Below, one piece after another: positions 1 to 64,000 of a stretch of 64,000 nucleotides of DNA. The notes beneath the pieces are model-generated. The model did not search any database. It had not been told where the DNA came from and saw nothing but the letters and a program-made list of their open reading frames with translations. The position numbers and the translations under genes were made by a program. Position 1 is the stretch's first letter. Each line of letters opens with the position of its first letter. The stretch comes from Candidatus Poribacteria bacterium (GTDB lineage Bacteria > Poribacteria > WGA-4E > WGA-3G). Location of the stretch: the NCBI GenBank assembly GCA_965198235.1, contig OZ240248.1, positions 2,720,001 to 2,784,000 of the forward strand. The letters are read 5' to 3'.

Positions 1-1662
1 GGCGTAACGGAAGATTATGCCGATGAAGTATCCGATATGGACGCTCGGATCCTTGAAAAGATGGAACAGCGCAGAATGCAGGATCATATCTCCTATTTCG
101 GTTTCAGCGGCACACCGAAAAACAAGACCTTAGAACTGTTCGGACGGAAGGACGCAGATGGAAAATTTGTCCCGTTCCACGTCTATTCCATGCGCCAGAG
201 TATCAGCGAAGGTTTTACACTGGACGTGCTGCAAAACTACACCACCTTTAAGAGGTATTTTGAACTCGTTAAAAGTGTGCCGGAGGATAAAGAGTACGAG
301 AGGGCGCGGACGCTCCGGACACTGACCGATTACGTTGACCTGCAGCACCACAGTATTGAGACCAAGACCCGGATTATGCTCGAACACTTCACCGCACGAA
401 CCGCAAAGACGATTGAAGGGAAGGGGCGGGCGATGTTAATCACGCCGTCCCGACTGCACTGCGTCAAATACAAGCAGGAATTCGATAGACAGATGCGGGA
501 AATGGGGCTTTCCTACGGCTGTCTCGTCGCGTTCAGCGGCACGGTGCACGACACCGACAACGGGCAGGACTATACGGAAAACGGGATGAATGCGTTACCG
601 CCAAGCGTTTCCATTGCGGACAGCTTCAAGAGTCCTGAGTATCGGATTCTGATTGTGTCGAATAAGTTCCAGACGGGTTTCGATGAACCGCTGCTACAGA
701 CGATGTACGTCGATAAGCGGTTAGACGGGCTGCAATGTGTCCAGAGTTTGAGCCGCTTGAATCGCGTCGCCACCGGTAAGACGGATACCCTGGTACTCGA
801 CTTCGTGAATGAACCGAAGCAGGTACAAGAAGCGTTTCAGCAATACTACCAGACCACGATGCTCGCCGAGGAGACCGACCCGAATCGGTTGTATGACCTA
901 CAGAGTCAGTTGGACGGTTTTGACCTCTACGATGAGCGGATCATTGATGAATTCTGTGAGGTCTTTTATGATACTGATAAACCCGACGAACTTCTACAAG
1001 GCATTCTCGATGGCGTTGTTGAGAGGTGGTCAGAGCTTGAAACAAATGACAGGGAGGAGTTTCGTTCTACCTTGCAAAGTTATATTCGGCTCTACGGGTA
1101 CATCTCACAGTTGATTACCTTCACCGATGTAGCGTTGGAGAAGTTGTATATCTTCGGTCGCAGTCTCAACAAGAAGCTCCCGAAACGGGATCACCCCGAC
1201 CTGCACGATGTCCTCGCGTCTGTGGATTTGGATTCGTTTCGTGTGCAAAGAACCCATGACAGTCTACAACTCTCCCTTGAAGCGCAGGATAGCGAGGTCG
1301 AAGGCATCGGCAGCGGTATCGCTATCATCAGGGACCCTGAGCAGGATTTCCTCTCCAATATTATTGACGCGCTGAACAATGCCTATCAGACAGATTTCAC
1401 AACAGAAGATAAAGTTGACATTGCGACCCTTCACCAAAAAGTGCACGAAAACGAGGAACTTCGGCAGGTGATTGAAGGGGATAATTCGGAGAGCAATAAA
1501 AGGTATAAGTTTGATCGGGTAATTGATGAAATTTTATTGGATTTCGTCAATAATAAACTTGAACTCTATACGAAATTATCGAAACCGGAGATCAACGCGG
1601 ATCTCAAACGTCAACTCTATCAAGCCTACCTTGATCAACCGTCCTCCGCCGTGCGAGGGTGA
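1..1662 (+). CDS. hsdR: Type I restriction enzyme R subunit, C-terminal part (5' end outside window)
   Basis: Frame open from base 1. Helicase motifs FSGTPK, KFQTGFDEPLL, MYVDK and QSLSRLNR are typical of HsdR. Confidence 0.9.
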   Translation, partial: GVTEDYADEVSDMDARILEKMEQRRMQDHISYFGFSGTPKNKTLELFGRKDADGKFVPFHVYSMRQSISEGFTLDVLQNYTTFKRYFELVKSVPEDKEYERARTLRTLTDYVDLQHHSIETKTRIMLEHFTARTAKTIEGKGRAMLITPSRLHCVKYKQEFDRQMREMGLSYGCLVAFSGTVHDTDNGQDYTENGMNALPPSVSIADSFKSPEYRILIVSNKFQTGFDEPLLQTMYVDKRLDGLQCVQSLSRLNRVATGKTDTLVLDFVNEPKQVQEAFQQYYQTTMLAEETDPNRLYDLQSQLDGFDLYDERIIDEFCEVFYDTDKPDELLQGILDGVVERWSELETNDREEFRSTLQSYIRLYGYISQLITFTDVALEKLYIFGRSLNKKLPKRDHPDLHDVLASVDLDSFRVQRTHDSLQLSLEAQDSEVEGIGSGIAIIRDPEQDFLSNIIDALNNAYQTDFTTEDKVDIATLHQKVHENEELRQVIEGDNSESNKRYKFDRVIDEILLDFVNNKLELYTKLSKPEINADLKRQLYQAYLDQPSSAVRG

Positions 1663-1863
1663 TTGTCTGAATCAGGATTTTCAGGCTTCTTCGATCTTTG
1701 CAGGATCAAAGAACGCGCACTCTCTAAATCCTTCAGCCTTCTTCGCATTGGATTTTAGCGTTTGCGGGGCGATAGGTGTATAGCAGCAGAGTATCCACAC
1801 ACGTCTAAGCCCCAGCGGAGCGAAATGTGTGTAGTGTCTTTCTTAACATAGTTGTATCTAATT

Positions 1864-1985
1864 TAGGACTTACGCATGCTGCTCTTTTGTAGCATAAACT
1901 GTTAGTTTGTGCCAGCAGACCGTCTGTTTTTTGGGGGAATTCCCATCTAATAGAACGTGCTACCGTCAAAACTGCGTAAGTCCTA
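1864..1985. mobile_element. MITE-like element, family A
   Basis: 13-bp terminal inverted repeats TAGGACTTACGCA (1864-1876) and TGCGTAAGTCCTA (1973-1985), flanked by direct repeat TAATT. The same TIRs occur at 13044-13244. Confidence 0.7.
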
Positions 1986-2039
1986 TAATTGTTTGTTTCC
2001 ATTTGGACGGGATCTTTCACCAATTCACAAGGGGAAAGT

Positions 2040-3077
2040 ATGGGCTATAGCGATGGCAGAAAACAGGTGCAGCGTATCTTGAAAATAATAGATCGCCTCC
2101 AGAAATCAAACGGCATTAGAGTCCGCGATCTGGCGGATTTCTATGACGTTGATATCACCCGCATCTATGAAGACCTGAAAATTATTAAGGAGCTCTACGA
2201 GCTGAAAAAAGATAAGGGGGCTTACTGGATTGAGTCAGAACGTTTGCTACGCTGGCCCAGGATCACAGCCGAAGAGAGTCGCGCCCTAGAACTAGTAATT
2301 ACTGCTTCACCGCTTGCAAAAGAACCGCGTTTTGAGCAATCTCTCAAACGCGTTCTGGAAAAACTCGACACGTCGCTTGCGGAACACATCCAATCGAAAT
2401 TGGAGCAAAATACGCCAATTCAACTCCACAAAGTCGATACAGACGACGAAATTGAGGGACCTCTTCACCTTTCAGAGGATGCACCACCCTATAGTGCCGA
2501 TAGCAATGCTGTTGAGCAGCACTTTCGCGTTTTAGAGGAGGCACTTTACGAGCAAAAGGCGGTGCGGGCGAGTTATCAACCGGGTGGAAAACCGGAGCCT
2601 GTTGTACACCTGCTCCACCCGTATGCCATCTTCTTTCGGAAGGTGGATTGGTATCTTGAGGCGTACTCTAATCTATCAGAACACGCGTCGCTCACCTTCA
2701 AGATCCTCCGTTTTCAAAAGGTTGAATTGACAGAGGAAACGTTTGAGCCCCCTCCGGATTTTTCGTTGGCAGAGAATTTGGATTCTCGATGGGAGCTCTT
2801 TAGCGGTGAACCGCTCAACATCACGCTCAGAATCGCGGCGCACAAAGTGTATTTGGTTGAGGAAAAGCAGCGTCATCCCTCACAAGAGATTGTAGAACGG
2901 TGTGCAGATGGTGCGGTGATTGTCCGTTATGAGGTACCCAAAGAAGAATTCACATTTTGGGTATTGAGTTTAGGGGATGCGGCGGAGGTCTTGGATCCAC
3001 CTGAATTTCGGGCAGAGTTTCAGGAGATTGTCCAGCGGATACATGCGATCTATTCTAACCCAAGTTACTACTTATAA
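2040..3077 (+). CDS. HTH-WYL-WCX transcriptional regulator
   Basis: N-terminal wHTH (RVRDLADFYDVDITRIYEDL), WYL core (LHPYAIFFRKVDWYLEAY...FKILRF), HPSQ and LSLGDAAEVLDP C-terminal motifs. ATG at 2040 follows GGGGA. Confidence 0.92.
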   Translation: MGYSDGRKQVQRILKIIDRLQKSNGIRVRDLADFYDVDITRIYEDLKIIKELYELKKDKGAYWIESERLLRWPRITAEESRALELVITASPLAKEPRFEQSLKRVLEKLDTSLAEHIQSKLEQNTPIQLHKVDTDDEIEGPLHLSEDAPPYSADSNAVEQHFRVLEEALYEQKAVRASYQPGGKPEPVVHLLHPYAIFFRKVDWYLEAYSNLSEHASLTFKILRFQKVELTEETFEPPPDFSLAENLDSRWELFSGEPLNITLRIAAHKVYLVEEKQRHPSQEIVERCADGAVIVRYEVPKEEFTFWVLSLGDAAEVLDPPEFRAEFQEIVQRIHAIYSNPSYYL

Positions 3078-3279
3078 GATTTTCGGCATCCAGAGTCCCT
3101 GTTTCATTGAAAATCGTTGCTGATCGGCAGGGTTTTGTAGCGTATCCTGTTAGGTTGCGCACTAAGGCTTCTAACGCCGCTAAGGTTGACGTACTGCAGT
3201 TTTGTAGCGTATCCTGTTAGGTTGCGCACCCTTATGCACAAACTAACAGTTTATGCTACAAAGGTGGCAACTTGCGTTA
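3056..3279. mobile_element. MITE/REPIN-like element overlapping the WYL gene 3' end
   Basis: Imperfect TIRs TAACCCAAGTTACTAC and GTGGCAACTTGCGTTA (13/16 match), TTC on both flanks. Interior has GTAG-initiated REP-like units (TTTTGTAGCGTATCCTGTTAGGTTGCGCAC twice, plus a related inverted unit). A related end occurs near 19556. Confidence 0.55.
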
Positions 3280-3485
3280 TTCTATCTAGAAGATTGAAAG
3301 AGTCATAGAAACTGATTGCATAGGGCTATTTATAGTAAAGTTTACAATTATGTTTACATGCGGCCTTTACTGTCTGGTCGTTTGTAGTAGGGAAATCTCT
3401 TTCCTTTCACCTCCGGGGCCTCGTCCTATGGAATACATATAAATAGGGCGGGACACCGCAGCCCCACCCTATTGAGCACTTTACA

Positions 3486-3584
3486 CAGAAAACCACCTCG
3501 GTGAGAGATGGGCAACCTATCCTGTTGACCGGACAACAGGCATCTCGGCATACGCAACAGATTTCGGTTGCGATTTTACTTCTG
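3486..3584 (-). ncRNA. Putative structured small RNA, copy 1 of tandem pair
   Basis: 99-nt unit, 80/99 identical and ungapped versus 3623-3721. Three hairpins; the last is followed by TTTT on the minus strand. G-U pairs favour the minus strand. Confidence 0.55.
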
Positions 3585-3622
3585 ATTCTCTGCTAATGTT
3601 TGTAATGCCTTGGTTATTCGGG

Positions 3623-3721
3623 CAGAAAACCACCTTAGTGGGAGGTGGGCAACCTATCCTACCGACCGGTCGGTAGACAGCTCAGCATACGCAATAGTCT
3701 TCGGCTGCGATTTTACATCTG
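3623..3721 (-). ncRNA. Putative structured small RNA, copy 2 of tandem pair
   Basis: Compensatory changes in the central stem versus copy 1 (GTT/AAC to ACC/GGT). Lies directly downstream of a minus-strand promoter candidate. Confidence 0.55.
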
Positions 3722-3724
3722 CTG

Positions 3725-3773
3725 ATAATAACCTACCCTATTTCGCTTGCAAAATCAAGAAATTTGCGAAATA
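3725..3773 (-). promoter_or_regulatory. Candidate sigma70 promoter for the tandem RNAs, overlapped by an inverted repeat
   Basis: Minus strand TTGCAA (3747-3752), 16 nt spacer, TATTAT (3725-3730). Inverted repeat TATTTCGC-N19-GCGAAATA (3739-3773). Confidence 0.4.
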
Positions 3774-3857
3774 TCTGGATTTTTTTGGAAAAAAGACCGA
3801 ATTTTCTGCATTTTTAGGTCGAATTTTTTGGCTTTTGTGTAAAACGCCAATTTTATA

Positions 3858-3890
3858 TGGTATAATTAAGTATAAACCAAAAGGAGGGAA
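3858..3890 (+). promoter_or_regulatory. Extended -10 promoter and RBS of the cas operon
   Basis: TGgTATAAT at 3858-3866; AAGGAGG at 3881-3887 before ATG 3895. Confidence 0.65.
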
Positions 3891-3894
3891 ACGA

Positions 3895-6120
3895 ATGGTT
3901 GACATTGAGGGACACAAATCGAAAATTTTAGCAGCTCACATCGCAGCGACGATGGAAACATCCTCACCTCCAGAGGAACTCGAGGTATTTATACGCTCTC
4001 ACCGCGCCGAAGGTCAGCGTCTCAAACAGTGGTGGGATGATATGGATGCTTTACGCGTCATCCGATACGCCGAACGCCAGTGGAGAATTCACCCTCCAGA
4101 AACCGACCCGAATCCGAATTCAATTGGCAAACCCTCTATGGGGGTAGATGAGGTTGTTCTCTTCGCGGGCAAGGAAATTGGCAAAGTTTACAACTATTAC
4201 CGTACCGTGCTTCCGCAAGAAATGCAGATTCGGCTCGCTTATGACACCTTAATTGAGCGGTTCATAGAATTCCTACAAAGGAAGAAATGTGCTATTCGCC
4301 TTTCTGAAAACCAATTGACGTGTGTCTTATTTATTCCGGATACAGACTTTCCACTCGTAGATGAATGGCAACGGTTCGTCGAATTTGCTTATTCAGAAGA
4401 GGAGTTGTATAAGTCTTTTACACTATTTGTGAACAGCATGAAACTAACTAACAGAGGTTTTGGCTATGTCCACTTTCCATCGGTTACTGAAGCGATGAAG
4501 CTTTGGCAAGCTGCTTTTTATATCGCTACGCTTCGGGAAAGAGTTGTTCGGTACCCTGACAACTATAAGAAAGCCAAAACTGATAAGGAGCGCAGTGTTG
4601 CTGGGAACGCAAATCGCGAAGAGTTAAAATGCCTTTTAACCGAATTACGTGCTGAAGTGCCGAGTCACGCGCGTAGGTTTGATAAGGCGGTAGTGCTTTC
4701 TCACCAATTCAACCGAACTGGTTCAAGCCAATTTTCTTATGGCACAGTAAAGCCTCGCTCAAAGAAAGGGAAAATTGAAGATAAGATTGTTGAAATTCTG
4801 AATGAACCTCTTAGATTCCTAACTTGTCCTCTTGCTCCTGTTGATGAAATAGCACACGATTACGTCCATAGTGCTGGTGATACGGTAAAAAACCGTTGCT
4901 ATGGTTGCGGTAGGCATTTGCCTTCAAAAAGCGAAACTCGCGACTTTAAAGGCAAACTGGAGGCAAACCGATTTGTCTTCTCAGATCCTTCGCAAAGGTT
5001 GCAATCGGGGGGTGGGCAAGCCCAACCCGCTATATGCCTCGACTGTCTTTCAGTCGCTTTTGGTTGCCCCATTAAACTGACAGGGGGTGCGATTATAGTT
5101 CATTTGTCGCCACGAACTGTTGAAGACAACAATCCATTGTCGCGTGAGAAATATCTCCGGATGCTCACACTCGGGGAACTGAATCTGATTGCTGGGCGGT
5201 ATCTACTGATTAAATGTAATGACTTTATGCGCTCAACACCTGTATCCGAAAAAATAGGGCAGGTTCAATATGCACTCTGGCGTATTGCCCAAACACTTCC
5301 AACTGAAGCACTAAGTAAGATGCACTTTACCCTCTTCGCTGATGAATCGAAAATATCGTTGGAAACTCGCCATCTGGTTTGGCTTAGTCACCTCTATGAG
5401 TGTTTTTCACCTCGTATTATCGTGAACGGTAAAGACAATATTCCATTGGGGCAAGCGATCCGGCTCATTCAGAAAGATGAAGTGATTTTAGCTATCTATA
5501 AACTTGTGACAGCAGAGTCTACAGAAGCTAAACAACTCAGCAATTGGTCATACAATGAAAAACGGAGTCTTGAGGAACTCCGCGAAAAGCATTGTACCTT
5601 ACTTGAACAATCCTCAAAAGGAAATAAATTGATGTCGAAACAAGCAGACTTTTATCGGGACATCGCTGCCCTCACTGGGTTAACTTATGCTTATTGCGAC
5701 TACCTCCGCCGTGAGTTAAGAAAAAAGGAGAATACTGGCAAAGTCCAGCCAGGTACTGTCCAGCGAGAAGTCAAAAAACTTATTGAGAAAGTTGTAAATC
5801 CCAGTTTTTTCAACTACGAAGCCTCTGATGTTCTTCCCGGCACACGCGCTACGATGTACTGCAGCGATGATAACTATTTCTGTTACGCAGAGGCGAAGCA
5901 GTTGTTGGAAGGAACACTCAAGTTGGATCTATCCGACCGCGAGGGGCGCACCGACAAAGGACAAGAGTCGATGACTATCTTTTTTGATGACATTCTGAAC
6001 GCCTATGCCGCCTTATCTCAGAAGTACTGCAGGAAGGCACAGCAAAGGAAGTTGTCTTATCAACTCAAACTGAACCTTCACGCGAAGTTCGCATCCCTAT
6101 TCAATCAGAAAGGAGATTAA
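3895..6120 (+). CDS. Type I Cascade large subunit (Cas8/Cas10d-like, zinc finger, no HD domain), 741 aa
   Basis: First gene before cas7-cas5. Has CYGC...CLDC zinc-finger pair and a helical C-terminus. No HD motif is visible. Start moved from 3610 to ATG 3895 because of the strong RBS. Confidence 0.75.
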   Translation: MVDIEGHKSKILAAHIAATMETSSPPEELEVFIRSHRAEGQRLKQWWDDMDALRVIRYAERQWRIHPPETDPNPNSIGKPSMGVDEVVLFAGKEIGKVYNYYRTVLPQEMQIRLAYDTLIERFIEFLQRKKCAIRLSENQLTCVLFIPDTDFPLVDEWQRFVEFAYSEEELYKSFTLFVNSMKLTNRGFGYVHFPSVTEAMKLWQAAFYIATLRERVVRYPDNYKKAKTDKERSVAGNANREELKCLLTELRAEVPSHARRFDKAVVLSHQFNRTGSSQFSYGTVKPRSKKGKIEDKIVEILNEPLRFLTCPLAPVDEIAHDYVHSAGDTVKNRCYGCGRHLPSKSETRDFKGKLEANRFVFSDPSQRLQSGGGQAQPAICLDCLSVAFGCPIKLTGGAIIVHLSPRTVEDNNPLSREKYLRMLTLGELNLIAGRYLLIKCNDFMRSTPVSEKIGQVQYALWRIAQTLPTEALSKMHFTLFADESKISLETRHLVWLSHLYECFSPRIIVNGKDNIPLGQAIRLIQKDEVILAIYKLVTAESTEAKQLSNWSYNEKRSLEELREKHCTLLEQSSKGNKLMSKQADFYRDIAALTGLTYAYCDYLRRELRKKENTGKVQPGTVQREVKKLIEKVVNPSFFNYEASDVLPGTRATMYCSDDNYFCYAEAKQLLEGTLKLDLSDREGRTDKGQESMTIFFDDILNAYAALSQKYCRKAQQRKLSYQLKLNLHAKFASLFNQKGD
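5632..6120 (+). CDS. cas11: Probable internally translated Cas11 small subunit (162 aa)
   Basis: In-frame ATG at 5632 (MSKQADFYRD...) preceded by AAAGGA at 5617-5622. Size and position match the internal Cas11 of I-B/I-C/I-D large subunits. Confidence 0.6.
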   Translation: MSKQADFYRDIAALTGLTYAYCDYLRRELRKKENTGKVQPGTVQREVKKLIEKVVNPSFFNYEASDVLPGTRATMYCSDDNYFCYAEAKQLLEGTLKLDLSDREGRTDKGQESMTIFFDDILNAYAALSQKYCRKAQQRKLSYQLKLNLHAKFASLFNQKGD

Positions 6121-6125
6121 CCAAA

Positions 6126-7100
6126 ATGGCAATTAACGTGAAATCTGGGCTTGAAGATTATTCGGACAAACCGCGCTTCAACTTTGACATTTACGCAATC
6201 CTCGAAGGCGGTCAAGAACTCTTTTTCGGGCACGAAACGCAGGTGAATGTTAACATAGTTGAAACAGTCACTATCGCTTTACCTGATGGTGCCGGTGATG
6301 GTGGCGAACTTGAAAAATGCTATCTCTCTCCAACAAAGCGCCGTGGTGTTGAACGCCGTGCATTGATTTGGGCACCTACCGGAAATGGGTTGTTAGGAGA
6401 TTCCTTGAACTGTGGCATTCCGCATACGTGTAGTAAGGCAGAGTGCCCGATTTGTCGCGTTTTTGGAGGTCTCATCACAACTGCGACTGAAGTCAAGGGC
6501 GAATCCGAAAAACGTCCCGCAACAACCCTCATCGGACGCCTTACCCATAGCGGCGGTGTCGCGATTCAGGAATTGGGACCAGAAGAAAAGCAGCGTGCAA
6601 TGCACCCTTCAATGATACGGAAAGCACCCGAAGCCGATCCGACACCGACTCCCTTTAAGCGAGAATACAATCAACCAGGTCTCCTCTATCCAGTCTACAA
6701 TCACTGTTTGAGTATGACAGAAAGCGAATTCTACGCTGTGGCTTACGCATTCATGAGTGCGCTGGCGCGCTTAGGGGCAGGCAATCCTAAAGGTGTCAAA
6801 ATTCATGATGCCCCGCTTACAAAAGATGAAGATGAACCCTGGATAGTTGTTGACAAGTATCTGTCGCCACTTGGCAAACGGCCTATCATTTCACCCGCTA
6901 TTACGGATGTTGAAACAGCGAAAAGGCAGTTTACAAACGCTATCTTTTCAGTCGCGGGCGTTGAACAAGAACCTGCCAGCGAATTGACTCAGGGAAATTT
7001 CCACCGTTACGTCGGTGATGCCGCCATTGCCAAGTTATCAGAGTATTTGGTCAAGTTTGAAAAGGAGAAACTCAATGTGGATGCTGGAAATGGTGATTAA
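6126..7100 (+). CDS. cas7: Cas7 backbone subunit, Csc2/Cas7d-like
   Basis: KRRGVERR motif, C-x5-C-x4-CPIC-RVFG zinc cluster, IGRL and RLGAG G-loop. RBS AAAGGAG. Confidence 0.85.
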   Translation: MAINVKSGLEDYSDKPRFNFDIYAILEGGQELFFGHETQVNVNIVETVTIALPDGAGDGGELEKCYLSPTKRRGVERRALIWAPTGNGLLGDSLNCGIPHTCSKAECPICRVFGGLITTATEVKGESEKRPATTLIGRLTHSGGVAIQELGPEEKQRAMHPSMIRKAPEADPTPTPFKREYNQPGLLYPVYNHCLSMTESEFYAVAYAFMSALARLGAGNPKGVKIHDAPLTKDEDEPWIVVDKYLSPLGKRPIISPAITDVETAKRQFTNAIFSVAGVEQEPASELTQGNFHRYVGDAAIAKLSEYLVKFEKEKLNVDAGNGD

Positions 7101-7857
7101 ACCGACATCAGGGTTAACATTCCGACGGATGCCTTCGTCTATCTTGCATATCAGTACGTACCCGTTTCTACCACCGACGACGATGTCTGGATTTTTACGT
7201 CGATTGAAGATGTTGGAAGTTGGGCATCTACCGGAAACCGCTGTCAAAGATCCAGATTACTATGCCTTGCCTCCCCAACTTTGCACCCTTGGTGCGTATC
7301 CAAAAGTGAATGACTATCGCATTCATACAACAAAGCGTCAAGGAATCAGATCTTTCAACCATAACGCCTTCTCGCGAATTGTTAGGTACCAATCCAAGAA
7401 TGAAGTCTATCAACTTCATACATGGGAATACCTTTTCACGGAACAGCTCATCGGTTATGTGGTTTCGGAAGATGAGGAACTCTTAGGTCAATTGAGAACG
7501 ATTGAAAACTTTGGTTGTAAGATTGGCAAAGAGGGGTACGCTTTTGTAGATCAAATTTGTGGACCTACTCAACTCATTTTGGAACAAGTTAGAGCAAAAC
7601 CCGATACACTCCTCCCTGGAACAGCACTCATTGGAGTTCCATGCGAGGCATTTCCACTGTACCGCTATGCTTGGGAAATAGATGCCTCCGAACACACCAG
7701 CCTTGCACATCCAGAACCGAGTGCTATTGAAGGATTCATCCCATTTGTTGCTGGAGAAATTCGCGGTGAAATTGAACTCGATTATTATACCGATGGGAAC
7801 GTTCATCTTCCGAAGCCCTTCATTGATGAATTGCAGGAAGGAGAGTCAGATGGTTAA
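7075..7857 (+). CDS. cas5: Cas5 (RAMP)
   Basis: N-terminal TFRR...TYPFLPPTTMSGFL and C-terminal KIGKEG G-loop. ATG 7075 follows AAGGAG. Confidence 0.85.
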   Translation: MWMLEMVIKPTSGLTFRRMPSSILHISTYPFLPPTTMSGFLRRLKMLEVGHLPETAVKDPDYYALPPQLCTLGAYPKVNDYRIHTTKRQGIRSFNHNAFSRIVRYQSKNEVYQLHTWEYLFTEQLIGYVVSEDEELLGQLRTIENFGCKIGKEGYAFVDQICGPTQLILEQVRAKPDTLLPGTALIGVPCEAFPLYRYAWEIDASEHTSLAHPEPSAIEGFIPFVAGEIRGEIELDYYTDGNVHLPKPFIDELQEGESDG

Positions 7858-8641
7858 TGCAATGGATATTGTAGAGGTGGGACGGGTTTTCTTTCAATCT
7901 GATAGTGGACCTGATGTAAAAAAAGTAATAGTTCTTACATTAGATAGCCACGTTGAAAATGTCGTCACATTGGTGAAAAATTTTAAAAGAGATTTCTATC
8001 CAGCCTTCAAACAGAGTCAGAAATCGACTCGCGACCTTCTAATACGCGCTGCCGAGAAGCACGACGACGCAAAACCTGAGACCTTTCGCGTAACCTACCG
8101 AAGTTACAAGGAAAACGGACATAAATCTCTCGGTTATTCCTTTGCAGGACACCGCTTTAGAGTTTCCGATCCTGATCGTTATGTTGAACTTCTAATCCGT
8201 CTACATCACGAATTCTCCGTTGAAGGTATTGTCAAAGCACAAGCGGAACTCAAGGCACAAACGGGATCCGCCAATGAAAAGTTTAAAAACTTTCCTTTTG
8301 ATCTTTACATCTTAGAGATGTGTGATCAGATAGAGGCAGAACTTGAGACTTACGCTTTCACAGACGATGTTCAACCGCGGGTTTTTATGGATTTTCACTC
8401 CCGCCAGCGTGAGGATAGAATAATTGAAGTCAGCCCTTATCCATTTGATAGCGAGGATATCCCTCTATCGCTTGCATATTATGAATTCGATGTGTGCGAA
8501 GAACATTGTGGTCAAATATCTAAGGCTTTGATAGAGGATAATCACGGGAAAGGAGTTAACTTTCTCCGTGAAATGATTGTTAATGCACACAACAAAGCGG
8601 AATGTCAACGAAAGGAGATGATTCTATGCAAAGCGCAATAG
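7850..8641 (+). CDS. cas3'': Stand-alone Cas3'' HD nuclease (263 aa)
   Basis: Full HD ligand set in order: LDSH, AAEKHDDAK, FAGH, IRLHH, MCD. ATG 7850 follows AGGAG and overlaps the cas5 stop. Confidence 0.8.
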   Translation: MVNAMDIVEVGRVFFQSDSGPDVKKVIVLTLDSHVENVVTLVKNFKRDFYPAFKQSQKSTRDLLIRAAEKHDDAKPETFRVTYRSYKENGHKSLGYSFAGHRFRVSDPDRYVELLIRLHHEFSVEGIVKAQAELKAQTGSANEKFKNFPFDLYILEMCDQIEAELETYAFTDDVQPRVFMDFHSRQREDRIIEVSPYPFDSEDIPLSLAYYEFDVCEEHCGQISKALIEDNHGKGVNFLREMIVNAHNKAECQRKEMILCKAQ

Positions 8642-10413
8642 AGGCTTATCAAAATCTTGCAAAATTCAAGCCAAATCCGATGCAAGAAGAACTTTTCTCT
8701 CGCATCGCAAACGAATATCTGAATCCTGCGCTTCTGCTCAAAGCACCCACAGGGAGCGGGAAAACGGAGGCGGTTCTCATTCCGAGCCTTAACGCCGAAC
8801 GTAGGCTTTTCCTCATTTTTCCTTCACACAGCCTCGTTGATGATCAGATTGAGCGGTGTGAAAAGTATCTCCAGTGTGCCTCCGAAAAAACAGGCAGGTC
8901 TTATGCCCTTGTAATTGACACCGGCGCGGAATCTGTTCGCACTGTTTTTAAGGATGGCGAAGCATTAGAAAAAGGGAGACGTCATCTCTACGATGGCGAT
9001 GTAATTCTCACAACATTTGACAAATTCCTGTACCGATTTTTCGGGTTTGGTGAACCTAAAAAATCTTATATTTTCCCCTTCCGTATTCACCATAGCCAAC
9101 GTCGAAATCTTTTCTGTTTTGATGAAGTACATGCTTACGATCAAGTTGCGTTTGTCAATTTTCAACGTCTTGTCAAAGCACTCTACACAGCAAATCTGGA
9201 TATGGTTGTTATGACAGCAACAATGCCTGACACCTACCAGAAGGAGTTAAATTTCTTGGATAGGGTTGATTACATTACAGGGGAAAATCAACTGAAACTG
9301 GAAAGGTGGCAGGAAAAAGAACAAAATCGACAGTATCCCGATAAGAAAATTAAACATATTGCTGCAAAGCCAAAAGAGGTTAGAAACGAAATCTGTGCCT
9401 ATGTATCTCAGCAGTATGAGTCAAGTAAGCGGACTATTGTCACCATTGAAACGATTGAGAACCTCATTCCGGTTTACCAGTATATGAAAGAGCGGAATCG
9501 CGGGGAGAACATTTTTCTTTACCACGGTCGGCTTACCAATCCACAACGCAAGAAAATTTATTGTAAACTAAAGGAGCGTGAAAACAACGATAAAGGGTAC
9601 TTGCTTTTCACAACGAGCGCTATTGAGGTGGGATGTGACCTTGACGCACATCTGCTTATCACGGAATTGTGCAATCCTGATTCGCTCATCCAACGTGCAG
9701 GAAGGTGCAATCGCAAGGGGCAGATTCCTAACGCTGAAATCGTCATTGTAGGTAACAAAATTCCCTCTTTTCTCTCTATCCTTTCTAAGGAGAAAACAGA
9801 AAAATATCTTGAGAAATTGCAGCAGCAGAGTGGAGGCAACTTCAACCCGGACGACATCCTTGTACTCATGAAATACGCGCCACACTCCGACTATAGAGCG
9901 GAAGTGCTCTTTGACATGTTATATGAATACGTCTACGAAGCCCGATTGGAGAACAAACCTTTGCACGATAGAGGGCTTGTGATTACACGGAGTTTTGAAC
10001 CCTCACTAACCCTCACAACCAAAGTGCTACAGGAGTCTGATAACCACCGACCGGAAAATGCTGTAAGTGTCTCTATTCAAAGTTGCATCACTAAGGGTGG
10101 AGAAGGTGAGTCTGTTAATCAAGATTTTAAGGTATACCAGCGATTTTATGATGAGCATCGCGAGGAATTCAAATTTGTTCAGCTTAATAGGGGCGGAAGT
10201 ATTTATTTTAAAGAACTCTTTGTTGAGGTGCCTGAATGTTACTTTTCTGAAGAGTTAGGCTATGTTGAACCGCCCAAAGTGTTTGAAGACCGCAGCACTC
10301 GGGGGTACCGGCGGAATTTTGTTTATCACAGAACTGAAGATGGCAAGCCTAAAGATATCTGGTTACACTATTTGAAAGATTTAGAGAAACCTCAGTCTGA
10401 AGATGAAGCCTAA
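8626..10413 (+). CDS. cas3': Cas3' SF2 helicase without HD domain (595 aa)
   Basis: Motifs PTGSGKTE, DEVH, MTAT, YHGRL, TSAIEVGCD and QRAGRCNR. Has its own RBS AAAGGAG before ATG 8626. Confidence 0.92.
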   Translation: MQSAIEAYQNLAKFKPNPMQEELFSRIANEYLNPALLLKAPTGSGKTEAVLIPSLNAERRLFLIFPSHSLVDDQIERCEKYLQCASEKTGRSYALVIDTGAESVRTVFKDGEALEKGRRHLYDGDVILTTFDKFLYRFFGFGEPKKSYIFPFRIHHSQRRNLFCFDEVHAYDQVAFVNFQRLVKALYTANLDMVVMTATMPDTYQKELNFLDRVDYITGENQLKLERWQEKEQNRQYPDKKIKHIAAKPKEVRNEICAYVSQQYESSKRTIVTIETIENLIPVYQYMKERNRGENIFLYHGRLTNPQRKKIYCKLKERENNDKGYLLFTTSAIEVGCDLDAHLLITELCNPDSLIQRAGRCNRKGQIPNAEIVIVGNKIPSFLSILSKEKTEKYLEKLQQQSGGNFNPDDILVLMKYAPHSDYRAEVLFDMLYEYVYEARLENKPLHDRGLVITRSFEPSLTLTTKVLQESDNHRPENAVSVSIQSCITKGGEGESVNQDFKVYQRFYDEHREEFKFVQLNRGGSIYFKELFVEVPECYFSEELGYVEPPKVFEDRSTRGYRRNFVYHRTEDGKPKDIWLHYLKDLEKPQSEDEA

Positions 10414-10515
10414 CTCCCACCCTCGGAACCGCTTGAAACAGAAAACCGTAAAACGGCGGAATCAGTCCTTTCGCCTCCAGAAGAGGGTGAACAGTTGAGC
10501 CTATTTGAGCATTGA
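10414..10515 (+). other. 33-codon in-frame continuation after the cas3' stop, ending QLSLFEH
   Basis: Reads LPPSEPLETENRKTAESVLSPPEEGEQLSLFEH. TGA at 10513-10515 lies immediately before the cas6 RBS. Confidence 0.6.
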
Positions 10516-10530
10516 TTAAGGAGACCATCC

Positions 10531-11361
10531 ATGCCCATCAGCACACTCATCTCACTCATACCGGAAACCGATGTAACACTCCGCCCAACGATGGGACACC
10601 ATGCACACGCCGCGTTTCTCGCGATCATTCGGAAAAGCGACCCGAACCTCGCAAAAACGCTCCACGCACAATCGGCGCAAAAACCGTTTACGGTTTCACC
10701 ACTCATCGCAGCCGCAAAAAAGCGCGATAATCAGCTGCACATCATGGCAGGCACCGAGTGCAAACTCCGATTCACGTTTCTTGAGGATACGCTCTTTACA
10801 GCCTTCGGGCGCGCTTTTTTAACATTTGAATTGCCCACGATTCGACTCGGAGAAGCGACCTTTCAGGTGAAGCAATGGGTTTCACACGCCACGGAGGAGC
10901 GGAGTTGGAGCGGGAGCGCAACGTACGCAGAACTCATCCAATCCGCAAAAACCGATACACAAATGTCTTTCCGATTCTATTCACCGACAGCCTTTCGACG
11001 GCTGACACCGCGCGGGCAGCAAACCCGTAGCGACGCGTACCCCGATCTCGTGCGCTGCTATCAGAGCTGGGTCAATAAGTGGAATGCCTTCGCACCCATA
11101 AAACTTGACAGAACCGAAATCCTCGCCTTCATTACGGAGTATGGACAGGTGACGAGCATAACAACGAAATCACGAGCACTTAACTTCGGAAAGCATACCG
11201 AGATCGGGTGGGTTGGCACGTATGCGTGTGTCTTCTATCCAGAAGATTCGCTTGACCCCGATCTGCGCCGGGCAGTCAACTGCTTAGCAGCTTTCGCTTT
11301 CTACTGCGGCACCGGCTACAAAACCACCATGGGAATGGGACAGACGAGGCGGGTTGATTGA
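10531..11361 (+). CDS. cas6: Cas6 crRNA endoribonuclease
   Basis: KPFTVS, FYSPTAF and C-terminal G-loop FAFYCGTGYKTTMGMG. Confidence 0.95.
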   Translation: MPISTLISLIPETDVTLRPTMGHHAHAAFLAIIRKSDPNLAKTLHAQSAQKPFTVSPLIAAAKKRDNQLHIMAGTECKLRFTFLEDTLFTAFGRAFLTFELPTIRLGEATFQVKQWVSHATEERSWSGSATYAELIQSAKTDTQMSFRFYSPTAFRRLTPRGQQTRSDAYPDLVRCYQSWVNKWNAFAPIKLDRTEILAFITEYGQVTSITTKSRALNFGKHTEIGWVGTYACVFYPEDSLDPDLRRAVNCLAAFAFYCGTGYKTTMGMGQTRRVD

Positions 11362-11381
11362 GACTGAAGGAGCACTGAACG

Positions 11382-13019
11382 ATGTCAGAAACCTATATAC
11401 CACTTTCACAGATAAACACTTACGTCTTCTGTCCTCGGCGATTCTACTATGAATCTGTTGAAGGGCATCAGGTCGTTAATGACCACATCGAAGAAGGCAA
11501 AATCAAGCACGAACATGTCCATACAGCAGTGACAGACCGGAAAAAAGGAGATAAGACTATCTCTCGACGGCAATACCTTGCTTCGGATACACTCGGCGTG
11601 TCTGGCTACACCGACCTCGTTGAGGAGAAAGACGGCATCCCATACCCTGTTGAATTCAAAAAGGCGGGTATGGGGAATTGGCGTAATGATCAGGTTCAAC
11701 TCTGTTTGCAAGGACTCTTACTGGAGGAGAAAACAGGGATTTCAATTCCGCACGGCTATGTCTTTTACATCGGCTCAAAACGGCGGCGGAAGGTTCCGTT
11801 TGACAAGGAACTCCGTGAGGCAACACTCCGGTATGTAGCGGAGGCACACTCGCTACTTGACTCACGTAAAATTCCGAAACCCATTCACGATAATCGATGC
11901 AATGGCTGTAGCGTCCGCCCGATTTGTCTACCTGATGAGATCGCTTATCTCCACGAATTAGATGAGCGACCAAAACGTATCAAACCCGCGCTCGGCATTG
12001 ATAATGTCCTATACATCGATGAACAGGGGTGTGCTATCAAAAAGACCGGAGAACGCATCCTCGTCGTTAAAGAGGACGAAATTCTCCGTGATATTCCATT
12101 AATCCATCTCGGTCAGGTAGTCATCTCTGGCAACGTTAACCTCACCACACCAGCAATGCAAACACTCTTGCACGAAGGGATTCCAGTTGTTTTCCTCTCC
12201 GCCTATGGACGATACCATGGCGCATTGACACCACAAGTGTCTCGGAATTCTCTTTTACGGAGCGCGCAGCATAGAGTTGCAAATAGTCCGGACGCGTGCC
12301 TTGATCTCTCAAAAGCGTTTGTTCATGGGAAATTGGCGAACATGCGGACGATGCTGCAACGTCGGAAATGGCAGGCGACAGACGCTACAGATTCGGCATT
12401 GGAACCTTTGTTGACTAACATTAAAGCGATACAAGCAATGGAAAAGCGTATTGGTAAGTCAACTGAACTTCCAGAGTTATTGGGAATCGAAGGAAACGCT
12501 TCTGCGGCGTATTTTGGAGCATTCGGTTTCATGCTGAAAGAGGAAATGGGTTTTGATTTCCAGCGGCGGAGTCGGCGTCCACCAGCGGATGCGACGAACG
12601 CACTACTGAGTTTCGCTTATTCATTACTGACAGCCGATCTCATGTCTGCAATCCAGACGGTCGGGTTAGACCCTTATGTCGGTTTCTTTCACCAGATCAA
12701 GTATGGTAAACCGTGCCTCGCACTTGATTTGATGGAGGAATTCCGTCCCATTATTGCGGATTCAGTTGTGATTACACTCATCAACAACCGCCGTATCAAG
12801 CCTACAGATTTCACGCAATCCCACGGGGGCTGGTATCTAAAGGAGAATTGTCGGAAAGTGTTTTACGCCGCATACGAGACGCGGAAAAATGAGACCATTA
12901 CACACCCTGTTTTTAAATATAAGCTCACATTTCGCCGGGCAATGGAATTACAGGTACGCTTGCTGGCGAAATATCTCACAGGCGAAATTGAACAGTATAC
13001 ACCGTTGACGGTTCGGTAG
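11382..13019 (+). CDS. cas4-cas1: Cas4-Cas1 fusion
   Basis: Cas4 part: CPRR, GYTD...PVEFK, QLCLQ, CNGCSVRPIC. Cas1 part: GIEGNAS, NALLSFAY, GFFH, DLMEEFRP. Confidence 0.95.
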   Translation: MSETYIPLSQINTYVFCPRRFYYESVEGHQVVNDHIEEGKIKHEHVHTAVTDRKKGDKTISRRQYLASDTLGVSGYTDLVEEKDGIPYPVEFKKAGMGNWRNDQVQLCLQGLLLEEKTGISIPHGYVFYIGSKRRRKVPFDKELREATLRYVAEAHSLLDSRKIPKPIHDNRCNGCSVRPICLPDEIAYLHELDERPKRIKPALGIDNVLYIDEQGCAIKKTGERILVVKEDEILRDIPLIHLGQVVISGNVNLTTPAMQTLLHEGIPVVFLSAYGRYHGALTPQVSRNSLLRSAQHRVANSPDACLDLSKAFVHGKLANMRTMLQRRKWQATDATDSALEPLLTNIKAIQAMEKRIGKSTELPELLGIEGNASAAYFGAFGFMLKEEMGFDFQRRSRRPPADATNALLSFAYSLLTADLMSAIQTVGLDPYVGFFHQIKYGKPCLALDLMEEFRPIIADSVVITLINNRRIKPTDFTQSHGGWYLKENCRKVFYAAYETRKNETITHPVFKYKLTFRRAMELQVRLLAKYLTGEIEQYTPLTVR

Positions 13020-13043
13020 AATTATGGTGAATTATAAAAATAA

Positions 13044-13244
13044 TAGGACTTACGCATTCTCTCTTAAAGTCCCCCTGATAAGGGGCGGGGAATGCCATAC
13101 GGGGAATGCCATACGGCATTCATACCGTTGATTCGCATTCATACCCGGGGAAGCCCACATGGGCTTCATACCGTTGATTCTGATTCTTTAGGGGGTTAAA
13201 TACAACGAAATATGCCCTTTTCTGTTCAATTTGCGTAAGTCCTG
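13044..13244. mobile_element. MITE-like element, family A, between cas1 and cas2, with nested palindromic units
   Basis: TIRs TAGGACTTACGCA and TGCGTAAGTCCTG; direct repeat AAATAA at 13038-13043 and 13245-13250. Confidence 0.75.
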
Positions 13245-13415
13245 AAATAAATAGACACTTCAGCGAACGATGGATGAGAATGCGTCCTTGCGCCCCTGTC
13301 TCTCCTCCCTTCTACCCTTCCGTTGGATGAGAGTATACGGGCGTAGAGAAGCATATTCTCTTTCATCCTTGTCACTATGTGAATTTCAGGAAGGAAAATT
13401 AATGAGGAATCACTA

Positions 13416-13688
13416 ATGCATTACACAGTTGCTTACGATATTACAAATGACAAACGACGGAATAGGGTTGCTAAAATACTGAAGGATTTTGGGACCCGCA
13501 TCCAATATAGTGTTTTTGAATGTGACACGGATCGGCGCGCACTACTACGCTTGCAGGACCGATTGAAAAAGACAATCAATTTGGGAGAGGATACAATCAC
13601 CTTCTACCATCTCTGTGCGGCGTGTGAAAAACAGATTGACCGGATAGGCATAAAAAAAGGGCTTGACAAACAGTCGTATATCGTGTAG
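13416..13688 (+). CDS. cas2: Cas2
   Basis: VAYDITNDKRR...RIQYSVFEC, 90 aa. Confidence 0.95.
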   Translation: MHYTVAYDITNDKRRNRVAKILKDFGTRIQYSVFECDTDRRALLRLQDRLKKTINLGEDTITFYHLCAACEKQIDRIGIKKGLDKQSYIV

Positions 13689-13886
13689 AGTTAGGTATCA
13701 ACAAATTTCTGTGCGCGAAAGCGGACCGAAAAACCTGTAACCCTCACAGAAAGGCGGGAAACCTTATGATTCGTGCTTTCACGCTTTCCTTAGAATATTT
13801 CTGGCGGCTGGGGTTAGGACAAAATACCTCGCTCGCGGAAATACCCATAATTGAGGCACGTCTGGTATGGCTTCCGGTGGGGCGGA
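13689..13886 (+). promoter_or_regulatory. CRISPR leader
   Basis: Non-coding 198 bp between cas2 and the first repeat. The degenerate repeat is at the opposite end of the array. Confidence 0.75.
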
Positions 13887-16800
13887 CTTGAAACGAAAAG
13901 CATCTCGATTACGAGATTGAAACATGTTCTGGTCAATTGCCCATCGTAGCGAAACCCGTAAGGACTTGAAACGAAAAGCATCTCGATTACGAGATTGAAA
14001 CTGAAAAAGGATTCTGTACTCTTAATTCTGGAGAGAAATCGCTTGAAACGAAAAGCATCTCGATTACGAGATTGAAACTAAGTTTAAGTGCCTTCTGCCA
14101 ACCGGGGAATTGGCTTGAAACGAAAAGCATCTCGATTACGAGATTGAAACCTTCATGGGACATGTGATGCATATAGTGACGTATGTGCTTGAAACGAAAA
14201 GCATCTCGATTACGAGATTGAAACAAAAGCATAATCAAAAGTATCATAAGGAAACGGAATTTTCTTGAAACGAAAAGCATCTCGATTACGAGATTGAAAC
14301 AAGATGTGATGTTGATTCAAATAGACGAATTTCCCTATGCTTGAAACGAAAAGCATCTCGATTACGAGATTGAAACATGTGTATCCTACAGCACCACCAT
14401 AAGGAGTAGGTAGACTTGAAACGAAAAGCATCTCGATTACGAGATTGAAACAAGAAAATATCAAAAAATGGGGCGAGTGCCCAATCTCACTTGAAACGAA
14501 AAGCATCTCGATTACGAGATTGAAACAATGAGGTATTCAAGACCGGGTGTTTCTGAGACGATAACCTTGAAACGAAAAGCATCTCGATTACGAGATTGAA
14601 ACGAGACGATAGCAACTCCAGTCAGCGACAACCCGTTAGGCTTGAAACGAAAAGCATCTCGATTACGAGATTGAAACTGAAACCGACTTGTCTGCGTTGC
14701 GGACGTTGAAACCCGCTTCCTTGAAACGAAAAGCATCTCGATTACGAGATTGAAACTAAGAATAACTTCTACGTCAAGACAAATACTCAGTTCCTTGAAA
14801 CGAAAAGCATCTCGATTACGAGATTGAAACAAGATGATATGAGTATTCGCCGGAAATTGCGGGCGGGCTTGAAACGAAAAGCATCTCGATTACGAGATTG
14901 AAACAATATCATATTTCTGATGATACAATCGTCATCAGAAAACTTGAAACGAAAAGCATCTCGATTACGAGATTGAAACAGGGTACTGAACGCAGTGTCC
15001 GACTTCGCTTCGTATTCTTGAAACGAAAAGCATCTCGATTACGAGATTGAAACCCATATACTTCTATGTCGCTGAAATTGGCATTGCGATCTATACCTTG
15101 AAACGAAAAGCATCTCGATTACGAGATTGAAACGAAGGATTAGGACGGGTAGGGGACAGCGTAAATATACGCTTGAAACGAAAAGCATCTCGATTACGAG
15201 ATTGAAACTGAACACTACGTGCCAGCGTCACGATTGACACTAAAGGAGCCTTGAAACGAAAAGCATCTCGATTACGAGATTGAAACTCGATCGTCGTTAT
15301 CCGAAAGCATGCTTGCCGGCGGTTTCTTACTTGAAACGAAAAGCATCTCGATTACGAGATTGAAACATTGGAATGATGCCGCGACGGAGTTGTTGAAATC
15401 TCTTGAAACGAAAAGCATCTCGATTACGAGATTGAAACACCCGTAATGCTTCAATGACCCTATGGGGTCATCCCTACTTGAAACGAAAAGCATCTCGATT
15501 ACGAGATTGAAACTTGATTTTGACTTCAGGTATCGGTTTGGTTCGGATTTCTTGAAACGAAAAGCATCTCGATTACGAGATTGAAACTCTTGCTAACTTC
15601 CCATCATGGGAGCAGTTTTTGCGGACTTGAAACGAAAAGCATCTCGATTACGAGATTGAAACTTGGGAAAAGCAGGCAGCGTTACAGGGGAAGACTTTAC
15701 TTGAAACGAAAAGCATCTCGATTACGAGATTGAAACCTGAATCGGGGATCACTTTATCATCAAAGCCTCTTTTTCTTGAAACGAAAAGCATCTCGATTAC
15801 GAGATTGAAACGAAGCATTTGGAACACTAACGAAATGGGATGCATTGCGCTTGAAACGAAAAGCATCTCGATTACGAGATTGAAACATGCTAATGATACG
15901 ATCATGCTACAACGAAACCAACTTGAAACGAAAAGCATCTCGATTACGAGATTGAAACGATTACTGCTGCGAGGTCTATGTATTGGTTGTTTTTGTCGCT
16001 TGAAACGAAAAGCATCTCGATTACGAGATTGAAACTACAGTCAACTCTATGCGGTAACTCACGCCAAAATCGACTTGAAACGAAAAGCATCTCGATTACG
16101 AGATTGAAACCTCAAGGTATCGCAGGAAGTCGGTGTCGGTGTCAAGCTTGAAACGAAAAGCATCTCGATTACGAGATTGAAACAAAACCGGTAGCGACAT
16201 GGAAGCGGAAGCGGACGAAACTTGAAACGAAAAGCATCTCGATTACGAGATTGAAACTGGTAAGTTACCCGATACGTGTCCAACTGATACGACTCCACTT
16301 GAAACGAAAAGCATCTCGATTACGAGATTGAAACCCCGCGTCAATATCCGCCGCGCTTGCCATGCTGTCCTTGAAACGAAAAGCATCTCGATTACGAGAT
16401 TGAAACAAAAGAAAGAAATAACCTCATCAATGAGATGGCAGACTTGAAACGAAAAGCATCTCGATTACGAGATTGAAACAAACACGGGGAAAAGGCTCTC
16501 CCAGTGGCGGCCGTCTTCTAATCTTGAAACGAAAAGCATCTCGATTACGAGATTGAAACACTATTGAGTTCGGGTCTGAGGGGTGGAATATCATCTCACT
16601 TGAAACGAAAAGCATCTCGATTACGAGATTGAAACTATGGCAAGATTTAGAGATTCAGATAGACCCTTATACGCTTGAAACGAAAAGCATCTCGATTACG
16701 AGATTGAAACGACAGAGCGATAAACTTGATACCTTCCCAAGCGATTTGTCTTGAAACGAAAAGCATCTCGATTACGAGATTGAAACACATCTTCAGTCTG

Positions 16801-18140
16801 CGTCTGTGCAGCGACACTGCCCGTTCTTGAAACGAAAAGCATCTCGATTACGAGATTGAAACCCGGATAGCACCACCGTCGGTATATCAAACTTGCCTAC
16901 TTGAAACGAAAAGCATCTCGATTACGAGATTGAAACGAAATATATGCTGGCGATACGTCTGATAGAATTGCTAACTTGAAACGAAAAGCATCTCGATTAC
17001 GAGATTGAAACGTCAGTTATATCGTCATGATGGGAAAGGTATCTGCTGACCTTGAAACGAAAAGCATCTCGATTACGAGATTGAAACCCGTCAGGTTCTC
17101 AAGTCGTTTCTCAAGAGATACCCCTTGAAACGAAAAGCATCTCGATTACGAGATTGAAACTAAAATAAGCGCGCCCGCAATCATTATCGTTTCTTGTACT
17201 TGAAACGAAAAGCATCTCGATTACGAGATTGAAACCCTTGTGTCCCGCGCCTTCACGCCTCGTTACCCCAGTAATCTTGAAACGAAAAGCATCTCGATTA
17301 CGAGATTGAAACAACCCTAAAGACGAGGGGCTTGATTTCGGACCCCGTGCGCTTGAAACGAAAAGCATCTCGATTACGAGATTGAAACAATTTGCACGCG
17401 AAACCCCAGTGGAGAGTGCCGTCGCTTGAAACGAAAAGCATCTCGATTACGAGATTGAAACACCGCATCTGAAATTAAGCGATCGACGTTTTGCGCGACT
17501 TGAAACGAAAAGCATCTCGATTACGAGATTGAAACCGTCTATCATACTGTTCGCACATTCCAAAACCCCGCAAACTTGAAACGAAAAGCATCTCGATTAC
17601 GAGATTGAAACTGCGGTGATATTCACTTGAACGGCTGAAATCCGTTCAACTTGAAACGAAAAGCATCTCGATTACGAGATTGAAACGCATGAGGAAGGGA
17701 ATGACGAAACGAATCTGTCGGCGCCTTGAAACGAAAAGCATCTCGATTACGAGATTGAAACTCTTTTGGTTGCGAATTGGCAAGAGATAAAGCCATAACC
17801 TTGAAACGAAAAGCATCTCGATTACGAGATTGAAACGATATTGCCAAGCGGGTTCTGATGAATCAGTTAAACTTGAAACGAAAAGCATCTCGATTACGAG
17901 ATTGAAACTCTACCTGTTCAATGAAACCAACAACATTTTCTACAAGGTCGATCCTGACTTGAAACGAAAAGCATCTCGATTACGAGATTGAAACGCTTGT
18001 GACGACCACGGATGGCACGGTTGTTTTGCCTTGAAACGAAAAGCATCTCGATTACGAGATTGAAACCTTACGAAACGGGCACTCGCCAGACTGCATCCAT
18101 GCCTTCTTGAACCAACAAATACTCGATTCCGATATAAAAC
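13887..18140 (+). CRISPR. CRISPR array: 56 identical 37-bp repeats CTTGAAACGAAAAGCATCTCGATTACGAGATTGAAAC, one degenerate terminal repeat, 56 spacers
   Basis: Counted by eye from 13887 to 18066. Degenerate copy CTTGAACCAACAAATACTCGATTCCGATATAAAAC at 18106-18140. Spacers mostly 35-43 nt, one 49 nt. 3' ATTGAAAC handle and CTCG-ATTA-CGAG hairpin. Confidence 0.99.
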
Positions 18141-18214
18141 TCACCAATTTTCCAATCTTCTCCCTTCCATCCAACAACATTCGTCCAAAATGCGCGAAAG
18201 AAGTCAAAAAATAT

Positions 18215-18243
18215 TTGCATTCAACCGTTTTTTATGATATACT
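18215..18243 (+). promoter_or_regulatory. Candidate sigma70 promoter
   Basis: TTGCAT, 17 nt spacer, TATACT with a TG extension, upstream of the 18320 ORF. Confidence 0.55.
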
Positions 18244-18319
18244 TAAAATAGTTATACTTAATAGAGTTTGTCTACATAATCGGAAGCGTTATACTTTCCC
18301 TAATAATGGAGGGTAGAAA

Positions 18320-19249
18320 ATGGCTACAGAAAACGCGAACACGCCACGCAAGACATCGCTGCTTGAATATTTTTTGCCGGAGAGGGCCGCGGAGATGCGT
18401 TCAGATTTGGAGAACTTGTTCGCTACCTTGCAGGGTGATGAACTTCTGGAAGCGGTTATTGAACGGCTCCAGCGGTATGCAATCGAAGGATTAGATGAGT
18501 CTGCTCTCTTGAATTTCAGACGTTACAAATCACCGCATATCTTAGGAACAATCAGAGAGACCGTCTCTGAAGAATTGATGGAATGGATCTCAAATTTTAT
18601 CTCGGACGTACACCGAGAGTTTATTGTCCGTTGTCATGCACGAGGGCTCTCTACTTCCGAGGCAGTTTGGGCGTTGATGCAGGAAGACAAGACGCTGAGT
18701 CGCTTGGCACAGGAAGATGTGATGGGGTCGAGGAGTCTCCGGCGTACATTAGTTACACGGTTGGCATATCTGAAACCGGGCACCGCACGGTGGCCTGAGA
18801 GAAAATACGGCGCAATCTGGCGCGAGGCGCGGGAACAGCATAAACAGGAAATACGTGATATTCCACTCACATCGCCAATGGAACAGGTTGCATTATTAGC
18901 CAAGCACGCAGATTATATTAACGAAATGTTAGATGATAGTAATCATTCTGTGAAAGATTTTCAATTGTTGACGGATGCGTTGGTTAAAACGGTGGAAGCT
19001 CTACAGAAGTTGTCTTCGATTGAACAGCAGGTACCGCCGAACTTATCTGGGACACAGCTCGTCGCTGTCTTAGAACGGTTAACACTCGCGTTGGATACAC
19101 CCGAACAATTCGCACTCACCGGCAACACTGAGGCACTTGTTGGGGTTCTGGAGCGGTTAACAGTTGCTTTGAAGTCATCTGATCACAAGGTGATTGCGGG
19201 CAAAACTGAAAGCGTGCCTATAGATACGGGTGCGGACAATCCGGCGTGA
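18320..19249 (+). CDS. Hypothetical protein with DUF2280-like (phage-associated) central domain
   Basis: RBS GGAGG. REFIVRCHARGLSTSEAV...KYGAIWREAREQHKQEIRDIP resembles DUF2280 as I remember it. Confidence 0.55.
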   Translation: MATENANTPRKTSLLEYFLPERAAEMRSDLENLFATLQGDELLEAVIERLQRYAIEGLDESALLNFRRYKSPHILGTIRETVSEELMEWISNFISDVHREFIVRCHARGLSTSEAVWALMQEDKTLSRLAQEDVMGSRSLRRTLVTRLAYLKPGTARWPERKYGAIWREAREQHKQEIRDIPLTSPMEQVALLAKHADYINEMLDDSNHSVKDFQLLTDALVKTVEALQKLSSIEQQVPPNLSGTQLVAVLERLTLALDTPEQFALTGNTEALVGVLERLTVALKSSDHKVIAGKTESVPIDTGADNPA

Positions 19250-19409
19250 AACGATTCCGCTTAATTTAGATTTACTGTATCGCTGGCGAGGTTTCCTTGA
19301 GAAAAAAGAAACGCCCTATCAAAAACCCCTATCAAAAACCCCTCGCCCACATATTTCCAGAACCCATCGGAAATTTCAACGACCACGGATCACCCTTAAC
19401 TCACGAAAT

Positions 19410-19452
19410 TTTCATAGCAGTTTCATAGCAGTTTCATAGCAGTTTCATAGCA
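19410..19452. repeat. Tandem 11-bp repeat TTTCATAGCAG x4
   Basis: Directly visible. An inverted copy TGCTATGAAA occurs near 19532. Confidence 0.85.
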
Positions 19453-19842
19453 ACCTTTGATGAAAACCGTCTAAAACCCAATCGTGGTCAGGGTTTATCG
19501 CCTTTCGCGACACCTATTGATTTCTCGGTTTTGCTATGAAAACTGTGAAATTATTCTAACCCAAGTTGCCATCTTTGTAGCACAATCTGTATGAAGTTTC
19601 ATAAAATATTTGGGTAATTCTATGTTTTCCCCAGGTCCGGTAGGTGCGGTATTTCTGCGGATTTCCCGCACCGGACATCGTTCGGAAATTACCGAATTAT
19701 AGTAAAGCCCGAAAATATGTGAACACAGGGGATTTGGGGACCTCCCGCTTCGCTGGCGAGGTTTCCGAACCTCGTCAACTCTTTAGTGTACACTTAATTG
19801 TGGATTTTGCCATAAATGACCTCTGGTAATTCGATGTTTCCC

Positions 19843-19871
19843 TTGACTGTTTTTGCCAAATGCACTATGAT
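19843..19871 (+). promoter_or_regulatory. Candidate hflKC promoter
   Basis: TTGACT, 17 nt spacer, TATGAT. Confidence 0.55.
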
Positions 19872-19930
19872 TATAGGCGTTTATTGTAGTCTACATCCTT
19901 AAATGTCAGAGATAAAAAAGGAGAATTCTT

Positions 19931-20899
19931 GTGCAAGAACTCCATGATTTGATTGAACGGCAACCCTACACGCGTCTCATCACTCCCAAACGGATTTTGT
20001 TTGCGGTTCTCGGTGTGATCGTCTTAGGGTGCTTAGCGACGAGTTTTTATACGGTTGAAGCAGACGAAATCGCGGTTGTGCTGATGTTCGGTAAATCTGT
20101 CCGACAAGCCGAGCCGGGACTCCACTTCAAGTTCCCACTCGGCATTGAGAGAGCCATTAACGTGCCTGTCCGAAAGGTCTTCAAAGAGGAATTCGGTTTT
20201 CGGACGCTGAGAGCCGGCGTTCGGACACAGTATGACACCCGTGATTACGCCGACGAATCCTTGCTACTAACGGGAGACCTGAACATAGCCGATGTCGAAT
20301 GGGTGGTTCAGTATAAAATCAAGGACCCGAAAAGTTTCTTGTTTTCTGTGAGGAATCCACGGCAGGCTTTACGCGACCTCACTGAATCAGTGATGAGCCG
20401 GATAATTGGGGATCGAACTGTCACCGAAGTGTTGACTGTCGGTCGTATTGAAATCGCGGCGGAAGTTGAAAAACATCTTCAACGACTGCTGGATCTGTAT
20501 CAGACCGGGTTAGATGTAGCAACGGTAACCTTGCAGGATGTGAATCCGCCAGAAGCGGTAAAGTCCGCCTTTAACGCCGTTAACGAGGCGAAGCAGGAGA
20601 AAGAGCGATTAATTAACGAGGCGTGGCGCGATTACAACCAATCTGTTCCGAAGTCCAAAGGGTTGGCATTACAAAAGGTTTCCGAAGCACAGGGTTACGC
20701 GCTGAAGCGGGTTAACGAAGCGCAAGGCGATGCAGATCGGTTCAAGTCGATTCGCTCGGAATATCAAAAGGCGAAAGCGGTTACCCGTCGCCGACTCTAT
20801 CTGGAAGCCATGCGAGAGGTTTTGCCACAGGTTAAAGAGATTTATGTTATTGACGGTAAAGTCAACGCACCTATCCCAATCCTGCAACTCAAAGAATAG
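19931..20899 (+). CDS. hflK: FtsH protease modulator HflK
   Basis: Single TM plus SPFH domain; LLTGDLNIADVEWVVQYKI, QDVNPP, TRRRLYLE. Confidence 0.95.
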   Translation: MQELHDLIERQPYTRLITPKRILFAVLGVIVLGCLATSFYTVEADEIAVVLMFGKSVRQAEPGLHFKFPLGIERAINVPVRKVFKEEFGFRTLRAGVRTQYDTRDYADESLLLTGDLNIADVEWVVQYKIKDPKSFLFSVRNPRQALRDLTESVMSRIIGDRTVTEVLTVGRIEIAAEVEKHLQRLLDLYQTGLDVATVTLQDVNPPEAVKSAFNAVNEAKQEKERLINEAWRDYNQSVPKSKGLALQKVSEAQGYALKRVNEAQGDADRFKSIRSEYQKAKAVTRRRLYLEAMREVLPQVKEIYVIDGKVNAPIPILQLKE

Positions 20900-20923
20900 A
20901 GCGTCTACAAAAGGAGTGTTCCG

Positions 20924-21886
20924 ATGAAGTCGACAAAAGTTCTCATACCGTTGATTGTTATTGTAGTTTTGGTGGTGCCGGTTGCGGCAGGTATGTTCTA
21001 TACTGTCTATGAAGGTGAACAGGTCGTAATTACCGAGTTTGGTCGTCCTATTGGGAAACCTATCGTCACTGCTGGGTTAAAAGTAAAAACGCCGTTTATT
21101 CAGCAGGTCCACCGCTTTGAAAAGCGCGTGCTTGAGTGGGATGGGTCCCCTAACCAGATTCCGACGAAGGATAAGAAATTCATCTGGCTTGATACGACGG
21201 CGCGGTGGCGTATTAAAGACGCTCTTAAGTTCTATCAAGCACTCGGGACGGAAGAGTTTGCGCAGTCTCGTTTGGATGACATTATTGATTCTGCGGCGCG
21301 TGATTTAGTAACGGCGCAGCTGCTGATTGAGGTTGTGCGAGATTCAAATCGGGTGTTAAGTCTTGATCTGGAAGTCCTTGAAGATGAGGAAGGGCAATCC
21401 GGCGAACCGTTGGAAGAGATTCAGATTGGCAGGGAGCGGATTACACGGATGATTCTCGAAAAAGTTCAGGAAACTGTCCCACAGTTTGGGATCGAACTCG
21501 TTGATGTTCAGGTAAAGCGAATTAACTATGTAGATGAAGTCCGTAAGAAGGTCTTTGATCGCATGATTTCGGAACGTCAACGTATCTCTGAAAAGTATAA
21601 ATCGGAGGGTGAAGGCGAAGCCGCGGACATCATGGGGCAGAAGCAGAAGGAGTTAGAACGGATCCAATCTGAAGCGTATAAGGAAGCCGAGCAGCTTAAA
21701 GGCGATGCTGATGCGGAAGCCATCCAAATCTATGCCGAAGCGCACGGTCAAGATCCGGAGTTTTTCGCCTTTATCCAAACCCTTGAAACGTATCGGCAGA
21801 CAACCGGCGAGCATACAAAACTCATCTTGACAACGGATAGCGACCTCTATAGGTATCTCAAAAGCAGTGAAGCACTCAGGCGTTGA
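20924..21886 (+). CDS. hflC: FtsH protease modulator HflC
   Basis: SPFH domain; IPTKDKK, RMISER, DPEFFAF. Follows hflK. Confidence 0.95.
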   Translation: MKSTKVLIPLIVIVVLVVPVAAGMFYTVYEGEQVVITEFGRPIGKPIVTAGLKVKTPFIQQVHRFEKRVLEWDGSPNQIPTKDKKFIWLDTTARWRIKDALKFYQALGTEEFAQSRLDDIIDSAARDLVTAQLLIEVVRDSNRVLSLDLEVLEDEEGQSGEPLEEIQIGRERITRMILEKVQETVPQFGIELVDVQVKRINYVDEVRKKVFDRMISERQRISEKYKSEGEGEAADIMGQKQKELERIQSEAYKEAEQLKGDADAEAIQIYAEAHGQDPEFFAFIQTLETYRQTTGEHTKLILTTDSDLYRYLKSSEALRR

Positions 21887-22077
21887 GCCTCATACAGCGG
21901 TCAGCAAGGAGATTTGTAGCCCCGTAGGGGCGGCATTTGTATAGAGTCGCTTGAAATATTTCTATTTGTGCTATGATGCTGGTTGAAGTCTGAAATCGAG
22001 GGTTTCCTCTATTGCGTGAATCGTCAACGCTCTCCTCTCAGTGCCGTAGGTTGGGTTGAACGGGAACCTACTAACAT

Positions 22078-22270
22078 TCGCAGCCTCGCCGAAGAGGGGT
22101 TCGTTGACACGGTGGAAGTCGCTATCATCCCAATCATACTTGGCGGAGGTGTTCCGCTCGTTGCCGAGCTGTCCACGCGAGTCTCACTGACGTTAAAGGA
22201 GCACACGGTGTACAAGAAGACCGGGACCGTCGGGTTGGTGTACACCGTAAACAGTGCCGGTCAGACGTGA
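22078..22270 (+). pseudogene. 3' remnant of a dihydrofolate reductase/RibD C-terminal-domain gene
   Basis: SLAEEGFVDTVEVAIIPIILGGGVPL...GTVGLVY matches the family C-terminus. The 5' part is missing and a REP-like GTAGGTTGGGTTGA sits upstream. Confidence 0.65.
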
Positions 22271-22449
22271 GCACGGGACCTCGAAGGTCCACCGCTGGTG
22301 AGGTTCCCTTGGGGAAATCTCGCCAGCGGGGTGTTGGGTTTCGCTCCTCTTGAAATTGCCTCACAGTGAGAGTTATTTCTATAATTCACCATAATATTTC
22401 GACACTGAGGGTTGCTCCTCTGATAACTGAATACTGACAACTACATTCT

Positions 22450-24339
22450 GTGAAGCGTCAACTTTCTCCTCTTAGTTTAAAAGCGGTTTGCATCGGACTG
22501 CTGCTAATTCCAGCGAATGCGATGTGGCAGATGATGGGGCTGCGTTGGGACATCGCACACATGTCGATGATCTCGCTGCTCTATAACACGATCACGCTGC
22601 TGTTCGTGCTGACGATCGTGAACCGCTTCGCGAAAAAAGTTTCACCTCAACTCTCTCTTTCCGCTGCCGAACTCCTAACAATCTATGTGATGTTGTGCCT
22701 CTCGACCGCGATCGGTGGGCACATGTGCGTGCAGATTCTCCTTCCGATTATTAGCTACGCCTTCGCTTATGCCACACCGGAGAACGATTGGCAGTCCCTG
22801 TTTTGGCATTATATCCCGTCATGGGCATCGGTCACTGATAAGCGCGGACTCGCCAATTTTTTCGATGGCAGCTCTACGTTCTACCCGCACCTCGAGGCGT
22901 GGAGCACCCCGTTGTTGTGGTGGGGACTTTTTCTCGCGGCACTGTTTTCGGTGATGCTCAGCATCAACTTCATTTTCCGAAGGCAGTGGACCGAAAATGA
23001 GAAGTTGAGTTATCCGCTGATCCAATTGCCGCTGGCGATGGCGAATCCAAGAAGCGGGTTCTTCCGAAACAAGGCGATGTGGATCGGGTTCGGGGTTGCG
23101 GCTGGTATCGATCTCCTCAACGGGGTTAATTACCTGTTCCCGCAAGTGCCGCGGCTCAGTGGTATCCGTGCGTACGACATCGCCGATTTCTTTACTGTCC
23201 GTCCGTGGAACGCGATTACATGGTTCCCAATCGGCATTTACCCCTTCGCCGTTGGATTGGCATTTTTTATGCCGTTGGAGTTGTCGTTCTCTTGTTGGTT
23301 CTTTTACCTGTATTGGCAGGCACTCCGTGTGTTAGGGAGTGCGGTCGGTGTGTCGGCACCGTTCCCGTATGCGGAGGAGCAGTCTTTCGGGGCGTATCTC
23401 GGTATCGGTGTGGTTGCGGTCTGGAGTGGGCGCCGATACTTGACCCAAGTGCTCCGTAGGCTGTTTGGCACGCGCGCGACGCTCGCGGATCAGGACGAGC
23501 CGATCTCTTACCGTGCGGCGGTGCTATGGATGTTGTTGAGTGTGGTGTTCCTTGTCGGGTTCTGCTATAAACTTGGGATGTCGTTGTGGGTCATCGCGAC
23601 CTTCTTTGGGCTTTTCTTCGGGTTAGCGACGGGGATTACGCGGATGCGTGCCGAACTCGGATCACCCGTTCACGACCAGCATTATGCAGGTCCCGACAGG
23701 ATGATGTATTCAGTCTTCGGGGCAAAACGGCTCGGTGTGAGTAATCTGACGGGATTGGCGTATCTCTACTTTTTCAATCGTGCTTACGATTGCCTGTTGA
23801 TGCCGCACCATCTTGAGGGTTTGAAAATTGCGGAGCGTGCTGACATCGAAAACAAGACCTTCGCGAAGGCGGTGATTGTCGCTATCGGTGTGAGTATCGT
23901 CGCGACGATCTGGGCGTACCTGCATGTCTCGTATCAGGACGGTGTCTATACAGCGTGGGCAGGCAGGGAGACCTTCAGTCGGCTCGGTAGACGGCTCGTC
24001 CAACCCGCGGGTCCCGATACCGCAGTGCTGAGCGCAATCAGTGTCGGGACAGTTGTTGCGATTCTTTTGGCTTTTTTACGCAGTCGGTGGATGTGGATGC
24101 CGTTCCATTCAGCGGGTTATGCCGTCACCAGCACCTTCACGATGAATTTCTTCTGGTTTTCGCTCCTTGTAAGTTTCATCCTGAAATGGATTATTACGAA
24201 ACATGGTGGCATCGGCGGTTTTCGGAGGGCGGCACCCTTCTTTCTCGGTCTTGTATTGGGGGAGTTTGTGGTGACGACTTTCTGGGGCACAGTGGCGATT
24301 CTGTTCCGGGTGGAGACCTACATTACGATTAATTTGTAG
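22450..24339 (+). CDS. Polytopic membrane protein, DUF6785/DUF6784-like (putative peptide transporter)
   Basis: Many TM segments; FRRQWTENEKLSYPL, RMRAELG, PFFLGLVLGE. Confidence 0.75.
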   Translation: MKRQLSPLSLKAVCIGLLLIPANAMWQMMGLRWDIAHMSMISLLYNTITLLFVLTIVNRFAKKVSPQLSLSAAELLTIYVMLCLSTAIGGHMCVQILLPIISYAFAYATPENDWQSLFWHYIPSWASVTDKRGLANFFDGSSTFYPHLEAWSTPLLWWGLFLAALFSVMLSINFIFRRQWTENEKLSYPLIQLPLAMANPRSGFFRNKAMWIGFGVAAGIDLLNGVNYLFPQVPRLSGIRAYDIADFFTVRPWNAITWFPIGIYPFAVGLAFFMPLELSFSCWFFYLYWQALRVLGSAVGVSAPFPYAEEQSFGAYLGIGVVAVWSGRRYLTQVLRRLFGTRATLADQDEPISYRAAVLWMLLSVVFLVGFCYKLGMSLWVIATFFGLFFGLATGITRMRAELGSPVHDQHYAGPDRMMYSVFGAKRLGVSNLTGLAYLYFFNRAYDCLLMPHHLEGLKIAERADIENKTFAKAVIVAIGVSIVATIWAYLHVSYQDGVYTAWAGRETFSRLGRRLVQPAGPDTAVLSAISVGTVVAILLAFLRSRWMWMPFHSAGYAVTSTFTMNFFWFSLLVSFILKWIITKHGGIGGFRRAAPFFLGLVLGEFVVTTFWGTVAILFRVETYITINL

Positions 24340-24431
24340 GACAGATCTCCGAATCCCGACTTCTGATACATAATCCTGTGAATCCTTTTCAAGTCTGAAA
24401 ACTCCGCCCTAAAGTGCGGGAAGGAATTATA

Positions 24432-24974
24432 ATGAAAGTCTTGGTCGGTTCTGGAAATTCAGTGAAAATTCAGAGCGTGCGGGAAGGTTTTTTAACATTT
24501 TTTGAACATGTAGCGGTCGAAGGTATAAACGTTGATACAGGTGTTCCCGAGCAGCCTGTTAATTATGAGACATTTGAGGGTGCCAAAAATCGCGCTGAGA
24601 ACGTTAAGCGAATAAATGATCAACAGAACCTCAACGCGACATTTTTTCTCGGAATTGAAGGAGGCGTTCTTCAACTCCATGATAGGTGGTTTAGTTTGAA
24701 TGTCGTTTATATTTTAGATCAACACAATCGAGACAGTTTTGCCACAACTGGACTTTATGAATTGCCCAGTGCGATATCGAAAGACCTTTTGATCGAAAAA
24801 GGATTAGGACGTGCCCTTGGTGAACTTGCCAATGATAACTATGCTGCCCGTGAACATGGCACTGTTGGATTTCTGACAAATGGTAAGATGGATAGGTTCC
24901 AAAATCAGGCACAAGGCATAACTTTAGCATTAATCCCTTTTCTTAATGACAACCTTTATTTTCCTTCTTCCTGA
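24432..24974 (+). CDS. yjjX: Inosine/xanthosine triphosphatase (YjjX/DUF84)
   Basis: VGSGNSVK, GVPEQP, GAKNRA, GIEGG, GTVGFLT. Confidence 0.88.
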   Translation: MKVLVGSGNSVKIQSVREGFLTFFEHVAVEGINVDTGVPEQPVNYETFEGAKNRAENVKRINDQQNLNATFFLGIEGGVLQLHDRWFSLNVVYILDQHNRDSFATTGLYELPSAISKDLLIEKGLGRALGELANDNYAAREHGTVGFLTNGKMDRFQNQAQGITLALIPFLNDNLYFPSS

Positions 24975-25150
24975 TAGACGGCACGAATTTTGAGGGAAAG
25001 GTTGTGTATGAATTTTGTTAAAAGTAGTAGGGTCTTTAGAAGGTTTCTCATACGCGGAAACCTTCTCCCTCCGTGGGTTCTCCGTAACTTGGATCTTTAT
25101 TATCATCCAACCCAACCTACACGATTGCCTAGTGCGGTTAGAAACCGCAC

Positions 25151-26619
25151 CATAGGTGTCAATTTAGGGGGTTTTCAGTGGCCTCTTGGAGTCGTCTAAG
25201 GGTTGTATTTTTTCCAGTGCTTCTCTGAAAAGAGCCTCCCTTTTCAAATGAACGTCTTATGTTTTTCAAGGTTTCAAGGAGTGCGGTTTTTGAGTGATGA
25301 AAACTCATCGTTAGCAGCCTTGCATAGCCTGCGATATATTTTGCGGTCTTGATGAAACTGTGTTGTATCTGTCGGTATCCGGCGGCTAACATGACGGTGT
25401 GTTGAATCAGGAGCGCGATGAGTTTGGCATAGATTTCAGATAAGATCCGATAGGGTTTCTGACTCCGAGAGACAGTCAGTTTTCCGGTGCTTTTGAAGCC
25501 TTTAAACATCAACTCAATCTGCCATCGGATGCCGACGATGACTGCTATCTGTTTGGGAGTGAGTCGATGTTCTTCGATATTGGTGATATAAAGGTTGTAT
25601 CCAGCGAGCCGTAAGAGGGTTTTTGAGGGGGTTTGGGCTTTGCGTTTGGCACGGTATCGGATGGAGCGTCGGCGTTTATTTGTCTGTGCTTGCGAAAGTC
25701 TTTGGGCGACGAGATAAACCGGAAGTTGCTTTGTTTTTCCGATCCGAATAGACTTACGGATGAAGGTGTCTTCTTGAGTGGCTTTGAGCATCTTTTCTAA
25801 AGAGAGACGTTCCCCGTTTTGATCAGACAGATAAGAGTTGGCTTTCAAGCGAGAGATCCAGTAGATGCCGTTTTCAGTAAGTTTCTCAAACGTATCGAGC
25901 GAAAAATAAGCGAGGTCTGCGAGTTGTAAACTTCCCTGTGGGAGTGGCTCCGATGCCTTTACGGTTGTGGAATCGGCAGCCATACCCTCGGTGAGTTGGA
26001 ACTGTTGGAAGCCCCCCGTAAGCACATCAAAGCGCAGATGAAGTTTCAGTGCGGCTTTCTGCGGATGATTCTTTTTCGGGTGTCCTTTCCACATCTCATG
26101 GAGTTCATCGGGGAGCGATATCCATGTGCTGTCTTGAACATAAACACCGTTGAAATGCTGAAGTAAAGGGAGCTCTTGCGGGTCAGAAGCCACCTCAATC
26201 GTATGTGCGATAGCCGTTTCGAGAGTGATCTTCAGCATTTCAGCGGTTTCTGGGGTGAGGCGCTGCTCAATGGCTTGTCGGGAGACACTGATGCCCAAGA
26301 AACTCGCAGTTTCAGCAAGTTGCTGATAACTCGCCTCTGGATGTTCTAACCAGCCAAGGACGAGGATTTCAGCCAGCGCACTCCCCGTGAGTTTTCGCCT
26401 TCTTTGGAGCATACCGCTCTCAACGGCAGCTTTATCTGGGAGACTTCTCAGAATCTCTTGCATTTTATCGCAAACCTGTTGTAAAATGGACATTGGAAAC
26501 ACCTCTTTTGTAGAATCGATTTGAATCTCTTTTCTACATTATGTGAGAGGTGTTTCTACTTGGCAACACTTTTTTATGCTCTAAAAATACACGGATCTGC
26601 TCCTAAATTGACACCTATG
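25151..26619 (-). mobile_element. Complete IS4-family insertion sequence (1469 bp)
   Basis: Perfect 18-bp TIRs CATAGGTGTCAATTTAGG (25151-25168 and 26602-26619). Flanking 19-bp direct repeat GTGCGGTTAGAAACCGCAC. Confidence 0.92.
25159..26502 (-). CDS. IS4-family DDE transposase
   Basis: QDST, LADLAY and RWQIELMFK (YREK-like) motifs. The stop codon lies inside the TIR. Confidence 0.92.
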   Translation of the reverse strand: MFPMSILQQVCDKMQEILRSLPDKAAVESGMLQRRRKLTGSALAEILVLGWLEHPEASYQQLAETASFLGISVSRQAIEQRLTPETAEMLKITLETAIAHTIEVASDPQELPLLQHFNGVYVQDSTWISLPDELHEMWKGHPKKNHPQKAALKLHLRFDVLTGGFQQFQLTEGMAADSTTVKASEPLPQGSLQLADLAYFSLDTFEKLTENGIYWISRLKANSYLSDQNGERLSLEKMLKATQEDTFIRKSIRIGKTKQLPVYLVAQRLSQAQTNKRRRSIRYRAKRKAQTPSKTLLRLAGYNLYITNIEEHRLTPKQIAVIVGIRWQIELMFKGFKSTGKLTVSRSQKPYRILSEIYAKLIALLIQHTVMLAAGYRQIQHSFIKTAKYIAGYARLLTMSFHHSKTALLETLKNIRRSFEKGGSFQRSTGKNTTLRRLQEATENPLN

Positions 26620-26913
26620 GTGCGGTTAGAAACCGCACCATAGATATCCATTTCAAAAAGAGTGTGGAAAAAGGGATCGGACTGGAAATCTCACCAATGC
26701 ACTTGGAGATGAGCATTTTTTGTCTGAATCGCAGGTTTATCGGACGAAGCGGATTTCAAGAGTTTTTGATTGGCACTCTTAGTCCCGTACGGGTAGCATT
26801 TCCATAGCAGTTTTTCTTAAATTGACACGCATAATAGAGTGAACCCAACTGTTCAATCGAATTTACGCGCGTATTACTAAGTACTGGGTTCACTACAATA
26901 ACTGTCACTGGAA

Positions 26914-27480
26914 TTAGGTTTCCTTGGTTTTTACCAATTTCAGTTTTGTAAGAAAAGAAAGGACTTTTGCAATGTCTTTCTCAGTGAAATTCCAGCCATA
27001 CTGTTTGGCTGTTTGGCTGACTTCTTTTACACTCTTTTCTCCTTCCCAATCAACGATGTAATGCACTTTCGCTGCAATCGAGAGGAGGTTGAAATCATTG
27101 GCAATTTCTTGATTGTTGATTTTCTTAAGTGCTCTGTCCCACTTAAGGAAATCGTTTTTTTTCTGAGTGGTCTGCCAGACTCTTCTTCCTGCATCTGTGA
27201 GAAAATACGTATGTCGGCGCTTTTCACCTAAAGCATTCCGCTCAGTTGAATCTGTGGTAAAAAATTCTGTAACTTCCTTAAAGATGCCATCTTCGACTAA
27301 GCCATTTAGGTGTTCTGCAACAAAACCACTGTAAGGCCCGTAGTAGTGAGCAGAGAAGCCAAAATTTGCTTTTCGCAGGACCGATAAAAAATAAAGTTTC
27401 TTTTGAAGGAGTGTCCTACCGTGTAGGCCGTCTTTCCCTTCTCTTTTGACAACGAGTAGGAGGGCATCAATAATGTGCAT
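26914..27480 (-). CDS. YwgA/SocA-like winged-helix protein
   Basis: GRTLLQKKLYFL...FSAHYYGPYS...YFLTDAG. Lies directly downstream of an HD hydrolase, as in ywfO-ywgA. Confidence 0.7.
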   Translation of the reverse strand: MHIIDALLLVVKREGKDGLHGRTLLQKKLYFLSVLRKANFGFSAHYYGPYSGFVAEHLNGLVEDGIFKEVTEFFTTDSTERNALGEKRRHTYFLTDAGRRVWQTTQKKNDFLKWDRALKKINNQEIANDFNLLSIAAKVHYIVDWEGEKSVKEVSQTAKQYGWNFTEKDIAKVLSFLTKLKLVKTKET

Positions 27481-27491
27481 ATCATCTCCTT

Positions 27492-28874
27492 TTAAACGGA
27501 TCGCAAAATGTTTTGAATTTCACGCGCCTGTTTTTCGGATACATTAGCTGGCGCGTAAACTTGAACGGTTTCTAAGGAAGAGGCTTTAGTGGCGGGTCTC
27601 ACGAAAAACAGCTCACCCGCGTACTCAGTCAGAAACTCTAGGACCTGTTGTTTTTCGTCGAAAATCATAATTGCTTCTGGATTCGGTGCCTCCGTTTGAC
27701 TGACATAATTCAGATCTCGAATTGGAGGCTTCTTGATAATGACATAATCGGCATCAATGCCAAGGTGTTCTGCGATCTCTTGTTCATATTCACCTTTCCG
27801 AATTGGATCCGCCGCCATTTCACGAAGACCTTCATGAACCATTCCATCCCTCTCGTCTTTAAACCTGATCTCGGTAATCATTTTGAAGAGTTCCCGATTA
27901 TAAAGCTGATTAAAGATCTCACGTGCTTTTTCTTGCTTGCAGTTCCTCAAAAGTTCAATCATTTTCTCATCATGATAGTCGAGATAGTTTTGAACGAAAT
28001 CTTTTTTCTTTTTTTCATAATTTTCATTGGAATCCCTTCTACTTTTTTTAGGGTATTTGTAAAGTTTGGTCATTTGCCTATTGCGACCATCAATTGCAAG
28101 CGTAATTCCACGAATAATCATCTCATTGGAAATGAGGCTGACTCGGTGCCAATAAACCTGCTGTGTCATGTGATATCGCGCGAGTAGGAGCTGTTCAAGG
28201 GCATAAATTCCTTTACTACTAATCGCAAGCGGTGTTTCTCGACGATCTACTATAAGACAGGACTCAATAAGTTTTTCCAAATCGTATTGTCCATATTTGA
28301 CACCGGCAAAATAAGAATCGCGTAAAAGATAGTCCATTTTATCCGCGTCTAACTCACTGGAGACAATATCGCGATGCCAGTCTCGGATTTTTTTACTTCC
28401 TTCAATGATTTCTACTACAAAATCAAGATCTCTGTCCAGAATTTCACTGATTTTCGGATCTGTTTGAATGATATTTACCGTGATTTTCTCGTGTATTTTT
28501 TCCAGGTTCTGCCCTGTATCGGCATCTGTCGGTGCGTATTTATCCAAAAGATGCTCGGAAACATGACTAAAAGGGCCGTGCCCCACATCATGAAGCAACG
28601 CCGCAAGTCGAATCCGATCCACGTCTTCATCCGATACTCTCGTTGAATTTAACTCCTGAAGCCTCTGGCAAATTCGTCCGGCGATGTGCATGACCCCAAT
28701 TGAATGGTCAAACCGTGTATGCACGGCACCCGGATACACCAAAAATGTCATCGCTAATTGTCGAATCCGATGAAGCCGTTGAAACACTTGGGTATCAATT
28801 AGTTGTTTCTCTTTTTCAGAAAGTTTGATAAACCCGTGAATTGGGTCTCGTATTTCGTGGGGACGTTCTGTCAT
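27492..28874 (-). CDS. SAMHD1-like HD phosphohydrolase (putative dNTPase)
   Basis: RDPIHG, QRLHRIRQL, HTRFDHSIGV, LLHDVGHGPFSH, DADKMDYLLRD. Confidence 0.92.
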   Translation of the reverse strand: MTERPHEIRDPIHGFIKLSEKEKQLIDTQVFQRLHRIRQLAMTFLVYPGAVHTRFDHSIGVMHIAGRICQRLQELNSTRVSDEDVDRIRLAALLHDVGHGPFSHVSEHLLDKYAPTDADTGQNLEKIHEKITVNIIQTDPKISEILDRDLDFVVEIIEGSKKIRDWHRDIVSSELDADKMDYLLRDSYFAGVKYGQYDLEKLIESCLIVDRRETPLAISSKGIYALEQLLLARYHMTQQVYWHRVSLISNEMIIRGITLAIDGRNRQMTKLYKYPKKSRRDSNENYEKKKKDFVQNYLDYHDEKMIELLRNCKQEKAREIFNQLYNRELFKMITEIRFKDERDGMVHEGLREMAADPIRKGEYEQEIAEHLGIDADYVIIKKPPIRDLNYVSQTEAPNPEAIMIFDEKQQVLEFLTEYAGELFFVRPATKASSLETVQVYAPANVSEKQAREIQNILRSV

Positions 28875-28911
28875 TGTTATAATTATACCATTATTTGTTG
28901 AGTAATGCAAA

Positions 28912-29691
28912 TTAATTTTCGTGATTTTCAGATTTTTCTCGGGTTACGGCATATTCATAAAATCCATACAGGACCGTGTTGCGATAATACCTAAGGAGCC
29001 TTTTATACATGTAAAAAAATAGGAAAACTAATAGAAAACTAACTCCAGTCAAGATAGTAACGGACCACTTGGTAGATTCAGACGAAATCCATAGATGAAT
29101 ACCTCGCGCCAAGAACCCAAGTGTTGCCAAGACAGATATGGACATCATCAGTTTAGCAGACTCATGCCTAGAAAACAACACAAAAGCGCGTGAATAAAGG
29201 GCAGGACTTTGCTTAATGAGAATACTACGACAAAAATCGAAAATCTCCGTGTATTCCACATCCCTTTTTATTTTATTCACCCTAATTGTGAAAATTTCTT
29301 CAATCTGATTCTTAAACTGGCATACAAACTGGTCTGAATATGGATTGAAATCTTCTGAGGAATCCCTAAACTCAGGTTTGAATAGTCCCTTCATAAACCA
29401 TCCACTATCTGTATGCAATTTTTTTAACCATTTCCATTTGGACGCAGACTTAAAGAATGCTTCGCTGCCTCCATGGATTATGAAACCCATAAGATAACCT
29501 GCAAACATGAAAAGAATACCTTGAGCCACGGTGGTTGGTAGGTAATGTGCTAAACCGTTTGTTGCATCGTTCGGTGAATGCTTCAGAATGCCAGGATTGA
29601 TCAGAATAAGGACGATAACCATCACAACGACTCCTGGTAAAGTATACCCCAAGAAATCATACAGACTAAACGGAATTCGCACCAATTTCAC
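28912..29691 (-). CDS. Uncharacterised four-TM membrane protein
   Basis: N-terminal FSLYDFLGYTLPG; two pairs of hydrophobic helices around a soluble loop. Confidence 0.75.
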   Translation of the reverse strand: MKLVRIPFSLYDFLGYTLPGVVVMVIVLILINPGILKHSPNDATNGLAHYLPTTVAQGILFMFAGYLMGFIIHGGSEAFFKSASKWKWLKKLHTDSGWFMKGLFKPEFRDSSEDFNPYSDQFVCQFKNQIEEIFTIRVNKIKRDVEYTEIFDFCRSILIKQSPALYSRAFVLFSRHESAKLMMSISVLATLGFLARGIHLWISSESTKWSVTILTGVSFLLVFLFFYMYKRLLRYYRNTVLYGFYEYAVTREKSENHEN

Positions 29692-29731
29692 CTCTCAAAA
29701 ACGAATCTGTTTTACCAATGGGTTTTACGAA

Positions 29732-31414
29732 TCACTCGCCGAAGATGTCTTCGTGCAGATCCTCATAGACTTTCATGCCGGGTTGAATACGCGGGGCAAG
29801 TATATCCATCATGAAACTTTCCTTGGTGTTTCCTAAGTTGGCTGATTTTAAAATTTTTTGGGCAGCACCGTGAATAGGCTGAACAATAGATTTCAGATTA
29901 TCAGATGATTTTAATTTATTTTTTTGAAGGGCATCTTGTTTTGCAGCAAGTAAATCTTCAACTTTATCAGGCTCGTCGTGGTCTTCACACAACTTCGTTA
30001 GTACCTCGTCATCAAGCAGGTAACTTTCAATGGTTTTCCGTGATAAAGTGCGGATACCTTTTTTCGCGTTTCTTTTTATTTCGTCGTCCGTTGCTTTATC
30101 CCGATCTACGATCCCGATAACCTTCGCACTCTTCGCAATTTTCTCAAGTGCAAGATTCGCTGCTGTTACAGACTTGTCTACGTTGCTTCGCGCCCCCAGA
30201 GAAACAAAACGAACTTCAGGGTACTGTTCCTTAAAGATGTTCCTATAGCATTCTTCATCAAACTCTTCGCCCTCACAGAACGCCGTCCTTGCGGTTATCA
30301 CTAATTCAGCGAGGTCGCCGAGAGCAACTTCATAGGTACGTGCCCAGAAATCTGGATCTGGCGTAATAGGTCTGAGCGTTACTTGCTCATCAAAATCGTG
30401 ACTACTGAAATCAAGAAATACGACTGAATCAGGATCTTCGCGCCAGAGGTCTTGTGCCTTGCGGACCATGCCGATGGAATGCGTAGCAATCCAGAGTTGG
30501 GATTTAGGAGAAATAAGGTTGTAGAGTTCCTCAAGAAGTTGTCCCTGAAGTTTCGTATGGATATGGGCTTCTGGTTCGTCAATGCAAATTATCATCTCAT
30601 CGTCCTCAGTCTTCGTGACGATAACATCCAGAAGCAAGTCCAACGCAGCCTTCTCACCGCTTGCCAGATTCTGATATGTAAACCTCTCACTTGTCCCCTT
30701 ATCAAATTCAAAAAGGTCACCATCTGTGGGATGTCCAAGGCTTCTTAAAACTAATGGTGGATCGGTAAATAGTCTACGCATTGCGTCCCGGAGTTCACCA
30801 AGAATTTCGTTTTGAAGATCGGTTAAATTTTGGTCACTTTCTCCAATTTTTGAACTACGTTCTAGCCATTGAGAAGCCAAATACCGACAGTTTAATGCAA
30901 AAGTATCATCGTTCTCCATGAGCCGAACAAGTGGGTGTTCCTGCAATGGATCATGTCTGCTAACAACGGGACGCTGAGTCACTGAATAATTCCTATACGC
31001 AGAACGGACATGCACACTTTTTCCCCAGTCGTGGCCGCCCCTTAACTCTTTACCATGAAATTTTATAATTAAATATTCGTATAAATCGTATAACTGGTTA
31101 ATAGACATAGCATTAAAATAAGAGAACCTTCTGTCATTTGAAGTTTGATTTAAGGATCCATAGTGAGAATAACGATGTCTCTTTTTATCAGGTTTGAAAT
31201 AGTACTCCAGAAGTTGGTAATAGTCATCCGATATCCCCACTTGACGAATGACATCAGTGTCACAGTCCTGTAGTTTTAGGGCATCAAACACCGAAGACTT
31301 ACCACATCCATTCGGACCTATCATTACCACGAGTTTTGCCGTTTCAGGTAATCTTTCAACAGTCAAATCCGTAAAACGTTTGAAATCTTTTAGTTTAATG
31401 GATTTTATCTTCAT
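29732..31414 (-). CDS. ABC-type ATPase with C-terminal TOPRIM-like domain (OLD-family-like nuclease)
   Basis: GPNGCGKS, LASGEK, IDEPEAH and IATHS, then FCEG..D, VDRD and IESYL. Confidence 0.82.
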   Translation of the reverse strand: MKIKSIKLKDFKRFTDLTVERLPETAKLVVMIGPNGCGKSSVFDALKLQDCDTDVIRQVGISDDYYQLLEYYFKPDKKRHRYSHYGSLNQTSNDRRFSYFNAMSINQLYDLYEYLIIKFHGKELRGGHDWGKSVHVRSAYRNYSVTQRPVVSRHDPLQEHPLVRLMENDDTFALNCRYLASQWLERSSKIGESDQNLTDLQNEILGELRDAMRRLFTDPPLVLRSLGHPTDGDLFEFDKGTSERFTYQNLASGEKAALDLLLDVIVTKTEDDEMIICIDEPEAHIHTKLQGQLLEELYNLISPKSQLWIATHSIGMVRKAQDLWREDPDSVVFLDFSSHDFDEQVTLRPITPDPDFWARTYEVALGDLAELVITARTAFCEGEEFDEECYRNIFKEQYPEVRFVSLGARSNVDKSVTAANLALEKIAKSAKVIGIVDRDKATDDEIKRNAKKGIRTLSRKTIESYLLDDEVLTKLCEDHDEPDKVEDLLAAKQDALQKNKLKSSDNLKSIVQPIHGAAQKILKSANLGNTKESFMMDILAPRIQPGMKVYEDLHEDIFGE

Positions 31415-34400
31415 TCATCATCCTCCGCATCCTCAACACCATAAAGCAGGGACACTTCCTTATCTAATTTCTTTTTAAGGCGAGATACCTTTCTCTCAAG
31501 GCCTTTCCTCTTGACATTGAGAATCTTATCAACCAATTCAACGATTGGAGCTTGCTGTTCAGGCGATACATCCGGAATCGGCAGCCGCTTCCAGTCATCA
31601 GGGTATATATGGATATTGCTCCGCCGATTTGCCCTTAAAAAATCACAAGCAGCAGTTGAATTCATCACACCAAGCAAAAATTTTAGAGCAAATCGACGAC
31701 TTGTTTTTTCAAGTTCTTCTCGTTGAGGTAGATCCGGATGAAATTTCTCATCACGATAGCGGGCCTGCTTTTGAATGGATTGATTCTTGGTGCCAGATAA
31801 ATCGTGCCAAAGAATAAAACCAACGCTACTTGGTGTAAAAATTAGGTGCTGGTTGTCATAACAAGCTTTCGGATCCGATCCAGGGCTGCGTTGTACGAGA
31901 ATTTTCTCATCAATCTCATACATTTCCGGAAACGTCGGAGCATAGAATTTTGAAGGAGCACGTTCCGACCCCCACTCGATCCACAGATTGGTTAATGGAA
32001 GCCATGTTTCCAAATGTTTCCCTTCCACAAATGGTTTGCAATGAAGTTCATCTTGCTTCTCTGAGACGACATCCGCAGTAACAAATTTTTCCTTAGCCTC
32101 TTTTTTATTGCTAGGTCGCAAACCATAACTAATGTAACAAATCTTTGATAAAACAACAGTTGGACTGATAAATTCCCCCACTGCAGTATCTTCAGGGAAA
32201 AACGTCCGATGAGTAAGATTTTGCTGTTCGTCAGTTGGTAAAATTTGAACTTCTCCGAATCTTTCTACATGCACGCGGCGTTCCGGTTTGTTGTCACTAC
32301 CATCTGTTTTTTGGAAGAGAAAAATTACATTTCTCACCCCGACACTTCCAAAGAGCGGCACCTTACCGCAGAAATCAAGACGCAATATCTTGCTTTTTGC
32401 CAGAAACCATTCTTGAGATTTTGAAGAGTATTTTGTGTGACAGTAAGCGTCAGAGACGATGAGAGTTGTAAAACCATCCGACTTGAGCAATTTATAACTT
32501 CGTTCAATAAATGGAATAAATAGATCCCATTTTTCAAAAAGTGTCTCGTACTGCCTACTATCCTCAATTTGCTGGCGCATCTCTATAATTTTCTGCCGCA
32601 ATATAGGATCATCGTTTCCTGCTTCTGCTCGGACATAGGGTGGATTGCCGATGGTAATATCAAAACCTTCTTTGATACCGAACATCCACTCCGGATCAAA
32701 AAAATCCGCTTTATCATTTTGGTTATACGGATTCCAATTGGCAATTAGTTTCGCCTCCGCAACACCAGCATTGAGTCCTATCTCAAAGATTTTATATTTT
32801 TTCTCCAACTCTTCGCGCTTTAGTTTTTGGGCATTTTCATTAGGTAGCTGTTCAACCTGATATGAAATACTGCTTTGTTCCTCCTCACACAACTTTGCAT
32901 GCCCTTTTGCCAACGCTTTTTCTAATTGATTACGACAGTCTTCCTCATCGTCTATATATTGCAACTTGACTTCGCGGTTATTCTCGCTGAAATACTTGGC
33001 ACGGATTGTTTCAATTTCATCGCGTAGTTGTTGAATAGTGTCATTTAAAAGCAATGGTTGTAAGTCAGGCTCTCGTAACTTATTCGAACCGATGAGTGTG
33101 TTGGCAGCAACAAACTTCGTTTCAAGGTTGGGGAGTGGACGGATGCCGTAGTTCTCGTCGGGAATCTTATTCGACTCTTGCTCAATAACCAGTGAGATAA
33201 AGAACCGGAGTTTGGCAATAGTGACGGCGATCGGTTGAATATCCACGCCGTAAATACTGTTCTGGATGAGGTAAAGTTTTCTGCCATAGTTATTGTATTG
33301 ATTTGCTTCAGAGAAAACTTCATCAATTACATCCAATGCCCCTTTTCGGCTTTGAGTATCTGGGATTTTGTTTGCTTGCTCAATTTGTTGCCGCTTCCAA
33401 CATTTGTTCTTTGGATCCAGTTTTTTAAGGATTAAAACTAATTTATTGAGAATACCCATCGGGAACGCGCCTGAACCGACAGCGGGGTCGAGAATCTTGA
33501 ATTCGTCTATCGCTTGAATCATCGGTTCAATCTCAGAATCATAGATCAGATGGTCACTGGACTTATCTTTTTCTCCGAGTTGGTCATAGGCGAGTAGATC
33601 GTCACGGAGCCGTTCCTCTAAGAAATTGGTGTCTCCATCTCCAGGGGTAACCTTCTGAAGGAAGTAAGCAATGAGTGCCTCGTCTACCATATAGTCTACG
33701 ACGTGACTGCGAGTATAGAAGGATCCAGTTTCTTTGCGGGCAAGTTCTTCGGTTTCAGGATTATATACACCAAGTAAATTCTCAAACGCTTGTCCGAGGA
33801 GTTCAGGGTCGAGTGCGACCTCTTGTTCTACCGGTGTATTTTCTTCAACAGTGAACTTATAGTGCGAGAAAATTTTATAAAGCCCTTTTTCTTCTTGAAA
33901 AAAGAGTTTTGCTGGCACATGTAGTTTCTGTCTATGATTTTCATAATCTGTGAAGCAATCAACCCGTACACCGCCAGCGTGTTGTCCCTTGAATGAATCC
34001 AGGGAATCGAACAAGCCGCCGTTAACGAATGGCACCTGTTTAAGATGTTCCAAAAAGGTATCTCCGTCTTGGAGAAGGTCGACATATCGGTATTTATTTG
34101 AATTACGGTGATCTGGATTGCGAAGAGGACGAGAAGATTGTCCTGTTGTTGGTTGATCTGGAGTATTAGGTTCACGGAAAGCACGTTCGGGAATTGGTGT
34201 ATTGAGCGTGGCGAAGAAAAGGTTTTGCAAAATAGCTTGATAGTAATCGGATGTCTCTAAATCAAAGTTTTTTAGATAGGCTTGTACGCCTTTTCCATTA
34301 AAGATATCCGATGGTACAAGGTTCTTCTCTTTAAGGAACCAGATAAAGAGAAGGCGTGTTATCATACGGATAATTTGCATCTTATTCTCTTTATCAGGAA

Positions 34401-35148
34401 ATTTGCACTCCGTTATTGCCCAATCATACCATTTCTCGATATCGCTATAAAAATCTTTATTGAGTTTCTCTGTATCAAGCACTTTTTCCCATGCATCGTG
34501 CAGTGTGTCAAAGTTGGTAACGTCACGACGCGCAATCAGAAGTTGTAAATGAAGTTCCGAAAGTATGTCAATATGTGCGCGCTTGCGCTTCGATGAATCA
34601 AGGTTAATGTCTTTGATGAGCGTTACCTTCTCCAGTACCTGTTTTGTAGTGTCCCTTAGATTAAGTCGCCTGTTGATGATAGCAAGGGAGACAACATCAC
34701 TATACCGGAATACCATCATGAATGGTTGTGGTATTCGCATGCTCATAAAACGTGTTATGTTGACAAGTTGTGTGCGCGTGTAGGGACCACCAGCAAGCGG
34801 CATTGCGATGAACATATACGAACTTCTTAGTTCTGTGTCGATTGCTTTGCTTTCAAAATACGGGGATTCATCTGTTAGTTGCGCGTTTATTTCAGCGTCC
34901 GTCACTTGCAAGATTTGAGAAAAGGGTTCCCAATCCTTAATGCGTAGTTTTTCACGGGGGTTAGCGGTTTTCTTGGCGGCTTCTTTAATACGGTCATATC
35001 TGGGTTTGTCTATCTCATCGCTGCCGACAAGACCACTATGATAGCCGAGAGTATTGAGAAGTGCAGTGGAGGCTTCCCTGATGGGTTGGTTATCAAAGTT
35101 CTTTAGTGTGTGCTCAATGTTTTGTTTAATTGTTATTTCTGAATTCAT
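31411..35148 (-). CDS. Large N6-adenine DNA methyltransferase, Eco57I/type IIG-like, with TaqI-like target-recognition C-terminus
   Basis: PFVNGGLF, DPELLGQAFENLL, GSFYT, LDPAVGSGAF, IYGVDIQ, IGNPPY. Confidence 0.9.
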   Translation of the reverse strand: MNSEITIKQNIEHTLKNFDNQPIREASTALLNTLGYHSGLVGSDEIDKPRYDRIKEAAKKTANPREKLRIKDWEPFSQILQVTDAEINAQLTDESPYFESKAIDTELRSSYMFIAMPLAGGPYTRTQLVNITRFMSMRIPQPFMMVFRYSDVVSLAIINRRLNLRDTTKQVLEKVTLIKDINLDSSKRKRAHIDILSELHLQLLIARRDVTNFDTLHDAWEKVLDTEKLNKDFYSDIEKWYDWAITECKFPDKENKMQIIRMITRLLFIWFLKEKNLVPSDIFNGKGVQAYLKNFDLETSDYYQAILQNLFFATLNTPIPERAFREPNTPDQPTTGQSSRPLRNPDHRNSNKYRYVDLLQDGDTFLEHLKQVPFVNGGLFDSLDSFKGQHAGGVRVDCFTDYENHRQKLHVPAKLFFQEEKGLYKIFSHYKFTVEENTPVEQEVALDPELLGQAFENLLGVYNPETEELARKETGSFYTRSHVVDYMVDEALIAYFLQKVTPGDGDTNFLEERLRDDLLAYDQLGEKDKSSDHLIYDSEIEPMIQAIDEFKILDPAVGSGAFPMGILNKLVLILKKLDPKNKCWKRQQIEQANKIPDTQSRKGALDVIDEVFSEANQYNNYGRKLYLIQNSIYGVDIQPIAVTIAKLRFFISLVIEQESNKIPDENYGIRPLPNLETKFVAANTLIGSNKLREPDLQPLLLNDTIQQLRDEIETIRAKYFSENNREVKLQYIDDEEDCRNQLEKALAKGHAKLCEEEQSSISYQVEQLPNENAQKLKREELEKKYKIFEIGLNAGVAEAKLIANWNPYNQNDKADFFDPEWMFGIKEGFDITIGNPPYVRAEAGNDDPILRQKIIEMRQQIEDSRQYETLFEKWDLFIPFIERSYKLLKSDGFTTLIVSDAYCHTKYSSKSQEWFLAKSKILRLDFCGKVPLFGSVGVRNVIFLFQKTDGSDNKPERRVHVERFGEVQILPTDEQQNLTHRTFFPEDTAVGEFISPTVVLSKICYISYGLRPSNKKEAKEKFVTADVVSEKQDELHCKPFVEGKHLETWLPLTNLWIEWGSERAPSKFYAPTFPEMYEIDEKILVQRSPGSDPKACYDNQHLIFTPSSVGFILWHDLSGTKNQSIQKQARYRDEKFHPDLPQREELEKTSRRFALKFLLGVMNSTAACDFLRANRRSNIHIYPDDWKRLPIPDVSPEQQAPIVELVDKILNVKRKGLERKVSRLKKKLDKEVSLLYGVEDAEDDE

Positions 35149-35166
35149 ATGGTTTAACCTTTCACT

Positions 35167-38100
35167 TTAACGAGCAATCACGAGCCACGTAACCAGTTCA
35201 AACTCGGTTTTTTCTGTGATTTGGTTCTCAATAGATGGCAGAAGGGCATCAGCACTCGCGTCAAGATGATCGTTCACCTTCCGATTATACTCCTCGCGAA
35301 TTGAACCCAACGCGGCATCAATGAGCATCTCATAGATTGTCATATCGTTGCCATTGTCAGTTTCCTCGTTGAACCAGTGGCAGAGATTGCGGTCATAATC
35401 CGTTTTCCCAAGACAAAGCTGACTAAAGCGTTCTAAGATCCGCTTTGGATTGGTAAACCCGATAGAAACCTCACCGTCATCACTTATATGGAGAAGATAA
35501 TAGGGGTGAATCGGATTGAGTTTATCTCCTTCATTATCGTCTTCTGTCTCGCCGGTCTGCCTTAAACAGAAGATAACTCCCGGTTTGATATTTATGGAAA
35601 CTCCGTCGTGTGTAAGCGGGGCAGTGACAGCATATAAGCCAAGGGGGGCATTTCGTAGTAGTGCTTCTTTGTCTTGTAGATAGTTGAGAAGTTGCGCTCG
35701 GAAATCATCAAGTGTAAATTGGTTGAGATTGAGCTGCTCTTCAATATCTTCAAAGTCAAGAATTTCAGTTTGCATGCGGCGGAGTTGTTCGTCGCGGTGT
35801 GTCCATACCTGTTCCAAACTATCATCCCTATTTTCCAACGAGAGCAGGTCATCATCACCCGTAGCAGTGAGATCGACGAGTGCCATTCGCGCCTCAACGC
35901 GAGGTTTGAGATTGATGTATTCGTCAAGTTCAGGCGTGGGCCAGAAGTTAATGAGATGGATTTTCTCGTTCTTACTGCCGATCCGGTCAATCCGTCCGAA
36001 ACGTTGAATAATACGGACAGGGTTCCAGTGGATATCGTAATTGATAAGATAGTCGCAATCCTGTAGGTTTTGTCCCTCCGAGATACAATCAGTAGCAATG
36101 AGTAGGTCAATTTCGCGGATTTCCTCTTCGCTTTCACTATCTTCCCTCTCTTTGGAAATCGGTGAAAAATTGGTAAGAATTTCGTCAAAGTCATTCCTAA
36201 CGAGGTTGTTTCTGCTTGCACCGCCCGTAACGACAGCACTCTCAATATTAAGCGTCTCGGTTGCCCATGTGTGCAGATTATCGTAGAGATAGTTAGCAGT
36301 ATCGGCGAAGGCAGTAAAGACAAGGACTTTTCGATTTTCTTTTCCGTCTTTGTTCGTTGTTGGATTCTGCATCTTCTCCGAAATCAGCTTCTTAAGTTGT
36401 TCCAATTTTGCATCTCGATCGACTGTGATGTTCTTAGCGTTTTTATGAATTTTTTCCAATTGCGTTTTATCGTTCCGCAGATCCGTCAACCATGCATCAA
36501 GGTCGAGGTGTTCAAATGGATAGAACTGGTTTTTTCCTGCCTCTATGCCAGCCTGTAGTTCGTAATCTTCATCATCACCGTATTCTTCTTCTGCTTCAGC
36601 CAACGGATCGAAACCTGCTTCTTTTTCGGTTTCCCCATTTAAAAAGTCTACGATTTTAGATTCAAGTTCGGTAATTTCTTTAACGGTGCGTTCCAATGTA
36701 GTTGCGAAGGAGTGAACACTGCTCTCAAGCCGTTTGAGGAAGTTCACCTTCATCATACCGATAAGGTTGAACTCGCGTTGGCGGAGCAGTCTCTCAACAT
36801 AATGATGTAGGCACTCAGGACGAATATAATTTGACGGAATGAAGCGCGCAAGTTTGTAACCATCAATTTGAGTGCTAATCGTTTGGTAGGTGGGAAAGTC
36901 TCCTTGAAGGTCAATTTCAGGAAAGATAGACTGCGGATCGTCTCGGTCGGGGAACCCGCCAATTTGGTCAATTGTATCACGATAGAAGTTCTCAATATGT
37001 GTTCGGGAACGTGCGATCGTAAGCCTGTCCAATAGCGTGAAAAAGTCAGTGCTCAGGCTTTCCGCAAGACTATCCTGACGGTTGGATTGATTGGGAAGTC
37101 CCACTGTTTCAGCTATCCATTTTTCAAACCTGCCTTGTGCGGTATTGAGCGTTCCTCTGATACTTGGAATACCTGTCTGTTGAAAAGCATCGTCTTTGTC
37201 CTCTGTGATTAGACGGATCTGATTTTCAAGGTCGGTGAGGCGATTGTTCACCGGCGTGGCAGAGAGCATGAGGACTTGCGTTTTACAACCGCTCTGGATA
37301 ATGTCTTCCAGTAATCTGTTATAGCGGCTTTTGCGGATAAGGTTGCCATCTTCACCGTATTTGTTGGTAGGACGGTTTCGGAAGTTATGGGATTCATCAA
37401 TAACAACGAGGTCGAAAGCGTCCCAATCAAAATTTGATGGACTTCGCTCTGTTAGGTCTGTGTGTGCACGGACAATGTAGCCGAACCGATCGGCTTTGAA
37501 TGGATTATATTTATTGTTATCTCTTATGGAGTAAAGTGTCCAGTTTTGTTCTAACTTTTTTGGGCACAGTACTAAAACGCGGGCGTTCCGCAATTCAAAG
37601 TATTTGATAATAGCGAGTGCCTCGTATGTTTTACCTAATCCAACACTATCGGCAATAATACAACCGTTGTATGCCTTCAATTTCTGTATACATGCCTGAA
37701 CGCCGTGCCTCTGGAAAGCGAAGAGTTTCTGCCAGATTTCTGTTTCCTGAAATTTGGGATTTGCTTGGGTAAACTCCGCATCTGTTGTGTCTTTCAAGAA
37801 GTCTTCAAAGAGGTGATAGAGGGTTTTGTAGTAGATGAATTCGGGATCTTTGTCTTGATAGGCATTCGCCAGATTCTGCAAAACCTCGTCAGTTACATCT
37901 ACCACTTGATCTGATTCCCAAAGGTTATCAAACCACACTTTCAAATCAGCGCAATCGCTTTTGCTGTCAACTTCAAGGTTGAGCTCAATGTTGCTTGCTT
38001 TATCGCTTAACCCTAAGCCACGCACCGTGAAGTTTGAGCTGCCGATGATAGCATCTTCACTCCTATCCTTTTCAATATAATACATCTTGCCGTGCAAAAA

Positions 38101-38451
38101 ATTTGTTTTACGCACCGATTTGATTTTAACCTTCTTCTCAATCCAATCAGCGCATGCCTTGGCAATCTCATTCTGAGAAAGTTCATTACGCAGTCCTAAA
38201 CCATCTTCAGTGAGACGAAACGCTTTGCTCTCTGTTTTTGAGGGATCCATTCCTCCGACAACATTCGGTTCACCAAAAAGAAAACGGAGGTTATCAATGC
38301 CAGTAAGTGAATCTCTGAGCGCATTGAAGGCATTAATTGTAAAATAAGCGGAGACGAAGGAAAGGGATGCACCGTCTTGGATTTTATCCTTCAGGAAATT
38401 GGCAACGGTGCCGTACATATTGTTATCTCGGATGCGAGAATTTTTTGACAT
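35167..38451 (-). CDS. PLD-nuclease domain plus SNF2-family helicase
   Basis: LHGKMY...IGSSNFT, then ADSVGLGKT, DESHNFRN, LSATP, SEGQNLQ and QRFGRIDR. Confidence 0.9.
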   Translation of the reverse strand: MSKNSRIRDNNMYGTVANFLKDKIQDGASLSFVSAYFTINAFNALRDSLTGIDNLRFLFGEPNVVGGMDPSKTESKAFRLTEDGLGLRNELSQNEIAKACADWIEKKVKIKSVRKTNFLHGKMYYIEKDRSEDAIIGSSNFTVRGLGLSDKASNIELNLEVDSKSDCADLKVWFDNLWESDQVVDVTDEVLQNLANAYQDKDPEFIYYKTLYHLFEDFLKDTTDAEFTQANPKFQETEIWQKLFAFQRHGVQACIQKLKAYNGCIIADSVGLGKTYEALAIIKYFELRNARVLVLCPKKLEQNWTLYSIRDNNKYNPFKADRFGYIVRAHTDLTERSPSNFDWDAFDLVVIDESHNFRNRPTNKYGEDGNLIRKSRYNRLLEDIIQSGCKTQVLMLSATPVNNRLTDLENQIRLITEDKDDAFQQTGIPSIRGTLNTAQGRFEKWIAETVGLPNQSNRQDSLAESLSTDFFTLLDRLTIARSRTHIENFYRDTIDQIGGFPDRDDPQSIFPEIDLQGDFPTYQTISTQIDGYKLARFIPSNYIRPECLHHYVERLLRQREFNLIGMMKVNFLKRLESSVHSFATTLERTVKEITELESKIVDFLNGETEKEAGFDPLAEAEEEYGDDEDYELQAGIEAGKNQFYPFEHLDLDAWLTDLRNDKTQLEKIHKNAKNITVDRDAKLEQLKKLISEKMQNPTTNKDGKENRKVLVFTAFADTANYLYDNLHTWATETLNIESAVVTGGASRNNLVRNDFDEILTNFSPISKEREDSESEEEIREIDLLIATDCISEGQNLQDCDYLINYDIHWNPVRIIQRFGRIDRIGSKNEKIHLINFWPTPELDEYINLKPRVEARMALVDLTATGDDDLLSLENRDDSLEQVWTHRDEQLRRMQTEILDFEDIEEQLNLNQFTLDDFRAQLLNYLQDKEALLRNAPLGLYAVTAPLTHDGVSINIKPGVIFCLRQTGETEDDNEGDKLNPIHPYYLLHISDDGEVSIGFTNPKRILERFSQLCLGKTDYDRNLCHWFNEETDNGNDMTIYEMLIDAALGSIREEYNRKVNDHLDASADALLPSIENQITEKTEFELVTWLVIAR

Positions 38452-38616
38452 CGTGTTCTCTTTCTGGAAACCGTTATAAATACACCATCACTTGAGAGTC
38501 GTGATCAGAAGATCGCTCCTACAGGATATGATACCAATTCTATTCAAAATTCGCAAGCACGAAAATCCGAAATCTGCTATACTAATTGCAACTAAAATTT
38601 AAAAATAGGTGAAAAA

Positions 38617-41337
38617 ATGGCAAAATGGACAGTCTGCTTGGCAACATTCCTCTATTTGGGAGTTGCTATCCATAGCAGTAGCGCAAAAAAATTGACGTTA
38701 GATGATATTTTTCCAACCGACCGAGTTATAGGTGTTCAAATCACCGTCTCACGGCAGGATTGGGACACGATCCGATATCAGTCCCGGGATTTTATGACAG
38801 CACTTGGTGCGTCTCGGCAATTTAAGCCGATGGAGAGTCCATATACCTATGTTGAGGCGAGCGTTAGTATTGATGGCGTGGCTTTCCCGAAGGTAGGACT
38901 CCGTAAAAAAGGGTTCATCGGTTCGCTAAGCCACACCCGTCCCTCCCTCAAAATCAAACTAAATCACGTTGACAAAAAGGGTGGAATTGAAGGACTCACG
39001 AACCTGACACTTAATAACAACAAACAAGACACAAGTTTAATGAGCCAATTTATGGGGTATGCGCTGTTTAATGCAATCGGATCGCCAGCACCGCGATGCG
39101 CCTATGCGAAGGTGATAGTAAACGGCGAAAACCTTGGCATTTATTCCCACGTGGAGACCGTTCGTAAACCGTTGTTGAAACGCGCCTTTGGCAACAGCAA
39201 GGGTCCCCTCTATGAAGGAACGGTCGTGGACTTTTATGAAGACTGGGAGAACAGTTTTGAACACAAACGCGGGGACGACGAGCGCGGTAGGGCACATATA
39301 AACGCTTTGATCGACCTTCTGGCGGATCCGAAAGCAACAGAGGCTGATATTGGTGAGTTGGTGGACTTGGATTCATTTTACAGATTCTGGGCGACTGAGG
39401 GTTTAGTCGGATTCTGGGACGGTTATTCGGGCAATAAAAACAACTTTTTCGTCTATTTGAACTCCGACGACAATAAATTTTACTTCATTCCATGGGGCAT
39501 GGATTCCATCTTTACAAAGATGAGCAAGCTTGAGTTCATGAACGACAGGCGCGCACCGATCTCGGTCAAGACACAGGGTTTAATCGCATATAAGTTGTAT
39601 CAACTGGAGTCTGGTCGGAAACGGTATGCCGAAGCACTCACCAAAATTTTAGACAAGCATTGGAATACCTCAGAACTGTTAGCGGCGTTAGACAAAATCG
39701 CTGTAATGGTTGAACCACATTTAGTGCCGGTTCAGCGTGTCGTTGAGCCAGAAGATTGGGACAGAAGTAGAGGATCGCGGAAAAACTTCAAGAGACCAAC
39801 CTTTGAAAGCGAACTGGAGGAAGCCCGTGACTTCATCCGTAACCGTAAAAGTGACATACAGGCAGAAATCGCTGATGGGATGCCGGTATGGAGCAAACGA
39901 CCGGATCCGCCGTTCGTCATCTCAGAAGATGGCGACTTCATGAAAAGCTTTCTGAAATTAATAGAAAATACCTTAGTAGATGCCGCACGCACGGGAGACC
40001 TTGAAGCCATCAAACAGCACATAGCGGACGGTGCCGATGTTAACGCCCTGCATTTTGAGATGTCTCCCTTGACATGGGCGGCAATGATGGGACAGACAGA
40101 AGCTGCCGAACTGCTACTCCAACATGGTGCGGATATTAATGGCAGAAACAGAGACGATAACACCGCCTTGCATCTCGCCGTATTTCTGGGGTACGCTGAA
40201 ACTGCTGAACTACTCCTAAAAAGCGGAGCCGATGTCAACGCAAAGAATGATGATGATGCCACACCCGTAGACCTCTTAGGAGTACCGTGGGAAATGACAA
40301 GGCTTCTGACAAGACCCATGGGCATACAGTTGGAACGGGAAGAGGTTGAAGCCGGAAAAGCTAAAATTCGGGAGATGTTTAGTTTTGACGCGAAACTCGG
40401 GGTAGGAACTTTGCCCAACGTTAAAGACAATTCAAAAGACCTATGGGCAGCAGCCCGCACCGGCGACCTGCAGGCGATAAAACGCTATATCAAAAAAGGT
40501 GGAGATGTCAACGCATTGGATAAGGTGTTCCAATTATCAGCGATGTCATGGAGTGCACTTCACGGGCAGACTGAAGCTATCCAACTCCTGATTGAAAACG
40601 GTGCCGAGGTCAATATAAAAAGCGGTGACGGTGCTACACCGTTACACAGCGCGGCATTTTTTGGGAGAACCGATGTCGTGAAACTTCTTCTGGAAAATGG
40701 AGCAAACCCCCAAGCACGCAACAATGAGGGGGCAACGCCAGTAGATGTTTTGTCCGTTGATTGGGAAACGACTGCCTTCATCGGCAGCTTGGTCGGCGTA
40801 ACGGTGGAGAAGGAAGACCTTGCAGTTATGAAAACAGGCAGGAGCGAAATCGCGAAACTTTTCGGTGTTGATGAAGCACTCCACGACATAGAAGTAGGAA
40901 AGTTATGGGATGCGGTGTCTACAGGTAATCTCAGCGTGGTGGAACAAGCATTAGCAAATGAAACGGATGTTAACATGAAAGATCCACAATCCGGAGCCAC
41001 GTTGTTGACCGTTGCAGCACTAATGGGGCACACGGAAATCGCGGCACTGCTTATTGATCACGGTGCCGATGTCGATGCCAAAGGCAAGGACGGTGGCACA
41101 CCGCTGCATGCCGCGGCTTTCCTTGGACGTGTTGAGACAGTGAAACTCCTCCTTGAAAAGGGTGCCGATGTCACCATCCGAAGTAAGGTCGGAAGCACAC
41201 CGCTGGATGCAGCGAAAACGAACTGGCTGCTAACCAAAGGGATACTCGCCATGTTGAAACTTGAAGTAGACGAGGCAGACGTGAAAGCGGGCAGAACTGA
41301 GGTGATAAAACTGATCTCTCAACACAATAGGGAATAG
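38617..41337 (+). CDS. Secreted CotH-family kinase fused to ankyrin repeats
   Basis: Signal-peptide-like N-terminus. CotH motifs (GLRKKG, SLKIK, WDGY, NNFFVY, FIPWGMD). Multiple TPLHxAA-type ankyrin repeats. Confidence 0.88.
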   Translation: MAKWTVCLATFLYLGVAIHSSSAKKLTLDDIFPTDRVIGVQITVSRQDWDTIRYQSRDFMTALGASRQFKPMESPYTYVEASVSIDGVAFPKVGLRKKGFIGSLSHTRPSLKIKLNHVDKKGGIEGLTNLTLNNNKQDTSLMSQFMGYALFNAIGSPAPRCAYAKVIVNGENLGIYSHVETVRKPLLKRAFGNSKGPLYEGTVVDFYEDWENSFEHKRGDDERGRAHINALIDLLADPKATEADIGELVDLDSFYRFWATEGLVGFWDGYSGNKNNFFVYLNSDDNKFYFIPWGMDSIFTKMSKLEFMNDRRAPISVKTQGLIAYKLYQLESGRKRYAEALTKILDKHWNTSELLAALDKIAVMVEPHLVPVQRVVEPEDWDRSRGSRKNFKRPTFESELEEARDFIRNRKSDIQAEIADGMPVWSKRPDPPFVISEDGDFMKSFLKLIENTLVDAARTGDLEAIKQHIADGADVNALHFEMSPLTWAAMMGQTEAAELLLQHGADINGRNRDDNTALHLAVFLGYAETAELLLKSGADVNAKNDDDATPVDLLGVPWEMTRLLTRPMGIQLEREEVEAGKAKIREMFSFDAKLGVGTLPNVKDNSKDLWAAARTGDLQAIKRYIKKGGDVNALDKVFQLSAMSWSALHGQTEAIQLLIENGAEVNIKSGDGATPLHSAAFFGRTDVVKLLLENGANPQARNNEGATPVDVLSVDWETTAFIGSLVGVTVEKEDLAVMKTGRSEIAKLFGVDEALHDIEVGKLWDAVSTGNLSVVEQALANETDVNMKDPQSGATLLTVAALMGHTEIAALLIDHGADVDAKGKDGGTPLHAAAFLGRVETVKLLLEKGADVTIRSKVGSTPLDAAKTNWLLTKGILAMLKLEVDEADVKAGRTEVIKLISQHNRE

Positions 41338-41361
41338 CCGCTACAAGAGAGGAGAAAACCG

Positions 41362-41928
41362 ATGCTTAATTCGCAGAATAATCCTGAGTCGATTCAAAAG
41401 ATACCAGACCCTCACACGATGACACTGGAGGAGTTTCTTGAAAACGACTTAGAGGGTTATGAGTATGTAAAAGGCGAATTAGTGCCGATGCCAGCCACGT
41501 CCATGGAACACGGTGAAATAAGTAGTAACGTTATCCTTCATTTGAGTTCACACGTCTTTGCACATCAACTCGGACGTTTGTATACAGCTGGAACGACGTT
41601 TTGTGTAGGGGACCGAGTGGTGAAACCGGATGTGGCGTTTGTTTTGACTGATCGATTACCGGAAAATAGAACGAAAGGATCACCCATACCACCAGATCTG
41701 GCAGTTGAAGTAGTCTCACCGGCAGACAAACACTATGATGTCACGGAAAAGGCTTTCGCCTATCTGAAAGCGGGAACACGTCTCGTCTGGGTTATTGAAC
41801 CGGTTGCAAAGACAGTAATGGTCTATCGCTCTGAAACAGATTTCACGCTGCTCACTTGTCAAGATACGTTGACAGGTGAGGATGTCGTTGAAGGGTTTAT
41901 GTGTCCGGTCGCGCAACTGTTTGAATAG
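41362..41928 (+). CDS. Uma2-family endonuclease
   Basis: YEYVKGEL, KPDVAF, PDLAVEVVSP, YLKAGTRLVWVI. Confidence 0.92.
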   Translation: MLNSQNNPESIQKIPDPHTMTLEEFLENDLEGYEYVKGELVPMPATSMEHGEISSNVILHLSSHVFAHQLGRLYTAGTTFCVGDRVVKPDVAFVLTDRLPENRTKGSPIPPDLAVEVVSPADKHYDVTEKAFAYLKAGTRLVWVIEPVAKTVMVYRSETDFTLLTCQDTLTGEDVVEGFMCPVAQLFE

Positions 41929-42214
41929 ATCTTTGACTTGACCCGGGAAAACTCATATCCACACCTCTCATACCCAACCACCACGAAAAAGTTTGATTTT
42001 TTTTTAAAATGTGCTAAACTATTTCCCGCGTCAGTTTACATAAGGGGCCGGTGCCACAGTTTTGCTAACAATCTCACTCCCAAATTTAAGCGAGATTTGT
42101 GATCGAACGGTTAGTTCGGTCCTGATATTATTCTTTAGGTAACATCCTCAAAAATTTTTATCAGTAACTTCAGTTTCTACAGATATACGGATGGTCAACT
42201 GAGGTCTTTAACCC

Positions 42215-42566
42215 ATGCACTTTGAAAAGTTTGAAAGAGTAGAATATAAACACGATATTCTATTCGAGGTTTTATGCCAGAGCAGAAGACCTTGAAGCTT
42301 TGCAAAAAGTATCTTCATTCAATGACGGAACCGTAAAAGCGAATGTGATTCATGTTCTGTCTGAGATGTCTGGAAGGTTTAGAAGGAAGGAATTCGTTAA
42401 TGAAAAATCGTATGTAATTGACGTAGACTGCTTTTCTGAAAGCAGAGTAGGGAGTATAAATGACGTACTTACAAGATGTGATGCATTCAAGCGACTCAGT
42501 TGGAACATCTTCCAGTGGAGTATCACAGACGATCTACGGGATGCCATGGGAAGATCAGAGTTATGA
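42215..42566 (+). pseudogene. Broken TIGR04255-family gene
   Basis: N-terminus MHFEKFERVEYKHDILFEVLCQ stops early. The C-terminus YVIDVDCF...IFQWSITDDLRDAM lies in another frame and most of the middle appears missing. Confidence 0.55.
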
Positions 42567-43032
42567 GGATACTAATACTCTTCTTGTAAAACCAGAGTTA
42601 TCTGAGTCTGTTAATACAACTGTAAATATAGGACAGAAAGAATTCTATAAGCAAATCATCCAGTATTGGCAAAGGCGTGAAATTTTAGATCGGTTTGATG
42701 TTCTCGCACAACGGAAAGACAACTGGGATGGGTATGAATCCAAAAAACCAACCCAACCGACCCTAGATCATGCGAAGAATCTTATCGAAGAATTGTTTGA
42801 TTCTATCATTTCTGCCGGACATTTGTGGCTCACGCCCTTCATCTCCAGCGATGAAGATGGCTATATAACTGCAGAATGGTATGAAAAAGGACGACAATTA
42901 CATATCCAAATCGGAGAAAATGAGACAGAGTATCTCCAAGTATGGGGGATAAATATTGATACGGAGATGCACGAGAGTTTTCTTAGCCGTGACAATTATC
43001 TAACGCTTTGGGAATGGTTACTTCATGGGTAA
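42541..43032 (+). CDS. Hypothetical protein with NWDGY motif
   Basis: KDNWDGYESKKP...DEDGYITAEW. Start uncertain (42460 or 42541). Confidence 0.6.
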   Translation: MPWEDQSYEDTNTLLVKPELSESVNTTVNIGQKEFYKQIIQYWQRREILDRFDVLAQRKDNWDGYESKKPTQPTLDHAKNLIEELFDSIISAGHLWLTPFISSDEDGYITAEWYEKGRQLHIQIGENETEYLQVWGINIDTEMHESFLSRDNYLTLWEWLLHG

Positions 43033-43348
43033 AAACGATTCCGTACGGGATGATGAGTTGCTATATCGAAGTGTACGAAGTGAATCAGAAGTCGAAGAAT
43101 ATTTTTTTGACAGAGGGAAGCTTATAATTCGCCCAGCGGCTTTTAATGATAAACGTAAAAAACCATCTGTGGATAGAGCAGAGCTAAGAGAATTCGATCC
43201 AGAAAACTACGCCCACTCACAAATTATTGTGGCTCCTGAATTTTTTGGCACAGGTAGCAAACAAAAGAGTACATTTAAAAAATTGCGGGTTGCACTTGCT
43301 ACACTGGCAACTGAAAACGGATGGAGATTAGAACCACAGGCGAATTAG
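43025..43348 (+). CDS. Hypothetical protein, possible ADP-ribosyltransferase-like fold
   Basis: ELLYR...AF...SVDR...AHSQI pattern. Overlaps the upstream stop codon. Confidence 0.5.
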   Translation: MGKNDSVRDDELLYRSVRSESEVEEYFFDRGKLIIRPAAFNDKRKKPSVDRAELREFDPENYAHSQIIVAPEFFGTGSKQKSTFKKLRVALATLATENGWRLEPQAN

Positions 43349-43370
43349 GAAGGGATACCAAAGGAAAACG

Positions 43371-43393
43371 GGCGGATATAGAAATCCGCCTTT
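43371..43393 (+). terminator. Candidate intrinsic terminator
   Basis: GGCGGAT-N6-ATCCGCC followed by TTT after the 43348 stop. Confidence 0.45.
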
Positions 43394-43537
43394 ACAATTT
43401 AAAGTAGTTTGGTAGTTCTCTGTTCCATGCTTACAGGTATAGAATTTGTCTCCGGTGAAGATATATCTGAGGAAACAAATCTAAACCTATTCTGGTACCA
43501 AGTCAAAACCTTCACTACAATAGGAAGGAAGTCCAAC

Positions 43538-45505
43538 ATGGCAAAACCGATTAACTACACTGACATTTTAGAAACTGGTGATAGCGGCATCTATGACATC
43601 GAAACGCATGCCGCCGGTCCCGAAGGCAGTCTGCCGCTCACGGCAGAGATGCTCCTCAATCGACCGAGTGGGGACGTATTTGGCTTGACCCACAACGCTG
43701 CTATGGGTTGGGCACCGACGGAACTCCGACGAGAGGAATTCTTAATCCTCAGCACACAGGGAGGTATCCGCGCCCCTGATGGCAGTCCGATCGCGCTCGG
43801 GTATCACACCGGGCATTGGGAAGTGGGACTTCTGATGCAGGCGGTCGCACATGAACTTAAGGAACTCGCGGCGATCCCGTTCGCAGGCTACTGTTCCGAT
43901 CCCTGTGACGGACGGACACAAGGCACCGTCGGTATGATGGACAGTCTCGCATATCGCAACGACGCTGCACAGATTTTTCGTCGCCTCATCCGCTCTCTAC
44001 CAACGCGAAAGGGTGTTGTCGGTGTTGCCACATGCGATAAAGGCTTACCCGCAATGATGATGGCACTCGCCTCAATGCGGGAACTACCAGCTGTCCTCGT
44101 TCCGGGTGGCGTGACGTTGCCACCTACTACAGGGGAAGATGCTGGGAAAATCCAGACGATCGGTGTCCGTTTCGCACACGGTGAGATTAGCCTGCAAGAT
44201 GCAGCGGACATGGGTTGCCGTGCCTGTGCGACCCCCGGTGGAGGCTGTCAATTCTTGGGAACTGCAGCAACATCGCAGGTTGTCGGCGAAGCGTTGGGAA
44301 TGAGTCTGACGCATACAGCATTAGCACCATCCGGACAGAACATCTGGTCGGACATGGGACTCCGTTCCGCACGCGCTGTTGTGAATTTAGCCGCGAAGGG
44401 GTTGACGATGAATGACATCGTTACACCGGAGGCGATTCGGAACGCTATGGTAGTGCATGCAGCGTTTGGCGGTTCCACGAACCTCCTGTTGCATATCCCT
44501 GCGATTGCACATGCTGCCGGCCTCCAACGTCCGACGGTAAACGACTGGACAGAAGTCAATCAAAGCGTACCGCGTCTCGTTGATGTTCTACCGAATGGAC
44601 CTGTTGGACATCCCACAGTGAGAGTCTTCCTCGCCGGTGGCGTGCCTGAGGTGATGCTGCACTTGCGCGAATTGGGGTGCCTCAACGAAAACGTGCTAAC
44701 GGCGACAGGCGAAACCCTCGGTAGCAACCTCGATTGGTGGGCAAACTCTGAACGACGCGCGCGCGTCCGTCAAACACTGGAGGACAAAGATAACATTGCC
44801 CCTGATGAAGTGATTCTGAGTCCGGATGCCGCGAAGGAAGCGGGATTGACGCGCACAGTGACGTTCCCACGCGGCAGTCTTGCCCCAGAAGGGTCTGTCA
44901 TTAAAAGCACTGCCATCGATCCAAGTGTCGTTGATGCCGACGGTGTGTATCGGATGACGGGACCGGCACGGGTCTTTGTCCGAGAATCTGATGCCATACA
45001 GACACTTAAAGGTCAGGGTGAAAGGGATATCCAGCCGGGTGACATCATAGTGCTGTGCTGTCGGGGTCCGCAAGGCACTGGAATGGAGGAAGTTTACCAG
45101 TTGACAGCCGCGTTGAAACACCTTTCCTTCGGTAAAAATATCGCCTTGATTACGGATGCACGGTTCTCTGGTGTGTCAACTGGCGCGTGTATCGGGCACG
45201 TCGGACCGGAGGCACTCGCAGGTGGTCCCATCGGGAAGGTGCTTGATGGCGACATAATTCAGATCGAGATTGATACCCGGCGACTGGAAGGGAGCGTCGA
45301 TCTGGTCGGACACGGCAGCGAACGCTTCGGTGCTGAAGCGGGTGAACAGGTTTTGGCAGCACGCGCACCACGTCCAGATCTCTCGCCAGACGAGGCTTTG
45401 CCAGATGATACGCGCCTTTGGGCAGCATTGCAATCTGTCGGCGGTGGCACATGGGGTGGCTGTGTTTACGACGTAGACGCGATCCTCAACGCTCTAGGCC
45501 GATAA
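43538..45505 (+). CDS. YjhG/YagF-family D-xylonate dehydratase (IlvD/Edd family)
   Basis: [53 protein letters not shown]. Confidence 0.92.
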
Positions 45506-45607
45506 CCCCTAAAAGCAAATATCACGAAAAATTGGAAAAAACGCGAAGCCTGAAACGAAGTGGAAGGGTTTTTGATCGGGTGTTTCTTCAGGGCTACGGA
45601 GACGAGC

Positions 45608-46018
45608 GTGAAATCCCAGACGAACCTTATCGAACCGCAAGGAAAATTAGAAAATTGGGTGCCGCCTCTTCTGTACATGGCACTCATTTTTGTCATCTCG
45701 TCTTTGGAGCAACCACCACTTCCAATGCCAGAATTTGAGTGGCTGACGATTGACAAACTCTACCATTTTATCGAATACGCCATCCTCGGCGGATTAGTAG
45801 CACGAGCACTTGTGAAGGCGAAACCCTCGGTAGTGCCAGCACGATTGGTGTGGCATGTGGCGGTGGTGTTCTCTATCCTCTACGGTGCAAGTGATGAATG
45901 GCATCAGACCTTTGTCCCCGGCAGATTCGCTACCTTCGCGGACTGGGTCGCAGACGTGTTGGGGGTAATCGGCGGTGTGTTAGGTGTTTATCTCTATTAT
46001 AAGAGAAAGCAGTCTTAA
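45608..46018 (+). CDS. VanZ-family membrane protein
   Basis: DKLYHFIEYAIL, DEWHQTFVPGR, DWVAD. Confidence 0.88.
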   Translation: MKSQTNLIEPQGKLENWVPPLLYMALIFVISSLEQPPLPMPEFEWLTIDKLYHFIEYAILGGLVARALVKAKPSVVPARLVWHVAVVFSILYGASDEWHQTFVPGRFATFADWVADVLGVIGGVLGVYLYYKRKQS

Positions 46019-46169
46019 TAGTTATCAGTTTGCCTCGCAGTGAGAGTTGTCAGTAACTCGTTTGTGGCAGGTGAGAACGTCTTTACCACCACAAATCTCT
46101 TTAACTGAAAACTAATAACTGAAAGCCTGCGCAGCAGGCGTACTGACAACTATTAAAAAAGGAATTAAC

Positions 46170-46961
46170 ATGCATCCACTTGTTGAATTGAAAGTGCCGG
46201 ATGGTTCTATCGCTGTTCATTGGTTTGAACAGAGCAGTTTTGCGCTGAAGGATTCTGATGGTACTATTGTCCAAATCGACCCTTATTTTCCACGTGAGCG
46301 TCCCGCGGATCGTTTTATTCACACCGAACCACCCCTTGACGAATCAGCACTTCCAACCGATTACGTTCTCTTGACCCATGCGCACGGCGATCACACCTGC
46401 CCAGAATCCATACGCCGGATCTGGGAGACTTCGGACGCGACGCGGTTTGTTGGGCCCGAAGAGAGCGCACGCCAAATCGAGGCAGAGACAGATGTTGCAG
46501 CAGGGAATATTTCAGAGATTCACGCGGGAGAATCAGCGACGCTAAACAGTCTCACTGTACATGCCGTCTATGCCAAGCCCCCTGAAGGCGATGCCTCCGC
46601 TGACATAGCACCACCCGATGTCACACACTTGGGCTATGTGATTGTCAGTAACGGTGTAACGCTCTATTTCAGCGGCGATCCAATCAATAATTTCGCTGAA
46701 CACGACGAACTGATTTCACCAGTGGCGGCATATAAACCGGATATTGGTTTTCTGACGAACCATCCGACCGAAGGTGAGTTTCCGTTCTACGATGGATGCG
46801 TCAAAATGGCAACACGGATTAGACTAAAGCACGCAGTTCCAGGGCATCGCGCTTGTTTTGTCACCCGCGATTACAACCCAAACGAGTGGGCAGATCAGTT
46901 CCCAGCAGGCGGTCCCGAACCGCTTATCATTGAGAGAAATTCACATATTATTTATCAATAG
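46170..46961 (+). CDS. Metallo-beta-lactamase-fold hydrolase (UlaG-like)
   Basis: IDPYF, THAHGDH, YFSGD, PGH. Confidence 0.88.
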   Translation: MHPLVELKVPDGSIAVHWFEQSSFALKDSDGTIVQIDPYFPRERPADRFIHTEPPLDESALPTDYVLLTHAHGDHTCPESIRRIWETSDATRFVGPEESARQIEAETDVAAGNISEIHAGESATLNSLTVHAVYAKPPEGDASADIAPPDVTHLGYVIVSNGVTLYFSGDPINNFAEHDELISPVAAYKPDIGFLTNHPTEGEFPFYDGCVKMATRIRLKHAVPGHRACFVTRDYNPNEWADQFPAGGPEPLIIERNSHIIYQ

Positions 46962-47096
46962 TTATCGGTTGTCGGCTATCGGCTATCAGTCAAGAGCAGT
47001 TTGTGGCGGTAAAGTGATATGTAACCGCCACAGGTTTCCCTATTGACTGCCGACCGCTGACGGCTGACAGCCACTAAAAGAGGTACAGATACATAT

Positions 47097-47624
47097 ATGT
47101 CCTTTCAAAAACAAAAAACTCCACTTGTCGGTATAGTCATGGGAAGTGACTCCGACTTAGAAAAGATGGCGGAAGCCGCTAAAGTTTTAGAGGAATTTGA
47201 AGTCCCGTTTGAGATAACCATATCCTCCGCGCACCGTTCACCGGAACGGACGCTTGCGTGGACAGAAAAAATTAAAGCAGAAGGTGGAAAGGTCATCATC
47301 GCTGGTGCTGGACGCGCAGCGCATCTCGCTGGGGTCATCGCGGCACATACGACACTACCGGTCATCGGTGTCCCAGTTGACGGTGGACCGCTCAACGGCG
47401 TTGACGCACTGTATGCAACAGTTCAGATGCCTCCGGGAATTCCCGTGGGAACGATGGCAATCGGATCAGGCGGTGCACGGAATGCCGGGCTATTTGCTAT
47501 CCAAATTTTGGCGACCCAATCCCCTGAACTGGAAGAAAAACTGTTAGTCTACAAAACAAAATTGAGCGATGGTGTCGCAGAGAAAGCGGCACGTCTTCAA
47601 GAGGTTGGCTATCAGAATTATTAG
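47097..47624 (+). CDS. purE: N5-CAIR mutase PurE
   Basis: GIVMGSDSD, SAHRSP, AGAGRAAHL, QMPPGIPVGT. Confidence 0.97.
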   Translation: MSFQKQKTPLVGIVMGSDSDLEKMAEAAKVLEEFEVPFEITISSAHRSPERTLAWTEKIKAEGGKVIIAGAGRAAHLAGVIAAHTTLPVIGVPVDGGPLNGVDALYATVQMPPGIPVGTMAIGSGGARNAGLFAIQILATQSPELEEKLLVYKTKLSDGVAEKAARLQEVGYQNY

Positions 47625-47924
47625 AGATCGGGAGCGTCGGAAAACTTCGGCGAACTTGTATTCAACGTGTATATCTTCTCGACACGATTTGCCAGAGCGT
47701 CCAAACCTAATCGGCGCGGCGCGTCGAAGGGCGTAGCAGTCGAACGCAGTGCTCAGGATTAACTGGAAACCTGCCTGAAAGAAATCGGGGTTACAAACCC
47801 CTCCCACAGTGAAAGGGTTTTTGCTTAAGAAATCCGCAGAAATACCCAAGCAAGGGGAAACGCCCAAGCAAAAACACCCCAAGCAAAAACGGTGTTTCTT
47901 TGCCCAGGAGTAATAAATTAAAAA

Positions 47925-48599
47925 ATGGAAACCTTTGAGTGGAACAACGATACAGAACTGTTTGATATAATGGAAAAGCAGTTATACGCCGCTGTGATTT
48001 CGGATGCACTTGATACAGTCGGTTACCGCGAACAGGCACTGCGACATACCATCCGTCCCCTTCACCCAGAGACAGTTGTCGTAGGTCGCGCAATGCCTGT
48101 GCTGTGTGTGGATGTCTACGAGATTCCAAGTGAACCGTATCAGCAGGAAATCGCAGCGGTGGATAGCCTTAAACAGGACGATGTGTTCGTCTGCTCTACG
48201 GACCAGAGTACCCGTAACTGTATTTGGGGAGAGCTCCTCTCAACGGCAGCACGGGCGCGCGGCGCGCGTGGTGCTATCATTGACGGGTTTATCCGAGATG
48301 CTCGCCAGATCTTAGCAATGGGGTTTCCCATGTTTACAACAGGGTTGTCCCCTGTCGACTCTAATGGACGCGGCGATGTGGTCGCTTATAACGTTCCGAT
48401 TGAATGCGGTGGTGTTACGGTTAATCCTGGCGATATCGTGTTCGGTGATGCAGACGGAGTTGTTGTTATCCCGCAAGCAGTAGAAATAGACGTGCTTGAA
48501 GCTGCGTTTGCAAAGGTAGCGGGTGAAAACCGGACTCGTGATGAACTCCGTGCTGGCGCGACGCTGCGGGAAGTTTATGACAAATACGGGATTCTGTGA
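47925..48599 (+). CDS. RraA/HMG-aldolase family protein
   Basis: ISDALD, WGELL, IDGFIRD, PGDIVFGDADGVV. Confidence 0.9.
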   Translation: METFEWNNDTELFDIMEKQLYAAVISDALDTVGYREQALRHTIRPLHPETVVVGRAMPVLCVDVYEIPSEPYQQEIAAVDSLKQDDVFVCSTDQSTRNCIWGELLSTAARARGARGAIIDGFIRDARQILAMGFPMFTTGLSPVDSNGRGDVVAYNVPIECGGVTVNPGDIVFGDADGVVVIPQAVEIDVLEAAFAKVAGENRTRDELRAGATLREVYDKYGIL

Positions 48600-48770
48600 T
48601 GAATAGATTAGATTGAGGCACAGGGACCTCGTCTAAGAAAGAAAATTAAAAAGAGGAAGCTTGAATTTTTTAGAAAAAGCATGTAAGCCCAACCAACGGG
48701 CCGGGCTGGATATACGGAGAGGGACGTTCTTCGCAAACCTGCCTGAACGAACCGCAAGGAAAATTAAAAA

Positions 48771-49100
48771 ATGATTTATGAATTGCGCACCTATCAGGTT
48801 GTACCGGGGAAGATGAAAAACCTGAACGACCGGTTTGCAAACATCACCGTTCCGCTGTTCGAGAAGCACGGAATGAAGGTTATCGGGTTTTGGGAAACGG
48901 CTATTGGAGAGGCAACGACAACGGAACTTGTCTATATGCTCGCTTTTGAAGATCTCGGGCACTACCAGCGTGCGTGGGATGCATTCATCGCTGATCCCGC
49001 GTGGCAAGCGGCGAAACGCCTGACAGAAGTGGGCGGTCCGTTGGTAAACGTGGCGAGTTCCAAGATCCTTGAACCAACAGATTATTCGCCACTTCAGTAG
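48771..49100 (+). CDS. NIPSNAP-family protein
   Basis: MIYELRTY...IGFW...PTDYSPL. Confidence 0.92.
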   Translation: MIYELRTYQVVPGKMKNLNDRFANITVPLFEKHGMKVIGFWETAIGEATTTELVYMLAFEDLGHYQRAWDAFIADPAWQAAKRLTEVGGPLVNVASSKILEPTDYSPLQ

Positions 49101-49247
49101 TTAACTAAAGTTTGGACAATTCCCTGTAGGAATTAGCGATCAGCGGTCAGTCTCCTAACCGTACAGATTCTTATTGCCATCAAAATTCACCAAAAACCAT
49201 CGTGGAACGATGCGCGGAGGCCCATAGTTAGAAAAATTCAAACGCAC

Positions 49248-52200
49248 TCAGCGTAATATGGCGAGTTTCCCCACCTGTTCGATTCGACTTCTATCTTCTG
49301 TGTGAGCGATGACGCGATACAGATACACACCATTGGCACATCGCATTCCTGTCTCGTCTCTCCCATCCCAACGGGTCTCATTGGCACCTCGATTTGCGCT
49401 GGCATCGACAAGCGTACGGAGAAGTCTACCGTTGACGCTGTAAATTTTAATTGTGACGGTGTCCGGTGCTTGTGCGAAGTGATAGGTGAAAAAGGTCTTT
49501 CCATCGACCGTGGGATTCGGGACATTGAAAACCTCGCTGAGTGTGACTTCCTCATTTAAGATGAAGGTCGTAACAAGTTCCGCCGTATTTTCGCTGGTAT
49601 CCGTAGCGGTGATATGGAGCTGATACTCGCCATTCGCAAGGTCTGGGGCATAGGTGATAGCGGCATCTGTGGGAACAGCGGGATCGAAGGTTTCAGCGTA
49701 ATCGCTCGCGTCCAGCGGTTCAGGTGTCTCATACACACTTCCAAAATTGAGACGAAAAGCGGTTTCATCAAGCGCGCTATCATCGGTAAGGGTAATCTTG
49801 AAGCGGGATTGTTCTGTAAGTACTGTCCCGTCTATCAAAGGTTCATCAAGTGGCTCGCGCGTCGAACCTGTACCGAGCGCAGTAACCCGGATGTCAATAG
49901 TAGGTGGCGTGAGATCTGGGGCTTCAGTGACAAAAAATCTGTAGATGACAACCCCCTCGTCGCCCCCGATGGTGTTCCCATTGAAATCCTGTGCCGTGAT
50001 AGTGAAGATATACTCGCCGGGAAAGAGAATCGGTTGGTAATCAATCGGCACCGTTTGAAAACCACCCTGCGTGCGGAGTTCATAGTCAGTAATCAACTCA
50101 AGAGGACCGCTGTCCTTTTGTCTTACGATTGAGAGAAACTCAGTATCAATACCATTTGTATCCTGTAACACAATAGAGATACTCGGGCGTGGCGGAATCA
50201 CACTGCCGGTCTGCGGTTGGATACCGTCCACCCATATACTGAAGGCAGGAGGTTCGCTGTCGGTACTCCGCATAAGCGCAAAGTGTGTGAGTTCGCTGAC
50301 CTTTGCCGCTATAGTCCCAACCCGTGCGGTGCTGAATTTCACCTTATCACCGAAGTTAAAGTTCTCAGAGCTTGCGGTGACGATGAGATCCAATCCAAGA
50401 TGGCTGAGGTAAAGGGGTTCATTCACCTTACCTCGGACTTTGACTCCGTTTGGATGATGGATTGGCTCGCCGGAGGCATCGCGGAGTTCGTAACGGACAG
50501 AGTCGGTAAAAAACATAAACCAATCGCCAATCTCAAATTCTCCCTTGGGTCCAGGGCGGCTGTTTACTGTTGCGTTACCATTGCCGAGATTGGCATTCCA
50601 CGTGCGGGTGAGAATGACATCACCTCCGGGGTCATAGTCGGTTTCAAAAGCGAGAATGTCAGCGAATTCAAAGGCGTAGTTGACTCCCAGCGGTGTGCTT
50701 TCTTTCCTCGGAATTCGTACTTCCAAGCCGAACCCTTCCTCCCTGAATGGATTGTCCAATTGCCCGGACTTATCAAGTTTCTGTATGAGTGATTCTCCCT
50801 TACGTTTGAGAAACACTTCGTATTCATCGGAATCTAAAAACAGTAGTATCCAAGTACCAGCAGGAGTGAGATTCGGGTTGATGGTGATGGCGGAAGCCTC
50901 CAATTCCTGTTCGCTCGCATTCTCCATTTGCGTGGGCGTGACGTAGTTCTCGAGCAGAAATTCGCTGTCAGAGGTGTAATTAATCTGTGATGACAGGCGG
51001 CGCCATGCCGAAAAATCTGTTTGCCATGCGTAGATTGCCAACTGATTGGCGAGTTCCGCTAATGCGGTTTTAAATGCGGGGTTGTCGGGTTGGAGCAATG
51101 TCTCTTCCCGCACGGTATCTTCCAAAGCACTCACATCAAAGCGGAGTTTGACCTCGGCAGGTTTCTTGAGTACCCTTACACCTGTGCGAAAAGCAGGTTC
51201 GTAATATTGCGCAACCTCTGTTCCCTGACGAATAAGTCCACGTCGGAGCGCAGCGACGCGAGGAATAGGTGCGAATTGGAGATCCGGTTGAGATGGGTCG
51301 GTAGGCAACTGTGAAGAAACAGAGAGTGGTATACCTGCCTTATTCTGTGGTTCAGTGTCGAGCGCGCTCGCAGGAAAATGGATGTCAAACACCCTATCCA
51401 AACTAAACGCTGTCAACTCCTCTTGCGGTTTATAGTTAAACTCATTGACGATAAAAGAGACGTGTTGTTTGTTATCAAACTGGCGTGATTCTTGGATGTT
51501 TCCGATAATTTTGTCCTCGATCTCCGGATCATCGGGATCCGCGAAAACATAAATCTTGTGTACGCCTGTTGCGAGGGGTTTGTCAAGATCCAACGTTGCA
51601 GTCACGCGTTGCAACGCGTATGTGCCATCCACCCAATCGGTGGATTTAAGGGTTACGCGTCCTATAATGTCGGCATCTTCGTCAATTACGCTATCCCCCT
51701 CCGTATCCGGATTACCCTCAGCAAATACCACCTCAATATCGAATCGAACCGGACGTCCACCAATGTTAACGATTTCTCCGACGAGTTGATAGCCGTTCTT
51801 TTCCTCATCAAACGTATATTGAATAGGTGCCCTGTCGGCTTTGTCCGTGCCAATTGCGATGTTGGGACCCTCAGGCACTCTGACGATCTTACGTTCCGTT
51901 TTTGACGGAATAGCGAGTTCGTGTCCCGTGCTATCCGTAATGAGAAGTCGATAGCGTACTTGCCGTCCGCCCTGTGGCAGTGGTATAGTTTTTTCGAGCT
52001 CATACCACTGTCCGCCGAGGGGTACATCGCCGAGAGGTGCTCGCGCAGGGATCATAGGTATGATCTCGTCTTCAAAGGTAGCGGTGTCATCCCATAATAC
52101 TTTTATACTTCGTATACCGCCTGGTCCTTTATCATCAACAACAAGCACACTAATACTGAGCGTATCTGTGACTTTAATATCAAGGGTTTCTCGGATGTCG

Positions 52201-55200
52201 TGCACAACAGGTGTGTCAACCCAAAACCGAGTTCCACCGATGGCAGCGCGGGTGTTGTCATAAGCGAAGACCCGTGCCACGCCGCCACCCGGTAGTGCGC
52301 TATTTGGAACATCAAGACGAATCGTACCATATTCCCCTTTCCAGATTCTACCGCCGGTACGCTGCACGAGGTCATTGCTAAGATTATCATCAAAATTATT
52401 TGCGAAGATTGCAAAAGCGGAAAGTGACTCCGTGCTAAAATCGGATGCACGTGTGAAGTTCACACCGTCTGAAACCCCAATCTTCGGTCCTTCAATTGTT
52501 CCGACCTCGTTCGCCTTGATGATAATCTCGTGTGTCTTGTTGAGTGCGATGCGTTCTAACTCGACCTTTATGTCAAGTTCAGGGCGAGCAAGGTGAGATG
52601 CGGGGTCTCCGAAGAGTGTATATTGCTCCGTGCCCGGGATCCACTGCGTATTCCGAATGCGACTGATAAAACTAATCTTAGCATCGGCAATAATATGTCC
52701 TACCGTTGGTGGAAGTCCACCATCACCGTTAATAACAAGTTTCGGTTCGCGACCCACGCCGAAAAAAGATTCAAAGAGGTCTTTGTCGAATTCGGCATTT
52801 GCTGTGCCGTATGTTAACCGTGTCGCCGAGAGTGTCGCAATCGCACCATATTTTCCCAACAGAAATTGCTCGCTAAGGCAGAAGTTCCCAACTTGTTGTG
52901 GCTTGTCAAACTGTCCATTAAGACAGGTCGTTGTAATAACGAAGGGAAGGTATCGGTTTCGCAAACGGACAACATCCTCACTATGAAAAATAGCCTCATC
53001 TGCCCAAGTCTGTATCCCACCATGTCCAGTATATTCAATGGCAAGCGCGCCTCTATTGATAGCGGCACGAATTTGAGCGCGTGTGCGTTCGGGACTTTTA
53101 ATCTTTCGGAGATAGATTTGGCGAGTGTCATACCCGACGGGTATAATTTCCTGTATCAATTCATTACGCGATGCCTCAAAAACTCCATCGGATGGGTTAT
53201 CTGTGTGGTCATCTGCCACCTGAATCAATGTCCCTTGCCACAGTCCCGTTTTAAGATTCTTTTCATAGTTGATAATCTTTTCAACCATAGTCGCGAGCTC
53301 TTCAGAGGTCTGAACAGAGAGTCTCCCAATAAGCATATCCGGGAGCGCATCCTCACCGCTGATGTTAACAAAGCGCTGGTCCATAGCGGTTTCCCCACTT
53401 GCGGGTGCCCATCCATGGTACGTAGGCACAGCGATCGGGTAGAGGTTATAGGTGCCCCGAAAATTGGGATCGCGGCGATAACGCTCAACGATAGTGTTTT
53501 TGTAATCATAGTGTGCATCTCCAACGAGGACGACATAAGTGGGCGCAGGCTGTTGCCAACTATTATAGGCGTATCGGAGAAACCGTCGGATCGCGAAGGG
53601 GTTAAAGAGACCATCGCTGAATTCATCGTAGATGTCGTCAATATCAACGACCATGGTCGTCAAACCCTGTGAACGCCGAAATTCAACAAGAGGTTGAATG
53701 CGTTCGACGAAGTTCGGATGCGTAATGACAACATAGTCTGCTTGGTTGGAAGGATTGCGTAACGGCGTTGGCGGTGTCGGAACAAGCGCGTTGATGCTTC
53801 GGTAGGCAGAACGGCTGATGACGAAATAGCGCGTATATTGGTTGACAGTATCCTCAAAGAGAATTTGATGACTGGCACCAACACGGGTGACCTTACCACC
53901 AGTGAGCCTACTGGTAATGCCATTCTTATCAAGTTGATACACATCAATTGTATCGTGAAAGATGTTTCGGACGTTGTAATGGACTTTGCCACGGTTGCGA
54001 GGTTCAGTATTGGTATTGAACTCAAGACGGTTGGCTTGTGCCTGAAAACTTCGCCAATAATCAAATTCATACCAATCGAGATAGAAGTCGTAGGAGCCGG
54101 GAGGAGTTTTGTTAGTATCCAATGCCTCAATGCGCATAAAATTCACCTGATTATTATGGACACGGGCATGTGGAATACTGCGGGTCGCGATCTGAGAACC
54201 TTGGCGCTTCCACTCCTCAACCCTGCCGAGTTGAAGTCCGTTGAAAGAGATTCGTGCTTGATGAAGTGCGTTCCCTCTGCGGGAAGCCCCTTGGAATTTG
54301 AGACGCAAGATTGCCAAGCGGTCAATCGCAAGCCGCGGGACCGCCAAGGGCACCTCTATAGGGATATCTTTTCGACTTGTGTCGATGTTCCCACCGCGGA
54401 AGGCAGCCCAGAAATAGTGATCGGCAAGTTCGGACTTAATCTCGGTGCCAGCCAAGACATCATGATGCACATTCTCTTCAAATCGAGCACGTGCTAAAAA
54501 AGCGGTGGGTGCTATCAAGTTTTGTATCCGCGGCGATACGTCTCGTTCCTCAACGCGTGACCCCTCAATGCCAACATTGGGCTCTCCTTGTAAAGCGAGA
54601 CGAAGCCAGTAAACATTTTCGTCAGTAAATTTGTTGTCAGCCAACGCGCGCCCATAAAAGACCATCCGTTCGCCCGGGTCAAGTGTGTTGTTCCCGTTTT
54701 CATCAAAAATATAGATACCCTGTTTTTGCCCACTACTTTCCAATCGAACGGTATCAAGGTCAATATCTTCTGGCTCGATACCAGCAGCTTTAATGTTATT
54801 ATAGGTAATGCGATAGAGATCCGTTCTGGTAATGGGAATTTTAAATCGGAGCGTACTGGTTGTTAGGATGGGTGCTCCAGGAGCGTGATTTCCGTAAGGC
54901 ATCCGCCGCTGGCTACGCCACGGTTTTGCTTGCTCGTAGTTTCGCAATGTTCCTTGGAATAGACTCTCAAAAGCCGGAGAGTTCCTTGAAAAAGTAGAGG
55001 GCACCGCAGAAACAGTTCCACCAGCAGAAGTTGCCATACCCGGGTTCCCACCCGTTACTGGAAATGGAGGGAAATCAATACGGAACGTCACAGATTTGAA
55101 AATTCTCAACTGCTTTGTTGCCGGATTGTATTGTATCGGGTTGATTTGCAGATTCGCGATGCGCTGCTCCCGCACAAAACCCACAGGGATAGCCTCTACA

Positions 55201-55853
55201 AGCTGTGTCGGGTAAAAGCCCTGAGAAACGCGGGAGTTTTTGGTCAGCAACTTGCCACCGTTTGAAAAGGATTGTAGACGAGTTGCTGGCCAAGTTAGAG
55301 TGGGGAAAATTGGATCGTCTGGCGTAATACGAATATTTTCAACGCTTCTTATCTCTGGACGTGCCTGAATGACAGTGACAATCGGTGTTCCTACGATAGG
55401 AATGCCGATGCGTTGTGTGTAGATAGGTAGACGCGGTTTACCCACGTCAAGCGTCCAATCCGCACCCGCAAAATAGATTTCGGAGGAGTGGCTGTCGGCT
55501 TGCTTCGCAGTGAGAACTGTTCGGCTTTCAGGAAAGGGATTCTCTTTCTCAGACTCTCCCACGCGCTTCAAAAGCTTTGTATTAGTAGGCGTGGGCGAGT
55601 CTGCGCTGACTGCTGATGGCTGACGGCTATTCCTTACTTGGATTTCGGGTAGTGTGAAGCGGACTGTGAGTGTGTCCGATGTGGTTGCAAGAATCTGTAG
55701 AGGGTTTTTGCTTGGGGTTTTTGCTTGGGGTTTTTGATAGGGTGTTTCCTCTGCGGATTTCCCCAATGCTGGTGATGTCTGCGCTACGGAAACCAATGTT
55801 GGAACAGTGTAGAGTGTGAAAAATATGGCTAAAAAAAATAGAATCTTTCTCAT
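49248..55853 (-). CDS. Large secreted C25 (gingipain/PorU-like) cysteine peptidase with Ig-like and FlgD-like/T9SS-type C-terminal domain
   Basis: Signal peptide MRKILFF, propeptide, YVVLVGD, IGRL, YTGHG (His) and TTCLNG (Cys). C-terminal PNP...IYSVNGRLLRTL...WDGRD...NGVYLY. Confidence 0.85.
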   Translation of the reverse strand: MRKILFFLAIFFTLYTVPTLVSVAQTSPALGKSAEETPYQKPQAKTPSKNPLQILATTSDTLTVRFTLPEIQVRNSRQPSAVSADSPTPTNTKLLKRVGESEKENPFPESRTVLTAKQADSHSSEIYFAGADWTLDVGKPRLPIYTQRIGIPIVGTPIVTVIQARPEIRSVENIRITPDDPIFPTLTWPATRLQSFSNGGKLLTKNSRVSQGFYPTQLVEAIPVGFVREQRIANLQINPIQYNPATKQLRIFKSVTFRIDFPPFPVTGGNPGMATSAGGTVSAVPSTFSRNSPAFESLFQGTLRNYEQAKPWRSQRRMPYGNHAPGAPILTTSTLRFKIPITRTDLYRITYNNIKAAGIEPEDIDLDTVRLESSGQKQGIYIFDENGNNTLDPGERMVFYGRALADNKFTDENVYWLRLALQGEPNVGIEGSRVEERDVSPRIQNLIAPTAFLARARFEENVHHDVLAGTEIKSELADHYFWAAFRGGNIDTSRKDIPIEVPLAVPRLAIDRLAILRLKFQGASRRGNALHQARISFNGLQLGRVEEWKRQGSQIATRSIPHARVHNNQVNFMRIEALDTNKTPPGSYDFYLDWYEFDYWRSFQAQANRLEFNTNTEPRNRGKVHYNVRNIFHDTIDVYQLDKNGITSRLTGGKVTRVGASHQILFEDTVNQYTRYFVISRSAYRSINALVPTPPTPLRNPSNQADYVVITHPNFVERIQPLVEFRRSQGLTTMVVDIDDIYDEFSDGLFNPFAIRRFLRYAYNSWQQPAPTYVVLVGDAHYDYKNTIVERYRRDPNFRGTYNLYPIAVPTYHGWAPASGETAMDQRFVNISGEDALPDMLIGRLSVQTSEELATMVEKIINYEKNLKTGLWQGTLIQVADDHTDNPSDGVFEASRNELIQEIIPVGYDTRQIYLRKIKSPERTRAQIRAAINRGALAIEYTGHGGIQTWADEAIFHSEDVVRLRNRYLPFVITTTCLNGQFDKPQQVGNFCLSEQFLLGKYGAIATLSATRLTYGTANAEFDKDLFESFFGVGREPKLVINGDGGLPPTVGHIIADAKISFISRIRNTQWIPGTEQYTLFGDPASHLARPELDIKVELERIALNKTHEIIIKANEVGTIEGPKIGVSDGVNFTRASDFSTESLSAFAIFANNFDDNLSNDLVQRTGGRIWKGEYGTIRLDVPNSALPGGGVARVFAYDNTRAAIGGTRFWVDTPVVHDIRETLDIKVTDTLSISVLVVDDKGPGGIRSIKVLWDDTATFEDEIIPMIPARAPLGDVPLGGQWYELEKTIPLPQGGRQVRYRLLITDSTGHELAIPSKTERKIVRVPEGPNIAIGTDKADRAPIQYTFDEEKNGYQLVGEIVNIGGRPVRFDIEVVFAEGNPDTEGDSVIDEDADIIGRVTLKSTDWVDGTYALQRVTATLDLDKPLATGVHKIYVFADPDDPEIEDKIIGNIQESRQFDNKQHVSFIVNEFNYKPQEELTAFSLDRVFDIHFPASALDTEPQNKAGIPLSVSSQLPTDPSQPDLQFAPIPRVAALRRGLIRQGTEVAQYYEPAFRTGVRVLKKPAEVKLRFDVSALEDTVREETLLQPDNPAFKTALAELANQLAIYAWQTDFSAWRRLSSQINYTSDSEFLLENYVTPTQMENASEQELEASAITINPNLTPAGTWILLFLDSDEYEVFLKRKGESLIQKLDKSGQLDNPFREEGFGLEVRIPRKESTPLGVNYAFEFADILAFETDYDPGGDVILTRTWNANLGNGNATVNSRPGPKGEFEIGDWFMFFTDSVRYELRDASGEPIHHPNGVKVRGKVNEPLYLSHLGLDLIVTASSENFNFGDKVKFSTARVGTIAAKVSELTHFALMRSTDSEPPAFSIWVDGIQPQTGSVIPPRPSISIVLQDTNGIDTEFLSIVRQKDSGPLELITDYELRTQGGFQTVPIDYQPILFPGEYIFTITAQDFNGNTIGGDEGVVIYRFFVTEAPDLTPPTIDIRVTALGTGSTREPLDEPLIDGTVLTEQSRFKITLTDDSALDETAFRLNFGSVYETPEPLDASDYAETFDPAVPTDAAITYAPDLANGEYQLHITATDTSENTAELVTTFILNEEVTLSEVFNVPNPTVDGKTFFTYHFAQAPDTVTIKIYSVNGRLLRTLVDASANRGANETRWDGRDETGMRCANGVYLYRVIAHTEDRSRIEQVGKLAILR

Positions 55854-55897
55854 GGCATTATGGTTTAGTCTTGGATATATACGTTTTGTCTGTAATC

Positions 55898-57022
55898 TTA
55901 CAACGGATTCTCTCGCTGCAAGGCATTTGTGAGTCGCGCAGCACAACTTAGTGCACCCATCAAACTCATTTCGTTAGCGATACCTTTGCCAGCTATGTCA
56001 AACGCCGTACCGTGGTCCACACTTGTTCGGACTATCGGTAAGCCTAAAGTGACATTCACAAGTTCACCAAATCCAAGGAGTTTTATCGGAATATTGCCCT
56101 GGTCATGATACATAACGATAACGGCGTGCCATTCCCCTTGATTTGCCTTGACAAAAAGTGCGTCGGCAGGAAGCGGTCCGTCAATCGTACCGAAGCGTGC
56201 TTGTGCCTGCGCGATGGCTGGACGGATAAAGTATTCCTCCTCTTTTCCGAACGCTCCGTCCTCACCCGCGTGAGGGTTTAACCCCGCAACGACAAGCCTC
56301 GGTTCGGAGATACCACAACCGATCAGTGCCTGTCGAGTGATACGGATAACTTCAATAATTCTTTCGACAGAAAGATGTTTCGGCACATCAGCTAACGCGA
56401 CGTGATTCGTAACGAAAGAAACGGCAAAAGCGACACCGTTATTGGCATTTCGTGGACGATTTAAAGAAGGAGACCACTTGCGGCTTTTCAAAACTTGTTC
56501 GGAACTTAATGCTTCCGGTGTACAGAGCATCATTACCACGTGTGGAGTGCCCGTAAAGGCAGCAAGCATTTCCGTGTGTCCTGGATAGGAAACCCCTGCG
56601 CGGTGTATAGCGGCTTTGCAGATTGGGGCAGTTGTGATGGCATCCAGTTCGCCATGCATCGTAAGATGTGTCCCTGTTTCAATCGCTTTCACAGCAGCGG
56701 CACCCGCGCGTGCATCTATAGTACCGACAGAAATATCCTGAGGGGATATTGAAGACACATCAAGTACATCAATCGTCCCGTGTCTTGCAACCGCTTGCAT
56801 CGGGGTTTTGATTATATTGAGGTTCAGCGGTGGTCTGTTGGAAACTGTGAAGCGGGAACACGCGTCCTGAAGAATAGCAGAACTGCCAATAACAATCGGC
56901 TGGCATAACGAATATACACTGTTATGGGTGAGTGCCTTGACAATGATTTCGGGACCGATGCCAGCCGCATCCCCCATTGTTAGTCCAACTTTCGGTTTTT
57001 TTAAACTATTAAATCTGGTCAT
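55898..57022 (-). CDS. pdxA: 4-hydroxythreonine-4-phosphate dehydrogenase PdxA
   Basis: TMGDAAGIGPE, GHTE, GLNPHAGE, MYHDQG, RTSVDHGTAFDIAG. Confidence 0.95.
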   Translation of the reverse strand: MTRFNSLKKPKVGLTMGDAAGIGPEIIVKALTHNSVYSLCQPIVIGSSAILQDACSRFTVSNRPPLNLNIIKTPMQAVARHGTIDVLDVSSISPQDISVGTIDARAGAAAVKAIETGTHLTMHGELDAITTAPICKAAIHRAGVSYPGHTEMLAAFTGTPHVVMMLCTPEALSSEQVLKSRKWSPSLNRPRNANNGVAFAVSFVTNHVALADVPKHLSVERIIEVIRITRQALIGCGISEPRLVVAGLNPHAGEDGAFGKEEEYFIRPAIAQAQARFGTIDGPLPADALFVKANQGEWHAVIVMYHDQGNIPIKLLGFGELVNVTLGLPIVRTSVDHGTAFDIAGKGIANEMSLMGALSCAARLTNALQRENPL

Positions 57023-57138
57023 CGTTCCACTACGTTTCACGATGGTTTCCGGTTAAGTCCAACCCCCTCTGGGTTATGAAAGGATTTTTAACAATTGGAA
57101 GACTGCATTCTCACTGCGAAGCAAATGGACGCAGTAGC

Positions 57139-57411
57139 TCAGAAGCAATCGTTAGAAAATCGACGATAGAGCGTTGGAGCACGGGCACGCGAGACGTTTC
57201 CAGAGGGCAATTCAAGCACCTCATATTCAGGCTCAGAAGCCTCCTCATCACCTGATGGATGAGGTAAGCGGATAACATCACCAACAGCGAGCATTTTTCC
57301 AGCTTTCGCGACGTGTCCGTTGACACTGACCGTACCTCTGCTACAGAGGGTATTGGCTATTGTTCGCCGTTTCACGAGACGACTGACCTGCAAGAATTTA
57401 TCTAATCGCAT
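57139..57411 (-). CDS. S4-domain RNA-binding protein (YabO/RqcP/Hsp15-like)
   Basis: MRLDKFLQVSRLVKRRTIA...VNG..AK. Confidence 0.88.
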   Translation of the reverse strand: MRLDKFLQVSRLVKRRTIANTLCSRGTVSVNGHVAKAGKMLAVGDVIRLPHPSGDEEASEPEYEVLELPSGNVSRARAPTLYRRFSNDCF

Positions 57412-57623
57412 TTTTTTAACGATTCGCAAAGCGTTAAATCGAGCAATTGGTTCAATAACGGTTTTCGCTTAAGAGTCGCCTGCACCGTTGTTGCAGGCTG
57501 CCATTTTTTTAACTATGGGCTTCCGATCATCGTTCCACGATGGTTTTCGGTGAATTCCGGCCCAACTGCGGATATGATCGCCTTTAAAGTGTGTCTTTGC
57601 CACAACAGGTAGAGACACTGGAA

Positions 57624-60071
57624 CTACACTGGCGGTTGAGAGACGACCGGCACTTCTACAGGAATTTCGGCTTCCACGATAGGATCTGTTAGTGCCTGTT
57701 TTAGCACCTGTGTCATATCGTTGACTTTGTGAAAACGGATACCTTCCCGAATTTCGGTCGGGATGTCAACCTCATCTTTCTCGTTGTCCTCGGGAATAAT
57801 GATGTCGAAAATACCGTTCCGATAGGCAGCGAGTGCCTTTTCTTTTAAGCCACCAATTGGCAGGACTCTTCCGCGGAGCGTAATCTCCCCGGTCATAGCA
57901 ACATCTTTGCGAACGGACTTCCCAGTTAGCGCAGAGAGAATCGCCGTGGCGAGGGTAATTCCAGCAGAGGGACCATCCTTCGGCACTGCACCTTCCGGAA
58001 TGTGAATGTGGATGTCCTGCTGTTCAAACCGATTACCGGAGAGCCCGAAAGATTCCGCGCGAGAGCGGATATAGGCGACAGCAGTCTGGACAGACTCACG
58101 CATCACTTCCTGAAGTTGCCCTGTCATATTTAGTTTGCCTTCCCCCTGCATTGTCGTTGCCTCAACAGAAACAATATCACCGCCAATTTGGGTCCATACC
58201 ATACCTGTAGCAACGCCGACTTCATCGCGTTCCTCGGCTTTCGTGCGCGTCCACTTCGCGGGTCCGAGATAATCGCTCAAATTCGCAGGTGTCACTTCAA
58301 CTTTGAGATCTGGTGTTTCTTCGGTGACGATCTCCCTCGCAACCTTGCGCATGACAGTAGTGATTGTGCGTTCAAGATTTCGCACCCCAGCCTCACGCGT
58401 GTACTTATGAATTATTTCATAGATGGCTTCGTCTGTGAAGGCGACATTGTCAGCTGAAAGCCCATGGCGTTCGAGTTGCTTGAGGATAAGCCCATTTGGT
58501 GTAAAAGTAGCGATGTTATGCTTCTCAAAATCCGTATAACCCGGCAACTCAATGATTTCCATCCGGTCCTGAAGCGCAGGAGGTATGGTAACCCGAGTGT
58601 TGGCGGTCGTGATAAACATAACATCGGAGAGATCAAATGCGATATCCATGTAATGATCTCGGAAAGTGGAGTTCTGTTCCGGATCAAGCACTTCAAGGAG
58701 AGCAGACGCCGGATCGCCTCGGAAATCCGAACTGAGTTTATCAATCTCATCAAGCAAGAACAGTGGATTTTTCGACTTGACATCGCGGAGCCCTTGGATG
58801 ATACGGCCAGGGATTGCGCCGATATAGGTGCGTCTGTGTCCACGAATCTCTGCTTCGTCTCGAACACCACCGAGGGACATTCTGACAAACTTCCTACCTG
58901 TGGCGCGAGCAATTGATTTGCCGAGTGAGGTTTTTCCAACCCCTGGAGGACCAACAAGACAGATAATAGGACCTTTGAGGTGTTTGACGAGTTGTAAAAC
59001 GGCAAGGTATTCCAACACGTTTTCTTTCGGTTTCTCTAACCCGTAGTGGTCCTCGTCAAGTATCCGCTGCGCTTCAGAGAGTGCAAGTTGATGCTCAGTT
59101 TTCTCTTTCCACGGCAACGCGAGTATCCAATCAACATAGGTGCGGATAACACCAGATTCCGCAGACTGCGGGGGTATCTGTGCAAGCCGATCGAGTTCTT
59201 TGAGCGCCTTTTCTTCGGCTTCTTCAGACATTCCGGCATTTTTCACCTGTTCTCGAAGCTCATCAACTTCGGCAATGTCATCCCTGCCCAACTCTTTCTG
59301 GATAACCTTCATCTGTTCCTGAAGGTAGAATTCGCGATGCGTCTTCTGGACGGATTCGCGAACCTGATTATGAATGTCATCACGAAGTTCATTCCGTTCC
59401 AGTGCCTGATTCAAAAACTGAATGATGAGTTGTAAACGCTTAATGGGATTAAGTTCGTCGATGGTAGTTTGGCGTTCCGATGGAGTGAGATTGAGAATTC
59501 CAGCGATAGTATCTGCGAGATGCCCAGGTTCTTCTTGCTCCTTAATAGCGCGTTTGACTTCATCAGAGCTCAAATCTTGAGGTTGTGAACTCCTGCCCTG
59601 TTCCTGCTGTCTCGTCTTTGTGTACTCATTGAAAAGTTTTCTGGCTTCCTTCATGAGAGACTCGGAAGTGCTCGCTAAGCCTATCTCCTCATGGACGATT
59701 TGCACGTCCGCACTCAAAAAGTCATCAGTCTCTGTAAAACGGAGAACAATTGCGCGATGCTCTGAGGCAATAGCGATACGGATAGTGCTGTCGCCGGGTT
59801 CATAAGATTCGATAATATTTGCGACAGCCCCAACGACATGGAGATGTTCAGGAGTTACCTCCTCTCCTTCTTCCAACTCCACTTGTTGGTAGAGGAGGAG
59901 TATACGCCTATTTGAGCGGAGTGCGGCATGGGTCGCTTGGACTCCCATTTGGCGGGCGACATTTAAAAGAGATTTCGTCCTCGGAAAAATCAAAATCGCA
60001 TTGAAATCCGGGGGCAAATAGATAACGGGTAAACTTACCGTTTCATATTCTTTCGTTGCTGTCGAATTCAT
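57624..60071 (-). CDS. lon: Lon protease
   Basis: [33 protein letters not shown]. Confidence 0.98.
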
Positions 60072-60266
60072 ATCTTTTTCCTGGTGCTGGGTGTTAAATC
60101 CCAGCATTTTTTAGACTTCAGTGCCGGGTCAAGATTCACCTTCCATCTCAATAGAGATGCAACTGCTCCCTACTGGAAAGGCACCTTGTTTATGGCACCT
60201 TCTATCTTGGAATGAAATGCTAATTATTTTGCCAAATTGGCAAATGACTTGCACGCCAAACTGTGT

Positions 60267-61802
60267 CTAAGCAGTTTTAAGTGCTTCGGATTTCCTGTAA
60301 ACGAGTTGCGGAGGTTCATTCTTACGCACGGAGTCTTCGGTAACATGGCACGCTTCAACATCGTCAAGCGACGGGAGGCGATAAAGCGTATCAAGCATAA
60401 TTCTTTCAAAAACAGCCCTTAACCCACGCGCCCCGGTTTCACGTTCAATCACCTCATCTGCAATGGCGGTTAACGCCTCATCAGTCACATGGAATTGCAC
60501 ACCTTCATAAGCCAAAAGATGCTGATATTGCTTCACCAAAGCGTTCTTAGGTTCAGTGAGAATGCGAACGAGAGCTGGTGCATCCAATTCATGAAGGATT
60601 GTGACAACGGGAAGTCGCCCTATCAATTCCGGTATAAAACCGTATTTAATGATATCCTTTGGTGTTACCTGTGCGAGGATTTCATGAATTTTTGTTTCGC
60701 TTTTGGGTTGGATAGGCGAACCGAAGCCGATACTCTGTTTTCCAAGTCTATCTTTAATCGCCTTTTCTAACCCGATAAAGGTCCCACCACAAATGAACAA
60801 CACTTTTTTTGTATTCACCTCAATCATCTCTTGATGTGGATGCTTTCTGCCGCCGCGCGGTGGAACATTCGCTACTGTTCCTTCAAGGATCTTAAGCAAT
60901 GCCTGCTGGACACCTTCACCGGAGACATCGCGAGTAATTGACGGGTTTTCAGATTTTCGTGTAATCTTATCAATTTCATCAATATAAATGATGCCTGTTT
61001 CGGCACGTGCGACATCACCATCTGCGGCTTGGACCAGCTTCAAGATGATATTTTCGACATCTTCACCCACGTAGCCCGCTTCAGTCAGCGTTGTTGCATC
61101 GGTAATAGCAAATGGTACCTCTAACACCTTAGCGAGAGTTTGCGCGAGAAGCGTTTTCCCCGTGCCTGTTGGACCAATAAGTAAAATGTTGCTCTTGTCT
61201 AATTCAACCTCATCAGTCGTGTTGCCATGGTGTAAGCGTTTGTAATGTGTGTAAACGGCAACAGATAACGTCTTTTTGGCATCTTCCTGACCAACTACAT
61301 ATTCATCAAGTTTTGCTTTAATTTCTTCGGGTGAAGGAGGTGCTGCAAATGGGTCTTGTTCATTTTCTGTTTGAGAGTGTGTTGTTCTCGCAAATTCGGT
61401 TTCCATTTGTTCGTGGACACTGCTCCCGCGTGCCCGTGAAGATCTACGTTGGGAACCACCGCCAGATCCTTCCTTTTCGCTCGAACCACCGCTTTTAAAG
61501 TCCTCTATAGAAAAGTCAAGGCTACCATCCGGTTCACGAGTGAGAATATCGTTACAAACAACGATACACTCGGCAAGACATTTCTCACAGATATTCGCGT
61601 CAAGTCCGTTAAAGAGTCTTTCGACTTGCGTATTATCGCGTCTACAAAATGTGCAGGAGGCACTATCTACAGTGGACGCTGACAATCGGACAATACATTC
61701 AACGCAAATATTTGCTTCTCTGCCCTGAAGGAGTCGGCGGACTTGCGTACTGTCCTGTTGACAGAATGAACAGAACAAATCACGATGGATGGATTCGGAC
61801 AT
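60267..61802 (-). CDS. clpX: ClpX with two tandem N-terminal zinc-binding domains
   Basis: [32 protein letters not shown] loop. CSFC...CVEC followed by CTFC...CEKC. Confidence 0.97.
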
Positions 61803-61925
61803 AGAAGTTTCTCCTTTTTTATCCATGTCTAATATGGCACAAGTCTTGCGTAATTCTATCTAACAGCTGTGTAAATCTCGTTGGAACTCTCTTAGGTTAG
61901 ATTCAATACCTATAGCACACCCGAA

Positions 61926-62528
61926 TTAATTCTGCTGTATGGCACGTTGGGAGACGACTTGATCGACGATACCGTATTCAAGTGCTTGTTCAGCAGTCAT
62001 GTAATAGTCGCGGTCGGCATCAACAGCGATCTTCTCAATATCTTGACCCGTATGTTCTGCCAAAATAGAATAAAGTCGGTCGCGTTCATGCAAAATCTCT
62101 TTTGCTTGGATGCTAATATCAGAGGCTTGACCGCCAATGCCGCTCGCCATCGGTTGGTGAATGAGTGCTTTTGCATGTGGGAGCGCGTAGCGTTTCCCAG
62201 GTGCCCCCGCGGCGAGGAGAATAGCCCCCATACTATAAGCTCTACCTAAACACCATGTCTGCACATCAGCTTTGATATACCGCATCGTGTCGTAGATTGC
62301 CAAGCCGGCGGAAACAGAACCACCAGGTGTGTTAATATAGAGCACTATGTCTGCATCTGGGTCCTTCCCCTCAAGGAAAAGCATCTGTGCTGTTACAATG
62401 TTCGCGATGACATCATCATCAATCGGTGTGCCGATCATGATAATTCGATCTTCAAGTAGACGAGAATAGATATCGTATGAGCGTTCGCCTCGGCTGGTTT
62501 GTTCAACGACGATAGGTACAAGGTTCAT
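61926..62528 (-). CDS. clpP: ClpP protease
   Basis: [19 protein letters not shown] (Ser), IHQP (His), DRD (Asp). Confidence 0.98.
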
Positions 62529-62624
62529 ATTTTGATGGCTTGCTTCGCAGTGAGAACTGTCGGCTTTCAGCAAATGGCTTGCTTCGCAGTGAGAACTATC
62601 TTACTGACTGCTGACGGCTATTCT

Positions 62625-63944
62625 TCAGGTAATGATGAGCGATTGCTTGGCGGAGGCACGGTTAATCAGGAACTGATAAATCTTCTCGTGTTGTAACTGT
62701 CCCCGGAAATCCTCTAATCGGTTGCTTGACTTTAGCAGAGAAGCATATTTTTGGGCATCTCGGTTTTGCTGTTCTGCAGCGCGTCGAATCTCATATTCCA
62801 ATTCATCATCGGATACGAAAACGCCTTCCTTCTCAGCAATTGTCTCGAAAATCCATGACTGTTTTGTTTGTTGAATGACATCTCGACGTAACTCATCGGG
62901 CAGGGTATCCATGTTAATCCCGGCATCTTCAGGACTTCTGTGCTCATTTGTCAGTTGTTGTTTGACGTTCTGAAGCGTATGTTGTACATATTGATCAACT
63001 AAGGGGTCTGGGATGGTAATCTCGATCTTTTCGATGAGTTGTTCCAGCAATTCTGCCTTCTGCTTATCAACGTGTAGACTCGTCTCTTCCTCAACAAGAT
63101 TGTTCCATATCAACCCATAAAGTTGGGAGTAGTTCTCGTACCCGAGGTCTTTGGCAAACTCGTCATCTAAGGCTGGAAGTTGTTTTTGCGTGATAGCGTG
63201 CAGCGTTATTTCGTATTGAGTGGATTTGCCCGCAAGCTCAGCAACACTATGTTCTTGTGGAAATTCAATATCCACGTTATTTGTATCCCCAATCTCCATT
63301 TCAAGTAACGCCTGCTCAAGTTTTTCGTGTATAGCCCCAACGCCGAGTTCTATATCAACATCTTGCCGCGATTCGGTATCAACTCGATTCCCGTCGAGTA
63401 AGCATTCCCAATCTATCCGAACACAGTCTTCCTCTTGGACCGGACGTTCAACATCAAGCGGTTCATAAGTTGCAGATTGCGCTTGCAACCGCGTAATATA
63501 GGCATCAACATCTTCACGGGGCACGTCAACAGGGTTTTTATCGGTTACGAGTTCATCATAATTCGGAAGGCTGATACTGGGTCGAATGTCTACAGTGGCT
63601 GAGAACGTGAAAGGCTCGTTTTCCTTGACTTGCAATTCATTAAGTGGCGGTGTGAAAGTGGGTTGTGTGAGTGGGTTGAGCCGCTCGTTATAGATTGCAT
63701 CTTCGTAGGCAGGAGCGACAAGATACCGAACAGCTTCGCTATTGACGTACTCAGGAAATCGTGATTTGAGGATTGCTACGGGGACACGACCTTTTCGGAA
63801 ACCCGGAATAGAGACTTGGGTACGTAACGACTCGCAAGTTTCCACCAGTGCTGCATTGACATCTTCAGAAGGAATCTCTATGTCCAAACGGACTCTTGTG
63901 GTCTCTAACCTTTCAATTTGAACTTTCAAGTTTTCTGTCCTCAC
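62625..63944 (-). CDS. tig: Trigger factor
   Basis: IPGFRKGRVP signature, FKBP-like middle domain, LDDEFAK. Lies upstream of clpP. Confidence 0.96.
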   Translation of the reverse strand: MRTENLKVQIERLETTRVRLDIEIPSEDVNAALVETCESLRTQVSIPGFRKGRVPVAILKSRFPEYVNSEAVRYLVAPAYEDAIYNERLNPLTQPTFTPPLNELQVKENEPFTFSATVDIRPSISLPNYDELVTDKNPVDVPREDVDAYITRLQAQSATYEPLDVERPVQEEDCVRIDWECLLDGNRVDTESRQDVDIELGVGAIHEKLEQALLEMEIGDTNNVDIEFPQEHSVAELAGKSTQYEITLHAITQKQLPALDDEFAKDLGYENYSQLYGLIWNNLVEEETSLHVDKQKAELLEQLIEKIEITIPDPLVDQYVQHTLQNVKQQLTNEHRSPEDAGINMDTLPDELRRDVIQQTKQSWIFETIAEKEGVFVSDDELEYEIRRAAEQQNRDAQKYASLLKSSNRLEDFRGQLQHEKIYQFLINRASAKQSLIIT

Positions 63945-64000
63945 GCCAGGCGTTCAAAGCCCGAATACTTTAAATCAGAACTCACTCTTATGTTGCTTCG

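Follow-up and report, generated by a model that had tools for sequence, protein, structure and literature searches.

The window analysed here is a 64,000-nt stretch of contig OZ240248.1 from a Candidatus Poribacteria bacterium, and all positions refer to it. The source organism is a sponge-associated bacterium. ORF calls on the plus strand confirm the gene order given in the initial annotation: a WYL regulator, a large subunit (LS) lacking an HD domain, cas7, cas5, a stand-alone HD gene, a helicase-only cas3', cas6, cas4-cas1, cas2, and an array with 56 identical repeats. Each of the nine genes is an open ORF. The first of them (2040-3077) codes for a putative regulator of HTH-WYL-WCX type, which matches Pfam WYL (3.6e-11) and WCX (6.5e-14) and the PADLOC WYL model (1.1e-29). 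The 818 nt preceding the LS gene lack an ORF and hold, on the plus strand (3480-3727), two tandem copies (3480-3590 and 3617-3727) of a motif of approximately 110 nt. An alignment of 41 copies supports 20 predicted base pairs, 13 of them with compensatory changes. The fraction of paired cells is 94.4%, versus 85.2% in shuffled alignments, none of 500 of which scored as high, and 26-46% with the pairing slid. The motif has no match in Rfam, and a search of its own genome with our model (R1) returned only these two copies. Altogether, the leader of the effector operon contains a conserved, covarying, structured RNA-like element.

The LS (3895-6120; 741 aa) matches PADLOC profile PDLC01527, a Cas8b of the Thermus/cyanobacterial lineage, with E-values of 2.5e-116 (ORF 3610-6120 scanned) and 1.6e-116 (3895-6120 scanned). 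All 28 LS relatives match this profile and no other PADLOC large-subunit model. Cysteines C335, C338, C381, and C384 are invariant among these relatives and make up a 4-Cys zinc finger, and the N-terminal part holds no invariant His or Asp, which bears out the earlier description of a zinc-finger LS devoid of an HD domain. The structure model of the LS (pLDDT 83.1) resembles the large subunits of I-B CAST, I-A, and I-D systems. The best Foldseek match was Cas10d (7sba_I, E 2.8e-4), and the top three were all Cas10d chains; VIA-align yielded a tie between Cas10d, I-B CAST Cas8, and Cas8a, with Z values of 6.1, 5.8, and 5.5 across the three. The LS gene also harbors a candidate internal cas11 frame (5632-6120, plus strand; 162 aa), which may encode the small subunit. 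Translation would start at Met580, the sole Met in LS residues 500-620, with AAGGA located 9 nt upstream, and 27 of the 28 relatives carry a Met within one 17-column stretch at this point. In the structure model, a disordered linker (residues 543-550) leads into a helical bundle formed by the C-terminal part of the LS. As for the other two effector genes, Cas7 (6126-7100) matches PDLC01388 (Cas7b; 5.7e-108) over profile positions 2-262 of 264, and Cas5 (7075-7857) matches PDLC01389 (Cas5b; 5.5e-79) over positions 1-246 of 258. The cas5 ORF opens at 7015, and the start at 7075 was chosen from the PADLOC match and the relatives. The effector genes had been regarded as unclassified; LS, Cas7, and Cas5 each match a dedicated CAS-I-B profile over their length. 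Full-length matches to one subtype, in the same gene order, were thus found for these three proteins; the HD protein goes unrecognized in every library.

We could also corroborate that the HD gene (7850-8641; 263 aa) is separate from a helicase-only cas3' (8602-10413). The HD protein has no Pfam, NCBIfam, or PADLOC match. Its motifs H34, H71-D72, H101, H119-H120, and D159 are kept in 18 of 18 sequences, and its structure model (pLDDT 87.1) matches HD-superfamily folds, including Cas3-HD 8wth_A (Z 7.6, rmsd 4.4, 127 aligned) and the I-A Cas3'' 7tr8_Q (Z 6.5, rmsd 4.9, 145 aligned). The helicase scores 160.8 bits against NCBIfam cas3_core (cut-off 102.45) and matches Pfam DEAD, Helicase_C, and Cas3-like_C_2; its likelier start is the ATG at 8626, preceded by AAGGAG. 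In alignments with 13 fused Cas3 proteins from this lineage, the HD protein covers residues ~11-265 and the helicase residues ~280-890. The HD gene thus corresponds to the N-terminal portion of a normal Cas3, as in the known Cas3''/Cas3' split, and is no step towards Cas10d. Among 64 sources, Cas3 is split in 28, fused in 33, and unscorable in 3, leaving 61 scorable. On the Cas7 tree, the 23 Poribacteria rows fall in a single clade (SH-aLRT 99), and every one of them has a split Cas3. A recurrent assembly error is an unlikely origin of the split, as it is found in all 24 scored rows of the Poribacteria clade, window included (23 of them on the Cas7 tree).

The remaining genes have a different affiliation. 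The best PADLOC model for cas6 (10531-11361) is Cas6d (PDLC02042, 2.2e-42, full length), and the protein exceeds the NCBIfam cas_cas6 cut-off (62.2 versus 58.65 bits). The cas4-cas1 fusion (11382-13019) scores 626.8 bits against NF049935 (cas4g_cas1g; cut-off 560), 384.4 against cas1_CYANO (cut-off 385), and 4.1e-67 against PADLOC Cas4d over residues 2-192. For cas2 (13416-13688), the best PADLOC model is Cas2d (1.9e-30), alongside Pfam CRISPR_Cas2 (8.4e-25). A MITE-like insertion with terminal inverted repeat AGGACTTACGCA lies between cas4-cas1 and cas2 (13045-13243); this inverted repeat also occurs at 1865-1984. In one RNA-library contig, 207 other letters stand between 13019 and 13399. The array (13887-18140, plus strand) contains 56 exact copies of the 37-nt repeat CTTGAAACGAAAAGCATCTCGATTACGAGATTGAAAC between 13887 and 18066 (0 expected from 100 shuffles), plus a degenerate last copy ending at 18140, at the array end far from cas2. 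The segment between cas2 and the first repeat (13689-13886) is the probable CRISPR leader, since the degenerate repeat sits at the opposite end. The 56 spacers are all different (35-49 nt), and none has a self-target of at least 24 nt in the genome, where no other array carries this repeat.

Close relatives of these genes are found in type I-D loci of other Poribacteria. We examined 24 extra loci (L110-L133), chosen as genomes with the fusion but without an LS match; 23 are I-D and the 24th is a truncated contig, figures that do not give the frequency of effector types in this frame. In two of them, L113 and L110, Csc3, Csc2, Csc1, and cas3_cyano each exceed their NCBIfam cut-off. The 23 loci have true I-D genes set among near-identical WYL, cas6, cas4-cas1, cas2, and repeats: identity between the window and L113 reaches 82% for WYL, 76% for Cas6, 92% for Cas4-Cas1, and 88% for Cas2, and the window cas6 is 56-83% identical to those of the 23 loci. 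The I-D flavour initially noticed in WYL and the repeat is therefore real, and extends to cas6, cas4, cas1, and cas2. The leader 5' of the effector cassette is likewise conserved in I-B-type and I-D loci, and identical repeats occur in both kinds (L020 and L119; L017 and L131), the window's own repeat not being among these. Type I-D, in Synechocystis as in L110-L133, shares with the window the stock of WYL, cas6, cas4, cas1, cas2, repeat, and leader, as well as a helicase-only Cas3'. In contrast, it has Cas10d with an N-terminal HD, Csc2, and Csc1, none of which is present in the window, where the HD is a separate Cas3''; Csc2 was also looked for in the window's own genome, and was not found. 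In Poribacteria, the Cas4-Cas1 fusion travels with either an I-D or an I-B-type cassette. On the Cas4-Cas1 tree (43 rows), explaining the effector labels of 41 rows takes 15 changes, versus a mean of 14-15.6 for shuffled labels, and at least 8-10 changes are imposed by branches with good support. Effector type is thus distributed on this tree as if at random, and the tree itself may simply follow host phylogeny. Both effector cassettes occur together in locus L013, where every ORF is open. The fusion, noted earlier as typical of type I-G, is no pointer to that type here. The protein does pass the cas4g_cas1g cut-off, but it accompanies I-D genes in all 23 sampled Poribacteria loci with enough sequence, and the window lacks Cas8g, Cas7g, and a Cas5-Cas6 fusion, and scores 141 bits against the Cas3g model (cut-off 400).

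The effector genes belong, by sequence homology, to the catalogued Cas8b/Cas7b/Cas5b lineage and are orthologous to the "type I-B" genes of Thermus thermophilus pTT27. A control search of 14 genomes with PDLC01527 found a match in T. thermophilus only, and the lineage also occurs in many cyanobacteria and other phyla, with a gene order that does not vary among the 60 related loci within the reach of each contig. Each of the nine window genes has a homologue in the pTT27 loci of HB8 and HB27 (27-49% identity), with 49% for Cas7, 45% for Cas5, 32% for LS, 33% for HD, and 37-41% for the helicase. Like the window, pTT27 has WYL followed by LS, cas7, cas5, cas3, cas6, and cas4, cas1, and cas2, an LS matching the same PADLOC model, and a repeat ending in ATTGAAAC; the repeat of the arrays adjoining the HB27 locus matches Repeat-3, described as I-B-specific in PMC12102369. 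Unlike in the window, Cas3 is a single HD-helicase protein (817 aa in HB8), and cas4, cas1, and cas2 are separate, divergently transcribed genes. Cyanobacterial members (for example, a Picosynechococcus PCC 73109 plasmid, Calothrix NIES-4105, Nostoc spp.) share the order LS-cas7-cas5-cas3-cas6-cas4-cas1-cas2 and a Cas7 50-56% identical to that of the window, but have a fused Cas3 (885-938 aa), separate cas4 and cas1 genes, and a coiled-coil insertion of ~100 residues in the LS. RefSeq labels the Picosynechococcus Cas1 as 'Cas1d'. Type I-A also has separate HD and helicase genes, and its Cas8a (7tr6_C) matches the window LS (Z 5.8, rmsd 4.6, 279 aligned); the window differs in its effector families and in lacking a separate small-subunit gene (csa5) between LS and cas7.

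Considering these data together, we find it likely that this working-looking type I locus, as judged from its genes, is a mosaic of two modules of different descent, and not an intermediate subtype: I-B-type effectors within an I-D-type frame, L013 with both cassettes, and the seemingly random spread of labels all point to this. The initial annotation rightly saw a mixture of parts which, under curated models, fall into different subtypes. One module would be the interference cassette LS-cas7-cas5-cas3''-cas3', of Thermus type, whose Cas3 gene was split in the Poribacteria clade. The other would be the frame, comprising WYL, the conserved leader, cas6, the fused cas4-cas1, cas2, and the 37-nt repeat, shared with Poribacteria that use a genuine I-D cassette, and within which effector cassettes were probably exchanged repeatedly.

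It had instead been suggested that the locus is an unclassified intermediate on the way from I-D to Cas3-containing type I systems, with the HD moving between large subunit and Cas3. An I-D-type frame combined with an HD-less LS and a free HD gene would fit this idea, which we nevertheless consider very improbable. The HD protein is collinear with fused Cas3 of its own lineage, and the fused state is shown by Thermus, placed at a midpoint root that serves only for drawing the tree, and by most of the remaining lineages. Profile comparisons with cyanobacterial I-D families gave probabilities of 0.05% for LS/Cas10d, 1.5% for Cas5/Csc1, and 6.4% over 29 columns only for Cas7/Csc2, and do not confirm the I-D-like character ascribed to Cas7. 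Cassette exchange, as L013 illustrates, explains the I-D-like parts. Equally hard to credit is that the locus is decaying, with a dead interference module and only the array and adaptation genes persisting. The split cas3, the MITE-like element, and long intergenic gaps such as the ORF-free stretch before the LS could hint at decay, but that stretch contains the covarying motif, every gene is open, the split with overlapping ORFs is kept across a clade diverged to 55-90% identity, the catalytic HD residues are invariant, and identical repeats separate unique spacers.

A more serious alternative, albeit still an unlikely one, is that the Thermus/cyanobacteria/Poribacteria lineage is a subtype of its own misfiled under I-B, with an LS that is an HD-less relative of Cas10d, so that the window would hold an undescribed subtype. 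Comparison with canonical cyanobacterial I-B families yielded probabilities of 0.8% for LS, 2.9% for Cas7, and 30% for Cas5; no Pfam or NCBIfam model matches LS, Cas7, Cas5, or HD; no PDB relative was found by sequence or profile; RefSeq calls the corresponding genes 'hypothetical protein'; and Foldseek favours Cas10d. Given the lack of profile links to I-D or canonical I-B, the I-B name is backed by profile labels, gene content, and usage in the literature, and not by demonstrated similarity to classic Cas8b. However, the definition of I-B is a loose one that takes in diverse Cas8b families. VIA-align gives Cas10d no advantage over Cas8 of I-B CAST or of I-A, and the LS/Cas10d profile comparison gave a probability of 0.05%. 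The lineage already has profiles labelled I-B, a name the Thermus authors also use (PMC10989782, PMC12102369).

Under the mosaic reading, Cas6 would cut the pre-crRNA at the hairpin, leaving an 8-nt ATTGAAAC handle, and LS, internal-start Cas11, several Cas7, Cas5, and Cas6 would assemble on the crRNA as Cascade. The LS would read a PAM before R-loop formation, and the non-target strand would be nicked and degraded by Cas3'' and Cas3', working jointly as the two halves of a split Cas3. Cas4-Cas1 and Cas2 would insert PAM-selected spacers at the cas2-side leader. For the Thermus orthologue, others have shown interference and Cascade composition. PMC10989782 reports in vivo interference and genome editing by Thermus I-B with a TTC PAM, and PMC12102369 describes native Cascade pulled down via Cas8b, co-purification of Cas3 in the absence of an R-loop, and ATP-dependent degradation of the non-target strand. 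A possible PAM mismatch between the two modules speaks against the mosaic reading: in contrast to the TTC used with Thermus, the I-D PAM is GTN (review PMC10212523), and a GTC flank was seen at the single protospacer identified for an I-D array of Poribacteria.

The analysis confirmed the locus as real and intact. Between 2040 and 18140 of the window, the plus strand carries nine open genes and, after them, a CRISPR array. The genes code for a WYL-type regulator (2040-3077, with the Pfam domains WYL and WCX), the large subunit of 741 aa (3895-6120), Cas7 (6126-7100), Cas5 (7075-7857), an HD protein of 263 aa (7850-8641), a helicase-only Cas3' (8602-10413; NCBIfam cas3_core, 160.8 bits against a cut-off of 102.45), Cas6 (10531-11361), a Cas4-Cas1 fusion of 545 aa (11382-13019) and Cas2 (13416-13688). 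The array holds 56 mismatch-free copies of the 37-nt repeat CTTGAAACGAAAAGCATCTCGATTACGAGATTGAAAC (13887-18066; none in 100 shuffles) and closes with a degenerate copy terminating at 18140. Its 56 spacers measure 35-49 nt, and no two are alike. A search of the own genome (GCA_965198235.1) for a second array, a self-target, a self-targeting spacer or paralogous cas genes found none. In 28 relatives of the large subunit, four Cys are invariant and the conserved His/Asp pair is absent; the N-terminal part lacks any invariant His or Asp. Thus, the gene set and array observed in the initial annotation were correct, including the open reading frames, the 56 repeats and a large subunit with a zinc finger and without an HD domain. 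Its reading of the locus as an unclassified variant, possibly an intermediate, was not borne out. Instead, the locus is a mosaic of known modules, neither a new subtype nor an intermediate: a Thermus-type I-B cassette (large subunit, cas7, cas5, HD gene and cas3') with Cas3 fission, set in an I-D-type frame (WYL, leader, cas6, cas4-cas1, cas2 and repeat) whose Cas4-Cas1 is fused.

Pfam and NCBIfam leave the large subunit, Cas7, Cas5 and the HD protein unrecognised; on the 28 large-subunit sequences, Pfam gave stray matches only and no Cas_CXXC_CXXC. Neither phmmer nor profile searches of the PDB returned a relative of the large subunit, Cas7 or the HD protein. PADLOC holds models dedicated to the large subunit, Cas7 and Cas5, each labelled CAS-I-B. 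The large subunit matches PDLC01527 Cas8b with E-values of 2.5e-116 (ORF 3610-6120) and 1.6e-116 (3895-6120), Cas7 matches PDLC01388 Cas7b (5.7e-108, profile positions 2-262 of 264) and Cas5 matches PDLC01389 Cas5b (5.5e-79, profile positions 1-246 of 258) as well as a second Cas5b model (7.1e-6). All 28 large-subunit relatives match PDLC01527 and no other large-subunit model, and a control search of 14 genomes gave PDLC01527 signal in T. thermophilus only. Scanning one genome per species for Cas7 relatives yielded 60 loci, distributed among Poribacteria (which include the closest named relatives of the window), many cyanobacteria, Tectomicrobia, Myxococcota, Binatia and Deinococcota. The order large subunit-cas7-cas5-HD-helicase-cas6-cas4/cas1-cas2 is kept in all 60, within contig reach.

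A plasmid protein search found Cas7 to be 49% identical on T. thermophilus pTT27 and 55% identical on Picosynechococcus plasmids. The pTT27 loci of strains HB8 and HB27 are collinear with the window and hold counterparts for all nine of its proteins; they comprise WYL, three 'hypothetical' genes, cas3 and cas6, and cas4-cas1-cas2 are divergent there. The arrays beside the HB27 locus carry exactly Repeat-3, the I-B-specific repeat in a list in PMC12102369. The Thermus literature describes in vivo interference and genome editing with a TTC PAM for this I-B system (PMC10989782). It also reports a native Cascade purified on Cas8b, with which Cas3 co-purifies even when no R-loop is present, and the breakdown of the non-target strand in an ATP-dependent manner (PMC12102369). 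In RefSeq, cas3 consists of two ORFs of 600 and 219 aa in HB27 (L093:10606-13055) and of a single ORF of 817 aa in HB8 (L091:10606-13059); the two-ORF version may reflect a frameshift in the record.

Further features expected of type I-B are a Cas3 with HD and helicase domains, fused or split, a cas6 gene and the lack of a separate cas11 gene. All of these features were found here, and no ORF lies between the large subunit gene and cas7. On sequence grounds, the large subunit is a Cas8b by label. This label is conventional, since hhalign was as negative with canonical I-B families as with I-D families. The probabilities were 0.8% (large subunit/Cas8b), 2.9% (Cas7) and 30% (Cas5) against canonical cyanobacterial I-B families, and 0.05% (large subunit/Cas10d), 6.4% (Cas7/Csc2) and 1.5% (Cas5/Csc1) against I-D families drawn from 14 cyanobacterial loci; being equally negative and based on shallow alignments, they have no bearing on the subtype. 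Because the I-B label is a convention, the minority view that this lineage merits a subtype of its own stays alive, alongside the dedicated CAS-I-B models and the Thermus counterparts that point to type I-B. Folds led to a similar stalemate. The large-subunit model (pLDDT 83.1, pTM 0.77) had three Cas10d chains at the top of its Foldseek list (7sba_I, E 2.8e-4; 6thh_C; 6yes_A), followed by I-B Cas8b chains. VIA-align left the Cas8 of an I-B CAST (8fcj_I; Z 6.1, rmsd 7.3, 344 aligned), Cas8a (7tr6_C; Z 5.8, rmsd 4.6, 279 aligned) and Cas10d (7sba_I; Z 5.5, rmsd 7.7, 405 aligned) unseparated, with Z scores within 1. This tie identifies the protein as a type I large subunit, with no finer placement from folds; the modelled likeness to Cas10d is weak and tied with that to Cas8 proteins.

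Other subtypes fit the effector genes less well. The I-D identity suggested for effector components calls for a Cas10d with an N-terminal HD domain, Csc2 and Csc1. It did not hold: no window protein matches NCBIfam Csc3, Csc2 or Csc1, the large-subunit alignment lacks the HD residues, and Csc2 was sought in the own genome and not found. Type I-A shares the split Cas3, but the window has no separate small-subunit ORF and no match to a Cas8a or Csa5 model. For type I-G, the Cas4-Cas1 fusion is the sole feature present (NF049935, 626.8 bits against a cut-off of 560); cas5 and cas6 are unfused, I-G effectors, which comprise Cas8g (Csx17) and Cas7g, gave no matches, and Cas3g scored 141.3 bits against a cut-off of 400. 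Automatic typing of such loci will mislead, since of the five interference genes only one receives a name from Pfam or NCBIfam, and the fusion is called 'I-G'. The effector genes are best described as a Thermus-type I-B cassette.

The HD gene of this cassette is a split-off Cas3 domain. A fused HD-helicase ORF of 817-938 aa is present in cyanobacteria, Thermus, Tectomicrobia and others, and the window HD protein aligns to residues ~11-265, and the helicase to residues ~280-890, of 13 fused Cas3 proteins. All 18 HD sequences compared share the motif residues H34, H71-D72(-K75), H101, H119-H120 and D159. Structural matches to the HD model (pLDDT 87.1) are HD-superfamily proteins, with PPX/GppA as the best row (Z 9.0, rmsd 3.9, 130 aligned) and further rows for the Cas3-HD 8wth_A (Z 7.6, rmsd 4.4, 127 aligned), T. 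fusca Cas3 4qqw_A (Z 7.0, rmsd 4.5, 134 aligned) and the I-A Cas3'' 7tr8_Q (Z 6.5, rmsd 4.9, 145 aligned). Foldseek returned none at E <= 0.001 for this model; its best rows were chains of an HD-containing tRNA nucleotidyltransferase and GppA, so that the fold assignment comes from the structural matches above. Among 64 sources, HD and helicase are split in 28, fused in 33 and unscorable in three. We built a Cas7 tree of 62 rows, excluding sources without one uninterrupted match of more than 250 residues. There, the 23 Poribacteria rows group in a single clade (SH-aLRT 99) in which every row is split, and the other splits are a Myxococcota/Binatia pair, a long-branch Polyangiales row and one Nostoc MAG. 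At least three changes between split and fused are needed on this tree, two of them forced by well-supported branches. The split Cas3 represents a natural two-piece form of a system used in Thermus for genome editing.

For cas6, cas4, cas1, cas2, the WYL gene and the repeat, an I-D flavour was confirmed. The best partial PADLOC models of the service genes are Cas6d, Cas4d and Cas2d, and cas1_CYANO, at 384.4 bits, falls just short of its cut-off of 385. Among 121 Poribacteria genomes sampled, the large-subunit family occurs in 16, Csc2 above its cut-off in 48 and the fused Cas4-Cas1 (NF049935) above its cut-off in 49. We collected 24 extra loci from genomes with the fusion but without a large-subunit match; 23 carry I-D genes and the remaining one is a 7.3-kb contig stump. 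In two of these (L113 and L110), Csc3, Csc2, Csc1 and cas3_cyano all exceed their NCBIfam cut-offs. The service proteins of L113, a true I-D locus, are 76-92% identical to those of the window (WYL 82%, Cas6 76%, Cas4-Cas1 92%, Cas2 88%), and the two repeats agree at 33 of their 37 positions. Two repeats are exactly common to I-B-type and I-D loci (L020 = L119, L017 = L131).

The Cas4-Cas1 tree, restricted to loci with an uninterrupted full-length match, comprises 43 rows and places the I-D locus L113 nearest to the window. The effector label requires 15 changes on it (41 rows), against a mean of 14-15.6 for shuffled labels, and 413-484 of 500 shuffles gave as few; well-supported branches force at least 8-10 of these changes. 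Two caveats apply: the I-D loci were selected for lacking the large subunit, and the adaptation genes may simply share the phylogeny of their hosts. Across 47 loci examined, the partners of NF049935 were I-D genes in 23, the I-B-type cassette in 23, both in one and I-G genes never, so the name of this model (cas4g_cas1g, type I-G) would mislead automatic subtyping. No remnants of I-D genes beyond chance were found in 3051-3920. With whole cassettes repeatedly exchanged inside a fixed processing, adaptation and regulatory frame, these loci illustrate the modularity of CRISPR-Cas systems cleanly and in nature, and the dual-effector loci described below add to this. A literature search at title level found neither this arrangement nor I-B/I-D cassette exchange nor the leader RNA motif discussed below described, nothing on Cas4-Cas1 fusions in I-D, and no paper on Poribacteria, CRISPR and type I-B. 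In one Poribacteria locus (L021), insertions of ~1.3 kb split cas7 (8444-8659 / 10001-10777) and, likewise, cas4-cas1 (15041-15250 / 16590-18023).

Both effector sets coexist in some loci. In a Poribacteria MAG (L013:971-16950), WYL is followed by the I-D genes cas3', cas10d, csc2 and csc1, and then by the large subunit gene, cas7, cas5, HD, cas3', cas6 and cas4-cas1. All genes from WYL to cas4-cas1 are open ORFs; cas2 is a tblastn match (78% identical), after which at least 46 repeats follow. In Nostoc sp. CHAB 5824 (L047:1247-18175), cas10d-csc2-csc1 lies directly upstream of the large-subunit operon. In each of these two loci the I-D set is complete, and a single cas6, adaptation module and array stand alongside both effector sets. 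If one chassis supports both, the two complexes must share their crRNA and a single Cas4-Cas1 must select a PAM that suits either, and such sharing, if true, implies that the I-B-type large subunit has converged on the I-D PAM (GTN). We put forward, as a speculative and on balance doubtful proposal, that in Poribacteria the I-D and split-Cas3 Thermus-type I-B Cascades, two unrelated complexes, are interchangeable plug-ins on one chassis with a common Cas6, repeat, Cas4-Cas1/Cas2 and WYL regulator, that both are served from one array in some genomes (L013 and, likewise, Nostoc CHAB 5824), that the large subunit has converged on GTN, and that a previously undescribed tandem riboswitch-like leader stands over either. 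Cassette exchange and dual-effector loci make the sharing of crRNA and PAM by two Cascades directly testable.

The PAM used in the Thermus work is TTC (PMC10989782, PMC12102369), and a review gives GTN for type I-D (PMC10212523). The window spacers have no match outside arrays in the own genome and the collected loci. Of 1251 Poribacteria spacers, one has a non-array match. It is the fifth spacer in the I-D array of L113, which matches the genome of the window at C1:4804483-4804518 (35/36) and another locus at L121:17200-17235 (34/36); read in the sense of the spacer, both protospacers have GTC immediately 5'. The site in the genome falls in a 363-aa ORF adjoining a 235-aa ORF with an HTH, a pair that by eye looks like an IS607/TnpB element. 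In L121, the match lies in the interval from cas4-cas1 to cas2.

How the locus may operate can be predicted from its Thermus homologues and from what is generally known of type I systems. Cas6 would process the crRNA, and the large subunit (with Cas11), Cas7, Cas5 and Cas6 would assemble as Cascade. The PAM would be read by the large subunit, Cas3'' and Cas3' would operate jointly as a split Cas3, and Cas4-Cas1 and Cas2 would carry out adaptation at the leader on the cas2 side. As for Cas11, Met580 of the large subunit (nt 5632) has AAGGA 9 nt upstream and the C-terminal helical bundle downstream, and 27 of 28 relatives have a Met within the same 17 columns. From this context we infer a putative internally translated Cas11, as has been described for other type I systems (bioRxiv 10.1101/2020.04.18.045682; I-D review PMC10212523).

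The 818-nt gap between WYL and the large subunit gene contains ~400 nt conserved at 67-88% in I-B-type and I-D loci alike. Within it, a unit of ~110 nt with three helices and strong covariation is repeated in tandem (3480-3590 and 3617-3727), upstream of the effector operon. Among 48 Poribacteria loci, 22 contain the motif, with 43 copies that reach 85 nt or more, and every copy has the same strand as the operon. RNAalifold predicted 20 pairs from 41 aligned copies, 13 of them with compensatory changes. Paired cells reached 94.4%, against 85.2% in shuffled alignments (0/500 as high) and 26-46% with partners slid, and the covariation score was 0.338 against 0.172. Rfam gave no match in 1-20000 at the gathering threshold and none on 3080-3900 at E <= 1. 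A covariance model found only the two window copies in the own genome; across 121 Poribacteria genomes it had matches in 37, which belong to a single family. RNA-library contigs from two studies, derived from relatives 90-95% alike, cover cas6-cas4/cas1-cas2 and the RNA motif, with no cover on effector genes 3916-10009; these relatives may carry I-D cassettes. Contig depth does not measure expression; relative to cas4-cas1, it was ~45-fold at the motif in one run and 1-5 times in a run of unrecorded kind, a weak hint of an abundant RNA. The tandem motif is a candidate for a new cis-regulatory or small RNA, possibly a new cis-regulator of CRISPR effector expression. Upstream of it, on the WYL side, lies a perfect 31-nt direct repeat (3132-3162 and 3199-3229), overlapped by a promoter-like site (3186-3215).

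The flanks contain further elements. A type I restriction R-subunit gene (Pfam T1R_D3-like), truncated at its 5' end, occupies 1-1662 and runs past the window start. A MITE-like element, with AGGACTTACGCA as the inverted word at its ends, is present at 1865-1984, between this hsdR fragment and WYL, and at 13045-13243, between cas4-cas1 and cas2; in public runs its contig depth is very high and its joints are numerous. A related 42-nt piece lies near 3236-3277. Beyond the array lie a pair of neighbouring SPFH/Band 7 genes and a gene for a DUF6785+DUF6784 protein (19931-21886; 22450-24339).
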